Origin: Macrostomum lignano
Taxonomy: Eukaryota
Direction: 5' to 3'
Assembly: GCA_002269645.1 (NCBI GenBank)
Contig: NIVC01004105.1
Location: forward strand, 1-60,582
DNA length: 60,582 nucleotides
Part shown: positions 1 through 60,582 of the stretch, piece by piece
How positions within the stretch are numbered: the first letter of the stretch is position 1
How the letters are laid out: the number at the start of each line of letters is the position of its first letter
Program-made: the position numbers and the translations under genes
The notes under the pieces: model-generated
What the model was told of the DNA's origin: nothing
The model's database searches: none
What the model saw: the letters and a program-made list of their open reading frames with translations, nothing else

Positions 1-3000
1 AAGAAGGGGTCCAAGGAATGCACCAAGTGTCCTGCTGGAAGCGTGTGTACCAACGGCGCCTCCGAGCCGACCAAGTGCAAGCGGGAACGTTTGCGATCGC
101 CGGATCTAGCAAGTGTACACCGAGTCCACCGGGATCATTTCGTCGACAAGACTGGCTCGACAAGCGCTAAACCGTGTCCTGCAGGCACGTGGAGCGTAAA
201 GGCGCGGCCGCGTGTACGAACTGCGAGCCTGGAACAATCTCAACTGTCGCTCTTCGGCATGCACCCAGTGCCCGGCAGGAAGCATTGCTGACCGAGCCGG
301 GTTAAGCGCCTGCACTAAGTGTCCACCGGGTAGCTTCGCCAACAAGAAGGGTCCAAGGAATGCACCAAGTGTCCTGCTGGAAGCGTGTGTACCAACGGCG
401 CCTCCGAGCCGACCAAGTGCAAGGCGGGAACGTTTGCGATCGCCGGATCTAGCAAGTGTACACCGAGTCCACCGGGATCATTCGTCGACAAGACTGGCTC
501 GACAAGCGCTAAACCGTGTCCTGCAGGCACGTGGAGCGGTAAAGGCGCGGCCGCGTGTACGAACTGCGAGCCTGGAACAATCTCAACTGTCGGCTCTTCG
601 GCATGCACCCAGTGCCCGGCAGGAAGCATTGCTGACCGAGCCGGGTTAAGCGCCTGCACTAAGTGTCCACCGGTAGCTTCGCCAACAAGAAGGGGTCCAA
701 GGAATGCACCAAGTGTCCTGCTGGAAGCGTGTGTACAACGGCGCCTCCGAGCCGACCAAGTGCAAGGCGGGAACGTTTGCGATCGCCGGATCTAGCAAGT
801 GTACACCGAGTCCACCGGGATCATTCGTCGACAAGACTGGCTCGACAAGCGCTAAACCGTGTCCTGCAGGCACGTGGAGCGGTAAAGGCGCGGCCGCGTG
901 TACGAACTGCGAGCCTGGAACAATCTCAACTGTCGGCTCTTCGGCATGCACCCAGTGCCCGGCAGGAAGCATTGCTGACCGAGCCGGGTTAAGCGCCTGC
1001 ACTAAGTGTCCACCGGGTAGCTTCGCCAACAAGAAGGGGTCCAAGGAATGCACCAAGTGTCCTGCTGGAAGCGTGTGTACCAACGGCGCCTCCGAGCCGA
1101 CCAAGTGCAAGGCGGGAACGTTTGCGATCGCCGGATCTAGCAAGTGTACACCGAGTCCACCGGGATCATTCGTCGACAAGACTGGCTCGACAAGCGCTAA
1201 ACCGTGTCCTGCAGGCACGTGGAGCGGTAAAGGCGCGGCCGCGTGTACGAACTGCGAGCCTGGAACAATCTCAACTGTCGGCTCTTCGGCATGCACCCAG
1301 TGCCCGGCAGGAAGCATTGCTGACCGAGCCGGGTTAAGCGCCTGCACTAAGTGTCCACCGGGTAGCTTCGCCAACAAGAAGGGGTCCAAGGAATGCACCA
1401 AGTGTCCTGCTGGAAGCGTGTGTACCAACGGCGCCTCCGAGCCGACCAAGTGCAAGGCGGGAACGTTTGCGATCGCCGGATCTAGCAAGTGTACACCGAG
1501 TCCACCGGGATCATTCGTCGACAAGACTGGCTCGACAAGCGCTAAACCGTGTCCTGCAGGCACGTGGAGCGGTAAAGGCGCGGCCGCGTGTACGAACTGC
1601 GAGCCTGGAACAATCTCAACTGTCGGCTCTTCGGCATGCACCCAGTGCCCGGCAGGAAGCATTGCTGACCGAGCCGGGTTAAGCGCCTGCACTAAGTGTC
1701 CACCGGGTAGCTTCGCCAACAAGAAGGGGTCCAAGGAATGCACCAAGTGTCCTGCTGGAAGCGTGTGTACCAACGGCGCCTCCGAGCCGACCAAGTGCAA
1801 GGCGGGAACGTTTGCGATCGCCGGATCTAGCAAGTGTACACCGAGTCCACCGGGATCATTCGTCGACAAGACTGGCTCGACAAGCGCTAAACCGTGTCCT
1901 GCAGGCACGTGGAGCGGTAAAGGCGCGGCCGCGTGTACGAACTGCGAGCCTGGAACAATCTCAACTGTCGGCTCTTCGGCATGCACCCAGTGCCCGGCAG
2001 GAAGCATTGCTGACCGAGCCGGGTTAAGCGCCTGCACTAAGTGTCCACCGGGTAGCTTCGCCAACAAGAAGGGGTCCAAGGAATGCACCAAGTGTCCTGC
2101 TGGAAGCGTGTGTACCAACGGCGCCTCCGAGCCGACCAAGTGCAAGGCGGGAACGTTTGCGATCGCCGGATCTAGCAAGTGTACACCGAGTCCACCGGGA
2201 TCATTCGTCGACAAGACTGGCTCGACAAGCGCTAAACCGTGTCCTGCAGGCACGTGGAGCGGTAAAGGCGCGGCCGCGTGTACGAACTGCGAGCCTGGAA
2301 CAATCTCAACTGTCGGCTCTTCGGCATGCACCCAGTGCCCGGCAGGAAGCATTGCTGACCGAGCCGGGTTAAGCGCCTGCACTAAGTGTCCACCGGGTAG
2401 CTTCGCCAACAAGAAGGGGTCCAAGGAATGCACCAAGTGTCCTGCTGGAAGCGTGTGTACCAACGGCGCCTCCGAGCCGACCAAGTGCAAGGCGGGAACG
2501 TTTGCGATCGCCGGATCTAGCAAGTGTACACCGAGTCCACCGGGATCATTCGTCGACAAGACTGGCTCGACAAGCGCTAAACCGTGTCCTGCAGGCACGT
2601 GGAGCGGTAAAGGCGCGGCCGCGTGTACGAACTGCGAGCCTGGAACAATCTCAACTGTCGGCTCTTCGGCATGCACCCAGTGCCCGGCAGGAAGCATTGC
2701 TGACCGAGCCGGGTTAAGCGCCTGCACTAAGTGTCCACCGGGTAGCTTCGCCAACAAGAAGGGGTCCAAGGAATGCACCAAGTGTCCTGCTGGAAGCGTG
2801 TGTACCAACGGCGCCTCCGAGCCGACCAAGTGCAAGGCGGGAACGTTTGCGATCGCCGGATCTAGCAAGTGTACACCGAGTCCACCGGGATCATTCGTCG
2901 ACAAGACTGGCTCGACAAGCGCTAAACCGTGTCCTGCAGGCACGTGGAGCGGTAAAGGCGCGGCCGCGTGTACGAACTGCGAGCCTGGAACAATCTCAAC

Positions 3001-6000
3001 TGTCGGCTCTTCGGCATGCACCCAGTGCCCGGCAGGAAGCATTGCTGACCGAGCCGGGTTAAGCGCCTGCACTAAGTGTCCACCGGGTAGCTTCGCCAAC
3101 AAGAAGGGGTCCAAGGAATGCACCAAGTGTCCTGCTGGAAGCGTGTGTACCAACGGCGCCTCCGAGCCGACCAAGTGCAAGGCGGGAACGTTTGCGATCG
3201 CCGGATCTAGCAAGTGTACACCGAGTCCACCGGGATCATTCGTCGACAAGACTGGCTCGACAAGCGCTAAACCGTGTCCTGCAGGCACGTGGAGCGGTAA
3301 AGGCGCGGCCGCGTGTACGAACTGCGAGCCTGGAACAATCTCAACTGTCGGCTCTTCGGCATGCACCCAGTGCCCGGCAGGAAGCATTGCTGACCGAGCC
3401 GGGTTAAGCGCCTGCACTAAGTGTCCACCGGGTAGCTTCGCCAACAAGAAGGGGTCCAAGGAATGCACCAAGTGTCCTGCTGGAAGCGTGTGTACCAACG
3501 GCGCCTCCGAGCCGACCAAGTGCAAGGCGGGAACGTTTGCGATCGCCGGATCTAGCAAGTGTACACCGAGTCCACCGGGATCATTCGTCGACAAGACTGG
3601 CTCGACAAGCGCTAAACCGTGTCCTGCAGGCACGTGGAGCGGTAAAGGCGCGGCCGCGTGTACGAACTGCGAGCCTGGAACAATCTCAACTGTCGGCTCT
3701 TCGGCATGCACCCAGTGCCCGGCAGGAAGCATTGCTGACCGAGCCGGGTTAAGCGCCTGCACTAAGTGTCCACCGGGTAGCTTCGCCAACAAGAAGGGGT
3801 CCAAGGAATGCACCAAGTGTCCTGCTGGAAGCGTGTGTACCAACGGCGCCTCCGAGCCGACCAAGTGCAAGGCGGGAACGTTTGCGATCGCCGGATCTAG
3901 CAAGTGTACACCGAGTCCACCGGGATCATTCGTCGACAAGACTGGCTCGACAAGCGCTAAACCGTGTCCTGCAGGCACGTGGAGCGGTAAAGGCGCGGCC
4001 GCGTGTACGAACTGCGAGCCTGGAACAATCTCAACTGTCGGCTCTTCGGCATGCACCCAGTGCCCGGCAGGAAGCATTGCTGACCGAGCCGGGTTAAGCG
4101 CCTGCACTAAGTGTCCACCGGGTAGCTTCGCCAACAAGAAGGGGTCCAAGGAATGCACCAAGTGTCCTGCTGGAAGCGTGTGTACCAACGGCGCCTCCGA
4201 GCCGACCAAGTGCAAGGCGGGAACGTTTGCGATCGCCGGATCTAGCAAGTGTACACCGAGTCCACCGGGATCATTCGTCGACAAGACTGGCTCGACAAGC
4301 GCTAAACCGTGTCCTGCAGGCACGTGGAGCGGTAAAGGCGCGGCCGCGTGTACGAACTGCGAGCCTGGAACAATCTCAACTGTCGGCTCTTCGGCATGCA
4401 CCCAGTGCCCGGCAGGAAGCATTGCTGACCGAGCCGGGTTAAGCGCCTGCACTAAGTGTCCACCGGGTAGCTTCGCCAACAAGAAGGGGTCCAAGGAATG
4501 CACCAAGTGTCCTGCTGGAAGCGTGTGTACCAACGGCGCCTCCGAGCCGACCAAGTGCAAGGCGGGAACGTTTGCGATCGCCGGATCTAGCAAGTGTACA
4601 CCGAGTCCACCGGGATCATTCGTCGACAAGACTGGCTCGACAAGCGCTAAACCGTGTCCTGCAGGCACGTGGAGCGGTAAAGGCGCGGCCGCGTGTACGA
4701 ACTGCGAGCCTGGAACAATCTCAACTGTCGGCTCTTCGGCATGCACCCAGTGCCCGGCAGGAAGCATTGCTGACCGAGCCGGGTTAAGCGCCTGCACTAA
4801 GTGTCCACCGGGTAGCTTCGCCAACAAGAAGGGGTCCAAGGAATGCACCAAGTGTCCTGCTGGAAGCGTGTGTACCAACGGCGCCTCCGAGCCGACCAAG
4901 TGCAAGGCGGGAACGTTTGCGATCGCCGGATCTAGCAAGTGTACACCGAGTCCACCGGGATCATTCGTCGACAAGACTGGCTCGACAAGCGCTAAACCGT
5001 GTCCTGCAGGCACGTGGAGCGGTAAAGGCGCGGCCGCGTGTACGAACTGCGAGCCTGGAACAATCTCAACTGTCGGCTCTTCGGCATGCACCCAGTGCCC
5101 GGCAGGAAGCATTGCTGACCGAGCCGGGTTAAGCGCCTGCACTAAGTGTCCACCGGGTAGCTTCGCCAACAAGAAGGGGTCCAAGGAATGCACCAAGTGT
5201 CCTGCTGGAAGCGTGTGTACCAACGGCGCCTCCGAGCCGACCAAGTGCAAGGCGGGAACGTTTGCGATCGCCGGATCTAGCAAGTGTACACCGAGTCCAC
5301 CGGGATCATTCGTCGACAAGACTGGCTCGACAAGCGCTAAACCGTGTCCTGCAGGCACGTGGAGCGGTAAAGGCGCGGCCGCGTGTACGAACTGCGAGCC
5401 TGGAACAATCTCAACTGTCGGCTCTTCGGCATGCACCCAGTGCCCGGCAGGAAGCATTGCTGACCGAGCCGGGTTAAGCGCCTGCACTAAGTGTCCACCG
5501 GGTAGCTTCGCCAACAAGAAGGGGTCCAAGGAATGCACCAAGTGTCCTGCTGGAAGCGTGTGTACCAACGGCGCCTCCGAGCCGACCAAGTGCAAGGCGG
5601 GAACGTTTGCGATCGCCGGATCTAGCAAGTGTACACCGAGTCCACCGGGATCATTCGTCGACAAGACTGGCTCGACAAGCGCTAAACCGTGTCCTGCAGG
5701 CACGTGGAGCGGTAAAGGCGCGGCCGCGTGTACGAACTGCGAGCCTGGAACAATCTCAACTGTCGGCTCTTCGGCATGCACCCAGTGCCCGGCAGGAAGC
5801 ATTGCTGACCGAGCCGGGTTAAGCGCCTGCACTAAGTGTCCACCGGGTAGCTTCGCCAACAAGAAGGGGTCCAAGGAATGCACCAAGTGTCCTGCTGGAA
5901 GCGTGTGTACCAACGGCGCCTCCGAGCCGACCAAGTGCAAGGCGGGAACGTTTGCGATCGCCGGATCTAGCAAGTGTACACCGAGTCCACCGGGATCATT

Positions 6001-8995
6001 CGTCGACAAGACTGGCTCGACAAGCGCTAAACCGTGTCCTGCAGGCACGTGGAGCGGTAAAGGCGCGGCCGCGTGTACGAACTGCGAGCCTGGAACAATC
6101 TCAACTGTCGGCTCTTCGGCATGCACCCAGTGCCCGGCAGGAAGCATTGCTGACCGAGCCGGGTTAAGCGCCTGCACTAAGTGTCCACCGGGTAGCTTCG
6201 CCAACAAGAAGGGGTCCAAGGAATGCACCAAGTGTCCTGCTGGAAGCGTGTGTACCAACGGCGCCTCCGAGCCGACCAAGTGCAAGGCGGGAACGTTTGC
6301 GATCGCCGGATCTAGCAAGTGTACACCGAGTCCACCGGGATCATTCGTCGACAAGACTGGCTCGACAAGCGCTAAACCGTGTCCTGCAGGCACGTGGAGC
6401 GGTAAAGGCGCGGCCGCGTGTACGAACTGCGAGCCTGGAACAATCTCAACTGTCGGCTCTTCGGCATGCACCCAGTGCCCGGCAGGAAGCATTGCTGACC
6501 GAGCCGGGTTAAGCGCCTGCACTAAGTGTCCACCGGGTAGCTTCGCCAACAAGAAGGGGTCCAAGGAATGCACCAAGTGTCCTGCTGGAAGCGTGTGTAC
6601 CAACGGCGCCTCCGAGCCGACCAAGTGCAAGGCGGGAACGTTTGCGATCGCCGGATCTAGCAAGTGTACACCGAGTCCACCGGGATCATTCGTCGACAAG
6701 ACTGGCTCGACAAGCGCTAAACCGTGTCCTGCAGGCACGTGGAGCGGTAAAGGCGCGGCCGCGTGTACGAACTGCGAGCCTGGAACAATCTCAACTGTCG
6801 GCTCTTCGGCATGCACCCAGTGCCCGGCAGGAAGCATTGCTGACCGAGCCGGGTTAAGCGCCTGCACTAAGTGTCCACCGGGTAGCTTCGCCAACAAGAA
6901 GGGGTCCAAGGAATGCACCAAGTGTCCTGCTGGAAGCGTGTGTACCAACGGCGCCTCCGAGCCGACCAAGTGCAAGGCGGGAACGTTTGCGATCGCCGGA
7001 TCTAGCAAGTGTACACCGAGTCCACCGGGATCATTCGTCGACAAGACTGGCTCGACAAGCGCTAAACCGTGTCCTGCAGGCACGTGGAGCGGTAAAGGCG
7101 CGGCCGCGTGTACGAACTGCGAGCCTGGAACAATCTCAACTGTCGGCTCTTCGGCATGCACCCAGTGCCCGGCAGGAAGCATTGCTGACCGAGCCGGGTT
7201 AAGCGCCTGCACTAAGTGTCCACCGGGTAGCTTCGCCAACAAGAAGGGGTCCAAGGAATGCACCAAGTGTCCTGCTGGAAGCGTGTGTACCAACGGCGCC
7301 TCCGAGCCGACCAAGTGCAAGGCGGGAACGTTTGCGATCGCCGGATCTAGCAAGTGTACACCGAGTCCACCGGGATCATTCGTCGACAAGACTGGCTCGA
7401 CAAGCGCTAAACCGTGTCCTGCAGGCACGTGGAGCGGTAAAGGCGCGGCCGCGTGTACGAACTGCGAGCCTGGAACAATCTCAACTGTCGGCTCTTCGGC
7501 ATGCACCCAGTGCCCGGCAGGAAGCATTGCTGACCGAGCCGGGTTAAGCGCCTGCACTAAGTGTCCACCGGGTAGCTTCGCCAACAAGAAGGGGTCCAAG
7601 GAATGCACCAAGTGTCCTGCTGGAAGCGTGTGTACCAACGGCGCCTCCGAGCCGACCAAGTGCAAGGCGGGAACGTTTGCGATCGCCGGATCTAGCAAGT
7701 GTACACCGAGTCCACCGGGATCATTCGTCGACAAGACTGGCTCGACAAGCGCTAAACCGTGTCCTGCAGGCACGTGGAGCGGTAAAGGCGCGGCCGCGTG
7801 TACGAACTGCGAGCCTGGAACAATCTCAACTGTCGGCTCTTCGGCATGCACCCAGTGCCCGGCAGGAAGCATTGCTGACCGAGCCGGGTTAAGCGCCTGC
7901 ACTAAGTGTCCACCGGGTAGCTTCGCCAACAAGAAGGGGTCCAAGGAATGCACCAAGTGTCCTGCTGGAAGCGTGTGTACCAACGGCGCCTCCGAGCCGA
8001 CCAAGTGCAAGGCGGGAACGTTTGCGATCGCCGGATCTAGCAAGTGTACACCGAGTCCACCGGGATCATTCGTCGACAAGACTGGCTCGACAAGCGCTAA
8101 ACCGTGTCCTGCAGGCACGTGGAGCGGTAAAGGCGCGGCCGCGTGTACGAACTGCGAGCCTGGAACAATCTCAACTGTCGGCTCTTCGGCATGCACCCAG
8201 TGCCCGGCAGGAAGCATTGCTGACCGAGCCGGGTTAAGCGCCTGCACTAAGTGTCCACCGGGTAGCTTCGCCAACAAGAAGGGGTCCAAGGAATGCACCA
8301 AGTGTCCTGCTGGAAGCGTGTGTACCAACGGCGCCTCCGAGCCGACCAAGTGCAAGGCGGGAACGTTTGCGATCGCCGGATCTAGCAAGTGTACACCGAG
8401 TCCACCGGGATCATTCGTCGACAAGACTGGCTCGACAAGCGCTAAACCGTGTCCTGCAGGCACGTGGAGCGGTAAAGGCGCGGCCGCGTGTACGAACTGC
8501 GAGCCTGGAACAATCTCAACTGTCGGCTCTTCGGCATGCACCCAGTGCCCGGCAGGAAGCATTGCTGACCGAGCCGGGTTAAGCGCCTGCACTAAGTGTC
8601 CACCGGGTAGCTTCGCCAACAAGAAGGGGTCCAAGGAATGCACCAAGTGTCCTGCTGGAAGCGTGTGTACCAACGGCGCCTCCGAGCCGACCAAGTGCAA
8701 GGCGGGAACGTTTGCGATCGCCGGATCTAGCAAGTGTACACCGAGTCCACCGGGATCATTCGTCGACAAGACTGGCTCGACAAGCGCTAAACCGTGTCCT
8801 GCAGGCACGTGGAGCGGTAAAGGCGCGGCCGCGTGTACGAACTGCGAGCCTGGAACAATCTCAACTGTCGGCTCTTCGGCATGCACCCAGTGCCGGCAGG
8901 AAGCATTGCTGACCGAGCCGGGTTAAGCGCCTGCACTAAGTGTCCACCGGGTAGCTTCGCCAACAAGAAGGGGTCCAAGGAATGCACCAAGTGTC
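1..8995 (+). repeat. 345-bp coding tandem array, ~26 copies, essentially identical
   Basis: The same shadow ORF recurs every 345 bp (1122, 1467, ... 8712). Internal copies appear identical on reading. Confidence 0.97.
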
Positions 8996-10371
8996 CTGCT
9001 GGATATTTTTCTTCGACTTTGAATTCAATAGAATGCACCCCTAGTCCTGCTGGCTATTTTATAAATGGAGTCGGTTCGACCTCCTATAATCCTTGTCCCG
9101 TAGGCACCTGGAGTGGACTTGGTTCAAGTGCGTGTACTGCCTGCATCCCTGGATCATTTTCCTCGTCTGCTGGATCTTCTTCTTGCAGACGATGTTCTCC
9201 TGGAACTTTTGCTAATTCTAACGGCTCAAGTGAGTGCAAACCTTGTCCGCCTGGCAGATACAGCGGCCATAGCGGTGCCTCTTTGTGCGAGTTATGCAAT
9301 GCAGGCAGCTGGAGCCGTTCGGGTGCTTTGTCCTGCCGCTTGTGCCCCAAGGGTCATTTTTCGCCTGCTGGATCAAGGCACTGCATTCAATGTTCGGGGG
9401 GCACTTTTGCAGATCGGGAGGGCACCTCTAGCTGCACGATGTGCCCCCCTGGCAGCGTGGCTGAGGAGCCTGGCTCTACGCGTTGCAGTCTTTGCCGGGT
9501 AGGGCAATACGCGCCAAGCCCTGGTTCAGACAAATGCTTTGATTGTTTCCCTGGCTACTTCACGAACAAAACTGGTAGTAGCACCTGCACGCCCTGCCCC
9601 CCTGGCACGCGATCCAGTATTCAGCGGGCTACCGAATGCATACAGTGCAACTTGGAGAACAATTTGTCATATCGATCTGGTATGAGCATATGCGACGAGT
9701 GCCCCGAGTTCGCCCCGACACTCACAAAATATAAATGTTATGGTGAGCTGATTTTATAAATTTATTTTCCGTTTTACTTTTTTGTAGTTAGCTTTTTGGG
9801 GACATTGTCAACGACTTGACCTGACAGGAGTTTATTGCTAATCGAGCGTCACAAGTTGTGGCCTGAGGCAGTCCCTGTGCCAGTAGGACGGGATACCAGC
9901 TTTGGAGCTATTTTTAGACATCTGTTCGGGACGGTACTCATAATTTACTTATATTGGAACTTATAAAAACGTGAATAAAAATTATATCCACTTTCCCACC
10001 GACATTTAGATCGAGTTAATACCGAGTGCTCTTCTAAAGACGGCATATCGAAAACGTGCAGGTATTCTATAGACTTGAATGTGTGGTCGTACGGAGTCGC
10101 TTACGCTGATGGTCCCGGGCGTGACTTTCTGTTTTACACGTTTTCGAAGACAGTTGATATAAAAAAGTTTCTTTTAATGGCAAAGTCAAACGCCAGAAGC
10201 AGCGCAGAGAACTTGAATTTCCGATGCCTGCCATCCGGCAAGGAGAAACACTTCCCAACGTTCAGGCGGTACAATAACTTTGAATGCGCGAATGCGCAAG
10301 CAATGGAGGTCACGCCGAAGCCATATCACAAGGTCATCATTATTGAGTTGGCGTTTTTCTATAAAGAGTAG
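1..10371 (+). CDS. Giant Cys-rich repeat protein A (CxxC-P-x-G repeats, GCC2/GCC3 / Ephrin_rec_like type) with C-terminal lectin-like domain; 5' partial
   Basis: ORF 704-8926 is a 115-aa unit with 12 Cys, repeated. It continues via ORF 8833-9759 into diverged Cys repeats. Donor G|GTGAGC at 9742/9743 (phase 1) and acceptor CATTTAG| at 10009/10010 join in frame: KCY-D-RVNTECSSKDGISKTCRYSIDLNVWS...IIIELAFFYKE* (stop 10371). Single-base deletions at ~82, ~198, ~249, ~350, ~672, ~736 and ~8894 break the frame at the array edges. Confidence 0.8.
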
Positions 10372-10645
10372 GCAAACGCCGTGCGAAACTGAGTATGCGC
10401 TGGATTAATAAAATACACAAGACTTGAATGTATAATCAAAATTTTGATTTTGCCTTTCGAGTGAGTCACTCGCATTTTATACTGTGCTGCTAACGACCAC
10501 CAAGGTCATACAACTTACAGATTTGGTTTATAGCTTGCACATTCGTGGGGACATTTAATGTGAAAGCGTTTAGTGGTGAAACAGTTCATCGAGGATCCCG
10601 ACAGTACGTTTGCACACGAGCAAATCCCACCGACATGTAGATCCT

Positions 10646-11790
10646 CAGAAAATCATGAAAATTATTTGCAAAGCTTCTGAACACTTCTGCACGCGTAGAA
10701 TAATTCATTCATGGTCGAGAGCCCCAAGGCACAAGAAATCGGCGTGTTGGACACTTCAGGCCCCATCAGAAAATCATGAAAATTATTTGCAAAGCTTCTG
10801 AACACTTCTGCACGCGTAGAATAATTCATTCATGGTCGAGAGCCCCAAGGCACAAGAAATCGGCGTGTTGGACACTTCAGGCCCCATCAGAAAATCATGA
10901 AAATTATTTGCAAAGCTTCTGAACACTTCTGCACGCGTAGAATAATTCATTCATGGTCGAGAGCCCCAAGGCACAAGAAATCGGCGTGTTGGACACTTCA
11001 GGCCCCATCAGAAAATCATGAAAATTATTTGCAAAGCTTCTGAACACTTCTGCACGCGTAGAATAATTCATTCATGGTCGAGAGCCCCAAGGCACAAGAA
11101 ATCGGCGTGTTGGACACTTCAGGCCCCATCAGAAAATCATGAAAATTATTTGCAAAGCTTCTGAACACTTCTGCACGCGTAGAATAATTCATTCATGGTC
11201 GAGAGCCCCAAGGCACAAGAAATCGGCGTGTTGGACACTTCAGGCCCCATCAGAAAATCATGAAAATTATTTGCAAAGCTTCTGAACACTTCTGCACGCG
11301 TAGAATAATTCATTCATGGTCGAGAGCCCCAAGGCACAAGAAATCGGCGTGTTGGACACTTCAGGCCCCATCAGAAAATCATGAAAATTATTTGCAAAGC
11401 TTCTGAACACTTCTGCACGCGTAGAATAATTCATTCATGGTCGAGAGCCCCAAGGCACAAGAAATCGGCGTGTTGGACACTTCAGGCCCCATCAGAAAAT
11501 CATGAAAATTATTTGCAAAGCTTCTGAACAATTCCGCACGCGTAGAATAATTCATTCATGGTCGAGAGCCCCAAGGCACAAGAAATCGGCGTGTTGGACA
11601 CTTCAGGCCCCATCAGAAAATCATGAAAATTATTTGCAAAGCTTCTGAACACCTGCACGCGTAGAATAATTCATTCATGGTCGAGAGCCCCAAGGCACAA
11701 GAAATCGGCGTGTTGGACACTTCAGGCCCCATCAGAAAATCATGAAAATTATTTGCAAAGCTTCTGAACAATTCCGCACGCGTAGAATTC
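10646..11790. repeat. 121-bp non-coding tandem repeat, ~9.5 copies plus a diverged partial unit
   Basis: CAGAAAATCATGAAAATTATTTGCAAAGCTTCTGAACAC... recurs at 10646, 10767, etc. A diverged copy follows to ~11850. Confidence 0.95.
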
Positions 11791-12769
11791 ATGCATGCTG
11801 GAAGCCTCAAAGGCAGAAAAACCGGCGTGTTGGACACTTTAGGCCCCAATGCGCTCGTCACGTCTGCTAACACCTGCCATTTTTTCATGCGAACATGGGT
11901 GTGGCCGGTGGATCTCGAGTCCGTTTGCCACTTCTTGTTATCGATTGTCCAGTTTATGAAGTTTTAATTATATATTTAGTATAGGTGGATTACCTCCAAG
12001 GTTTCACTGACGTCTCTCACAATAGCACATGCGTATTGTTAAAATTGGTTTGATGCAGGCTGGCTTACTTTACTCTACAATTCCGTCACAGGCCTTCCGT
12101 GTGCATGCCTTCGTTGTCTCTGTTTACTCTGTTTTCTCTCCCTGTCTAGGCCACAGATACAATAACTAGATGGGCCACTCAGGCATATATACTTAGCAAA
12201 ACAGCTTTCTACTTTCAGTTCAGTAGCAAAGAATAATATAGACACTTTATAAAAATTTTATAAAAAGGCAGTTTAAAATGACTGATAAGTTTAGAAGCCC
12301 ACAGAAGACGTAAACAACTTGCTAATTGGTTCACCCATAATGTACATGGGCCACTGGAATGTACATGGCAGCTTTAGGCTGGAATTCCGAGAACGGAAAT
12401 AAAATTGGTGGGGGGGGGGGCGGGCGAGGGGTAGTGTGGTGTGGAAAGGCGCGGTTGGAAGGTTGAAGCTGGTGGGTAAGAGCCAATAAATTGAGCCTTG
12501 GCTTTAAAATACATCAAAATGCTTGTTTGACTTACTACTGAACTGAAAGTAGATTACACGCAAATGTGCTGAGTGGCCCATCTAATTCTATTATCTGTGG
12601 TCTGGCCAGTTCAGTCTCGTTCTTCTTATCTCTCTCCCTCGTTGCCTTCTGGCTAACTGGATAAATGCAAAAGCCGTGTATCAGGAGGCTCAATTGAGAC
12701 GGTTTCAATGCCAATTTTGCTTGGTCTTTCAAATAATTTGAATCAGAAATGATATTTCGGTTCCGGAGT

Positions 12770-12775
12770 TTTATT
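12770..12775 (-). promoter_or_regulatory. Possible polyadenylation signal (AATAAA) for SNAP29
   Basis: Plus-strand TTTATT about 400 nt past the SNAP29 stop; motif only. Confidence 0.3.
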
Positions 12776-13178
12776 AATTTAAGATATCCGGGGTGAAAGC
12801 ATCCCATTGACGTCTGGAGTGTTAGTGAGGTAAAAAACCATTCAACACGAGTCCCGAGTAAGCATATAAATCATCTATTCAATCAACTAATGTGAAGTTT
12901 AGCTTTTCAAATACAGACGCATATGTAATCATAAATTACTTTTACATGAAAGAAATAAAGTGAAGAGAGCAGGCAGAATTTGATTAATTTGTTTTTTATA
13001 GAGAGAATCCAATCCAATCCAAAAAATCAATAATCGAACGCAAGTTCTGAGTAAGCAGGTTTGGGGCACACAGGTCAGAGTTGCCTGCACAGCTTATACC
13101 CGCGACTGCTAATAAGACACAGCGACAAGGAATTGCGTCATACTCGTGCGGGAATTCTCGGGCAGCATCGGGCCGGGC

Positions 13179-16100
13179 TCACTTCTTAGCCGCCGGCGGC
13201 GCCTTGCTGCCATAGAGAATGCGGTTCATCTGCGTGTTCTGCTCGTCCATCTTGGCGTTCGTCTTGTCTGTCTTCACCGACATTCGCTCCAGCTGCGAGT
13301 TCTGCCTGTCGATCTCGCCGCCCAGCCCCATGGCCAGCTGCTTCAGCCGGCCCATGCCATGCTCCATCTCGCCCAGGTTTTCGCTGAACGCCCTGTCGTA
13401 GGAGGTCTGCGGCTGCTGCCGCTGCTGCTGCTGCTGGTAGCCGGCGGCCCCCGTGGCTGCGGCGCCAAAGGATGCCGCGGGCTCCTGGCGGCGAACGTGG
13501 AATGGAACAGCTGCTGTGAGACTGGAGACACTCAGCATTCTCACCATTGAGACAGTCGGCAGTCTCCCCATTGAGACACTCAGCAGTCTTATCATTGAGA
13601 CACTCAGCAGTCTCCCCATTGAGACAGTCGGCAGTCTCCCCATTGAGACACTCAGCAGTCTTATCATTGAGACACTCAGCAGTCTCACCATTGAGACTCT
13701 CAGCAGTCTCCCCATTGAGACACTCAGCAGTCTCACCATTGAGACACTCAGCAGTCTCCCCATTGAGACACTCGGCAGTCTCCCCATTGAGACACTCAGC
13801 AGTCTTATCATTGAGACACTCAGCAGTCTTATCATTGAGACACTCAGCAGTCTCCCCATTGAGACACTCAGCAGTCTCCCCATTGAGACACTCAGCAGTC
13901 TCCCCATTGAGACAGTCGGCAGTCTCCCCATTGAGACACTCAGCAGTCTTATCATTGAGACACTCAGCAGTCTCCCCATTGAGACACTCAGCAGTCTCAC
14001 CATTGAGACACTCAGCAGTCTCCCCATTGAGACACTCGGCAGTCTCCCCATTGAGACACTCAGCAGTCTTATCATTGAGACACTCAGCAGTCTCCCCATT
14101 GAGACACTCAGCAGTCTTATCATTGAGACACTCAGCAGTCTCCCCATTGAGACACTCAGCAGTCTCCCATTGAGACACTCAGCAGTCTCACCATTGAGAC
14201 ACTCAGCAGTCTCCCCATTGAGACACTCAGCAGTCTCACCATTGAGACACTCAGCAGTCTCACCATTGAGACACTCAGCAGTCTCACCATTGAGACACTC
14301 AGCAGTCTCCCCATTGAGACACTCGGCAGTCTCCCCATTGAGACACTCAGCAGTCTTATCATTGAGACACTCAGCAGTCTCCCCATTGAGACACTCAGCA
14401 GTCTTATCATTGAGACACTCAGCAGTCTTATCATTGAGACACTCAGCAGTCTCCCCATTGAGACACTCAGCAGTCTTATCATTGAGACACTCAGCAGTCT
14501 CACCATTGAGACTCTCAGCAGTCTCCCCATTGAGACACTCAGCAGTCTCACCATTGAGACACTCAGCAGTCTCCCCATTGAGACACTCGGCAGTCTCCCC
14601 ATTGAGACACTCAGCAGTCTTATCATTGAGACACTCAGCAGTCTTATCATTGAGACACTCAGCAGTCTCCCCATTGAGACACTCAGCAGTCTCCCCATTG
14701 AGACACTCAGCAGTCTCCCCATTGAGACAGTCGGCAGTCTCCCCATTGAGACACTCAGCAGTCTTATCATTGAGACACTCAGCAGTCTCCCCATTGAGAC
14801 ACTCAGCAGTCTCACCATTGAGACACTCAGCAGTCTCCCCATTGAGACACTCGGCAGTCTCCCCATTGAGACACTCAGCAGTCTTATCATTGAGACACTC
14901 AGCAGTCTCCCCATTGAGACACTCAGCAGTCTCCCCATTGAGACACTCAGCAGTCTCACCATTGAGACACTCAGCAGTCTCCCCATTGAGACACTCAGCA
15001 GTCTCACCATTGAGACACTCAGCAGTCTCACCATTGAGACACTCGGCAGTCTCCCCATTGAGACACTCAGCAGTCTTATCATTGAGACACTCAGCAGTCT
15101 CCCCATTGAGACACTCAGCAGTCTCCCCATTGAGACACTCAGCAGTCTTATCATTGAGACACTCAGCAGTCTCCCCATTGAGACACTCAGCAGTCTTATC
15201 ATTGAGACACTCAGCAGTCTCCCCATTGAGACACTCAGCAGTCTCACCATTGAGACACTCAGCAGTCTCCCCATTGAGACACTCAGCAGTCTCCCCATTG
15301 AGACACTCAGCAGTCTCCCCATTGAGACACTCAGCAGTCTCACCATTGAGACACTCAGCAGTCTCCCCATTGAGACACTCAGCAGTCTCACCATTGAGAC
15401 ACTCAGCAGTCTCACCATTGAGACACTCAGCAGTCTCCCCATTGAGACACTCAGCAGTCTTATCATTGAGACACTCAGCAGTCTCCCCATTGAGACACTC
15501 AGCAGTCTCCCCATTGAGACACTCAGCAGTCTCCCCATTGAGACACTCAGCAGTCTCCCCATTGAGACACTCAGCAGTCTTATCATTGAGACACTCAGCA
15601 GTCTCCCCATTGAGACACTCAGCAGTCTCACCATTGAGACACTCAGCAGTCTCCCCATTGAGACACTCAGCAGTCTCACCATTGCGACACTCAGCAGTCT
15701 CCCCATTGAGACACTCAGCAGTCTCACCATTGAGACACTCGGCAGTCTCCCCATTGAGACACTCAGCAGTCTCACCATTGAGACACTCAGCAGTCTCCCC
15801 ATTGAGACACTCAGCAGTCTCCCCATTGAGACACTCAGCAGTCTCCCCATTGAGACACTCAGCAGTCTCACCATTGAGACACTCAGCAGTCTCACCATTG
15901 AGACACTCAGCAGTCTCACCATTGAGACACTCGGCAGTCTCCCCATTGAGACACTCAGCAGTCTCACCATTGAGACACTCAGCAGTCTCCCCATTGAGAC
16001 ACTCAGCAGTCTCCCCATTGAGACACTCAGCAGTCTTATCATTGAGACACTCAGCAGTCTCCCCATTGAGACACTCAGCAGTCTCCCCATTGAGACACTC

Positions 16101-17814
16101 AGCAGTCTCCCCATTGAGACACTCAGCAGTCTTATCATTGAGACACTCAGCAGTCTCACCATTGAGACACTCAGCAGTCTCCCCATTGAGACACTCAGCA
16201 GTCTCACCATTGAGACACTCAGCAGTCTCCCCATTGAGACACTCAGCAGTCTCCCCATTGAGACACTCAGCAGTCTCACCATTGAGACACTCAGCAGTCT
16301 CACCACAGGGACACTCAGCATTCTCACCCCCATAGACACTCAGCAGTCTCACCACAGGGACACTCAGCATTCTCACCCCCATAGACACTCAGCAGTCTCG
16401 CCAGAAACCCAAATCTCACCTGGGACACTAATAAATTTCAATTAGAGACACAGGAAACCCAAAATCTCAAAGTCCCCAAAATTCACCTGGGCAGCGACTC
16501 TCCTGGCCTCGGCGGTGGAGCTGACGGCCATGGCCTTGTCCAGGCTGGCGCCGGCGGGCTCGTACTGCTGCGCTGGCTGCTGGCGCTTCTTGGCCGAGTC
16601 GCCGCGGAACCAGTTCTTGACGCCGCCGAACATCGAGCTCAGGCTATTGATGTGGCCCTGCGATTCCTTCTGGACGGCCTCGATGTGGTCCAGCTTCTCC
16701 TCTGTTCGGTTCAGCACCTCGCCCTGCCTGACCAGCTCTTGGGCGGTGTCCACGCCCATGCTCTCGCTGCTGTACATTGACTGAAGAGCCCGCCGTTGCG
16801 TCTCCAGCTGCCGGCTCTGCGAGGCCTGCAAGCCGGCATCAAAGGTGCACAAGCACATGTAATTTGAGTCTGCAGTGTTTAACTTCTCCTAGTCTCCCAT
16901 ACTGATACATTCCCCAATCACAGAAGCCTCCCCCAGTCTTTTCCTCCCTTCGCTCCGGTCGTCTTATTCTCTGTCGATTTAAAACTCGTCTCAACTCTTA
17001 TTTTTGTCCCTTGCCTGTCCCTCTCCTAGTCTTATCTACTTCCAGACTCCCTCCGCCCCATCTGCCCCAGACTCCCTCCACCCCATCTGCCCCAGACTCC
17101 CTCCACCCTATCTGCCCCAGACTCCCTCCACCCCATCTGCCCCAGTCTCCCTCCACCCCATCTGCCCCAGTCTCCCTCCACCCCATCTGCCCCAGTCTCC
17201 CTCCACCCCATCTGCCCAGTCTCCCTTCACCCCATCTGCCCCAGTCTCCCTCCACCCCATCTGCCCAGTCTCCCTTCACCCCATCTGCCCCAGTCTCCCT
17301 CCACCCCATCTGCCCCAGACTCCCTCCACCCCATCTGCCCCAGACTCCCTCCACCCCATCTGCCCCAGTCTCCCTCCACCCCATCTGCCCCAGTCTCCCT
17401 CCACCCCATCTGCCCCAGTCTCCCTCCACCCCATCTGCCCCAGTCTCCCTCCACCCCATCTGCCCAGTCTCCCTTCACCCCATCTGCCCCAGTCTCCCTC
17501 TACCCCATCTGCCCCAGACTCCCTCCACCCCATCTGCCCCAGACTCCCTCCACCCCATCTGCCCCAGACTCCCTCCACCCCATCTGCCCCAGACTCCCCC
17601 CACCCCATCCTCCGCGGTGACAGCAGCCGCTCACCTGCACCTGCTGCTGCACAGTCGACCGGCCTTCATAGCCGTAGCCGCCGCCAGGATTGTAGGAGCC
17701 GAAGCTGCCAGCCTGCCGGTCCTGCCCAGTCTCGAACGGGTTCCGGCCGCCGCCGCCGCCAAGACTAAAGGGATTTTTATCCTCTGTGTAGAACGGGTTT
17801 CTGCTGTCAGACAT
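13179..17814 (-). CDS. SNAP29: Synaptosomal-associated protein 29 (Qbc SNARE), 3 exons, ~274 aa
   Basis: Exons 17814-17635, 16825-16487, 13484-13179, all phase 0 with GT..AG. N-terminal NPF motifs. SNARE 1: RRALQSMYSSESMGVDTAQELVRQGEVLNRTEEKLD...HINSLSSMFGG. SNARE 2: ENLGEMEHGMGRLKQLAMGLGGEIDRQNSQLERM. Confidence 0.93.
13525..16400. repeat. 24-bp minisatellite (ATTGAGACACTCAGCAGTCTCCCC and variants), ~120 copies, in SNAP29 intron 2
   Basis: Direct reading; gives 8-aa periodic spurious ORFs in several frames. Confidence 0.97.
17040..17610. repeat. 25-bp G/C-skewed minisatellite (ACTCCCTCCACCCCATCTGCCCCAG), ~22 copies, in SNAP29 intron 1
   Basis: Direct reading; the sense strand carries GGGG, GGGG and GGG runs in each unit. 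Confidence 0.95.
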
Positions 17815-18189
17815 TCCTACAGCTTGTCGCTGCAAATGGCGGCAGGAGAGAAAACTATGGGGGCTCTGCCAGCAAATATCTCTGCTTTAAAAGTAGGCTC
17901 ACACCAGAACTGCGGTAGCCCCCGCTAGTGTACATTGCCCTCTGTCTCCAGAATATCTCTGCAAACAACCTCTTTACGAAATACTGGTCTATTCTGATTC
18001 TAATAATAGCACAGACGTGCTCAGTGACTAAGCCTTTCCCTACCCTGCATGACTAACAACCCCATATAAAAAATTCTAATAAGTCTACGCAGCTTTCAAA
18101 AATATGAATCATCTCAATATTAGTCAGACTCCAAACTGACTTGATGAAGCTTTAATTACGAGAAGCCCAGAAGCTGCTGCGATTGCAAT

Positions 18190-18540
18190 TTAAATAAAAC
18201 AAAACTTGCTAAGGAGACAAAGGGGGTCAAACAGGGTGGAAATGCACGCCAAGGCTCTCGCCTGTAGCTGGCGCATAACAGGAGTTTTCTGCAATCAAAG
18301 CACTGACTCGCGGATACGCGTGACCGTGGGAGCCTCGGCTTGCCCATGAGACAGCCAGGAGGCAGGCGTGCCCCACACGGGCATCTACACAGGCTCAAGC
18401 TCACACAGAGTGTACAGCGCCCCCTGCCGACTACTTATTTCCAAGAGAACGAACGCCAACTTAATAAGGCCGTGTGCGGACTCGAACCCGGGTAACCTTT
18501 ACACGGGAGTCGGAGGCGTTGCAGCCGAGCTGCTCGGCCC
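18190..18540 (-). mobile_element. Putative tRNA-derived SINE (tRNA-like head 18540-18468 plus body)
   Basis: Minus strand GGGCCGAGCAGCTCGGCTGC...CCCGGGTTCGAGTCCGCACACGGCC has a perfect B box (GGTTCGAGTCC) and acceptor-stem-like ends, but the anticodon stem does not pair. A GC-rich body and an AT-rich tail follow. The 3' boundary is approximate. Confidence 0.5.
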
Positions 18541-18649
18541 TCTGAGCAGGAAGCACTTTTCTTTTTCTTCAATTGGATCGGAATGCCAAAATTTTAACAA
18601 TGTCTAAACTTAACTTCCTAATTAGAGATAACATCATCCAGTTCTTTAA

Positions 18650-19315
18650 TCCATATATCGAGATCCCATTATCCAGGTGTTAATCCCTAATGGAATATCC
18701 CATCATCCATATACTAAAAATGGTCCAGGTCTAAATCTCTAATTGAATATCCCATAGTCCAGGTGTTAATCCCTAGTTGACTATCCTATCATATGGGTGC
18801 TAAATCAGTAATTACAGATCTCATAATCCAGGTGTTAAACACCTTAATTAAATATCCTATACTCCAGGTCTTAATCCCTAATTGAATATCCCATCATCCA
18901 GGTGTTAAATCCCTAATTACAGATCCCATCATCCAGGTGTTATATCCCTAATTACAGATCCCATCATCCAGGTGTTAAATCCCTAATTACAGATCCCATC
19001 ATCCAGGTGTTAAATCCCTAATTACAGATCCCATCATTCAGGTGTTATATCCCTAATTACAGATCCCATCATCCAGGTGTTAAATCCCTAATTACAGATC
19101 CCATCATCCAGGTGTTAAATCCCTAATTACAGATCCCATCATTCAGGTGTTATATCCCTAATTACAGATCCCATCATCCAGGTGTTAAATCCCTAATTAC
19201 AGATCCCATCATCCAGGTGTTAAATCCCTAATTACAGATCCCATCATCCAGGTATCAATCCCTATTCAATACCCATCATCCAGGTATCAATCCCTATTCA
19301 ATATCCCATCATCGA
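18650..19315. repeat. 35-bp minisatellite (GATCCCATCATCCAGGTGTTAAATCCCTAATTACA), DHPS-SNAP29 spacer
   Basis: About 10 clean copies at ~18890-19250 with degenerate copies on both sides. Confidence 0.92.
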
Positions 19316-19474
19316 GGTTTTGGGATACTGAATGACTGACACATCAAGCCTCTGAAGTTGCAAAATGCTTCGCGCAAATCTCTCCGATATAAACAAAGGT
19401 CACTCGGCACTGTGCAGCGACCCAGCCAGAAGGCCAGCTACATGAAAGCCAGGTCAGTGAGCAGTTCTAAGAGG

Positions 19475-22400
19475 TCATTTGTCTGCCCTGCCAGCCAGCC
19501 GCTTAGCGAAGGTCTGCGCCACGATGAGCGGGAAGGCCAGCGTGGCGTCCGAGTAGACCTTCACAGGCCGCGCGTCCAGCCGGATTTTGCCCCAGCTGAC
19601 GGCCTCGTCGGGCCTGGCGCCGGAGTCGCTGCCATCGAACTCCTGGCCGGTGTTGACGAACACGGCAAAGTTGGCCCCGTTGCGCATGAGGTTGGCATTG
19701 CAGGTGTGGTGCTTCACGACCCCGCCGCCCAGAACTATCATGCCGGTGTTGCGGGCGAACACCGCCTGGCTGTTCACCAGCCGGATGTCCTCGATGGCGT
19801 CCAGGACGAGGCCGGGACAGCGGTAGCTGTGAAAGTACAGCACGTCACCGCACGCGCCGTCTGTGATGGAAGGGCAGAACACAGGGATGCCGTTTCGGTG
19901 GCACCAGTAGAGCACCGACTCGGGGTTGTTGATCTCTCTGGAAGAATATATTGACATTTTGCGTTTTGGCTACTTAAACAGTAGTTCGATAGCACTAATC
20001 ACCATGAGTCAATTAATAGTCTCACCCATGAGTCACTCAATAGTCTCACCCATGAGTCACTCATTAGTCTCACCCATGAGTCACTCATTAGTCTCACCCA
20101 TGAAACACTCAATAGTCTCACCCATGAGTCAATTAATAGTCTCACCCATGAGTCACTCAATAGTCTCACCCATGAGTCACTCAATAGTCTCACCCATGAG
20201 TCACTCAATAGTCTCACCCATGAGTCACTCAATAGTCTCACCCATGAGTCACTCAATAGTCTCACCCATGAGTCACTCATTAGTCTCACCCATGAGTCAC
20301 TCATTAGTCTCACCCATGAGACACTCAATAGTCTCACCCATAAGACAATCAATAGTCTCACCCATGAGACACTCAATAGTCTGACCCATGAGCCACTCAA
20401 TAGTCTCACCCATAAGACAATCAATAGTCTCACCCATAAGACACAATATTCTCACCCACACTCAAAAGTCTCACCCATGAGACACTCAATAGTCTCACCC
20501 ATGAGTCACTCACTAGTCTCACCCATGAGACACTCAATAGTCTCACCCATAAGACAATCAATAGTCTCACCCATGAGACACTCAATAGTCTGACCCATGA
20601 GCCACTCAATAGTCTCACCCATGAGACAATCAATAGGCTCACCCATAAGACACAATATTCTCACCCACACTCAAAAGTCTCACCCATGAGACAATCAATA
20701 TTCTCACGCATGGGGTAGAAATAAATAGAGATCAGAGGACAGGAATGCATAAAGGACTCAGCACAGGAATGCATAAAGGACTCAGGACAGGAATGCATGG
20801 AGGACTCAGGACAGGAATGCATAACGGACTCAGGACAGGAATGCATGGAGGACTCAGGACAGGAATGCATGGAGGACTCAGGACAGGAATGCATAAAGGA
20901 CTCAGGACAGGAATGCATAACGGACTCAGGACAGGAATGCATGGAGGACTCAGGACAGGAATGCATAAAGGACTCAGGACAGGAATGTATGGAGGACTCA
21001 GGACAGGAATGCATAAAGGACTCAGGACAGGAATGCATAACGGACTCAGGACAGGAATGCATAAAGGACTCAGGACAGGAATGCATAAAGGACTCAGGAC
21101 AGGAATGCATAACGGACTCAGGACAGGAATGCATAACGGACTCAGGACAGGAATGCATGGAGGACTCAGGACAGGAATGCATGGAGGACTCAGGACAGGA
21201 ATGCATAAAGGACCCAGGACAGGAATGCATGAAGGACTCAGGACAGGAATGCATGAAGGACTCAGGACAGGAATGCATGGAGGACTCAGGACAGGAATGC
21301 ATGGAGGACTCAGGACAGGAATGCATAAAGGACTCAGGACAGGAATGCATAACGGACTCAGGACAGGAATGCATGGAGGACTCAGGACAGGAATGCATAA
21401 AGGACTCAGGACAGGAATGCATAACGGACTCAGGACAGGAATGCATGGAGGACTCAGGACAGGAATGCATAAAGGACTCAGGACAGGAATGCATAAAGGA
21501 CTCAGGACAGGAATGTATGGAGGACTCAGGACAGGAATGCATAAAGGACTCAGGACAGGAATGCATAACGGACTCAGGACAGGAATGCATAAAGGACTCA
21601 GGACAGGAATGCATAAAGGACTCAGGACAGGAATGCATAACGGACTCAGGACAGGAATGCATAACGGACTCAGGACAGGAATGCATAACGGACTCAGGAC
21701 AGGAATGCATGGAGGACTCAGGACAGGAATGCATGGAGGACTCAGGACAGGAATGCATAAAGGACCCAGGACAGGAATGCATGAAGGACTCAGGACAGGA
21801 ATGCATGAAGGACTCAGGACAGGAATGCATGGAGGACTCAGGACAGGAATGCATGGAGGACTCAGGACAGGAATGCATGGAGGACTCAGGACAGGAATGC
21901 ATAAAGGACTCAGGACAGGAATGCATAACGGACTCAGGACAGGAATGCATAACGGACTCAGGACAGGAATACATAAAGGACTCAGGACAGGAATGCATAA
22001 AGGACTCAGGACAGGAATGCATATAGGACTCAGGACAGGAATGCATAAAGGACTCAGAACAGGAATGCATAAAGGACTCAGGACAGGAATGCATAAGGAC
22101 TCAGGACAGGAATACATAAAGGACTCAGGACAGGAATACATAAAGGACTCAGGACAGGAATGCATAACGGACTCAGGACAGGAATGCATAAAGGACTCAG
22201 GACAGGAATGCATAAGGACTCAGGACAGGAATGCATGGAGGACTCAGGACAGGAATGCATAAGGACTCAGGACAGGAATGCATGGAGGACTCAGGACAGG
22301 AATGCATAAGGACTCAGGACAGGAATGCATGGAGGACTCAGGACAGGAACGCACGCAAGTCTCATTTAAGAAGAGCCCCACCTGCCTAGGCGGTGAATGA

Positions 22401-24303
22401 GCTTAGATGGAGTCCAGTTGATTTTCTGCTCATTCTGCTCAGCCAGCATGGCGTCAAGGATGGGCACCAGCCACGACTCGAACGCGCAGTAGTTCTTGTT
22501 CGGCACCAGCAGGTTGCCGATCCGGTTGATGCCGGCCTGACGCAGCTGCGCGCCCGGCCAGCGATGGAAGTCGCCGATGTAGGTTGGGTGCATGCACTTG
22601 ATGAGGTCCTCCTCCACGGCGCCGCCGGTGGTGACGAGCACGTCAACCAGGTTGTGCTCGACCAGGTAGCGAATTGACTCGCGCACGCCGCTGGAGATCA
22701 TGTTGGACGTGAAGGCCAAGAATATGGTGCAGTTCGTGCGGGCCCGGCCGTATGGATTCGGGTTGGACACCTCCAAGTCTCCATTGGCGGTTGCGGCACC
22801 CGCGGCTTCCTCCGGCTTGGCGAACTTGCAGTCGAGCATTCGGTTGATTTCGTCTATGGCCAGCGACAGGTTGGTGCCCTGCGGGGTGAATCAACCGTAT
22901 CTACCTGCCGATCTACAGTATCTACCTGCCGATCTATTTACAGTATCTAACTGCCAATCTACAGTATCTAACTGCCGATCTATCTACAGTATCTAACTGC
23001 CGATCTATCTACAGTATCTAACTGCCACTCTACAGTATCTAACTGCCGATCTATCTACAGTATCTACCTGCCGATCTACAGTATCTACCTGCCGATCTAC
23101 AGTATCTACCTGCTGATCTACAGTATCTACCTGCCGATCTATTTACAGTATCTAACTGCCAAACTACAGTATCTAACTGCCGATCTACAGTATCTACCTG
23201 CCGATCTACAGTATCTACCTGCCGATCTACGGTATCTAACTGCCGATCTATCTACAGTATCTAACTGCCGATCTACAGTATCTACCTGCCGATCTACAGT
23301 ATCTACCTGCTGATCTACAGTATCTACCTGCCGATCTATTTACAGTATCTAACTGCCGATCTATCTACAGTATCTAACTGCCGATCTACAGTATCTACCT
23401 GCCGATCTACGGTATCTAACTGCCGATCTATCTACAGTATCTAACTGCCGATCTACAGTATCTAACTGCCGATCTACAGTATCTACCTGCCGATCTACAG
23501 TATCTACCTGCCGATCTATTTACAGTATCTAACTGCCAATCTACAGTATCTAACTGCCGATCTACAGTATCTAACTGCCGATCTACAGTATCTACCTGCC
23601 GATCTACAGTATCTACCTGCCGATCTATTTACAGTATCTAACTGCCAATCTACAGTATCTAACTGCCGATCTATCTACAGTATCTAACTGCCGATCTACT
23701 GTATCTAACTGCCGATCTACGGTATCTAACTGCCGATCTATCTACAATATGCAACTGAAGATATATACAGCATCTAAATGCTGATCTACTTTATCTTCTA
23801 CAGTATCCAACTGACGATCTATCTAAAGTTTCCTTCTATACTGTTTTATCGAATCTAATTGATCTACAGTTCTTACAGATCTGCAGCATCTAACTACTGA
23901 TCTGCAGCATCTAACTACTGATCTGCAGCATCTAACTACTGAACTGCAGCATCTAACTACTGATCTGGAGCATCTAACTACTGAACTGCAGCATCTAACT
24001 ACTGATCTGCAGCATCTAACTACTGAACTGCAGCATCTAACTATTGATCTGCAGCATCTAACTACTGATCTGCAGCATCTAACTACTGAACTGCAGCACC
24101 TACAGGGTAAATAAGCAGAAAAGGTAAACATGAAGACTTACCTGAAAGCCTGTGGTGGCAAATGATTTCATCAGTGCTTCCAGTGACAGCCCGTCAGGCG
24201 CATTGAAGTCGTGACCCTTGACCGGCGTGTCCACGTCTTCTGGCAGCTGGCCGGACTGCATCAGCACAGCCTGCTGGCTGATCTGCGGCGGCTGCTGAGA
24301 CAT
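19475..24303 (-). CDS. DHPS: Deoxyhypusine synthase, 3 exons, ~373 aa
   Basis: Exons 24303-24142, 22878-22382, 19937-19475 (phases 0, 2) total 1122 nt. Motifs [44 protein letters not shown] and [13 protein letters not shown] (catalytic Lys). Confidence 0.96.
19997..20700. repeat. 24-bp minisatellite (ATAGTCTCACCCATGAGTCACTCA) in DHPS intron 2
   Basis: Direct reading; the unit resembles the SNAP29 intron 2 repeat. Confidence 0.95.
20735..22350. repeat. 24-bp minisatellite (GGACTCAGGACAGGAATGCATAAA), ~67 copies, in DHPS intron 2
   Basis: Direct reading; variable 3-nt position (AAA/AAC/GGA/GAA). Confidence 0.96.
22897..23760. repeat. 21/25-bp minisatellite (GATCTACAGTATCTACCTGCC) in DHPS intron 1
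   Basis: Direct reading; some units carry an extra 4 nt. Confidence 0.93.
23870..24098. repeat. 21-bp minisatellite (GATCTGCAGCATCTAACTACT) in DHPS intron 1
   Basis: About 11 copies; related to the adjacent 21-bp array. Confidence 0.92.
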
Positions 24304-24444
24304 GGCTGAAGTGTCCGGGGAGTGCTTGAGAATGTACTTCTTTATCAAGTATCGCAACTGTCTTCGGTTCCAGTAAAACAATTGCTGGCAAAATACTTTA
24401 AAATATTTTAGCATCATTTTACAGTATTACAGTGAATATAGCAG

Positions 24445-24465
24445 TCGTAGTAGTAGTAGTAGTAT

Positions 24466-24524
<59 letters not shown>

Positions 24525-24585
24525 TCAGTAGTAGTATTAGTAGCAGTAGCAGTAGTAGTAGTTTTAGTAGCAGTAGTAGTAGTAA

Positions 24586-24617
<32 letters not shown>

Positions 24618-24686
24618 GTAGTAGTAGTAGTAGTAGAAGTAGTAGTAGTAGTAGTAGCAGTAGTAGTAGTGATAGTAGTAGTAGTA

Positions 24687-24719
<33 letters not shown>

Positions 24720-24734
24720 ATAGTAGTAGTAGTA

Positions 24735-24784
<50 letters not shown>

Positions 24785-24810
24785 TGTAATAGTAGTAGTA
24801 GTAGTAGTAA

Positions 24811-24876
<66 letters not shown>

Positions 24877-24900
24877 CAGTAGTAGTACTAATTGTAGTAG
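24445..24900. repeat. (AGT)n microsatellite, ~150 units, MFSD9-DHPS spacer
   Basis: Direct reading; produces poly-Leu and poly-Val spurious ORFs. Confidence 0.97.
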
Positions 24901-25356
24901 AGTATTATTTTTACTACACATTGGCATCTAGGCTCAAGAGTCCGTACTGTACCTTGCCAGGAAAGAAGGTGGGCAGCAAAGTAATAAAAAACAAGAAGTA
25001 AAAAACATTTTTAAGTATGTTTGTTTATATTTTTGTCACAACGAAAGATAAACAACGGAACATTGTGATTCTGTAGATTTTGTGCGATTCTGTGCAAAAT
25101 CAGATCAGGAAAGACAGCTGGAAGTGCGGGAAAAGCGCCTGGCACATGGAATAATGCTCATATTGGGAACCACTGAAAATCAGGAACTCAAAGGTGGATC
25201 GCATCCCTTCCTGCCGTTCCTGGTGGTTAATTAAAATTATGCTAACAGAAAATTACGATTAAAAAATCTATACAGACTACTTGCGCTTGCAATGCAGTAG
25301 GCAGGTAGCAAATTTTGTAGCTTAAAATTTCAGATAAAAACTGGGGTGAAGACTCG

Positions 25357-26687
25357 TCAGCGCGACTTCCGATCCGCATCAGGACAGCCAGCGGCCAGCC
25401 GTCCTCGCCGGCTCTGCAGCCAGTTAACCGCGGGAGCCGCGGCGGCCAGCGGGCAGGCCAGGCAGACGGAGATCAGCGCTGCAGCCGGCTGGCTCGGAGC
25501 TTCGTGGCCGGGCAGCGCGGCTTCGACGCAGCCGCCGAGCAGCGGAGCGAGCAGGCGGGCCAGCGAGTTCACCGACTGCGAGGCGGCCATCGCGTCGGTC
25601 AGGGCGGCCTCGGGACAGGCGAAGGACGAGCTGACAAGCCGGCAGCGCAGCAGGGTCGGGTATGCGTCCCTGGCCAGGCCGTTGAAGAAGCTCAGCGGGG
25701 CCTGGGCGGCGGCGAACTGTGCCAGGCTGGTGACGAGACCCGAGGAGGCCAGTGAGAGGCAGGCGGCCTGGCCGGCGGCTGCCAGCAGCACCAGGCGGTC
25801 GGGGCCGAGGCCAGTGGCCGACTGCAGCGGCCCGATGGACAGGCCGGACAGCAGGCCGGAGACGGCGCCCAGCGAGGTGGCGAGGCCCGCGCCGGCGGAC
25901 GAGGCAGAGAAGCGCGAGTTCAGCGCCAGGGCGAAGTTGTGCCGGAACAGCTGAGCGGCCAGCGACATCGGCAGCTGCAGCGCCAGCAGGTCGGCCACGG
26001 CCAGCGCAGCGGACAGCGCCGAGGAGGTCGGAGTCGGCCTAGAACTCCGACCGGATGACTTCGGCGCCACCTCGGCAGCTGGCGCTGCTGCCGACACCGC
26101 GGTCGCGATGCCGACAGTCAAAAAGCCGACGCAGGCGAGGCCGGTCACCAGGCGGAAGCCGCCAAAGTCGAAGGCGACCCCACCGACCATGGGCCCGACG
26201 ATGAAGCCGAGGGAGGACAGCGTCGAGTGCGAGCCGAGCAGACGGATCCGGCGACTTTCGCTGACGTCAGGCGACGAGGCGAGCTGCGTCCGCTGCAGAG
26301 TCTGGGTGTGCTTGAACAGAGCCGTGATGAGGCGGAGGCTGGCTAGGCTGGGGAAGTCGGGCGGCCCGAGGCCCAACGCCAGGTAGCCCGCGGCGGAGGC
26401 CACGCAGCAAAGGCTGTGGGCGTTGCGGGCGCCGAACCGGCGAACCAGGCGGCCCTGGGAGGAGGGAGGGCGCGAATTGGGAAGCCTAACTGAGCTGGGC
26501 TGGGAATGGGAAACTGAGACCAAGACTGACAGACTCAAGAGAAACCATCGGGTAGGGTTGCTCGCTTAACAACAATCAAGCAATGAAGCAATGAAGCAAT
26601 GTTGATCAAGAGAAACCAGCAGACACAGACAGGCAGGCAGGCAGGAAGGCAGACAGACAGACAGACAGGCAGGCAGGCAGGCAGACA

Positions 26688-26724
<37 letters not shown>

Positions 26725-27453
26725 ACAGACACAGACAGGCAGACAGACAGACAGACAGACAGACAGGCAGGCAGGCAGGCAGGCAGGCAGACAGACAGGC
26801 AGACAGACAGGCAGACAGACAGGCAGACAGACAGACAGGCAGACAGGCAGGCAGGCAGGCAGACAGACACAGACAGGCAGACAGGCAGACAGACAGGCAG
26901 ACAGGCAGGCAGACAGACAGACAGGCAGGCAGACAGGCAGACAGACAGACAGGCAGACAGACAGGCAGACAGACAAACAGACAGACAGGCAGACAGACAG
27001 ACAGACAGACAGACAGACAGGCAGACAGACAGGCAGACAGACAGGCAGACAGACAGTACACAGCAAAAAACTCACACAAATCGAGCTGGAAAAAATCTGC
27101 ACAGCTCCGTACTCGGACTCTGAAAAATTAAAGTTTCCCAGTAATGTCTCACTAAGATTGAAGCAACACCAATACTACTGATAGTAGTAAAATATTCGAG
27201 TAGTTTATTGGCTTACGAAACAATCCCATGTAGAACGGAGCCATGTCGATTTGTTTCAGGTGAATGGGCAGGCAGGTGATGACCATGCTGACGCAGAACA
27301 GGTCCTGAGCAAATTACGAGTAAATGAAGGTAAGATAAGGCCGATGAGCCACACTACAGCGTACTTGAGCAGTGAACTCACCGCAAAGCCTGCCAGGCAC
27401 AGTAGAAACTGCCGCCTGTCAGATTGCGCCAGCTCAGCGACAAATAAGCCGGC
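25357..27453 (-). CDS. MFSD9: MFS transporter, MFSD9-like, 4 coding exons, ~434 aa; no ATG in the first coding exon
   Basis: Exons 27453-27382, 27304-27217, 27119-27076, 26454-25357 (phases 0, 1, 0) read AGLFVAELAQSDRRQFLLCLAGFA-DLFCVSMVIT...-QSEYGAVQIFSSSIC-GRLVRRFG...ALFKHTQTL...LGFIVGPMVGG. This matches the MFSD9 pattern as I recall it (RRFLLCL..GFLDLFGVSM, GIFKHTL, GFILGPVVGG). Confidence 0.8.
26622..27056. repeat. (CAGA/CAGG)n microsatellite in MFSD9 intron 3
   Basis: Direct reading. Confidence 0.95.
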
Positions 27454-27506
27454 CTGAAGTTGAGGGGCGGTGGGCGAATGGCGAACGTTACGGGCAATCG
27501 TCAAGG

Positions 27507-28030
27507 GATAAGGGTGATTCTCATGGGACAAGGGGTGATTCTCATGGGATAAGGGGGGGTTGCTCATGGGGTAAGGGGGGGGGGTTGCTCATGGGGTAAG
27601 GGAGGTTGCTCATGGGGTAATTCGTGACTCTCATGGGATAAGGGATAAGGGTGATTCTCATGGTATAAGGGGTGATTCTCATGGGACAAGGGGTGATTCT
27701 CATGGGATAATGGGTGATCCTCATGGTATAAGGGGTGATTCTCATGGTATAAGGGGTGATTCTCATGGGACAAGGGGTGCTCCTCATGGGATAACAGGTG
27801 ATTCTCATGGGATAAGGGGGGTTGCTCATGGGGTAAGGGGGGTTGCTCATGGGGTAATTCGTGACTCTCATGGGATAAGGGATAAGGGGTGATCCTTATG
27901 GGATAAGGGATAACGGGTGCTCCTCATGGGATAACGGGTGATTCTCATGGGATAACGGGTGATCCTGATGGGATAGGGATAGAGGGTGGTTCTCATGGAA
28001 TACTCGTACGGGTTGATTATCATGGGATAC
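27507..28030. repeat. 21-bp minisatellite (CTCATGGGATAAGGGGTGATT) upstream of the MFSD9 first coding exon
   Basis: About 25 variable copies. Confidence 0.92.
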
Positions 28031-28837
28031 TAAATGAGCGATTTTTCACGCCAAAAGTTTCAAGGGATAAAAGACGATTCTCAATGGACAATTGGCGACC
28101 CCATTTTGCTAGGAGTTCGAAAAGTTAAAATAAAGTCCAATTCGATTGAATTAGTTATTAATAACGAAAGATATGATGACAGTTGTTAAATATATATTTA
28201 TCTATAGCTAATTGAAAATTCGTATCGAATAAAGATACGATAGCTAGTTAAACTAAATCACTACTTGACTCGCGCGGTTTCTAAAGCACAAAAAATCAAT
28301 TCCAATCCCGCCTTTCCCATCGCAACTGGCAACTAAAATTAGCGTTGAAAAAGCCAGAGACCGGGTCGATCTGCTGGCTTATAACAAAAAAGGTCAAAGG
28401 GAAGACAAACAGTCAAATTTGAAAACAAAACTCTGTCCAACCGCTGCTAAGCTACCGAATCGCTAAGAAAACACAGCATATCAAAGTGGGAATCGTGGCG
28501 CCATAATGATTGCAGACTAACAGAAATCTATTTTTAGAACAGAAAATCGATTACAGAAGCGACTGCTCAAAGACGAAACAACATGCTCAGAAAGATTGAA
28601 ATGAGAATGCTCAAAAATAGCAAAACGTCTAATAACTAGCTAGAAGTGATGATGGCGGAGTACCGGGATTTCCTGGCTGACGTTAGTGATGCTGGGCAAG
28701 GGATGCGGTGCTGTTGCTCTTCAAGCAAAATATGGGAAAAATTAAGCGCAAAAAGATAAAATATTTGTTATTTTAAGACAATTTGTTAACGACAAAAATT
28801 CATCGCCAGTCATTATTGGGCATATAAGACAGCTCGG

Positions 28838-29509
28838 TGTGGCAGAGATGGGATAACTTAGTGAGGCAGAGATGGGATAACTCAGTGAGGCAGAGATGGG
28901 ATAATTCACTGTGGCAGAGATGGGATAACTCAGTGAGGCAGAGCTGGGATAACTCAGTGAGGCAGAGATGGGATAACTCAGTGAGGCAGAGATGGGATAA
29001 CTCAGTGAGGCAGAGATGGGATAACTCAGTGAGGCAGAGATGGGATAATTCACTGTGGCACAGATGGGATAACTCACTGTGGCAGAGATGGGATAATTCA
29101 CTGTGGCAGAGATAGGATAACTCACTGTGCCACAGATGGGATAACTCACTGTGGCAGAGATGGGATAACTCACTGTGGCAGAGATGGGATAACTCACTGT
29201 GGCACAGATGGGATAACTCACTGTGGCAGAGATGGGATAATTCACTGTGGCAGAGATAGGATAACTCACTGTGGCACAGATGGGATAACTCACTGTGGCA
29301 GAGATGGGATAACTCACTGAGGCAGAGATGGGATAACTCAGTGAGGCAGAGATGGGATAACTCACTGAGGCAGAGATGGGATAACTCACTGAGGCAGAGA
29401 TGGGATAACCCAGTGAGGCAGAGCTGGGATAACTCAGCGAGGCAGAGATGGGATAACTCAGTGAGGCAGAGATGGGATAACTCACTGAGGCAGAGATGGG
29501 ATAACTCAC
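28838..29509 (-). repeat. 24-bp minisatellite (sense GTGAGTTATCCCATCTCTGCCTCA), ~28 copies, beginning at a donor-consensus site
   Basis: Minus strand reads ...TTATTCCTCTAG|GTGAGTTATCCCATCTCTGCCTCA GTGAGT... Confidence 0.93.
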
Positions 29510-30076
29510 CTAGAGGAATAATGAAAACACCTCACATGATTAACAAGCAATGACTGCTAAGAGGATAAGTGATGATCGTGAAAAAAAGCAAAATTAATCA
29601 AGGTGAATAGCAATGGCGATAGGCTAGTGGACCAATCAAATCAAAGGGTACTACAAAAAGCGCAGCTCGGGTGCCGGTATTTCAACAATTGACGGCAAAT
29701 CAATCTGTCTGAATGCCGATTATTTTGGCCGAAAAAATGCACTACGAAGATGATCGAGAGCGATGGGACTCGGGCGCATGCCGCGATGCATTTTCATTTG
29801 GCTTATCGGGCTTCAGTGCCTCTGTTGCACATTCCAAGAACCAGCAGATGCAGTAGGGCATCACACTTGGTTTCTTAGACCTGTACCTCCTCACACAATT
29901 GTATTCAATATCTCAATTTAAACAAATTATTTCACTTTGAAAATCCTTAGCACACAAAACAGAGCAGGCCTTCAAAAACACTTATTTTCTAAGAAACTAT
30001 GCGTTTAGTTTATCTACTTCTAGCGGTCCTTGCAAGACCTTTCCAGTCCAATCCAAACACTGATAGTCCATGACCA

Positions 30077-31761
30077 TCAAGCAGCGGCTCCGTCCTCCCT
30101 GGCCAGAACCACGGCGCAGCGGCAGGGCAGGTACAGCTGCAGCGAGTTGCCGCGGCCGTCAAAGTCGCCAGGCTGGGTGAAGAATTGCGTATTCTCGTCC
30201 ACTCGGTTGTGTCCGCCGAACTCCGGCCGGTCGGTGTTGAGCACAATCCGGTAGCGTCCGGGCTCGGCCACGCCCAGCCGATAGTCCGTGAAGCTGCTGG
30301 CCCAGTGCCAGTTGAAGGCGAACAGCAGGCCGCCCCGCTCGAAGGCCACCACCTTGTCGCCGTTGTGCTTCCTGGGCGCAAAGTTCGTTTTGGCGCAACA
30401 TTGCAACATTTGGCGCATTTTTAACCTAAATTAGTCTGTTCAGGTGCTCTAATGCGGCCTGTTTTGGTGCTCTAATGCGGCCTGTTTTGGTGCTCTAATG
30501 CGGCCTGTTTTGGTGCTCTAATGCGGCCTGTTTTGGTGCTCTAATGCGGCCTGTTTTGGTGCTCTAATGCGGCCTGTTAATTTTGGTGCTCTAATGCGGC
30601 CTGTTAATTTTGGTGCTCTAATTTGGCCTGTTTTGGTGCTCTAATGCGGCCTGTTTTGGTGCTCTAATGCGGCCTGTTTTGGTGCTCTAATGCGGCCTGT
30701 TTTGGTGCTATAATGCGGCCTTTTTCGGAATTTCCATATTAGACGCATCTCACTGAATCGCCGCCCATTCACCTGGTAATGTAACCGGGACCCCGGTGCA
30801 GCCAGCCGAACCGGGCCTCGGCCAGGTTCATAGCCGCATCAAAATTGTTGAGATGCTGATAGCGCAGCAGTTTGTCGTCAACCAGGTTGAACTGCCGCCT
30901 GGCATAATAGTAAGACTCGCCGTTGCCAAGCCGGGGAAGTCCAGCCACTCGGGTGCCCGAACTCGTTGCCAATGAAGTTCAGGTAGCCCTCGCCGCCAAG
31001 AGCGTGCGTGATCAGGCGGATCATCTTGTGCAGGGCGATGCCCCGGTCGATGATGAGGGACGGATCCGACAGGGTGGACATATGGGTGTACATCTCCTTG
31101 TCCATCAGCCAGAAGGCGATGGTTTTGTCACCGACCAGAGCCTGATCGTGCGACTCGGCGTAGGCGATGGCCTTCTCGCCGTAGCGCCGGTTCTCCAGCT
31201 CGAAGCAGATCTTGGCCACGTCCCAGTCCTGGTCGGGGACGCCCTCGAGCAGCTTGATCCACAGGTCGGGCACGGCCATGGCCAGCCGGTAGTCGAAGCC
31301 GTAGCCGCCGTGCTCAACTGGCCGGCAGAGGCCGGGCAGGCCGCTGACCTCCTCGGCCACGGTGATGACAAAGGGGTGCGCCTTGTGCAGCAGCCAGTTG
31401 GCCAGGGCCAAGTACGTGAGGGACTCGGTGTCCACGCTCATGCCGAAGTACTCGTCGTAGTGGCCGGAGAAGTTGTGGTTGAGGCCGTGGTGGTGATACA
31501 GCATGGACATGCAGCCGTCGAAGCGGAATCCGTCGAAGCCGTACTCCTCGATCCACCAGGTCAGGTTGGACAGCAGGAAGCGGAGCACCTGCCAATTGTG
31601 AATGTTGGCACATGTACAAACCTTGCATTACTGCTTTCAGTAACTGATCTCTCACACAAAGCGCTAGTACACCTGTATCATACGTATCGTACATGTACAT
31701 CGAAATGAGGATTAAAATACTGAAAACTGTTAGACGAATAGACACTAGGACACAGAGAGCC

Positions 31762-31811
<50 letters not shown>

Positions 31812-31813
31812 TC

Positions 31814-31895
<82 letters not shown>

Positions 31896-32118
31896 TCAGA
31901 CAGACAGACAGACAGACAGACACACACACACACACAGACACAGACAGACACACACACAGACACACACATACACACAGACAGACACACACAGACACACAGA
32001 CAGACACACACAGACACACACACAGACACACAGACAGACACACACACACAGACAGACACACACACAGACAGACACACACACACACACACACAGACAGACA
32101 CACAGACAGACACACACA

Positions 32119-32161
<43 letters not shown>

Positions 32162-33511
32162 ACGTGGATCAGCCCACCTCCAGACTGGTGTAGTTGAAAA
32201 GCCGGCTGTCCCAGAGGTCGTGCCGGCCGCGCGGCCCGTCATGAAAGTAGCAGTTGTTGCTGCCGTCGAACTGGTTGAGCCCGTCGATGGTGTTGTTGGA
32301 GGCGTGGCTGTGCACAATGTCCAGCAGCACGATGATGCCCATGCTGTGTGCGGCATCGATGAGCTGCTTGAGCTCGCAGGGCGTGCCGTAGCGGCTGGAG
32401 GCGGCGAAGAAAGAGGTGATCTGGTAGCCGAAGCTGGCATAGTAGGCGTGCTCCATCACGGCCATGAGCTGGATGCAGTTGTAGCCGAGGTCCCGCACCC
32501 TGGGAAGCACGCTCTCCCTGAAGTAGTCGTAGGTGGCCACGCGCTCCTCGGGCGAGCTGATGCCTACGTGGGCCTCGTAGATGCGCAGGCTGGCTGGCAC
32601 CGGCGGTCTGGGCACGTTCAGCCTGCGGCGGGGTGAACAGAGTGCGGTTGCTATTGAGACAAACAAAAAGCATGTTTTGGCCATGACTCCAAAAACTCTA
32701 GTGTGTACAATGTACTTGCATTCAAAAGTCCCATGCATGGCAATTGGTAGAGTTCTTACTAAGTGCATTCATTCAACTTGGGTACAAGTGAGCGCCAACC
32801 TATTGGTCTATGTGCCAGCGGCCCAGGTTCGATTCCAAGTGCAGTCACATTAATTTGGGGCTAAACTGGAATCTCGGCTTGGGTCTGCTTGGGCGGAATG
32901 GGCAGCAATGCCTCTCGCCGGTTGTGTGAATCCTCCAGCGCGGCCAAAGTACACGATGCCCTAACCCGCTCAGCTGAGCAGGCCAAACTGTGCGCAGCTC
33001 ACTTGTACGGCTTCGGCGGATTCCACAGCCGCTGCTCATAGACGGTGCCGCTGGGCGCTCCCTTTGGCGGCCGGGTCACGTAGGGCGCCCACGGCGACAG
33101 CCGGTCGAGCCGCTGGCCCTGCGGCCCGATGATGAGCAGCTTGATCACCGAGTTGTGCTCAATGGCTGGCTTGCCATCCGGCTTGGGCGGAATGACCAGC
33201 GTCCACTTGCCGAAGGGCTGCTTCTCGAACGGGTACTGGTCCTCGCGCCAGTTGTTGAAGTCGCCGCGCAGGTAGACGGCCTGTGCGTTCGGCGCCCACT
33301 CCTGGCAGCGCACCGTGCCGTCCGGGTCCACGCGGACGCCGAACTCGCGGTAGCCGTGCGACAGGCGCTCGATGCCATCGGCCTCTTCTATTCGACGCCA
33401 TTCACTGCGCAGGCAGTTGTAGCGCCGGCGCAGCTCGGTTTCGTAGCCTCGCAGGTAGGGATCGAACTTGAACAGCTCCTCGAGCTGCGGATTCTCGGGC
33501 GGCGCTTCCAT
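30077..33511 (-). CDS. GBE1: 1,4-alpha-glucan branching enzyme (GH13), 4 exons, ~688 aa after correcting two 1-nt deletions
   Basis: Exons 33511-33003, 32622-32178, 31588-30773, 30371-30077 (phases 2, 0, 2). Motifs [21 protein letters not shown] (nucleophile), VAEEVSG (acid/base), ESHDQ. Exons total 2065 nt; adding one C at ~30953 and one at ~30934 restores GHPEWLDFPR. Confidence 0.95.
30443..30722. repeat. 23-bp minisatellite (GGTGCTCTAATGCGGCCTGTTTT), ~12 copies, in GBE1 intron 3
   Basis: Period measured 30443 to 30466. Confidence 0.95.
31752..32160. repeat. (CAGA)n grading into (CA)n microsatellite, GBE1 intron 2
   Basis: Direct reading. Confidence 0.95.
32770..32965 (+). mobile_element. 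Putative tRNA-derived SINE fragment in GBE1 intron 1, antisense to the host gene
   Basis: B box GGTTCGATTCC at 32826-32836 followed by a GC-balanced body. No clear A box; boundaries approximate. Confidence 0.4.
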
Positions 33512-33552
33512 GGCGGGGCTGCAACTGCAGGACTCTGGGGCATGAGCGGCTG

Positions 33553-34801
<1,249 letters not shown>

Positions 34802-35394
34802 GCCTTAGTGTCTACTATTGCTTCTCTACGAAAAAATAGTTCAGCGACATAAAGGCAATTTTGACGTTGTTCAGGAATAACACCAAGGCTCCTATATAAT
34901 CATAACACCTGTATTTAACTGTAGCACACAAGCGTATCGAAGATTAACAGTATATATATGCAAGACAAATGCTTTCAATTAAACTTCATTCACTGAAACA
35001 TTTTGGAGGTGACAAGAAATGCAAGGAAAGAAAACTATTGGGCCACACAATTACGAAGCAGTTTGTACGTTATTGAACTACGATAAGCTGAGAATAAGGG
35101 TTGAAGGGTCATAGCATGACTGGGTTGGGTTTAAAAATGACGTTAACTTTATCTACATCACTTGACGAAATATAGTTTATATCTTCTAGTCTTTATTATC
35201 TTTGGTCATGAAACTCTGAGCATGCAAGACCATCGAGATGTTTAACGATGCTTTCGTTGAATTTCTTTATAAATATAGACTTCAAGAATGTCAGCCATTC
35301 CAGCTCGAGAATTGCAAAATTCCAAAACTTTAACTGATTTTTGTCGCTCAAATGTCACCGACAGACCTCCAGGACCTTCGGCGCGATATATCTG

Positions 35395-35449
35395 TTTGTC
35401 TGTCCCTCTACCTGTCTGTCCGCCTATCTGTCTACCTGTCGGTCGGTCG

Positions 35450-35506
<57 letters not shown>

Positions 35507-35968
35507 CCTGTCTATCTACCTGTCTCTCTGTCTGTTTATCTACCTGTCTCTCTGTCTGTCTCTCTGTCTGTCTATCTACCTGTCTCTCTGTATATCTACC
35601 TGTCTCTCTGTCTGTTTATCTACCTGTCTCTCTACCTGTCTCTCTGTCTGTCTCTCTGTCTGTCTATCTACCTGTCTCTCTGTATATCTACCTGTCTCTC
35701 TGTCTGTCTATCTACCTGTCTCTCTGTATATCTACCTGTCTCTCTGTCTGTTTATCTACCTGTCTCTCTACCTGTCTATCTATCTGTCTCTCTGTCTGTC
35801 CATCTACCTGTCTCTCTGTCTCTCTGTCTGTCTATCTACCTGTCTCTCTGTCTGTCTATCTACCTGTCTCTCTGTCTGTCTATCTACCTGTCTCTCTGTC
35901 TGTCTATCTACCTGTCTCTCTGTCTGTCTATCTACCTGTCTCTCTGTCTGTCCATCTACCTGTCTGTC
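35395..35968. repeat. Compound TCTG/TCTA/CTACCTG simple repeat downstream of RPP25L
   Basis: Direct reading. Confidence 0.92.
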
Positions 35969-36039
35969 TTTGTGAATAACTCCGATTTAGCGATTTAGAT
36001 AGACCCAAGCAAGCTCGGTGAGTCATCCATGATTTCCAA

Positions 36040-37210
36040 TTATTTCTCCTCGCCGCTTGGCGCCTCCCGCTTGGCGCTCAGTAGCAGCTTGGCGCCCTTC
36101 CTGGCCTTGACCTTGGTCACGTGACGCTTTGCCGGATTGCTGACCGGCGCGGCGCGCTGCCGGCCGGCCTCAGCTGGCAGCACGCTGCTCACGAAGTGAG
36201 CGGCAAAGTCCGAGCCGGCCGGCAGCGGACTGGCCGAGGCGGGCAGCTCCAGGCGGGACAGCAGGCAGCGAATTGCCGGGACCTCGCGGACTGCCTGCGG
36301 TGGTGACGAATAGCAACATGTGGCTGGCTGTGTAACTTGCCATTGTTGACTGGACAGGGGTATCAGATATTGCTCGCCAATGCTTGTGTTGTATTGCTCA
36401 ATCGAGTTTAAAGAGTAATGCTCACTCGTGTCTAAGGGGTATGTATCGCTCACTCGTGTCCAAAGGGTATGTATCGCTCACTCGTGTCCAAAGGGTATCT
36501 ATCGCTCACTCGTGTCCAAAGGGTATCTATCGCTCACTCGTGTCCAAAGGGTATCTATCGCTCACTCGTGTCCAAAGGGTATCTATCGCTCACTCGTGTC
36601 CAAAGGGTATCTATCGCTCACTCGTGTCCAAAGGGTATTTATCGCTCACTCGTGCTCAAAGGGTAGTTACTGCCCATTTTTCGAATCTAAAGGTATTGAA
36701 GTTGACAACAAAGGAGAAATAATGACTTGACATGACATGAAATGACTTGAAATGGACGATACAAACGAACAACGGACAGACGCAACCGACCTGCAGCCGG
36801 TCCAGCCCCGGCAGCTTCGGCTCGTAGAACTGGCGCATCTTCTGGTAGAACAGGCAGTTCGCCTGGTGCAGCTGCAGGCCGCGGCTGTCGCACCTTCGCT
36901 TGGTCATCTCCGAGCAGGAGATCGCCTTCTCCAAGGCGTCTCCGTCCCCAGTCCACAGCACCTGGTCGATCGGGTGCAGCTTCGGCTTGGACTTGACATC
37001 CGCGTCAGCGTTGCCTAGCAACTGAGCCACCGCGTAGTCGACCAGACGGCCAGCCTTGCTGCCGGGCTTCACCTGCATCAGCAGGCAGAAGCGCCGCCCG
37101 CTGTCGGCTGAATCGGCCACGCCGCTGTCCGAACTCAGCACCGGCAGCTGGCCGGGAATGTCCGGTGGCTCGCTGATGTGCACCGTCTTGCCAATGTTGT
37201 AGTGCTCCAT
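36040..37210 (-). CDS. RPP25L: Ribonuclease P subunit p25-like (Alba domain), 2 exons, ~224 aa
   Basis: Exons 37210-36791 and 36294-36040 (phase 0). MEHY start, MQVKPGSK, VLWTGDGDALEKAISCSEMTKRR, and junction GLDRLQ-AVREVPAIRCLLSR fit the RPP25/RPP25L Alba family. Confidence 0.85.
36419..36663. repeat. 28-bp minisatellite (TCGCTCACTCGTGTCCAAAGGGTATCTA), ~9 copies, in the RPP25L intron
   Basis: Direct reading. Confidence 0.93.
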
Positions 37211-37325
37211 CGAGGTGAAAAGGCTGTTGCGGAGCTGCGGACTGAGCAGAGATTTGGAGACTCCCGATTTCGAATCCGCTGAATTTCGGTGCTTAATTTA
37301 AATCTACTTGGCAACTGAGCATTCA

Positions 37326-37645
37326 CTGTCCTGTGCCCTGCCTTTTCCACTGCGGCAATTTCTGTCCCATACTGTCCTGTGCCCTGCCTTTTCCACTGCG
37401 GCAATTTCTGTGCCATACTGTCCTGTGCCCTGCCTTTTCCACTGCGGCAATTTCTGTGCCATACTGTCCTGTGCCCTGCCTTTTCCTCTGCGGCAATTTC
37501 TGTCTCATACTGTCCTGTGCCCTGCCTTTTCCACTGCGGCAATTTCTGTCCCATACTGTCCTGTGCCCTGCCTTTTCCACTGCGGCAATTTCTGTGCCAT
37601 ACTGTCCTGTGCCCTGCCTTTTCCACTGCGGCAATTTCTGTCTCA
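37326..37645. repeat. 46-bp minisatellite, 7 copies
   Basis: CTGTCCTGTGCCCTGCCTTTTCCACTGCGGCAATTTCTGTCCCATA; period 37326 to 37372. Confidence 0.95.
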
Positions 37646-38245
37646 TAATGTCCTGTCCACCGCTACATGCCTTCCTGTCCCATAATGTCCTGTCCACCGC
37701 TACATGCCTTCCTGTCTCATACTGTCCTGTCCACCGCTACATGCCTTCCTGTCCCATAATGTCCTGTCCACCGCTACATGCCTTCCTGTCTCATACTTTC
37801 CTGTCCACCGCTACATGCCTTCCTGTCTCATACTGTCCTGTCCACCGCTACAATCCTTCTTGTCTCATACTGTCCTGTCCACTGCTACAATCCTTCTTGT
37901 CTCATACTGTCCTGTCCACTGCTACAATCCATCTTGTCTCATACTGTCCTGTCCACCGCTACAATTCTTCTTGTCTCATACTGTCCTGTCGACTGCTACA
38001 ATCCTTCTTGTCTCATACTGTCCTGTCCACTGCTACAATCCATCTTGTCTCATACTGTCCTGTCCACCGCTACAATCCTTTTTGTCTCATACTGTCCTGT
38101 CCACCGCTACAATCCTTCTTGTCTCATACTGTCCTGTCCACTGCTACAATCCTTCTTGTCTCATACTGTCCTGTCCACTGCTACAATCCTTCTTGTCTCA
38201 TACTGTCCTGTCCACCGCTACAATCCATCTTGTCTCATACTGTCC
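37643..38245. repeat. 37-bp minisatellite, ~16 copies, abutting the 46-bp array
   Basis: TCATACTGTCCTGTCCACCGCTACA(TG/AT)CCTTC(C/T)TGTC; period 37651 to 37688. Confidence 0.93.
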
Positions 38246-39150
38246 CTTTCACCACTACAATCTCATCAGTGATATTGTCCAATACTTAGCTAAAGTTGCA
38301 GAACAATAAAAAACGCAGAGCCCAGCAAGGTGCAAGAGTTGGTGCCAATCTGTCTGAATATATTCCAAGATACTAAAAGCTAAACTCGTATGCAAGGGCA
38401 GGAAAAGAAATGAAATAAAATATTTAATTAGCAAAATAAGCAGACGCAGCATTGGGGAAACCAACTGGCGGCGGATGCAGCTTTCCAATCGGTTTGCAGA
38501 ATCCGGCAGTCAGCTGATCATGAGAGAGAGCCAGAGTCAGCAATAGTGTGTGCGCCAACAGCGGATTACAGGTAAAGGATTAAGCCTAATTAAAAGCATC
38601 ATATCTCAAGACGTATACAATACATTTAGTTTATAAACAGATTAAGGCAGCAAGTATCCCAAACTGATGTGCGCAGGTAATGGAAAGTTTAGTAAGCTGA
38701 TTGGGGCTGTTTAACCCCGAGTGCAGTCGGTGCTGAGCTCTGATATCTCTGGTGCCAAAATGTGCCAACCAATCAGCGAATCCGGCGAAGGGAACAAAGC
38801 AGGACATCAAACTGTTTATTGGCGGAGAATATGATAGGGTAATTTATAGAAATAACATGGAACAATCATGTAATCTGAGCCTTGCAGCTCAGATTCATCG
38901 ACATGGGAGCAGCAAAAAATAGAACAGCCTTCTGTCTGGCGCTGAGCTTATGAGACTACAGACCTTAAACTCGTATATAAGCTTGCCAGCGCTAAAACAG
39001 GGCTTCAATATATGCGAAATAACTGCTAATATAGTAAAATGAGTAACAGTCTGTCGCTTGTAGTCCTAGGCTCGAATCGCCCTCAGTCTGTTCCAACTTC
39101 ACCCCACATGCTAGTGCAAAGAATTGAGAGAAATTATATATTGTATTATA

Positions 39151-40415
39151 TATCCCCTGCAGTCTGACAGATCCCAATTAGTAGAATTATCCCCTGCAGT
39201 CTGACAGATCCCAATTAGTAGAATTATCCCCTGCAGTCTGACAGATCCCAATTAGTAGAATTATCCCCTGCAGTCTGACGGATCCCAAAGTAGAATTATC
39301 CCCTGCAGTCTGACAGATCCCAATTAGTAGAATTATCCCCTGCAGTCTGAAAGATCCCAATTAGTAGAATTACCAGTATCCCCTGCAGTCTGACAGATCC
39401 CAATTAGTAGAGTTATCCCCTGCAGTCTGAAAGATCCCAAAGTAGAATTATCCCCTGCAGTCTGAAAGATCCCAATTAGTAGAATTATCCCCTGCAGTCT
39501 GAAAGATCCCAAAGTAGAATTATCCCCTGCAGTCTGAAAGATCCCAAAGTAGAATTATCCCCTGCAGTCTGAAAGATCCCAAAGTAGAATTATCCCCTGC
39601 AGTCTGAAAGATCCCAAAGTAGAATTATCCCCTGCAGTCTGAAAGATCCCAATTAGTAGAATTATCCCCTGCAGTCTGAAAGATCCCAAAGTAGAATTAT
39701 CCCCTGCAGTCTGAAAGATCCCAATTAGTAGAATTATCCCCTGCAGTCTGACAGATCCCAATTAGTAGAATTATCCCCTGCAGTCTGAAAGATCCCAAAG
39801 TAGAATTATCCCCTGCAGTCTGAAAGATCCCAATTAGTAGAATTATCCCCTGCAGTCTGACAGATCCCAATTAGTAGAATTATCCCCTGCAGTCTGACAG
39901 ATCCCAAAGTAGAATTATCCCCTGCAGTATGAGAGATCCCAAAGTAGAATTATCCCCTGCAGTCTGACAGATCCCAATTAGTAGAATTATCCCCTGCAGT
40001 CTGACAGATCCCAAAGTAGAATTATCCCCTGCAGTCTGAAAGATCCCAATTAGTAGAATTATCCCCTGCAGTCTGAAAGATCCCAATTAGTAGAATTATC
40101 CCCTGCAGTCTGAAAGATCCCAATTAGTAGAATTATCCCCTGCAGTCTGACAGATCCCAAAGTAAAATTATTCCCTGCAGTGTGACAGATCCCAAAGTAG
40201 AATTATCCCCTGCAGTCTGAGAGATCCCAAAGTAGAATTATCCCCTGCAGTCTGAGAGATCCCAAAGTAAAATTATCCCCTGCAGTGTGACAGATCCCAA
40301 AGTAGAATTATCCCCTGCAGTCTGAGAGATCCCAATTAGTAGAATTATCCCCTGCAGTCTGACAGATCCCAATTAGTAGAATTATTATCCCCTGCAGTCT
40401 GAGAGATCCCAAAGT
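39151..40415. repeat. 35/37-bp minisatellite (ATCCCCTGCAGTCTGACAGATCCCAATTAGTAGAATT), ~34 copies
   Basis: Two length variants (CAATTAGTAG / CAAAGTAG). Confidence 0.96.
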
Positions 40416-41260
40416 ATCAATAACTCCCCACAAAAAGACCAATCCAAGAACTTCAAGAACTTATTTAAGGGCTCACAGAGTCAGGCTACCCATGGAAGTC
40501 AATAATTAATCACCAAAGGTAACAATCAAATTTAAACGCGCAATTAAGACAAAAGTACAAGGATCAAGGATCAAGGATCTGCCACCGAAGTGGTTCCTTA
40601 GCGGAACTCGTAGGCATTAAGCAAAGGGATTAGGGAGAGTTACAAACACGTAAATAAACAATAAAAAGCATTTGCAATGCAAAGACAGTCTCTTAGATTT
40701 GGAATTTCAGTATAAAAAGCAAATGGGCTACAAAATGACGAAAGCAGTTACATTACAGCAAATTATACAATAGCCGTCAGCTCAGCTGAGCAATGAAAAC
40801 AGATCGATTTAACAGGTGAATAACCCCCGACCACATCGACCGCAGGTGAATAAAAAAACATACCCAATCACTTCAAAAGTTCTTCAATTCAAAAAGTAAC
40901 ATTGCAGTTCCTTCGGTTTTTCTCCAGATGAAGAAAAATCTGTCTAAAAAATCTTGTATTTCTACTTCAAGAAGAAAAGTTGATAAAGTTCTATTATTAT
41001 TATTCTTTTTATACGCGCAATATTCTGATATTTCTACTGCAAGTAGAATAGTAAAATTCTATTTTTATCATCAATTTTATAAGTGCAATATTTTCATATT
41101 TCTACTGCAAGTAGAATAGTGGATACAATTCTATTTTTACTATTAATTTTATAAGTGCAATATTCTCACATTTCTACTGCAAGTAGACATTAATGGATAT
41201 CACCAGCGAGAGTCAGTCGGCAAAATCGCCATTGGCATGCTGGGCTAGATTTCAAGTCTC

Positions 41261-43601
41261 CTACACTGACTGAGTCGGGGGCTTCGGTGGACTCTTCAAG
41301 TCGTCGACATCGTAGACGTGGAACCAGGGCGAGGCGCTGCTGTGCGTGAGGAAATAATCCTTGAAATTCTTGAAGACGCCCTGGTTAAAGGGGCTCTTGA
41401 GCACTTTCGGCATGCTGGTCTGGAAGTGAGCGTAGCGGAAAGAATTGAATCGCTCGTTGGTTGTCATGTTGACGCACAGCATCTGCCACAGCTGGCTTAG
41501 CAACAGCATAGCAACCCAGAATAGGTACAGCGAGTCGAGGCAAGCGCAGAAGAATGCCCAGGTTGAGCAGATTGGAGTCCTGGTGAACAGAGCCTTGAGC
41601 CCCACGGTGTCCCAGTCCAGGCTGCAGGAGCTGTCCGGGTGGTACACGTAGGACAGGAACATCTTCAGGAACATGGAGGTGCCGAGCACCACGCCGGTGA
41701 GGTAGCCAACGAAGGTGCGGTGGTTGGCCACGCCCACGCAGTTGTACACCCAGGGGCAGTGGTGGTCCATGCGGGCCACACAGCGGCCGCACATGTCGCA
41801 GTGCTTGGACCGGAGCGGCTTCTGGATGAGGCAGGTGGAGCAGAAGTTATCGAAGCTGGCCGATGGATCCTCGCAGGTGCGCACGATGGACTGCACGCGG
41901 GCGGTCTTGTCGATCTTCAGGAAGCCGGGGTCCCGCACAGCGCAGCGCCAATGAAAGTAGAACATGCCGGATATGACGGTGGTGAACAGCACAATGTCCC
42001 CATAGCTATTGTAGGGGAACATCAGCAGCACGCAGGTAGACGTCAGGATCACCTCGGAGCCCACGGCCAGCCCGAACGGCAGCAGCATGGGGTAGCGCAG
42101 GTCCAGGCACTTCCGGCTGAACACCAGGCGGAAGAACACGGCCAGGCCGACTAGTAGCGCCAGCTTCAGCACGTAGGAGATGGCGGCGTGGAAGATGAGG
42201 CCGGCGCAGGCCAGCAGGAGGCTGGGCACCGCCAGCATGCACCAGCGCCGGTTCTCCCTGGTGGCCAACGACCGGAAGAAGCCGCCAGCGCTAGCCGACG
42301 AGTCGCGCAGCATCCCCCGGTCCGACATCATCTCCTTGAGCCGTTCGGCCAGCCAGCGCATTTTCTTCTGCTGCAGAATCTGCACGGGCGTCTCGCCGTT
42401 GGCGTTGATGGCCGTCCAGTCGACGCCGGCGCGGTCCAGGCAGCCGAGAACGATCTGGTTGCCGCCCAGAGCAGCAAAGTGCGCCGGCGTGTTGCCGCTG
42501 TTCGGCTCGGACGCGTTCGGGTTGGCGTCAAAGGCCAGCAGCACCCGGGTGGCGTCGGGCTGCAGCACCCTCAGCGCCGTCCACATGAGGGCCGTCATGC
42601 CTTTGCAGTCGCGCAGGTTGGGGTCGGCGCCCTTGGCCAGCAGGTAGGCCAGGATGTGCGTGTAGCCGAACTGGGCAGCCAGGTGCAGGCAGGCGAGGCC
42701 CTCAGCGTCCGTCAGCAGCGGATTAGCGCCCATCCGCATCAGCAAGCAGCAGGCAGACAGGTTGCCTTGGCGACAGGCCCAGTGCAGAGGGGTGCCCTGC
42801 GGTCATCAATGGCATTTCAGATAAGAAACGTAAAGAACAATTACGGAAATTACCCGATGCAAACGGCACCAAGGCCAAGAAAGCAGCCCAGAGTCACTTG
42901 CATCACCTCAGAGTCGCTGCAGGTAACACAGGTAAAATAGGAATACGAGATGTCACGGCCGGTACAAGTCGCCTAAGAGTCAATTAAAGGCGTTTTTTAC
43001 TGTCTGCGACTCAGAACCGACTCTGGGGCGACGCAAGTGACTCTGAGCACTCCTATAATGACTCTTGGGCCATAGAGTCGTATCTAAGACTATAATAGCT
43101 AAGACAGATTATGAATGAGTAATTCCCATATCTCTCACGACCCGCTGCCCCAGACCCCCTCTCCTTCACTATCCAGACCTGCAGATCGCCACCGGGACGG
43201 TCAACAATGGCACCGTGGTTGACCAGCATCTGCATGATCTCCAGCCTGTTGTTGATGGCGGCCCAGTGCAGCGGCGAAACGCCCTGACTGTCCAGCGTGT
43301 TGGCATCGAAGCCGCTGTTGAGCAGCTCGCGAACTCTTGGCACAACTCCGTACTGACAGGCCTTGACCATGTCCCAGTTGCTGGTGTCCTGTTGTACCTG
43401 CTGCTGCTGCTGTTGTTGCTGCTGGGTCTGCATCCGGTAGGCCGGGTCCACAGGATAGGCCTTGCCCTCCGAGTCCATGGGGATCGGAGCTGCGGCAGCT
43501 GCGGCTGCGGCGGCCATGGCGCCGGGTGTCATGCCGGCGAACGGGTCGTGGCCTCCGTGGCTGTGACCGTGACCGTGATCGTGACTGTGACCGTGGTGCA
43601 T
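41261..43601 (-). CDS. ZDHHC17: Palmitoyltransferase ZDHHC17/HIP14 (ankyrin repeats + DHHC-CRD), 2 exons, ~652 aa
   Basis: Exons 43601-43179 and 42796-41261 (phase 0). Ankyrin repeats (PLHWAAINN, GGDLQ-GTPLHWACRQG, CLHLAAQFG), TM segments, and CSTCLIQKPLRSKHCDMCGRCVARMDHHCPWVYNCVG. Confidence 0.93.
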
Positions 43602-44841
43602 TGCTGACTGCCTTTGGAGCTGAATATATTGAAGATTTTTTAGCAGCTATCAATACGGCCGTGAGCACCATCTCCAATGCGACTTTACATGAATAACTGC
43701 ATTGTTAATAAAGGTAATCAATAAGTTAATAAGATGGTTACCTAAGATAAAAATGATATTAATTTTTTTACTCGCATCAATGAGCACCTCAAGGTCCTCA
43801 CCTATTGAAGTTGGCATCTTGACAAACTGCTACTTGTGACTGTGGGAACCTCAGTACATGAGTGTATGCAATACATCAACTATAGCTTGTATTTATATTG
43901 TATGACAAAGAATTAGCTTCATTCTTTGGGTTTATTCAACCCAATCACATTTGGCTTGGCTTGATAAAAAGAGCTCTTATACCAATCATTTTATTTGGCA
44001 TCCGAGTTGCTTTATATCTAAGTTGTACATTCTTAATTTTAATGTTACAAAATTTTATTACAATCTATTTTCATAGATATATTCAAGATCACTAGAATAT
44101 ACAATATAGAGATTGCAAGACAGCTTGAGTGACATTATTGCTAATCACTAGTCAAGAGAAAGAACAATGCAGTCCTAATAACTAGCAAATCAATATGACT
44201 ACTCAGCTTTTAGATCTAATGTTGCTACATTTATTATGGTTCTAGCATTCTTTACTAGTTCCATAGTAATTAGCATTTGTAGTTATAACAACTCTAGTTT
44301 AATATTTAGCTTTCATTTATACCTTTTAGAATTGCAACTTTTACTAGACCTAGAATTTAGTACACTTAGCAAAACTTATTACAAAGAAGATTCAATGCTA
44401 GAATTATTGTCATCAGACATTAATTAGTCTATAATATACATTTTTAAACATTGTTTTTTTCTAACACTTATTGTCTCTGTTTGATGTTTAGACCATACGC
44501 ATAGCAATAAATTGTCTTAAATACTTGTAACTTAAATTAAAAGTTATTGCCTAAAATGAAAACAGAAAGCATTAGCTCTGCTCAATTTGACATTTTTCTG
44601 ACCTGCAACAACTTGGGTCAGCTAATGGCCCAAAATGATAGCTATAGTGGAAGAAGTTCATGGCTAGACTGTTGGCAATGTGCAATGATCAAAAAGAACA
44701 CAACCAAGGTGAGAAGACTCAGGACCCACTGTGGTCATCTACAACTGCCTAGTAATGATAATGGCATGTACAACTTCAAGCAGATTGTGATGCAGAATGC
44801 TCAGAAGCTGGCAGCCAATGAATAGGTAGGTCACTTATGAG

Positions 44842-45735
44842 CAGTGTTGGGCCCGATACTTTAAAAAAGTATCGTTTGAAAGCGATACTCCAATACCGAT
44901 ACTCTAAAAGGTATTGGCGATATTTGTTGGTCCAATACCAAAATTTGAGTATTGCGCAATACTTTATTCCGATACTTGGTCCGATACATCATTTTTTTGC
45001 GTTTTCTCACTTTTCTGCATCTATCAAGCCAAAAATGAAGAAAAAGCTCTTAGCTACTTAATTTTTAGACACTAAAGACTCTAGTGAGATGTGGCTGACC
45101 AATTAAATGGGCAAAATATTGTTATAAATTTTCAATATTTTTATATTAGCATTTTCACCTACATAGTACATTAAGATGAAAAGACTACATGATAGATGAT
45201 ACAAAAATAGTAATGCACATGATATGTAAAAACTCCAACTCATTAATTAGAAATTAGATGTTACTTGGCTTTCATTAAATTACATTTATGAACAATTTTT
45301 AACAGGAACCTACTTGCCTAATAGCTAATATCATTTCAGAATTCAAGTCAGAGTGGCTCGAGCGGGATATGCTGATTGCCCCAGAGAAGTACCAGCCTTA
45401 TCATCATGAGGGTCAAATTGGCCAGTGGAGCGCGCTTAGCATGGAGAACTTTCATTATATTTATATTAGAATTTGTACCTACCTAGTACATCAAGATGAA
45501 AAGATTACCATCTATTTGTATTTTTGTTACTTTCTTTAATACTTTCTAGGCTTTTTAGTCAAATTTATTACTATTAGTTTGATTAAATGTATTGGATTAT
45601 TGTACTTAAGAAAATGTATCGGCAATACCAAGGTCCAATACTGAGAAAAAAGTAACTAGGTCCAATACTCCGATACTCAAATGGTATCCGCGATACTATC
45701 GGAGTATTGGAGTATCAGACCTATGCCCAACACTG
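44842..45735. mobile_element. hAT-type non-autonomous element (MITE), 894 bp
   Basis: TIR CAGTGTTGGGC...GCCCAACACTG. 8-bp TSD CTTATGAG / CTTGTGAG (7/8). Repeated subterminal CCGATAC/GTATCGG motifs. Confidence 0.85.
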
Positions 45736-47231
45736 CTTGTGAGTTGCTAAGCTGGTTAATTGCGGGTATCAATGATGCTTAAAATAGTGACAATGACTTT
45801 GTTTCACGGGAACCAGTTGGTGAACAACATTGCATTGAAATGAAAGGCAAAAACATTAAAATGAGTACTTCTCTAAAAAGAAACAGTTCTGATGCTAATA
45901 TTGGTTTGGATGCTGATGGGGAAAAAGAAGAAAAACTAATCATTGTTGATGAATATTGGCCACCAACTAGTTGCACTGGTGCTAAAAAGCATCAATCACT
46001 ACATCTAAATTAGAAATAGAGGGCAAATTGACAAAATACCAATTAAGCTAAATTTTAGATAGTTTAATTAAATATTAAACTTAAATATTAATAAATACAA
46101 AAAATGCAAATTAGCTACATTCTTTCGAAAAATAGGTAAGCAATATGTTGTGAGCTGTGCCTTGCAATGTCCTTGTCCTAAACCCTGCACTCTCTACCAC
46201 AGAGGCACCTGATTGGCTGGCCTTCCTTTTTCTTTCTCTCTTACCCTTTAACTCTGAGTTTTGCCCCCATCCCCTAGCCTTGTGTGGCTTAGCCCCACCT
46301 AGCCTCCTGTTTTCAACCAGTATTTATTTGCATACATGGCCCATACCTGGCTCTATCCTGCCCTGCTCTCTCTCTACTACTACGTACTTTGTGCTTGTGC
46401 AAGTCAGCAACAGTTGAGCAGAATAAAATATAGAGGCCAGGCCTATATGAGCACATCAAGTGACCCCTCCTAATAAGACAGTATTTGCTTTCATTCATTT
46501 CTCCTATCTTTATTATACACTTTTCTCACCACTATCTTCATTTGGGTCTACAAAGTGTCTATATGCCTCTAGACCTGTGCTCACCTTTGCTGCTGCTATA
46601 GCTACTTGCTCACAGCCTCCTTATCTATATCTACCTCTTGCTGTAGAGCTGGATGAGTGTCTGTACACTCCTAGCCTTTCTACTTCTATCTCAAAGTGTC
46701 CATACACCTTGGAGGTCATCATTCTCTTACCTATCATACACAACAAGCTGTAGGCAGTCTAGTATTCAAATCCCCAATCACCCCATCTGCAGTCCATATG
46801 GATGGAAGCTGAAAATACAATATTATGGTTACAGAAAATATAAAATTACTATTATTATATAAACATTTTCAACAAACTTTTAAAGCTTCTAGGAACTTGT
46901 TTATAACTGTAGCTTTGAACTAATATACAAATATACATCCATATACTAAAATGGTTTGTCAGTATCTATGTTAGTTTGAGATTGATTCTGACAAAAAATG
47001 ACTAATTTTGATAAATAAGTAACTAACCAAAGATTTATTCAATATGGCAGGAATCAATATTTATATTTTATTTTAATCTACATTAAATCCATAGTCAGGA
47101 TTATGTTAATACATGCACAAGAAATTTTCAAAAAATATTTTGATTATATACTATATTCAGTAGTTTATGCTAGACAAAATATACTCATTAATATATCAAA
47201 TGTACTAGTGTGGTATGGCCCCTCAGATATA

Positions 47232-48583
47232 CTTCGGCTGTCCGGAAAGTCGCGAGAATGTATTTAAAAAACCAGTCAGAACTATCAAAAAACACGACAA
47301 CAGCACTAGTTGGTAATGTAATCTCCCCTTGCATTGATTACAGCTTGGCAATGGTCAACGAGTTGCTGAACCTCTCTTTTTAAACAATCTTCGTCAAGGC
47401 TTCTTGCCCACTGCAACGCAGCTTCTCGAACTTCATTGTGGTCGCTGAATACTCACCTGGAGAAATCATTCTTCATCCAACTGAACAAAAAACGGTCGCA
47501 CAGATTGAAGTCTGGGCTGTAGGGACTCTGAAACACCAGCTGAACTCCACGGGACTCCATGTACTGCTGCACAGAATGGGCTACGTGAGGTCGCGCATTG
47601 TCCCACTGCCAAAGAACATCCGACAGGTGAATTGGCTTTGACCTCAGAGTACGCCATCGGTCTCCCATGTGCCGAATGAATTCAACTATGCCATCTGCAT
47701 CAACAGTTTGCTTCGGGGCTGTGGATTTAATGGAGAAGCACTTGCTTGGAGTGAAAGCAACCAGAAGCATTGTCTTTGCATTCCCAACCGAGTGCCTGAC
47801 AACCTGGGGCCAATGATCTCCTTGGCCAAGCCAGCACCTGTTGTTTTGCTTTGTGCCAGTGTTGTTCAGGTACACCCACGTCTCATCTTCCACCACGTAC
47901 TTGTCGCAAAAGTTTTCCACCCCCTCGTTGTAAAAAAGCCTGCGGATTTGCTTGGCACAATTGATGCGAGCAGTCTTGTTCTCCTCGGATAGAGCATGAG
48001 GAACCCAGATGGCAGAAACGTTTCGAAGGTGCAAATCCTCGGTCAAAATTTTGTGCACTGTTGTTTTACCAACTTCCAAAAAGTCGGCGAGGTCTCGGAC
48101 ACTAACTTTTGAATCCTCTTCAACGAGAGCTCGGCAGGTTTCGATCAGTTCCGTTGTCCTTGTTGACTGTGGCCGGCCAGTCCGAGGAGCTGAGGCCAGG
48201 GGAAATGCTTCATCACGGAACTTTGAGTACCATCTGTAAACCGTTGACTGACCTGGTGCGGCATCTCCATAAACTTTAAGTAGTTCGTCATAACAACTAA
48301 TAGCAGAGATTCCAAGACAGTATCTAGCGTAGGCATAAGCCTGGAAATCTTCCATTTTGACGAACTCGCTATTAAATTTTTCAAGCTTGATCACTGCATT
48401 GCATTGGTTATTGAGCACTTTATGCTGAGCTCGCCCCTGCCCCCAATTTTGCTGCTAGAATAACAAAAATTTTCACCATAGACATATATAAGTCTATTAT
48501 TGAAATTTTATGTGTGCCATGTCATCAGCTTGCTGCTTTCTTGCTTGACTGACACATTCTCACGACTTTCCGGACAGGCGAAG
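47232..48583 (-). mobile_element. Mariner (DD34D) transposon, full length, 1352 bp
   Basis: 30-bp TIRs CTTCGGCTGTCCGGAAAGTCGCGAGAATGT / ACATTCTCACGACTTTCCGGACAGGCGAAG (2 mismatches). TA TSD at 47230-47231 and 48584-48585. Confidence 0.95.
47306..48355 (-). pseudogene. Mariner transposase, 350 codons, one in-frame TGA
   Basis: ATG at 48355, N-terminal HTH, DETW, DNARPH-34aa-D (YSPDFNLCD). After TGA at 47455-47453 the frame continues VFSDHNEV...HCQAVINARGDYITN* to 47306. Confidence 0.9.
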
Positions 48584-49735
48584 TATTATAACATTGTGAC
48601 TAATATTTAAATATTAATTAATAACTTGCTTCATAATTCCTAGAAGCACCAACTACTAATATGCAATCATTAAGTTATGAATACTATACTAAGTTTGTTT
48701 TAATGCACTCAAATATTCACTCTAAATACTGCATGAATTGAATTCAAATTCCATGCTCCTTTCTTGCCTGGAACTCTCAATTGTGCTTTTCCCAGTTTTG
48801 TATTGGCTCTTACATAGCCTAGCCTTATGTGTTAGATTACTAAACATATATTATGTTAGTATAGAGCATGTAGCTAATTGAAATCAATGATCATGGATAG
48901 TGTTAAACATTGAAATATCAGAATAAGATAAAGTTTCTAAGTCTAAATATTAAAATATTAAATAAATATTAAATATTATTATACTTTAAGACTATGCTAG
49001 TAAGGGTCTAGGAGGCTGATTACCTAATATATTTGTTTTGTCATTTAGTTTGGTGTTAAATATTTGTTAATTGTAACATAAGCTAACTATTCCTAACAAT
49101 TAAAAATTGATAATTACCTATTATAAGGCCATTAAAAATTACTTATATTCAATTAATGTAAACCTTAAGCTAAGCAATTTGTCTTTGATTGCTTTGTCAT
49201 TTGATCATACCTTTGTTTGGTGGCAGCAAGCTATATTTTGTATTATATCTTATAATTATTATTAGCATTGGGGTATACAATATATCAAGAAATATTAGCC
49301 TCACTCTATTAGACCATCTCAAGGTAATACTCAATGGCTAGTGCAGCATAATAATAGAATTAACCTATTAACCTATTAATCACCATTATTGTGATTCAAC
49401 AGTTTAAAAGTGTGGTGACAATTAGCCCCTTAATTCCTAGCTAGACCATAGTCTGGAAGAAAGGTGGTATGCCAGATTAATGCAGCATATAATCATGACT
49501 TTTGGCATACATGGTACACTTTACATACAATTTTTTTTAAATCTGGCATACTATCTGGCATATAAAAATGGATAGTGAAAAAGTGGCATACATGTTCCTG
49601 CAGTTGCAGAATCAAATTGTGAAATAAAAGTAAATTTAAATGGAAAGTAGTTATTTTGAAAGAATGAAAGAAATCTTGGCATATATTGACTTCCCACTAT
49701 AAAGAGTATCAGCTCTAAAGAGTAAAGAGTAATTC

Positions 49736-51232
49736 CAATTTAATCCACACAGATCCATGTCAATAATTTATAGCTTATCCCCATGGCAGCTTATTGAAAT
49801 AGCTGCCACCATTCAAGTCTATAGGCTGTGTCAATAATTCCAATTTTATCCATATAGATCTGTGTTGATAATTTCTAGCTTATCCCCACTAGTGTTCCCA
49901 CTCAGCAACTTTCATTTTTTGTGCCAAGCTATTCATTTTTGCTCCATGGATATTTTTTGTGCCATTATCACTCTATCTCTAAGGCTCTAATGCAGTATGA
50001 TGCCTATTGAGATATTAAAAAAATCTCAAAACCTAACATCCAGGGACCTCAATCATAAATCATCCAGTTTTGGACGAGATAAAACACTACAACTTGGCAA
50101 AAAATGGGTAAAAATGGCAACAATAGCATGCGCATGAGACATTAATTTTTCCAAATCAATACTGCAATTATAAAACATAATAGTTTCTATCTGACACTAT
50201 CAGGGTTGGCTTTGTTATTCTAATGGTACATAAAAAGTATGTTAAGAGAATTTATATAAGAAGCATACAAAAAGCATACAAAAACATGGAAAAGGGTTAC
50301 AATTTAGGTGCCAATTTTCCACATTTTCAGATTTGCGCCAAACCTTATTAATTGCACATTTGTGCCATATTGCCTCATTTTCGGTCATGGTGCGAATTTG
50401 CGCCAGAGTGGGAGCACTGATCCCCATGCATACATGCGCAACCTCCAAAATTCGGTTGGCTGTGTGACTTAGTTTTAACAAAATGAGATGTAGTTTTTGG
50501 CCAAAAATGCGACTTACATGTAAAAAAACCATAAAGCAAATTTAATGCAACTTTTGGTTTAGTAACCGGCAGGAGTAATATGACTGTCTTATTAAGCCAA
50601 AATGCCTCATCAGCTACTTAGTATTACTACTTTGGTATTTTTTGGGTAAGCGTTTTTGCAACTTCCTTGGTTGGCCACCAAATCAGTTGGCCAGATCGGC
50701 CGACTTAGCCAACTGTTGCGCATGTATGTCCCCATGGCAGCTTATTGAAGTAAAGAACCTTAAAATGAATCTGTTCAAAAACTATCTTTTTGTTTTCACT
50801 GTTTTACAAATCTTCCAAATAAACTACATGTACTAAGTACTAAATAGTATTGAGTACTTTATTAAAACTTTTTGTCATTAAAAGGTTAATTTTAAATATT
50901 TGCTTAGCTGCCAGCTTTGCTTAGAATGACCAAATGACCAAAAGATCAAGGCAAATAAGACTTGCAAAATTCAAAATTCAAAATTTAATAATAATGATAA
51001 TATTACTAATAATAATGACAATATTGATTTAATGTCAGTACATAGAACTAAACACAAACAACTACACAATCTTAGCCATGGGGATAAGCTGAAAATTATT
51101 GACATGGATCCATGTGGATAAAATTGGAATTATTGACATGGCCTATAGACTTGAATGGTTGCAACTATTTCAATAAGCTGCCATGAGGATAAGCTGAAAA
51201 TTATTGACATGGATTTGTGTAGATAAAATTAG
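49736..51232. repeat. ~150-bp inverted repeat pair (49736-49888 and ~51078-51232), probably ends of an old non-autonomous element
   Basis: GCTTATCCCCATGGCAGCTTATTGAAATAG...CCATTCAAGTCTATAGG aligns to the reverse complement of the right arm, roughly 85% by eye. Partial copies at ~50731 and ~51615. Confidence 0.8.
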
Positions 51233-51233
51233 A

Positions 51234-51606
51234 CAATGGTGGATCTAGAGTTTCATTTTGAGGTAGGGGGCAATCCAAGTTTGGGGCATCAATACAAGTA
51301 TAAGGGGCACCAAAAATGTGTGTATGGGGCAAAAAGTCAAGCTTAGGGGTGCTAAAATACATATAGTGCGCAAAAAATCAAGCTTAAAGGCACAAACAAT
51401 GTCTTTAGAGGGCGAAAAATCAAGTTTAGGGGCACAAAAAATGCATTTAAAGGGCAAAAAGTCAAACATAAAGGTGCAAAAAAGGAGGTGAAAAATCAAG
51501 TATAGGAGGTACAAACCCAGGTTTTTTTAAGGGACGCAATATGTTTTGTCAAGCTATTTTGGCAAAGGGGGCAGCCACCCTCCCAACCCTCCTAAATCCA
51601 CCCCTG
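51234..51606. mobile_element. hAT-type MITE, 373 bp
   Basis: TIR CAATGGTGGATCTAG / CTAAATCCACCCCTG (12/15). Perfect 8-bp TSD AAATTAGA at 51226-51233 and 51607-51614. Confidence 0.85.
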
Positions 51607-52361
51607 AAATTAGAATTATCGGCATAGGACCATGTGGATAAGCACTTCCATATAATATAGGCCTATGCTATAATAATGTACTATAACTAGGTATCACAAA
51701 TTTATGCCAGAAATGTCTGGTTCAAGTAGGCCTAGTATGATCCTAAAGTGTAATATTGAATAAGCACTATATTCCCAGATATTATTACAATGAAAATTCT
51801 TTTATGTAGCAAGGTCCTAGGTAGTTTAGTACTATATGCATAGCATATATCATGGAGCTAGCAAAGTTTTAATGTGCTACTTATAGCAGTGCATACTAAA
51901 TTTTTTTAAGATGCCATCATTATTATTAGAATTATATACTATGTCACATGGGAATTTTTGAGTTTTGTTTATGATGATATTTTCATTTGTATATAAATAT
52001 TTTATGATAACATAAAAAATACATTGTTTTCATTAATGTAAGGTAAAAAAGTATAACTTTATTCAAGTTACTACAAAATTCAAGCATTTATTTGTGTTTT
52101 TAGATATGCATTCTTTAGTTTACAAGTTTTGAATACTTTACTTTTTCTAACATTGAGGACCTACCATAGCCTAGCTTACATGCAGGTTTTGCAACCCCTC
52201 TCTTGTTGGTCTACTAGTCTAGTCTATTGGTGCACACTAGATAGATTTGATCTAATGGCATAGTTAAGATTTTGAAATGAATGGATAACTGGTCTGAAAT
52301 GTTAATCACAATAAAAAAAGTTACTTTTTGTATTTTTTTTGCTACATTTGCATTAAAAAAG

Positions 52362-53657
52362 GGCATTCTTTTGTCTTACGATGCCCAAAATTATATCTGT
52401 TTCGTCTTACAATGCCCAAAATTGTATCTGTTTTGTCTTACGATGCCCATGTTAAATAAGCAAGAAGGCTTTAAAAATGTATACTTTATGACAGAAGAGT
52501 GCAGTGTTTCAAAGGTCTTAAATTGAGTCACACAGTTGGTTTGTACTTCTGACTATATTTCCATGGAAATGTCTCAACTCACGCGCTTTAACATTGTGTC
52601 CGCCCTCATTAGCAATTGAAGCTGTCGAGCCATTATAATCCATTTCATTTTATAATGCCTTAGGCCATAGTCAGGAAGGTGGCATGTGTACGCCGGAATG
52701 AAATTCGGGCAGGGCTACCTATGTACGCCAAATGTAACCATATGTATGCCAAATATACCGTAATGCACGCCGAATATAGGCCCTACTGTAATGCACCCAT
52801 GCACGCCGGTTAGTTAATTGTTTATCAGCTTATTAGGACGCTGAATGAAGTAAAAACCTTCCGTTGCAACGAATATTCGACAAGTTTGGTTGTTGTACTA
52901 TACCAACAAGTTTAGTCTTTTTTAATTTGTTTAACTGAAGATGTTAAAATTAAAATGACCATTTTAAATTACTGTAAAGTTTTGGCAGAGATTTGAATAA
53001 GAATATACGGTAGACATAATAGAGAATTAGCACTGCCTCATATGCCAACCTTATATCCCATATCATGCCACATATTTGCAGCGTACATGGCATATGCTGA
53101 ATGTACGCCAACTGTTGCAAGGCAGACCAAATGTACGCCGAATGTACGCCGAATATCTTTGGCTATGCCTATGCACGCCGGAATTTTCGACGAAAAAGGC
53201 CACCTTCCTGACTATGGGCCTTAGGGCCTATGAATAATTACAATATCTGGGGCATCGCAAAACAAAACGGATATTATATTTATAGGCCTGGTGGGTTGGG
53301 TGATTATAAGAATGATCCTAGTGGGCGCTTTGTAGCCATGGCTAAAGAAGCGATAAACCAATTTAAGGACTTGAAGAAACCCCCTTCTCACTTTCGTCTT
53401 ACGATGCCCAGTGTATAATTCTAACACTTGCGGCATCGTAAAACAAAATGGAATATATAGCTTGACTTTCATTAACGAACAACAATCTGTCAAGTATACG
53501 AAATACAAAATACGTGTATAGTCATAAAACAAAAATTATACAGAAACTACACTATCACGCCTATGCCATATGCTTTCTAAGGGCATCAGCCATCATAAAA
53601 CGAACAGGGGCCGTCCCATTGAAATGCATAGCAGGCATTGTAAGACGAAAGAATGCC
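52362..53657. mobile_element. Non-autonomous TIR element with CTTACGATGCCC subterminal motifs; hosts a Harbinger MITE
   Basis: 24-bp inverted ends GGCATTCTTTTGTCTTACGATGCC / GGCATTGTAAGACGAAAGAATGCC (22/24). AAAAAAG flanks both sides (low complexity, weak TSD). Confidence 0.6.
52663..53220. mobile_element. PIF/Harbinger (Tourist-like) MITE, 558 bp
   Basis: TTA|GGCCATAGTCAGGAAGGTGGC...GCCACCTTCCTGACTATGGGCC|TTA, a 3-bp TTA TSD. Internal GTACGCC motifs. Confidence 0.88.
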
Positions 53658-54778
53658 AAAAAAGTACTTGAATTTGTATTACTAATAATGGTCTAAAAAC
53701 TTTAATTTATTAAAATCAGAAAAACCCATTTCTCACATTATTAGAATCTTAGATATCTGTCTTATCCTATCTATGGCATTTTGGGAACTCGGGGTTTTTA
53801 AATGTAGACTATGAGTGTAGTGTAGACCTAGCTGCCTAGTTAGTAAGTTTAAGCTAGTTATTATTCATTTATAGCGATCAAATCAAATCAAATGCTATAA
53901 TAAATTAATAAAATGGTATCAATCGAATTACACAAGAAAATATAAAATAAAGTCGGTTTATAGGCACTGGTCATTGTACTAGCCTTTGGTTATGGCTTAA
54001 GTCTTATCCTCCGACACACATTGTGGCTGAGGCCTTGGTGCGCCGTGCGGGTGCGAGTGGTTTTAACCGCTAAATTAAAGTCATTAAATTGTGTCCTAAA
54101 TTCTAGTTTAGCTAAATGCACTGTTATTGGTGACTAGACCTAGGTATACTAAACGCATACTGGACCGTAACCCTAGTAGTCTAGTTTGGAAGGCTCAGAG
54201 TGACGAGTGAGCTGGCTGGGGTTTGGGAATTGAGTAGAGTAGAGTAAATACGAGCTAATGGACCATGCAAAAAATTTCTGTGAAAAGACATCCTTTTTTA
54301 AATGTGTGCTTCATTCTAACAAAATTCTATGTATAAATTATATAGCACTAATAATAACGCTCACAAATAGGACTTTAAGGAATGGTGCAGTGCTTTAATT
54401 TCATAATATATATTAAAGCAACTACTATAAAGATAGTATTTCGCTGCTGCGATATTTTTAACATCCAAAAGCAAGATCATTTTTAAATAACGCAAAGTTT
54501 CGTGTATGTCGATCACAGACCTAACGACGGACGGCCTTTTGCTTTTGCCCAGCCTCATTTGCTTTGCTCAATAGGTAATTTTTATTTCGAAACACTGTTA
54601 ATAGGGCTTGAATAAGATTTATTATTGTTGCATTTTTGCATTTCCATCTGTTTGCATGTTCATAAAATTTAATTCTCATTACATCGCATTTCAGATCTTC
54701 AGTTTTCGAAAAATCTTGCTATTACGAGCCAAAACTCCGACCTCAATTTTCAGTTGTAAAAACTATACAGGTTTATTA

Positions 54779-56244
54779 ATGAACCAGCAATCAAGAGCTT
54801 CGTCCAGAAGCTCTACACGTAGTCCAAAAGCGATGTACATTATGATGTCGTAAGTCTTGATTTTATGTGTTAGAATTGTATAATAACGACTTATGTACCA
54901 TAAACACGTAATTTATCAGCTAATTGCCCTTCTCCCCGAGTAGAGAGACTCCCCGAGACTACAGCGCCATTGGACAGCTAGGCAAGCAAGAACCGTCATT
55001 ATTTTCTGGCCACCCTGGTCGCCGCAACCAGCTGGTGCCGGATTCCTCTATCCTCCAATTGAAGCGCGCCTCACCGTTTAAACAGGCAGTGCAAGGCTCC
55101 CGGCTGCAGGTCAGGAAGGAGAGTCGCGGGCAGGTGAGTCCGGCAGATTGGTCCGATTGAAATACTCAAAGCTCAGTGGAAACGATTGGCTCAACTTAAT
55201 TCCTTATTCAGTCAGAGAAGCCACCGATGCATCCTGGCGAGGGCTTGATGGCCAAGACCGAGATTTCGGTAGACCGGGTCAGGAAGCAAATCTTGCAAGA
55301 CGAAGAGCCTACAAACCCTGGAAGCCGAAAATCTTCAGGTCGACTTCAAAAGGGACAGTGAGTACTAAAAGGGAAGCATGGCAGAGTGGTACAGCATTGT
55401 TATCCCGGGCGAAACAGTCAGTCGTGGCAACAATTTTATCTTAGATCTCTTGCTTGTTGCCACTAGTCAATGCCTATGAATGTCAAGCTCGATAGTATGC
55501 ATGATTCAAGCCATGTCAATTCCGAGGACCACTGTATATACAGTGGTCCTTGGTCAATTCATGGAAAGATATAGCTGCCGTAAATCCCGTGGTAGTGTGG
55601 TGGAAGACAGAAGAACGCCCTCCACTGGCTGTACATGTAGTTTCCAACTAAAGATGTCGTTGCGCTATTTTCGATCTGCAATATCTGCAATTATACTCCA
55701 TTTTCGCTTTCAGTCTACAACCAATGCGGCTGGCTCGAGTGCACGGGCCCTCCATGCAGCAGTGCTGCGGAATTCTGCCTCGTGAGTTGCTAAAATTCTG
55801 ATTTCCTATGATCAATCTTTGATTGGCCTTCCCGTTTTTGTTCTATCCAGAACTATATTTTGCTTCTATATAGTTTTGAGTCCGATGAAAAGTTTAGAGC
55901 ACATTTTTAAGTGGCCCGCTTGCACCCCAAACCGTGCAGAGAAAGCGGTGAACATTTTCGGCGTGACAGCGACGGTCCAGCGCCACGGTCAGATCATCGC
56001 CAACCTGGACTCGACCCGCCAGATGTACCAGGCCCTCATGAGCCAGTACGCCACGGCTGCGGCGCCGGCTCCGGGCGGGTCAGGCGGGCGCGGCCGGTTC
56101 CGACCTGACACTTCCGAGTCCATGCACCGAACTTCCATCGCCTCCGAGGAGGAGCTCGACGACTCCGGTGATTTTGTCAGCGACGATGAACTCCAGACCG
56201 GCCGTGGCGGCGGCGGCGGCGGCGACAGTTGGCCCTTTGACTAA
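54779..56244 (+). CDS. Candidate multi-exon gene of unknown function
   Basis: Phase-compatible exons 54779-54849, 54944-55133, 55212-55357, ~55527-55636 (uncertain), 55714-55781, 55912-56244, with GTAAGT/GTGAGT donors and short introns. The last exon is GC-rich with an acidic/Gly tail. No family recognised. Confidence 0.45.
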
Positions 56245-57082
56245 CGGCAGTCTCCTAAAGCCTGATGACTCACTGGAATTTGCTGATGTACAGATTCGAC
56301 TTCGTGGGCTGAGAGACGCCTTCAGAAAAAAACTTTTCGTTCACTGCTCAGTAGAGTTAAAAATCAATTCCTGCAATCTTATCTTTGCAGAACAAATGCT
56401 GAAACTGCTGATTTATATTAATGCCTACATGATTCCTGAATCATCTTTTGCTCCACTTTACACCAAGTACAACTGACAGAAGTGCAGATTTATTTACTGT
56501 AAAATCCATGCGTGTCCTAACACACGTGGTTCAAGCGTTTTGTTCTTCATAGATTCTGCATAGAGTAGTAATGATTGAATGGGCGGCGCCTGACAGTTGG
56601 TCACTCACAGCCAAGACCGCCATGAGTGCTCGTCGTATATCTTATAAATTCTCCCATCTTATAGGTGGTGATGGATGCAGCAACCGTGCGACGTTGCCAT
56701 CCAATGCATGCGTAGGTAAACTCTATTTTCAGCAATCTGACAGTTCGCTCGCCTTAAGGTACTTCAGTTTAGTGTAAGCCAGGTACTTTGGCGCTGCCAG
56801 CTAATCAGACGCGCTACTGACCTAATCGGTCCCCTAATTTGAGTCCCCTAACTCATTTTTCACCCAACCATCTATTTTGTCCGAGTGCAGAGTCATTACA
56901 GTCCAGACGTCATTTGTCACGAACCTCACTACACTACTGCACAAGACTGTTCTCACCGCTCATTCTCACTGCGAATCAGGTACGTGTGCAAGCGATTTCT
57001 TTTTTTTTTCGAGAAAGATTGAAATTGTGCGCGAATTCTAAGTGTGAATTTAGCGCTTCATCAGTTTATTTGAATGACAGCC

Positions 57083-60000
57083 TCAGTTGGTATAGAAGGC
57101 GATCTCGCTAATAGAGATGAATTGGCGCTTCTTCCAGAAACTCAGCTCGGCTTTTTTTACCCCATTGGCGACGCAGAAGTCAATCAGCAGGTAGTTGTTT
57201 TTGGTGGCCTTCTTGCCCCTTTTGGAGTCGATGGCGCATTCAAAAGCATTGGGATGGAAGGTGAGTTTTATGTCATACAGCTTATCAATTGGCGATCCGA
57301 CTTTGTTCCAAATCACTACTCTGCGCACGTTGACTGGCACTCGGAAGGCGTATTGGAGAAAGGTGCGCGGATTATACAACCGGTGCTTGACTTGGAACTC
57401 CAAATTGCCCGAGTCGCCGCTCGTTTTCAGGTCGTTATCGATTGTTTGGCGGCACATCTTCACTGCCGTTTCTCCAAAACGCCTCAAAGGATTTTCGCAG
57501 GTTACGTCTGCAACCCTTTCTGAAAAGGATCGGATGGAGTTATTTAACTTGACGCGTTCGACTAGTGAAACACAGCTGCCATGACTTACTCAGGCACTTG
57601 CTGCCCTTGAGAGCGACTTCGGAATCGGGGCACACATCGCGGGTGCACTTCTCTGCACCAGGTTCACTCGAGCTACCAGCAGGACATGCGGTACATTTCG
57701 ATGCTCCAGTTGACGCGAATGTCCCGGCCTTGCAGCTGGTACACTTCTTCGCACCTGGTCCACTTGAGCTACCAGCAGGACATGCGGTACATTTGGATGC
57801 TCCAGTTGACGACGCGAATGTTCCGGCCTTGCAGCTGGTGCACTTCTTCGCACCTGGTCCGCTCGAGCTACCAGCAGGACATGCGATACACTTTGATGCT
57901 CCAGTTGACGCGAATGTCCCGGCCATGCAGCTGGTGCACTTCTTCGCACCTGGTCCGCTCGAGCTACCAGCAGGACATTCGGTACATTTCGATGCTCCAG
58001 TTGACGACGCAAATGTTCCGGACTTGCAGCTGGTACACTTCTTCGCACCTGGTCCGCTCGAGCTACCAGCAGGACATTCGGTACATTTCGATGCTCCAGT
58101 TGACGACGCAAATGTTCCGGACTTGCAGCTGGTACACTTCTTCGCACCTTCGCCACTCGAGCTACCAGCAGGACATTCGGTACATTTCGATGCTCCAGTT
58201 GACGACGCGAATGTCCCGGCCATGCAGCTGGTGCACTTCTTCGCACCTGGTCCGCTCGAGCTACCAGCAGGACATTCGGTGCATTTCGATGCTCCAGTTG
58301 ACGACGCGAATGTTCCGGCCATGCAGCTGGTGCACTTCTTCGCACCTGATCCGCTCGAGCTACCAGCAGGACATTCGGTACATTTCGATGCTCCAGTTGA
58401 CGACGCAAATGTTCCGGCCTTGCAGCTGGTGCACTTCTTCGCACCTGGTCCGCTCGAGCTACCAGCAGGACATTCGGTACATTTCGATGCTCCAGTTGAC
58501 GACGCGAATGTTCCGGACTTGCAGCTGGTGCACTTCTTCGCACCTGATCCGCTCGAGCTACCAGCAGGACATTCGGTGCATTTCGATGCTCCAGTTGACG
58601 ACGCGAATGTTCCGGCCTTGCAGCTGGTGCACTTCTTCGCACCTGATCCGCTCGAGCTACCAGCAGGACATTCGGTACATTTCGATGCTCCAGTTGACGA
58701 CGCAAATGTTCCGGCCTTGCAGCTGGTGCACTTCTTCGCACCTGGTCCACTTGAGCTACCAGCAGGACATTCGGTACATTTCGATGCTCCAGTTGACGAC
58801 GCGAATGTTCCGGACTTGCAGCTGGTGCACTTCTTCGCACCTGGTCCGCTCGAGCTACCAGCAGGACATTCGGTACATTTCGATGCTCCAGTTGACGACG
58901 CAAATGTTCCGGACTTGCAGCTGGTGCACTTCTTCGCACCTGATCCGCTCGAGCTACCAGCAGGACATTCGTACATTTCGATGCTCCAGTTGACGACGCA
59001 AATGTTCCGGCCTTGCAGCTGGTGCACTTCTTCGCACCTGGTCCACTTGAGCTACCAGCAGGACATTCGGTACATTTCGATGCTCCAGTTGACGACGCGA
59101 ATGTTCCGGACTTGCAGCTGGTGCACTTCTTCGCACCTGGTCCGCTCGAGCTACCAGCAGGACATTCGGTACATTTCGATGCTCCAGTTGACGACGCAAA
59201 TGTTCCGGACTTGCAGCTGGTGCACTTCTTCGCACCTGATCCGCTCGAGCTACCAGCAGGACATTCGGTACATTTCGATGCTCCAGTTGACGACGCAAAT
59301 GTTCCGGCCTTGCAGCTGGTGCACTTCTTCGCACCTGGTCCACTTGAGCTACCAGCAGGACATTCGGTGCATTTCGATGCTCCAGTTGACGACGCGAATG
59401 TTCCGGACTTGCAGCTGGTGCACTTCTTCGCACCTGATCGCTCGAGCTACCAGCAGGACATTCGGTACATTTCGATGCTCCAGTTGACGACGCAAATGTT
59501 CCGGACTTGCAGCTGGTGCACTTCTTCGCACCTGATCCGCTCGAGCTACCAGCAGGACATTCGGTACATTTCGATGCTCCAGTTGACGACGCAAATGTTC
59601 CGGCTTTGCAGCTGGTACACTTCTCTGCACCAGGTTCACTCGAGCTACCAGCAGGACATTCGGTACATTTCGATGCTCCAGTTGACGACGCGAATGTTCC
59701 GGCCTTGCAGCTGGTGCACTTCTTCGCACCTGGTCCGCTCGAGCTACCAGCAGGACATTCGGTACATTTCGATGCTCCAGTTGACGACGCAAATGTTCCG
59801 GCCATGCAGCTGGTGCACTTCTCCGCACCTGGTCCACTCGAGCTTCCAGCAGGACATTTTTTGCAGTTGGCTTGACCGGCCTGAGAGGCGAAGCTACCAG
59901 AGGAGCACGGAGCACAGGTCGCGGCGCCAGCGGTCGCAGAGAATCCGGCCTTGCAGCTGGTGCACTTTACCGCACCTTCGACACTCGAGCTGCCAGCGGA

Positions 60001-60582
60001 ACACTTGCTGCAACCTGTTGCTCCGGCTTCACTGGCAAAGTATCCAGCTGAACACGGGGTGCAGCGTCGATGATCCGGTTGCTGAGGCGAATGTCCCGGG
60101 CTTGCAGCTGGTACAACGCGCTGCACCTGGTCCACTCGAGCTGCCTGTCGGACACGGAGTGCAGCCAGTGGATCCTTCCGGCGAGAATGCGCTGAAAGTT
60201 CCTGCCATACAGACGCGGCATTTTCTGTTACCTTCAAAGCTTTTTGCGTTGCCAGCGCTGCATGGAACGCACAGTGTTTTATCTTTGTCGCTAGGCTGGT
60301 AGCCTTTCGGACACTCGGAGAAGCACTGCGCACTTTTGCAGGTGGAAGTGGTGCACGCGATTCGCACTTTGTCGCACTTATCCGCCGTTCCTTTCAGCTG
60401 GTTGTTCTTCGGCGCTCCGTTGTCGAACCATTGTGCACTTGAAAATTCACGAACGTTGCCGACTTTCTGTCCTTGTGGTGGCGTCGAAATTGAAGTAGGA
60501 GAATTCGGAACTCCTGCCGTTGGCCGATACTTGTGGGCTGACTTCCCAGTCTTTTTGCCGTTGGCTAGCAGGTTCTGGTTCT
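57083..60582 (-). CDS. Giant Cys-rich repeat protein B with C-terminal F5/8C / galactose-binding-like domain; 5' partial
   Basis: The frame is open from the window end. Cys repeats continue through ORFs 60029-60367, 58954-60333, 57540-59027 with 1-nt deletions at ~60065, ~59437, ~58970. Donor A|GTAAGT at 57590/57589 (phase 1) and acceptor TTTTCAG| at 57520/57519 give the last exon KRVADVTC...CRQTIDND...VRRVVIWNK...ISISEIAFYTN*. Confidence 0.8.
57645..59850 (-). repeat. 99-bp coding tandem array, ~22 variable copies (CTECPAGSSSGPGAKKCTSCKAGTFASSTGASK)
   Basis: 33-aa periodicity, with K/M, A/S and P/S substitutions and two units lacking a Ser codon. Confidence 0.95.

Follow-up and report, generated by a model that had tools for sequence, protein, structure and literature searches.

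Operons in nematodes and flatworms

Operons in Caenorhabditis elegans are served by a specialised spliced leader (SL), SL2, and have spacers of about 100 nt. The cluster described here, from the flatworm Macrostomum lignano, would resemble them in that unrelated housekeeping genes share a polycistronic pre-mRNA, resolved through the coupling of 3' end formation to SL trans-splicing, but it has a single SL, kilobase-scale spacers and an SL ending in AUG that is able to start translation. [quoted passage not shown] According to the same two studies, operons contain up to nine genes, and their intercistronic distances are inflated by repeats, peaking near 100 bp once these are subtracted.

The gene cluster described here is no different in kind from these published operons. 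It comes from the same species and assembly, with the same 35-nt SL and YTNCAG acceptor, and it likewise consists of conserved housekeeping genes that are same-strand neighbours with repeat-expanded intercistronic regions. Its locus tags stem from the published M. lignano annotation. Six genes in one operon would lie at the rare upper end of the size range (maximum nine), and two of the five spacers may be longer than the repeat-adjusted cut-off of 1 kb.

With the operons of parasitic flatworms the cluster has in common single-class SLs ending in ATG, acceptors shared by cis- and trans-splicing, and chimeric gene models, which there count as evidence for a polycistronic pre-mRNA (Mol Biol Evol 2025, PMC12582326). 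Intergenic distances in those species reach several kb, while the working threshold of that study is ≤300 bp, and every spacer here is far longer. Use of the 3'-terminal AUG of flatworm SLs as initiator methionine was described by Cheng et al. (2006, J Biol Chem 281:733), as cited in PMC12582326.

The six genes and their spacers

The window is the entire contig NIVC01004105.1 (60,582 nt) of the M. lignano Mlig_3_7 assembly, and its ZDHHC17 exon matches M. lignano BOX15_Mlig003792g1 at 100% identity. This contig is one of three near-identical genomic copies, the others being contigs 542 and 652, and may have dropped out in the 2021 deduplication. Six genes follow one another on the minus strand in the order ZDHHC17, Alba/RPP25-like (RPP25L), GBE1, major facilitator (MFS) transporter, DHPS and SNAP29 (Table 1), as the preliminary description had stated. 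Their GT-AG spliced models match GenBank proteins PAA48605-PAA48600 exactly, and the accessions are consecutive along the cluster. No opposite-strand gene is present between the six in the GenBank annotation; thus, the genes are adjacent and on the same strand, as in the operon definition of Ustyantsev and Berezikov (2021). Co-orientation of six genes by itself is weak evidence (1/32). The run gives way to a convergent gene on the plus strand, whose stop is at 10371. A search of the window for an SL RNA gene found none. The annotated GBE1 coding sequence (PAA48603, 556 aa, Mlig008464g1) has a premature stop at 30878, caused by 1-nt deletions at two C runs, near 30951 and 30933.

Table 1. Genes, acceptor and spacers of the cluster, 5' to 3' along the minus strand
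Feature	Position	Strand	Details
ZDHHC17 SL acceptor TATTCAG (putative)	43620..43626	-	18 nt upstream of ATG at 43601
ZDHHC17 (ankyrin + DHHC palmitoyltransferase)	41261..43619	-	exons 43619-43179, 42796-41261; PAA48605, Mlig003792g1
Spacer 1 (ZDHHC17/RPP25L)	37242..41260	-	4019 nt; 61% tandem repeat (37-, 46-, 72-bp units); 1566 nt non-repeat
RPP25/RPP25L-like Alba-domain gene	36040..37241	-	exons 37241-36791, 36294-36040; PAA48604, Mlig030989g2
Spacer 2 (RPP25L/GBE1)	33519..36039	-	2521 nt; 73% tandem repeat, mostly (ACAG)n as read on this strand; 690 nt non-repeat
GBE1 (glycogen branching enzyme)	30077..33518	-	exons 33518-33003, 32622-32178, 31588-30773, 30371-30077
Spacer 3 (GBE1/MFS)	27454..30076	-	2623 nt; 45% tandem repeat; 1452 nt non-repeat
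MFS transporter (MFSD9 in the preliminary description)	25357..27453	-	exons 27453-27382, 27304-27217, 27119-27076, 26454-25357; PAA48602, Mlig033358g2
Spacer 4 (MFS/DHPS)	24306..25356	-	1051 nt; 44% tandem repeat, (CTA)n as read on this strand; 585 nt non-repeat
DHPS (deoxyhypusine synthase)	19475..24305	-	exons 24305-24142, 22878-22382, 19937-19475; PAA48601, Mlig033358g4
Spacer 5 (DHPS/SNAP29)	17830..19474	-	1645 nt; 36% tandem repeat; 1050 nt non-repeat
SNAP29	13179..17829	-	exons 17829-17635, 16825-16487, 13484-13179; PAA48600, Mlig033358g6

Spacer length was measured from stop codon to acceptor, and the non-repeat part was obtained by subtracting tandem repeats, so that transposon-derived sequence is still included. 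The spacers measure 1.05-4.0 kb, in agreement with the 1.0-4.1 kb given earlier. Their earlier characterization as largely tandem repeats is roughly right, the share being 36-73% per spacer and 55% over all five. Introns are richer still (79%), the second intron of SNAP29 consisting of 3.0 kb of 24-bp repeats; the repeats are therefore not specific to spacers, and are best explained as neutral expansions, more extensive in introns than in spacers. The term 'repeat-inflated' was also correct: total spacer lengths differ by up to 1.5 kb among the three genomic copies and the non-repeat cores are constant. Spacer 1, for example, has 2525 nt in contig 542, of which 1609 nt are non-repeat.

The 0.6-1.6 kb left once tandem repeats are removed, like the full lengths, lies outside the compact spacing of about 100-300 nt found in operons of the C. 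elegans and parasitic-flatworm type. Measured against the 1-kb repeat-adjusted cut-off and counted from the stop codon, spacers 2 and 4 are under it and spacer 5 is borderline (1050 nt). Spacers 1 and 3 have about 1.6 and 1.45 kb outside the repeats and would fall below 1 kb only with 3' UTRs longer than about 0.45-0.6 kb. A search downstream of the stop codons for canonical poly(A) signals was mostly negative.

Splice acceptors and the predicted start codon of the MFS transporter

The GenBank annotation rests on transcripts that were cut where SL and poly(A) sites had been mapped experimentally. Its gene boundaries, themselves derived from SL-read peaks, served here as a proxy for SL sites. 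An exact YTNCAG is found at GBE1 (TTGCAG, 7 nt upstream of the ATG at 33511), MFS, DHPS (CTTCAG, 2 nt upstream of the ATG at 24303) and SNAP29; ZDHHC17 has ATTCAG and RPP25L has GCTCAG. The motif occurs no more than 18 nt upstream of four of the six first codons, compared with 4-6% of control ATGs in the window (binomial P ~1e-4). In addition, the 5'-partial GenBank coding sequences of ZDHHC17, RPP25L, GBE1 and SNAP29 place the transcript start right after an AG, against a per-position AG frequency of 0.06; that of ZDHHC17 (LQRQSAM...) opens at 43619, the first base past the AG. The DHPS coding sequence is complete from its ATG and carries no transcript-start information.

Every acceptor string and distance in the preliminary description is present in the sequence, as is the out-of-frame ATG at 33543 upstream of GBE1. 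Three of its assignments need correction. For RPP25L it had named CAACAG, which does sit at -13, but the annotation begins the transcript after GCTCAG at -31. The SNAP29 ATG at 17814 is preceded by tandem acceptors, TTGCAG (-15) and ACAAG (-8); the former, as proposed, precedes the annotated start in one genomic copy, whereas the copy in the window is annotated after the latter. For the transporter, CTTCAG at 0 nt exists, but the first codon is GCC rather than ATG.

The MFS frame thus opens directly after its acceptor, and no genomic ATG is present in this frame ahead of the first transmembrane helix. Within the annotated 5'-partial protein (PAA48602/P0255), alignment to the MFS fold begins at residue 12. 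The annotated coding sequence begins at 27444. In all three copies, 7-12 nt separate the AG from the annotated 5' end downstream of it; this end may have been set by coverage and not by a mapped SL site. Since the frame has no genomic ATG, the 3'-terminal AUG of the SL, which is in frame, would supply the start codon, a use predicted from sequence and comparable to that described by Cheng et al. (2006). At ZDHHC17 and at the -15 site of SNAP29 the SL AUG is in frame as well. At GBE1, DHPS and RPP25L it is out of frame and would create an upstream reading frame, either short or overlapping.

The YAG sites might instead be cis-splice acceptors of unannotated non-coding 5' exons. They do resemble the cis acceptors within the same genes, flatworm SL acceptors are often shared with cis-splicing (PMC12582326), and a chimeric model discussed below gets to the SNAP29 acceptor region in cis. 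However, GenBank transcripts start at the sites, and their open frames reach the 5' end ('5' partial'), which is the pattern of an SL-trimmed boundary. Moreover, four of the six sites fit the trans-splice motif, and the MFS transporter would have no start codon unless the SL provided it. Cis-splicing is hence a very improbable source of these sites. The published SL and motif, the transcript starts at acceptors and the need of the transporter for the SL AUG strongly support SL trans-splicing at the six acceptors, as had been proposed, and we infer SL addition at each of them. Judged by sequence and annotation proxies, the downstream genes appear to be trans-spliced, as in the 2021 operon definition.

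A probable arrangement in one or two transcription units

GenBank locus tags carry RNA-seq-based transcriptional unit (TU) prefixes, and the naming rule, by which TU MligN contains genes MligN.g1,.g2 and so on, was confirmed. In the window, MFS, DHPS and SNAP29 are g2, g4 and g6 of Mlig033358. On contig 542 the same three genes are g8, g9 and g10 of Mlig033358, and GBE1, as Mlig003792g2, adjoins ZDHHC17. On contig 652, ZDHHC17 and RPP25L are g4 and g5 of Mlig003792, and DHPS and SNAP29 are g4 and g3 of Mlig022200. With the three copies combined, prefix Mlig003792 spans ZDHHC17, RPP25L and GBE1, and Mlig033358 spans MFS, DHPS and SNAP29. TUs thus bridge four of the five junctions, the longest spacer among them. 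The sole unbridged junction is GBE1 to MFS, for which no TU was found in any of the three copies. A chimeric model in UniProt fuses DHPS to SNAP29, using a short exon at about 18541-18488 in spacer 5 to reach the SNAP29 acceptor.

The polycistronic transcription claimed earlier is thus partly supported, for the blocks ZDHHC17-RPP25L-GBE1 and MFS-DHPS-SNAP29; the link between GBE1 and MFS is without a bridging TU. The best explanation is that six SL-trans-spliced housekeeping genes probably lie in one or two repeat-inflated polycistronic transcription units. RNA polymerase II would read through several genes, each upstream mRNA would be cleaved and polyadenylated, and each downstream mRNA would gain the 35-nt SL, whose 3' end reads ...UUGCAUG, at a YAG acceptor situated 0-31 nt ahead of the coding frame; for the MFS transporter, the terminal AUG of the SL would be the start codon. 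We infer co-transcription, as well as the position and number of promoters.

Alternatively, the genes could have six independent promoters and short outrons with monocistronic SL trans-splicing, the multi-gene TUs and the chimeric model being read-through or assembly artefacts. Most trans-spliced M. lignano genes, about 60%, are indeed outside operons (Ustyantsev and Berezikov, 2021, PMC8629364), and the kilobase-scale spacers retain 0.6-1.6 kb of unique sequence. TU assembly also allowed up to 1000 multi-mappings per read, so that repeat-derived coverage could bridge repeats and falsely join neighbours. In a comparison of synteny, the DHPS neighbourhood was not conserved in the tapeworm Spirometra, and the linkage is therefore not ancient. 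Nevertheless, the same gene pairs share TU prefixes in two or three separately assembled copies, the DHPS-SNAP29 fusion recurs in an independent annotation of another assembly, and three spacers are at or under about 1 kb after repeat removal, even from the stop codon. Six independent genes are on this evidence unlikely.

The preliminary description had gone further, to a single operon of about 30 kb with one promoter upstream of ZDHHC17. In its favour, six consecutive co-oriented genes with SL acceptors face a strand empty of annotated genes between them, the run terminates at the convergent gene, and TUs already span all junctions but one. According to the 2021 authors, intercistronic regions rich in repeats are where TUs tend to be interrupted, and operons with as many as nine genes are known (PMC8629364); MFS, the would-be first gene of a second unit, appears itself to be trans-spliced. 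Against this version, the GBE1-MFS TU is absent from three independent copies and two spacers hold 1.4-1.6 kb of non-repeat sequence. In every copy, about 1.45 kb of the GBE1-MFS spacer is unique, room for a promoter, and the annotated 5' end of MFS resembles a ragged TU start. Operons of at least six genes are also rare, 75% having two genes and 18% three (PMC8629364). A six-cistron operon near the top of the reported M. lignano size range, with spacers that tolerate kilobases of tandem-repeat growth and an MFS gene obligately dependent on the SL for its start codon, is accordingly a tentative and rather doubtful proposal.

SL trans-splicing, operons and repeat-expanded spacers were already published for M. 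lignano in 2017 and 2021, and the public annotation already marks the gene boundaries and multi-gene TUs of this cluster. The cluster is an ordinary instance of known biology, correctly read from raw sequence, and with phenomena and locus annotation both public its discovery value is little. It is, rather, a compact worked example of how operon spacing can gain kilobases of tandem repeats with the unit unbroken, and of how careful reading of raw sequence can recover such gene organisation. In the MFS transporter it offers a gene whose start codon is predicted to be present only after trans-splicing, which would lead annotators working from the genome alone to truncate the gene or mark it partial.

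Gene models and genomic copies

Spliced minus-strand models with GT-AG introns were built for all six genes, and each agreed residue for residue with its GenBank protein. The preliminary description had placed the six genes in one orientation, which the models confirm, with no opposite-strand gene annotated inside the run; this co-orientation on its own is a 1-in-32 event. Family assignments were checked through Pfam and a PDB sequence search, in which SNAP29 and RPP25 were the best PDB matches of the SNAP29 and RPP25-like genes respectively. The gene previously labelled MFSD9 is called an MFS transporter here, on the basis of Pfam MFS_1 and distant PDB matches alone.

Gene models of the six-gene run and their locus tags in three genomic copies
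Gene	Position	Strand	Exons	GenBank protein	Tag, window	Tag, contig 542	Tag, contig 652
ZDHHC17	43619-41261	minus	2	PAA48605	Mlig003792g1	Mlig003792 prefix	Mlig003792g4
Alba/RPP25-like (RPP25L)	37241-36040	minus	2	PAA48604	Mlig030989g2	not annotated	Mlig003792g5
GBE1	33518-30077	minus	4	PAA48603	Mlig008464g1	Mlig003792g2	Mlig017248g1
MFS transporter	27453-25357	minus	4	PAA48602	Mlig033358g2	Mlig033358g8	Mlig033358g11
DHPS	24305-19475	minus	3	PAA48601	Mlig033358g4	Mlig033358g9	Mlig022200g4
SNAP29	17829-13179	minus	3	PAA48600	Mlig033358g6	Mlig033358g10	Mlig022200g3

In a homology search, the ankyrin/DHHC exon at 41261-42745 (minus strand) was 100% identical to BOX15_Mlig003792g1 of Macrostomum lignano, and the record of that protein identifies the window as all of contig NIVC01004105.1 (60,582 bp) in assembly GCA_002269645.1 (Mlig_3_7). 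Two more copies of the locus are present in the assembly, on NIVC01000542.1 (contig 542) and NIVC01000652.1 (contig 652), the former sharing 92-98.5% identity with the window across unique sequence. The presence of these copies is consistent with the large-scale duplication known for this line (Ustyantsev and Berezikov, 2021; PMC8629364). The RPP25-like gene of contig 542 (14740-17081) is 98% identical and lacks a GenBank gene call, while it is annotated in both other copies. Compared with the other two copies, GBE1 in the window lacks a single base in each of two C runs of exon 3 (near 30951 and 30933, separated by 18 nt), and its annotated protein is thereby shortened to 556 aa, against 690-692 aa in the others. 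The homopolymer context makes uncorrected long-read assembly errors a better explanation than a true pseudogene.

Downstream of the run and convergent on SNAP29 is a plus-strand gene with its end at 10371, composed of cysteine-rich Ephrin_rec_like repeats. Upstream of ZDHHC17 lies AT-rich DNA without an annotated gene for at least 10 kb (approximately 14 kb), within which a Tc1/mariner-type transposase remnant was found (47453-48418, minus strand; a 321-aa frame with HTH_32, HTH_48 and DDE_3 matches). Beyond this stretch is a minus-strand cysteine-rich repeat reading frame (57540-60333). Both contig ends carry long cysteine-rich Ephrin_rec_like/TNFR-type arrays in opposite orientations, the left (1-10371, plus strand) with 26 copies of a 345-bp unit at 99% identity and the right with 22 copies of a 99-bp unit; very long mechanical reading frames occur on both of their strands. 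One to two kb upstream of the ZDHHC17 acceptor, the window (44682-45736) and contig 542 (8305-8937) differ in length by about 0.4 kb, and a single 224-bp piece is alignable. Within the window, Rfam gave no match at the gathering threshold and a tRNA scan returned nothing. A dinoflagellate origin, suggested at first by the GC-rich exons, the repeats and the shared gene orientation, was rejected: the dinoflagellate spliced leader (SL) was not matched in the window, and the homology search pointed to M. lignano.

Splice acceptors and the MFS start codon

The transcripts behind the GenBank annotation had their ends set by SL-trimmed read peaks and by poly(A) reads, so that starts coinciding with acceptors reflect second-hand experimental data. 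A 5'-partial coding sequence in this annotation opens with the earliest codon of its transcript that is in frame. The published M. lignano SL is CGGTCTCTTACTGCGAAGACTCAATTTATTGCATG (PMC5730564; PMC8629364); a search of the window with its 3' half revealed neither an SL RNA gene nor a retroposed SL.

All acceptor strings and distances quoted in the preliminary description (0-18 nt before each first codon) were found in the sequence, as was the out-of-frame upstream ATG at 33543. Four annotated transcript starts lie exactly after an AG, a dinucleotide found at a frequency of 0.06 per position. Ustyantsev and Berezikov (2021; PMC8629364) give [T/C]TNCAG as the leading motif of trans-splice acceptors in M. 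lignano, and it lies no more than 18 nt from the first codon in four of the six genes, compared with 4-6% of control ATGs in the window (binomial P ~1e-4). The 5'-partial coding sequences refine three of the proposed sites. At RPP25L, CAACAG (-13) is present, but the annotated start follows GCTCAG at -31; at SNAP29, TTGCAG (-15) precedes the annotated start in contig 652, whereas ACAAG (-8) does so in the window and contig 542. For GBE1, the annotated start follows TTGCAG in two copies (window and contig 542) and the adjoining CTGCAG in the third (contig 652). SNAP29 TTGCAG/CGACAAG (17822-17835) and GBE1 CTGCAG/TTGCAG (33518-33530) are tandem alternative acceptors whose annotated use differs among the three copies, and the frame of the SL AUG depends on which of them is used.

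The MFS gene provides the strongest in-sequence evidence for SL trans-splicing. Its frame opens directly at the acceptor (CTTCAG, then GCC GGC TTA) and runs on through three more canonical exons, while the first genomic in-frame ATG falls within the first transmembrane helix and the alignment to the MFS fold covers the partial protein of the annotation from residue 12 onward. UniProt models of this gene predicted from the genome only start at an internal Met and are truncated. When the SL is joined to the acceptor, its terminal AUG is in frame and yields M-AGLFVAELAQ. Use of the SL AUG as an initiator in flatworms is established (Cheng et al., 2006, as cited in PMC12582326). Across the run the SL AUG is in frame in three of six genes, no departure from chance, and the frame is informative for the MFS case only. 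The MFS gene is annotated to begin 7-12 nt past CTTCAG in all three copies (window 27444-27453) and not after the AG, unlike the ends of neighbouring genes, which fall exactly at acceptors. This 5' end resembles a mapped SL peak less than it does the ragged beginning of an assembled unit, and the offset could reflect either a coverage-defined end or over-trimming of SL reads. Taken together, trans-splicing of all six genes is very probable.

Spacers and tandem repeats

The five stop-to-acceptor spacers, from ZDHHC17 to SNAP29, measure 4019, 2521, 2623, 1051 and 1645 nt, and tandem repeats make up 36-73% of each. The earlier term "repeat-inflated" is an apt one. The published operon rule requires a repeat-adjusted distance between transcripts of <1 kb (Ustyantsev and Berezikov, 2021; PMC8629364). 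Measured from stop codons with tandem repeats alone removed, the spacers retain 1566, 690, 1452, 585 and 1050 nt, so that two junctions pass and one is borderline; ZDHHC17-RPP25L and GBE1-MFS come under 1 kb only if their 3' UTRs are long. Canonical AATAAA/ATTAAA signals are mostly absent after the stop codons. Non-repeat lengths are nearly equal in the other copies, although total length varies by as much as 1.5 kb.

The share of tandem repeats is 46% in the window as a whole, 55% in the spacers and 79% in the introns of the six genes. Since introns are richer in repeats than spacers, the repeats are a general non-coding property of the locus and are no evidence for an operon. Screening the unique spacer cores for repeats interspersed within the window revealed only degenerate flanks of one tandem array. 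Units of 21-24 bp fill 95-96% of introns 13485-16486 and 19938-22381 and 86% of 22879-24141 (SNAP29, DHPS); these repeats are open in several frames, giving a 1069-aa mechanical "protein" that merges the last SNAP29 exon with its intron. An ACAG/CTGT microsatellite family recurs in both orientations in an MFS intron (26625-27056), a GBE1 intron (31752-32160) and the RPP25L-GBE1 spacer (33550-34801 and 35391-35969), one array ending 31 nt before the GBE1 acceptor.

Probable co-transcription and comparison with known operons

The locus tags stem from the published M. lignano annotation (Wudarski et al., 2017; PMC5730564), where the genes of a transcriptional unit MligN are numbered MligN.g1, MligN.g2 and onward. 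A locus-tag prefix common to unrelated genes requires one assembled transcript. The tags therefore indicate that RNA-seq-based transcriptional units span ZDHHC17-RPP25L-GBE1 and MFS-DHPS-SNAP29; by the same prefixes, none of the three copies has a unit that joins GBE1 and the MFS gene. A separate annotation contains a 622-residue DHPS-SNAP29 fusion model (UniProt A0A1I8H433), which leaves DHPS at a GT within the last exon, passes through a short exon at about 18541-18488 and enters SNAP29 at the SL acceptor region. Chimeric models have been regarded as signs of polycistronic pre-mRNA in a 2025 survey of flatworm trans-splicing (PMC12582326). Assembly of the transcriptional units permitted massive multi-mapping of reads, and repeat-driven false joins may thus occur. 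No mention of these locus-tag numbers was found in the papers and supplements searched. It is likely that at least some of the neighbours are transcribed polycistronically. The preliminary observation is thus confirmed, and its interpretation as an SL trans-spliced operon of ~30 kb is supported in part; a single six-gene unit is possible but less likely.

In the tapeworm Spirometra, DHPS lies between MRP-S35 and PSMD3; the arrangement is not conserved and gives no sign of an ancient operon. No closer Macrostomum relative was among the protein-search matches. The annotation of the locus, like the phenomenon itself, has been published before. The spacers fall outside the compact spacing definitions of C. 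elegans or parasitic-flatworm operons; in every respect tested, the locus agrees with the published picture of M. lignano.

Follow-up and report, generated by a model that had tools for sequence, protein, structure and literature searches.

The initiator codon of an MFSD9-like gene in the flatworm Macrostomum lignano is probably not supplied by the gene itself. The best explanation of how its protein begins is that a spliced leader (SL) ending in AUG is added at an acceptor directly preceding a reading frame without a start codon of its own, so that translation would open with M-AGLFVAELAQSDRR and proceed into the first transmembrane helix (TM1). This had been proposed in a preliminary description of the locus and is still the best-supported reading, its support coming from the acceptor motif, the conservation of the first coding exon (exon A) and the 5'-partial state of the gene models. 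From the sequence and its frame, homology, the SL, the motif and the boundaries of the annotated models we infer both the addition of the SL at position 27453 and the initiation of ribosomes at its AUG.

The gene lies on the minus strand of contig NIVC01004105.1 (assembly GCA_002269645.1, Mlig_3_7) under the GenBank name BOX15_Mlig033358g2. All positions refer to the window, by which is meant the whole 60,582-nt stretch of DNA that was analysed and which is the complete contig. The GenBank protein PAA48602.1 (Mlig033358g2, 430 aa, partial) maps to positions 27444-25357 of the minus strand, and a protein search with our spliced translation as the query returned a 99%-identical GenBank protein. 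When the segments 27453-27382, 27304-27217, 27119-27076 and 26454-25357 are joined they give an open frame of 433 codons that ends in TGA, and its translation is that of PAA48602.1 save for the first three residues. The features of the gene and its acceptor are as follows.

27454-27476, minus strand: pyrimidine-rich tract and CTTCAG acceptor; SL trans-splicing is proposed to occur here, at the junction of 27454 and 27453, and the acceptor matches [T/C]TNCAG.
27382-27453, minus strand: exon A, 24 codons (AGLFVAELAQSDRRQFLLCLAGFA) without an ATG, encoding the predicted cytoplasmic N-terminal tail and the first half of TM1.
27217-27304, minus strand: exon B, in which codon 31 is the first in-frame ATG of the genomic sequence and belongs to the conserved VSM of TM1.
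27076-27119, minus strand: exon C (…QSEYGAVQIFSSSIC), in the joined frame and confirmed by PAA48602.1.
25357-26454, minus strand: exon D, which ends with the TGA stop (25359-25357); the coding sequence of the mapped GenBank protein ends at 25357.

On the minus strand the tract reads CCGCCCCTCAACTTCAG and is followed at 27453 by GCC GGC TTA TTT GTC GCT GAG, just as the preliminary description had stated in placing a phase-0 start of GCC GGC TTA behind the acceptor. The tract and acceptor have the same sequence in all three copies of the gene (g2, which is that of the window, g8 and g11), and the 3' end of exon A at 27382 adjoins a GTGAGT donor. Codons 1-30 of the acceptor-spliced frame contain no ATG, the first being codon 31 at 27286-27284. 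Close to the N-terminus the most hydrophobic stretch of 19 residues is FLLCLAGFADLFCVSMVIT, with the first genomic Met at its position 16, which agrees with the earlier placement of this residue inside TM1. The accompanying claim that the exon has no ATG needs to be qualified: it holds if the acceptor is used, but if the acceptor is read through there is an in-frame ATG at 27567-27565.

The gene is, by its predicted product, an MFSD9-like transporter of the major facilitator type, with the MFS fold over its full length and MFSD9 as its closest similarity, an assignment made from the Pfam match, the top named hits and the aligned motifs in a one-way search. The match to Pfam MFS_1 spans residues 18-372 and begins at profile position 1 (E = 3.5e-15), and the best named relatives found with HMMER are MFSD9 of Hippopotamus and the MFSD9-like proteins of Branchiostoma and Ptychodera (E 2e-32 to 7e-29), which match over nearly the full length at 30-36% identity. 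The protein shares with animal MFSD9 the TM1 motif GF-D-F-V-M and the G-x-x-x-D/R-x-G-R-R loop region. However, it is Ala/Leu-rich and diverged, with RLVRRFGARN where others have WSDxxGRR, and the orthologues have an ATG of their own whereas the M. lignano gene does not. Between copies g2 and g11 there are 12 synonymous and six non-synonymous differences, a pattern that fits a gene under purifying selection.

Alignment with the orthologues also indicates where translation should begin. Two residues, F24 and D26, do not vary among the orthologues, and V30 hardly varies (numbering counts the SL-derived Met as residue 1). The codons of all three lie in exon A or in the first part of exon B, ahead of the first genomic Met, and that Met aligns with the conserved one of the GVSM motif within TM1. 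Since exon A carries invariant residues of TM1 and Met31 lies deep within that helix, the initiator must be at or upstream of the acceptor. A single added Met gives 15 residues ahead of TM1 (MAGLFVAELAQSDRR), as many as the Branchiostoma MFSD9-like protein has; in the orthologues this tail measures 11 to 45 residues.

These observations bear directly on the possibility that translation starts within the genomic sequence, whether at Met31, with truncation of the protein, or at a near-cognate triplet, of which the CTG at codon 8 is an example. Two UniProt models do begin at Met31, and the CTG has G at both -3 and +4. However, the Met31 models are a fallback of the gene finder and not experimental evidence, and Met31 itself falls in the conserved VSM, past the invariant F and D, so that its product would be without most of TM1. 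In addition, if the SL is added, its AUG is in frame ahead of both Met31 and the CTG. An internal start is for these reasons considered improbable.

The SL of M. lignano is 35 nt long (CGGTCTCTTACTGCGAAGACTCAATTTATTGCATG) and has ATG at its 3' end (PMC8629364), which is the only ATG that it contains; the premise of a flatworm with an SL ending in AUG, made in the preliminary description from the letters of the DNA, is therefore correct for the organism from which that DNA came. The top motif published for M. lignano SL acceptors is [T/C]TNCAG, located exactly at the junction, and the CTTCAG of MFSD9 fits it. When the SL is spliced in silico to 27453 the product reads ATG|GCC GGC TTA, in frame and open through all 433 codons with no stop between. 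No other AUG in the resulting mRNA would be able to give the complete protein, as there is none in codons 1-30 and Met31 is inside TM1.

According to this model, the MFSD9 pre-mRNA would carry an outron that includes an AUG-rich 21-nt minisatellite. The spliceosome would join the 35-nt SL to the CTTCAG acceptor and place the SL AUG directly before the GCC at 27453, an event that removes the outron and adds a 5' untranslated region of 32 nt together with the AUG. The junction of SL and exon A in the mRNA would be ...TTATTGCATG|GCCGGCTTATTTGTCGC, and the SL AUG, as the first AUG of the mature message, would start the M-AGLFVAELAQSDRR tail that leads into TM1. The N-terminus of the full-length transporter would then read (M)AGLFVAELAQSDR. 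Ala in the second position favours Met excision, after which the peptide may be N-acetylated. If trans-splicing did not take place, no correctly started MFSD9 protein would be expected. In the protein and contig collections searched, the only matches were genome-derived models, none of them beginning MAGLF. An Rfam scan and a search with the SL 35-mer found no match in the window; the SL RNA gene is located elsewhere. A count of YTNCAG over the whole window was also tried and set aside as uninformative, the motif being too short and its number inflated by repeats.

The use of the terminal AUG of a flatworm SL as an initiator was set out for Schistosoma mansoni by Cheng et al. in 2006, as recounted in PMC9851317 and PMC12582326. 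In that species 28% of trans-spliced transcripts have the SL AUG in frame, and it is required by more than 40 cDNAs (PMC9851317). A terminal ATG is described as a key feature that every reported flatworm SL has (PMC12582326). On the accounts given of them, the S. mansoni SL-AUG mRNAs (Cheng, Cohen, Ndegwa & Davis, J Biol Chem 2006; later termed 'slORFs') share with MFSD9 an SL that ends in AUG, an acceptor that abuts a startless open frame and, on the model proposed for MFSD9, an SL AUG that is in frame and the first of the mature mRNA. They differ from the present case, which concerns an MFSD9-like gene in a free-living macrostomorph and is known here from sequence and annotation. For Macrostomum, Wiberg et al. 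(G3 2023, PMC10468722) noted that the final ATG of the SL is a translation start codon and left it untrimmed on their reads as a precaution against problems of annotation. The problem they had in mind is the one that would make MFSD9 'partial' in GenBank, although theirs was a general remark on the annotation of M. cliftonense and M. hystrix and not on MFSD9 or its M. lignano copies. What is proposed for the MFSD9 locus is a fresh instance of a mechanism known since 2006 and already noted for this genus.

The annotation of the three copies is in keeping with an SL-derived start. GenBank models of M. lignano were assembled from RNA-seq (SRP082513, SRR2682326) with StringTie/TACO, then cut by TBONE at peaks of SL reads where such evidence exists, and then passed to TransDecoder (PMC5730564). 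The models of all three copies are 5'-partial, have no upstream exon and begin inside exon A, by 9 nt in g2 and g8 and by 12 nt in g11, and their 5' ends are compatible both with a TBONE cut at an SL peak and with a plain StringTie end. The annotated starts are thus 9-12 nt downstream of the acceptor and not at it, an offset that could plausibly result from sparse reads at the 5' end. Three UniProt models based on the older ML2 assembly (A0A1I8I1F4, A0A1I8FQD5 and A0A1I8FEC2) begin with QLQ (QLQAGLF...), which takes them 9 nt upstream of the acceptor (27454-27462), so that some of the evidence behind them may read through it. A genomic start codon for MFSD9 is given in no annotation, older ML2 models either having no Met or falling back on Met31.

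A wider comparison was made with five same-strand genes, namely those for an Alba-like protein, a glycogen-branching-enzyme-like protein (GBE), MFSD9, deoxyhypusine synthase (DHPS) and a SNAP29-like protein. At the three loci all 14 of their annotated starts follow a CAG acceptor by 0-12 nt, against a chance, by rough estimate, of about 2% that YTNCAG occurs in the 12 nt preceding a random position, which argues that these 5' ends are defined by acceptors. The name 'Mlig033358' did not occur in the literature searched, including the supplements of M. lignano papers. A Met derived from the SL would complete the protein and would explain the 5'-partial status of MFSD9 and of many other M. lignano genes in GenBank, as well as the UniProt models that have no Met or start inside TM1. 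MFSD9 would accordingly be a clean candidate for tests of SL-AUG initiation in a free-living flatworm that is open to transgenesis.

Two further sources of a start codon are to be sought upstream of the acceptor, where three features need to be considered.

27501-27975, minus strand: 21-nt minisatellite (CCCATGAGAATCACCCCTTAT-like), presumed to be outron, holding the only in-frame ATG that is open to exon A (27567-27565).
28456-28479, minus strand: candidate 24-nt mini-exon with an ATG (MLCFLSDS), ATGCTGTGTTTTCTTAGCGATTCG|GTAGCT, with a weak donor (GTAGCT) and in no annotated model.
28841-29509, minus strand: 24-nt tandem repeat (GTGAGTTATCCCATCTCTGCCTCA) of about 28 copies, each with GTGAGT; its first unit is the 'donor' at 29509.

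A small cis-spliced exon joined to 27453, of which 28479-28456 is an example, could supply the ATG, and this had been offered in the preliminary description as an alternative to its own proposal. Its sequence, ATG, frame and GT are all present as it had said, and the 24-mer is the same in all three copies of the gene. However, the non-repeat sequence that flanks it is just as conserved (99.5% over a stretch of 401 nt, and 92-94% across the intergenic region), so the identity of the 24-mer is uninformative with regard to selection. Its donor, GTAGC, deviates from the published M. lignano consensus GT[G/A]AG, a short uORF begins at a further ATG, 22 nt upstream, and the RNA-seq-based models of both annotation generations have no upstream exon. 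We regard such an exon as quite improbable. The preliminary description had also argued that the best upstream donor, at 29509, is preceded by an in-frame TAG. Both the TAG and the GTGAGT are there, but the argument is an empty one, since GTGAGT occurs in every unit of the 24-nt repeat and 29509 is not a specific splice site.

The other source is the minisatellite. Read straight through the acceptor, the frame is open for 45 codons and includes the ATG at 27567-27565, 38 codons upstream; this ATG is present in g2 and g11, while the same frame in g8 (L003) has 85 open codons and no Met. One register of the minisatellite is free of both stops and ATGs, and a change in the length of a C-run shifts the register, so the frame around 27567 is open because the repeat has a stop-free frame. 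That g8 has lost the in-frame ATG is the only informative upstream difference among the copies, their unique sequence being otherwise too similar. Absent as it is from one of three otherwise intact copies, and situated in a variable repeat, the ATG at 27567 is unlikely to be a real start. The proposal that the acceptor is unused and a read-through transcript starts at this ATG, with 38 extra residues (MSNPPLSHENHPLSHENHPYPLTIARNVRHSPTAPQLQ) before AGLF, has in its favour the open frame in the window copy and g11 and the 9 nt taken in upstream by the three ML2 models, but is very improbable, as the extension has no counterpart in the orthologues, upstream coverage would have led TransDecoder to call a complete ORF where GenBank has three partial models with starts inside exon A, and scanning ribosomes would be trapped by the 19 ATGs that lie in the 537 nt between 27454 and 27990 and by the 14, of 23 in the 1 kb before the acceptor, that share one out-of-frame register.

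An outron so rich in AUGs would also make RNA that has not been trans-spliced a poor template for the MFSD9 frame. If initiation at the SL AUG is accepted, this leads to a more tentative suggestion, which we would put forward as possible but less likely to be right than wrong: that MFSD9 is wholly dependent on trans-splicing in all three homeologous or allelic copies, that the AUG-laden outron acts as a fail-safe against translation, and that SL addition would serve as an on/off switch and not only to tidy the 5' end.

Among the six genes examined in the window MFSD9 alone is without an ATG of its own. The acceptors of the ZDHHC17-like and SNAP29-like genes lie, as previously described, 18 nt before an ATG whose first base is 43601 and 15 nt before one whose first base is 17814, respectively, and both are in frame and open. 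The gene that follows MFSD9 on the same strand has its acceptor still closer to its start.

24301-24311, minus strand: CTTCAG acceptor of DHPS, 2 nt before its own ATG (24303-24301).

For M. lignano operons resolved by SL evidence the published criterion is a repeat-adjusted spacing of less than 1 kb (Ustyantsev & Berezikov 2021, PMC8629364). The present locus resembles them in having five same-strand genes at CAG acceptors and in the interval between the MFSD9 stop and the first exon base of DHPS, which is 1051 nt, or 585 nt once a TAG/TAC simple repeat (24439-24904) is subtracted, and so falls below 1 kb. It differs on the other side of MFSD9, where 3424 nt separate the GBE stop (30878) from the MFSD9 acceptor (27453) and about 1980 nt are still left after removal of 1445 nt of tandem repeats. 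With tandem repeats alone subtracted, this spacing is above the limit for MFSD9 as a downstream gene in an operon with GBE, so that MFSD9 possibly heads a transcription unit of its own. The UniProt model A0A1I8F5Y1 (P0010) was considered as proof of an MFSD9-DHPS polycistron and rejected, as it is a chimeric ML2 model with an antisense copy of exon D. It runs from antisense MFSD9 exon D through exon A and exon D to the DHPS exons, with a GGAA|GT near the MFSD9 stop joined to the CTTCAG of DHPS, and this splice join is a hint of co-transcription of the two genes (25357-24303).

Two observations were made at the other same-strand genes. At the GBE acceptor (33518 in the window, which is position 3927 of L001; about 3195 in L002; 4143 in L003) the copies differ by 1 nt in a C-run, such that the SL AUG would be in frame with the gene's own ATG in L003 and out of frame in L001; the L002 model starts at another CAG, 6 nt upstream. 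An SL added at the CTCAG acceptor of the Alba-like gene (37241 in the window; L001 204) would put its AUG at the head of an out-of-frame ORF that is longer than 60 codons and overlaps with the annotated frame, and the gene's own ATG is 31 nt downstream of that acceptor.

A scan of metagenomic data for the SL recovered six contigs, none of them from MFSD9, of which five are unrelated SL-capped transcripts and one holds an SL RNA gene. The latter, in the JGI metagenome contig Ga0302322_100095745 (L008, 625-720), is of the Macrostomum type and matches the M. lignano SL, with TTGCATG|GTAAG and the Sm-like site ATTTTTAG, and it matched no Rfam family. The five transcripts (Ga0316592 metatranscriptome contigs L004-L007 and L009) begin with the M. 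lignano SL, and in none of them is the SL AUG the initiator: it opens an ORF of 2-41 codons, with a stop within five codons in four of the five, and the main ORF starts at its own AUG 15-105 nt downstream. As all five use a start of their own, dependence on the SL AUG is a minority state.

The remainder of the window contains other features. Positions 1-9003 consist of 26 copies of a 345-nt tandem repeat at 99% identity, open on both strands with ORFs of about 2,740 codons. Its continuation on the plus strand (8833-9759) encodes Cys-rich repeats of the Ephrin_rec_like/NCD3G type, and similar Cys-rich ORFs are found at 57540-60333 on the minus strand. The 345-nt repeat region is probably the gene of a giant repetitive extracellular protein, or else an array collapsed in the assembly. 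An ORF on the minus strand at 47453-48418, in an AT-rich stretch, has HTH_32, HTH_48 and DDE_3 domains and by these looks like the remnant of a Tc1/mariner-type transposase.
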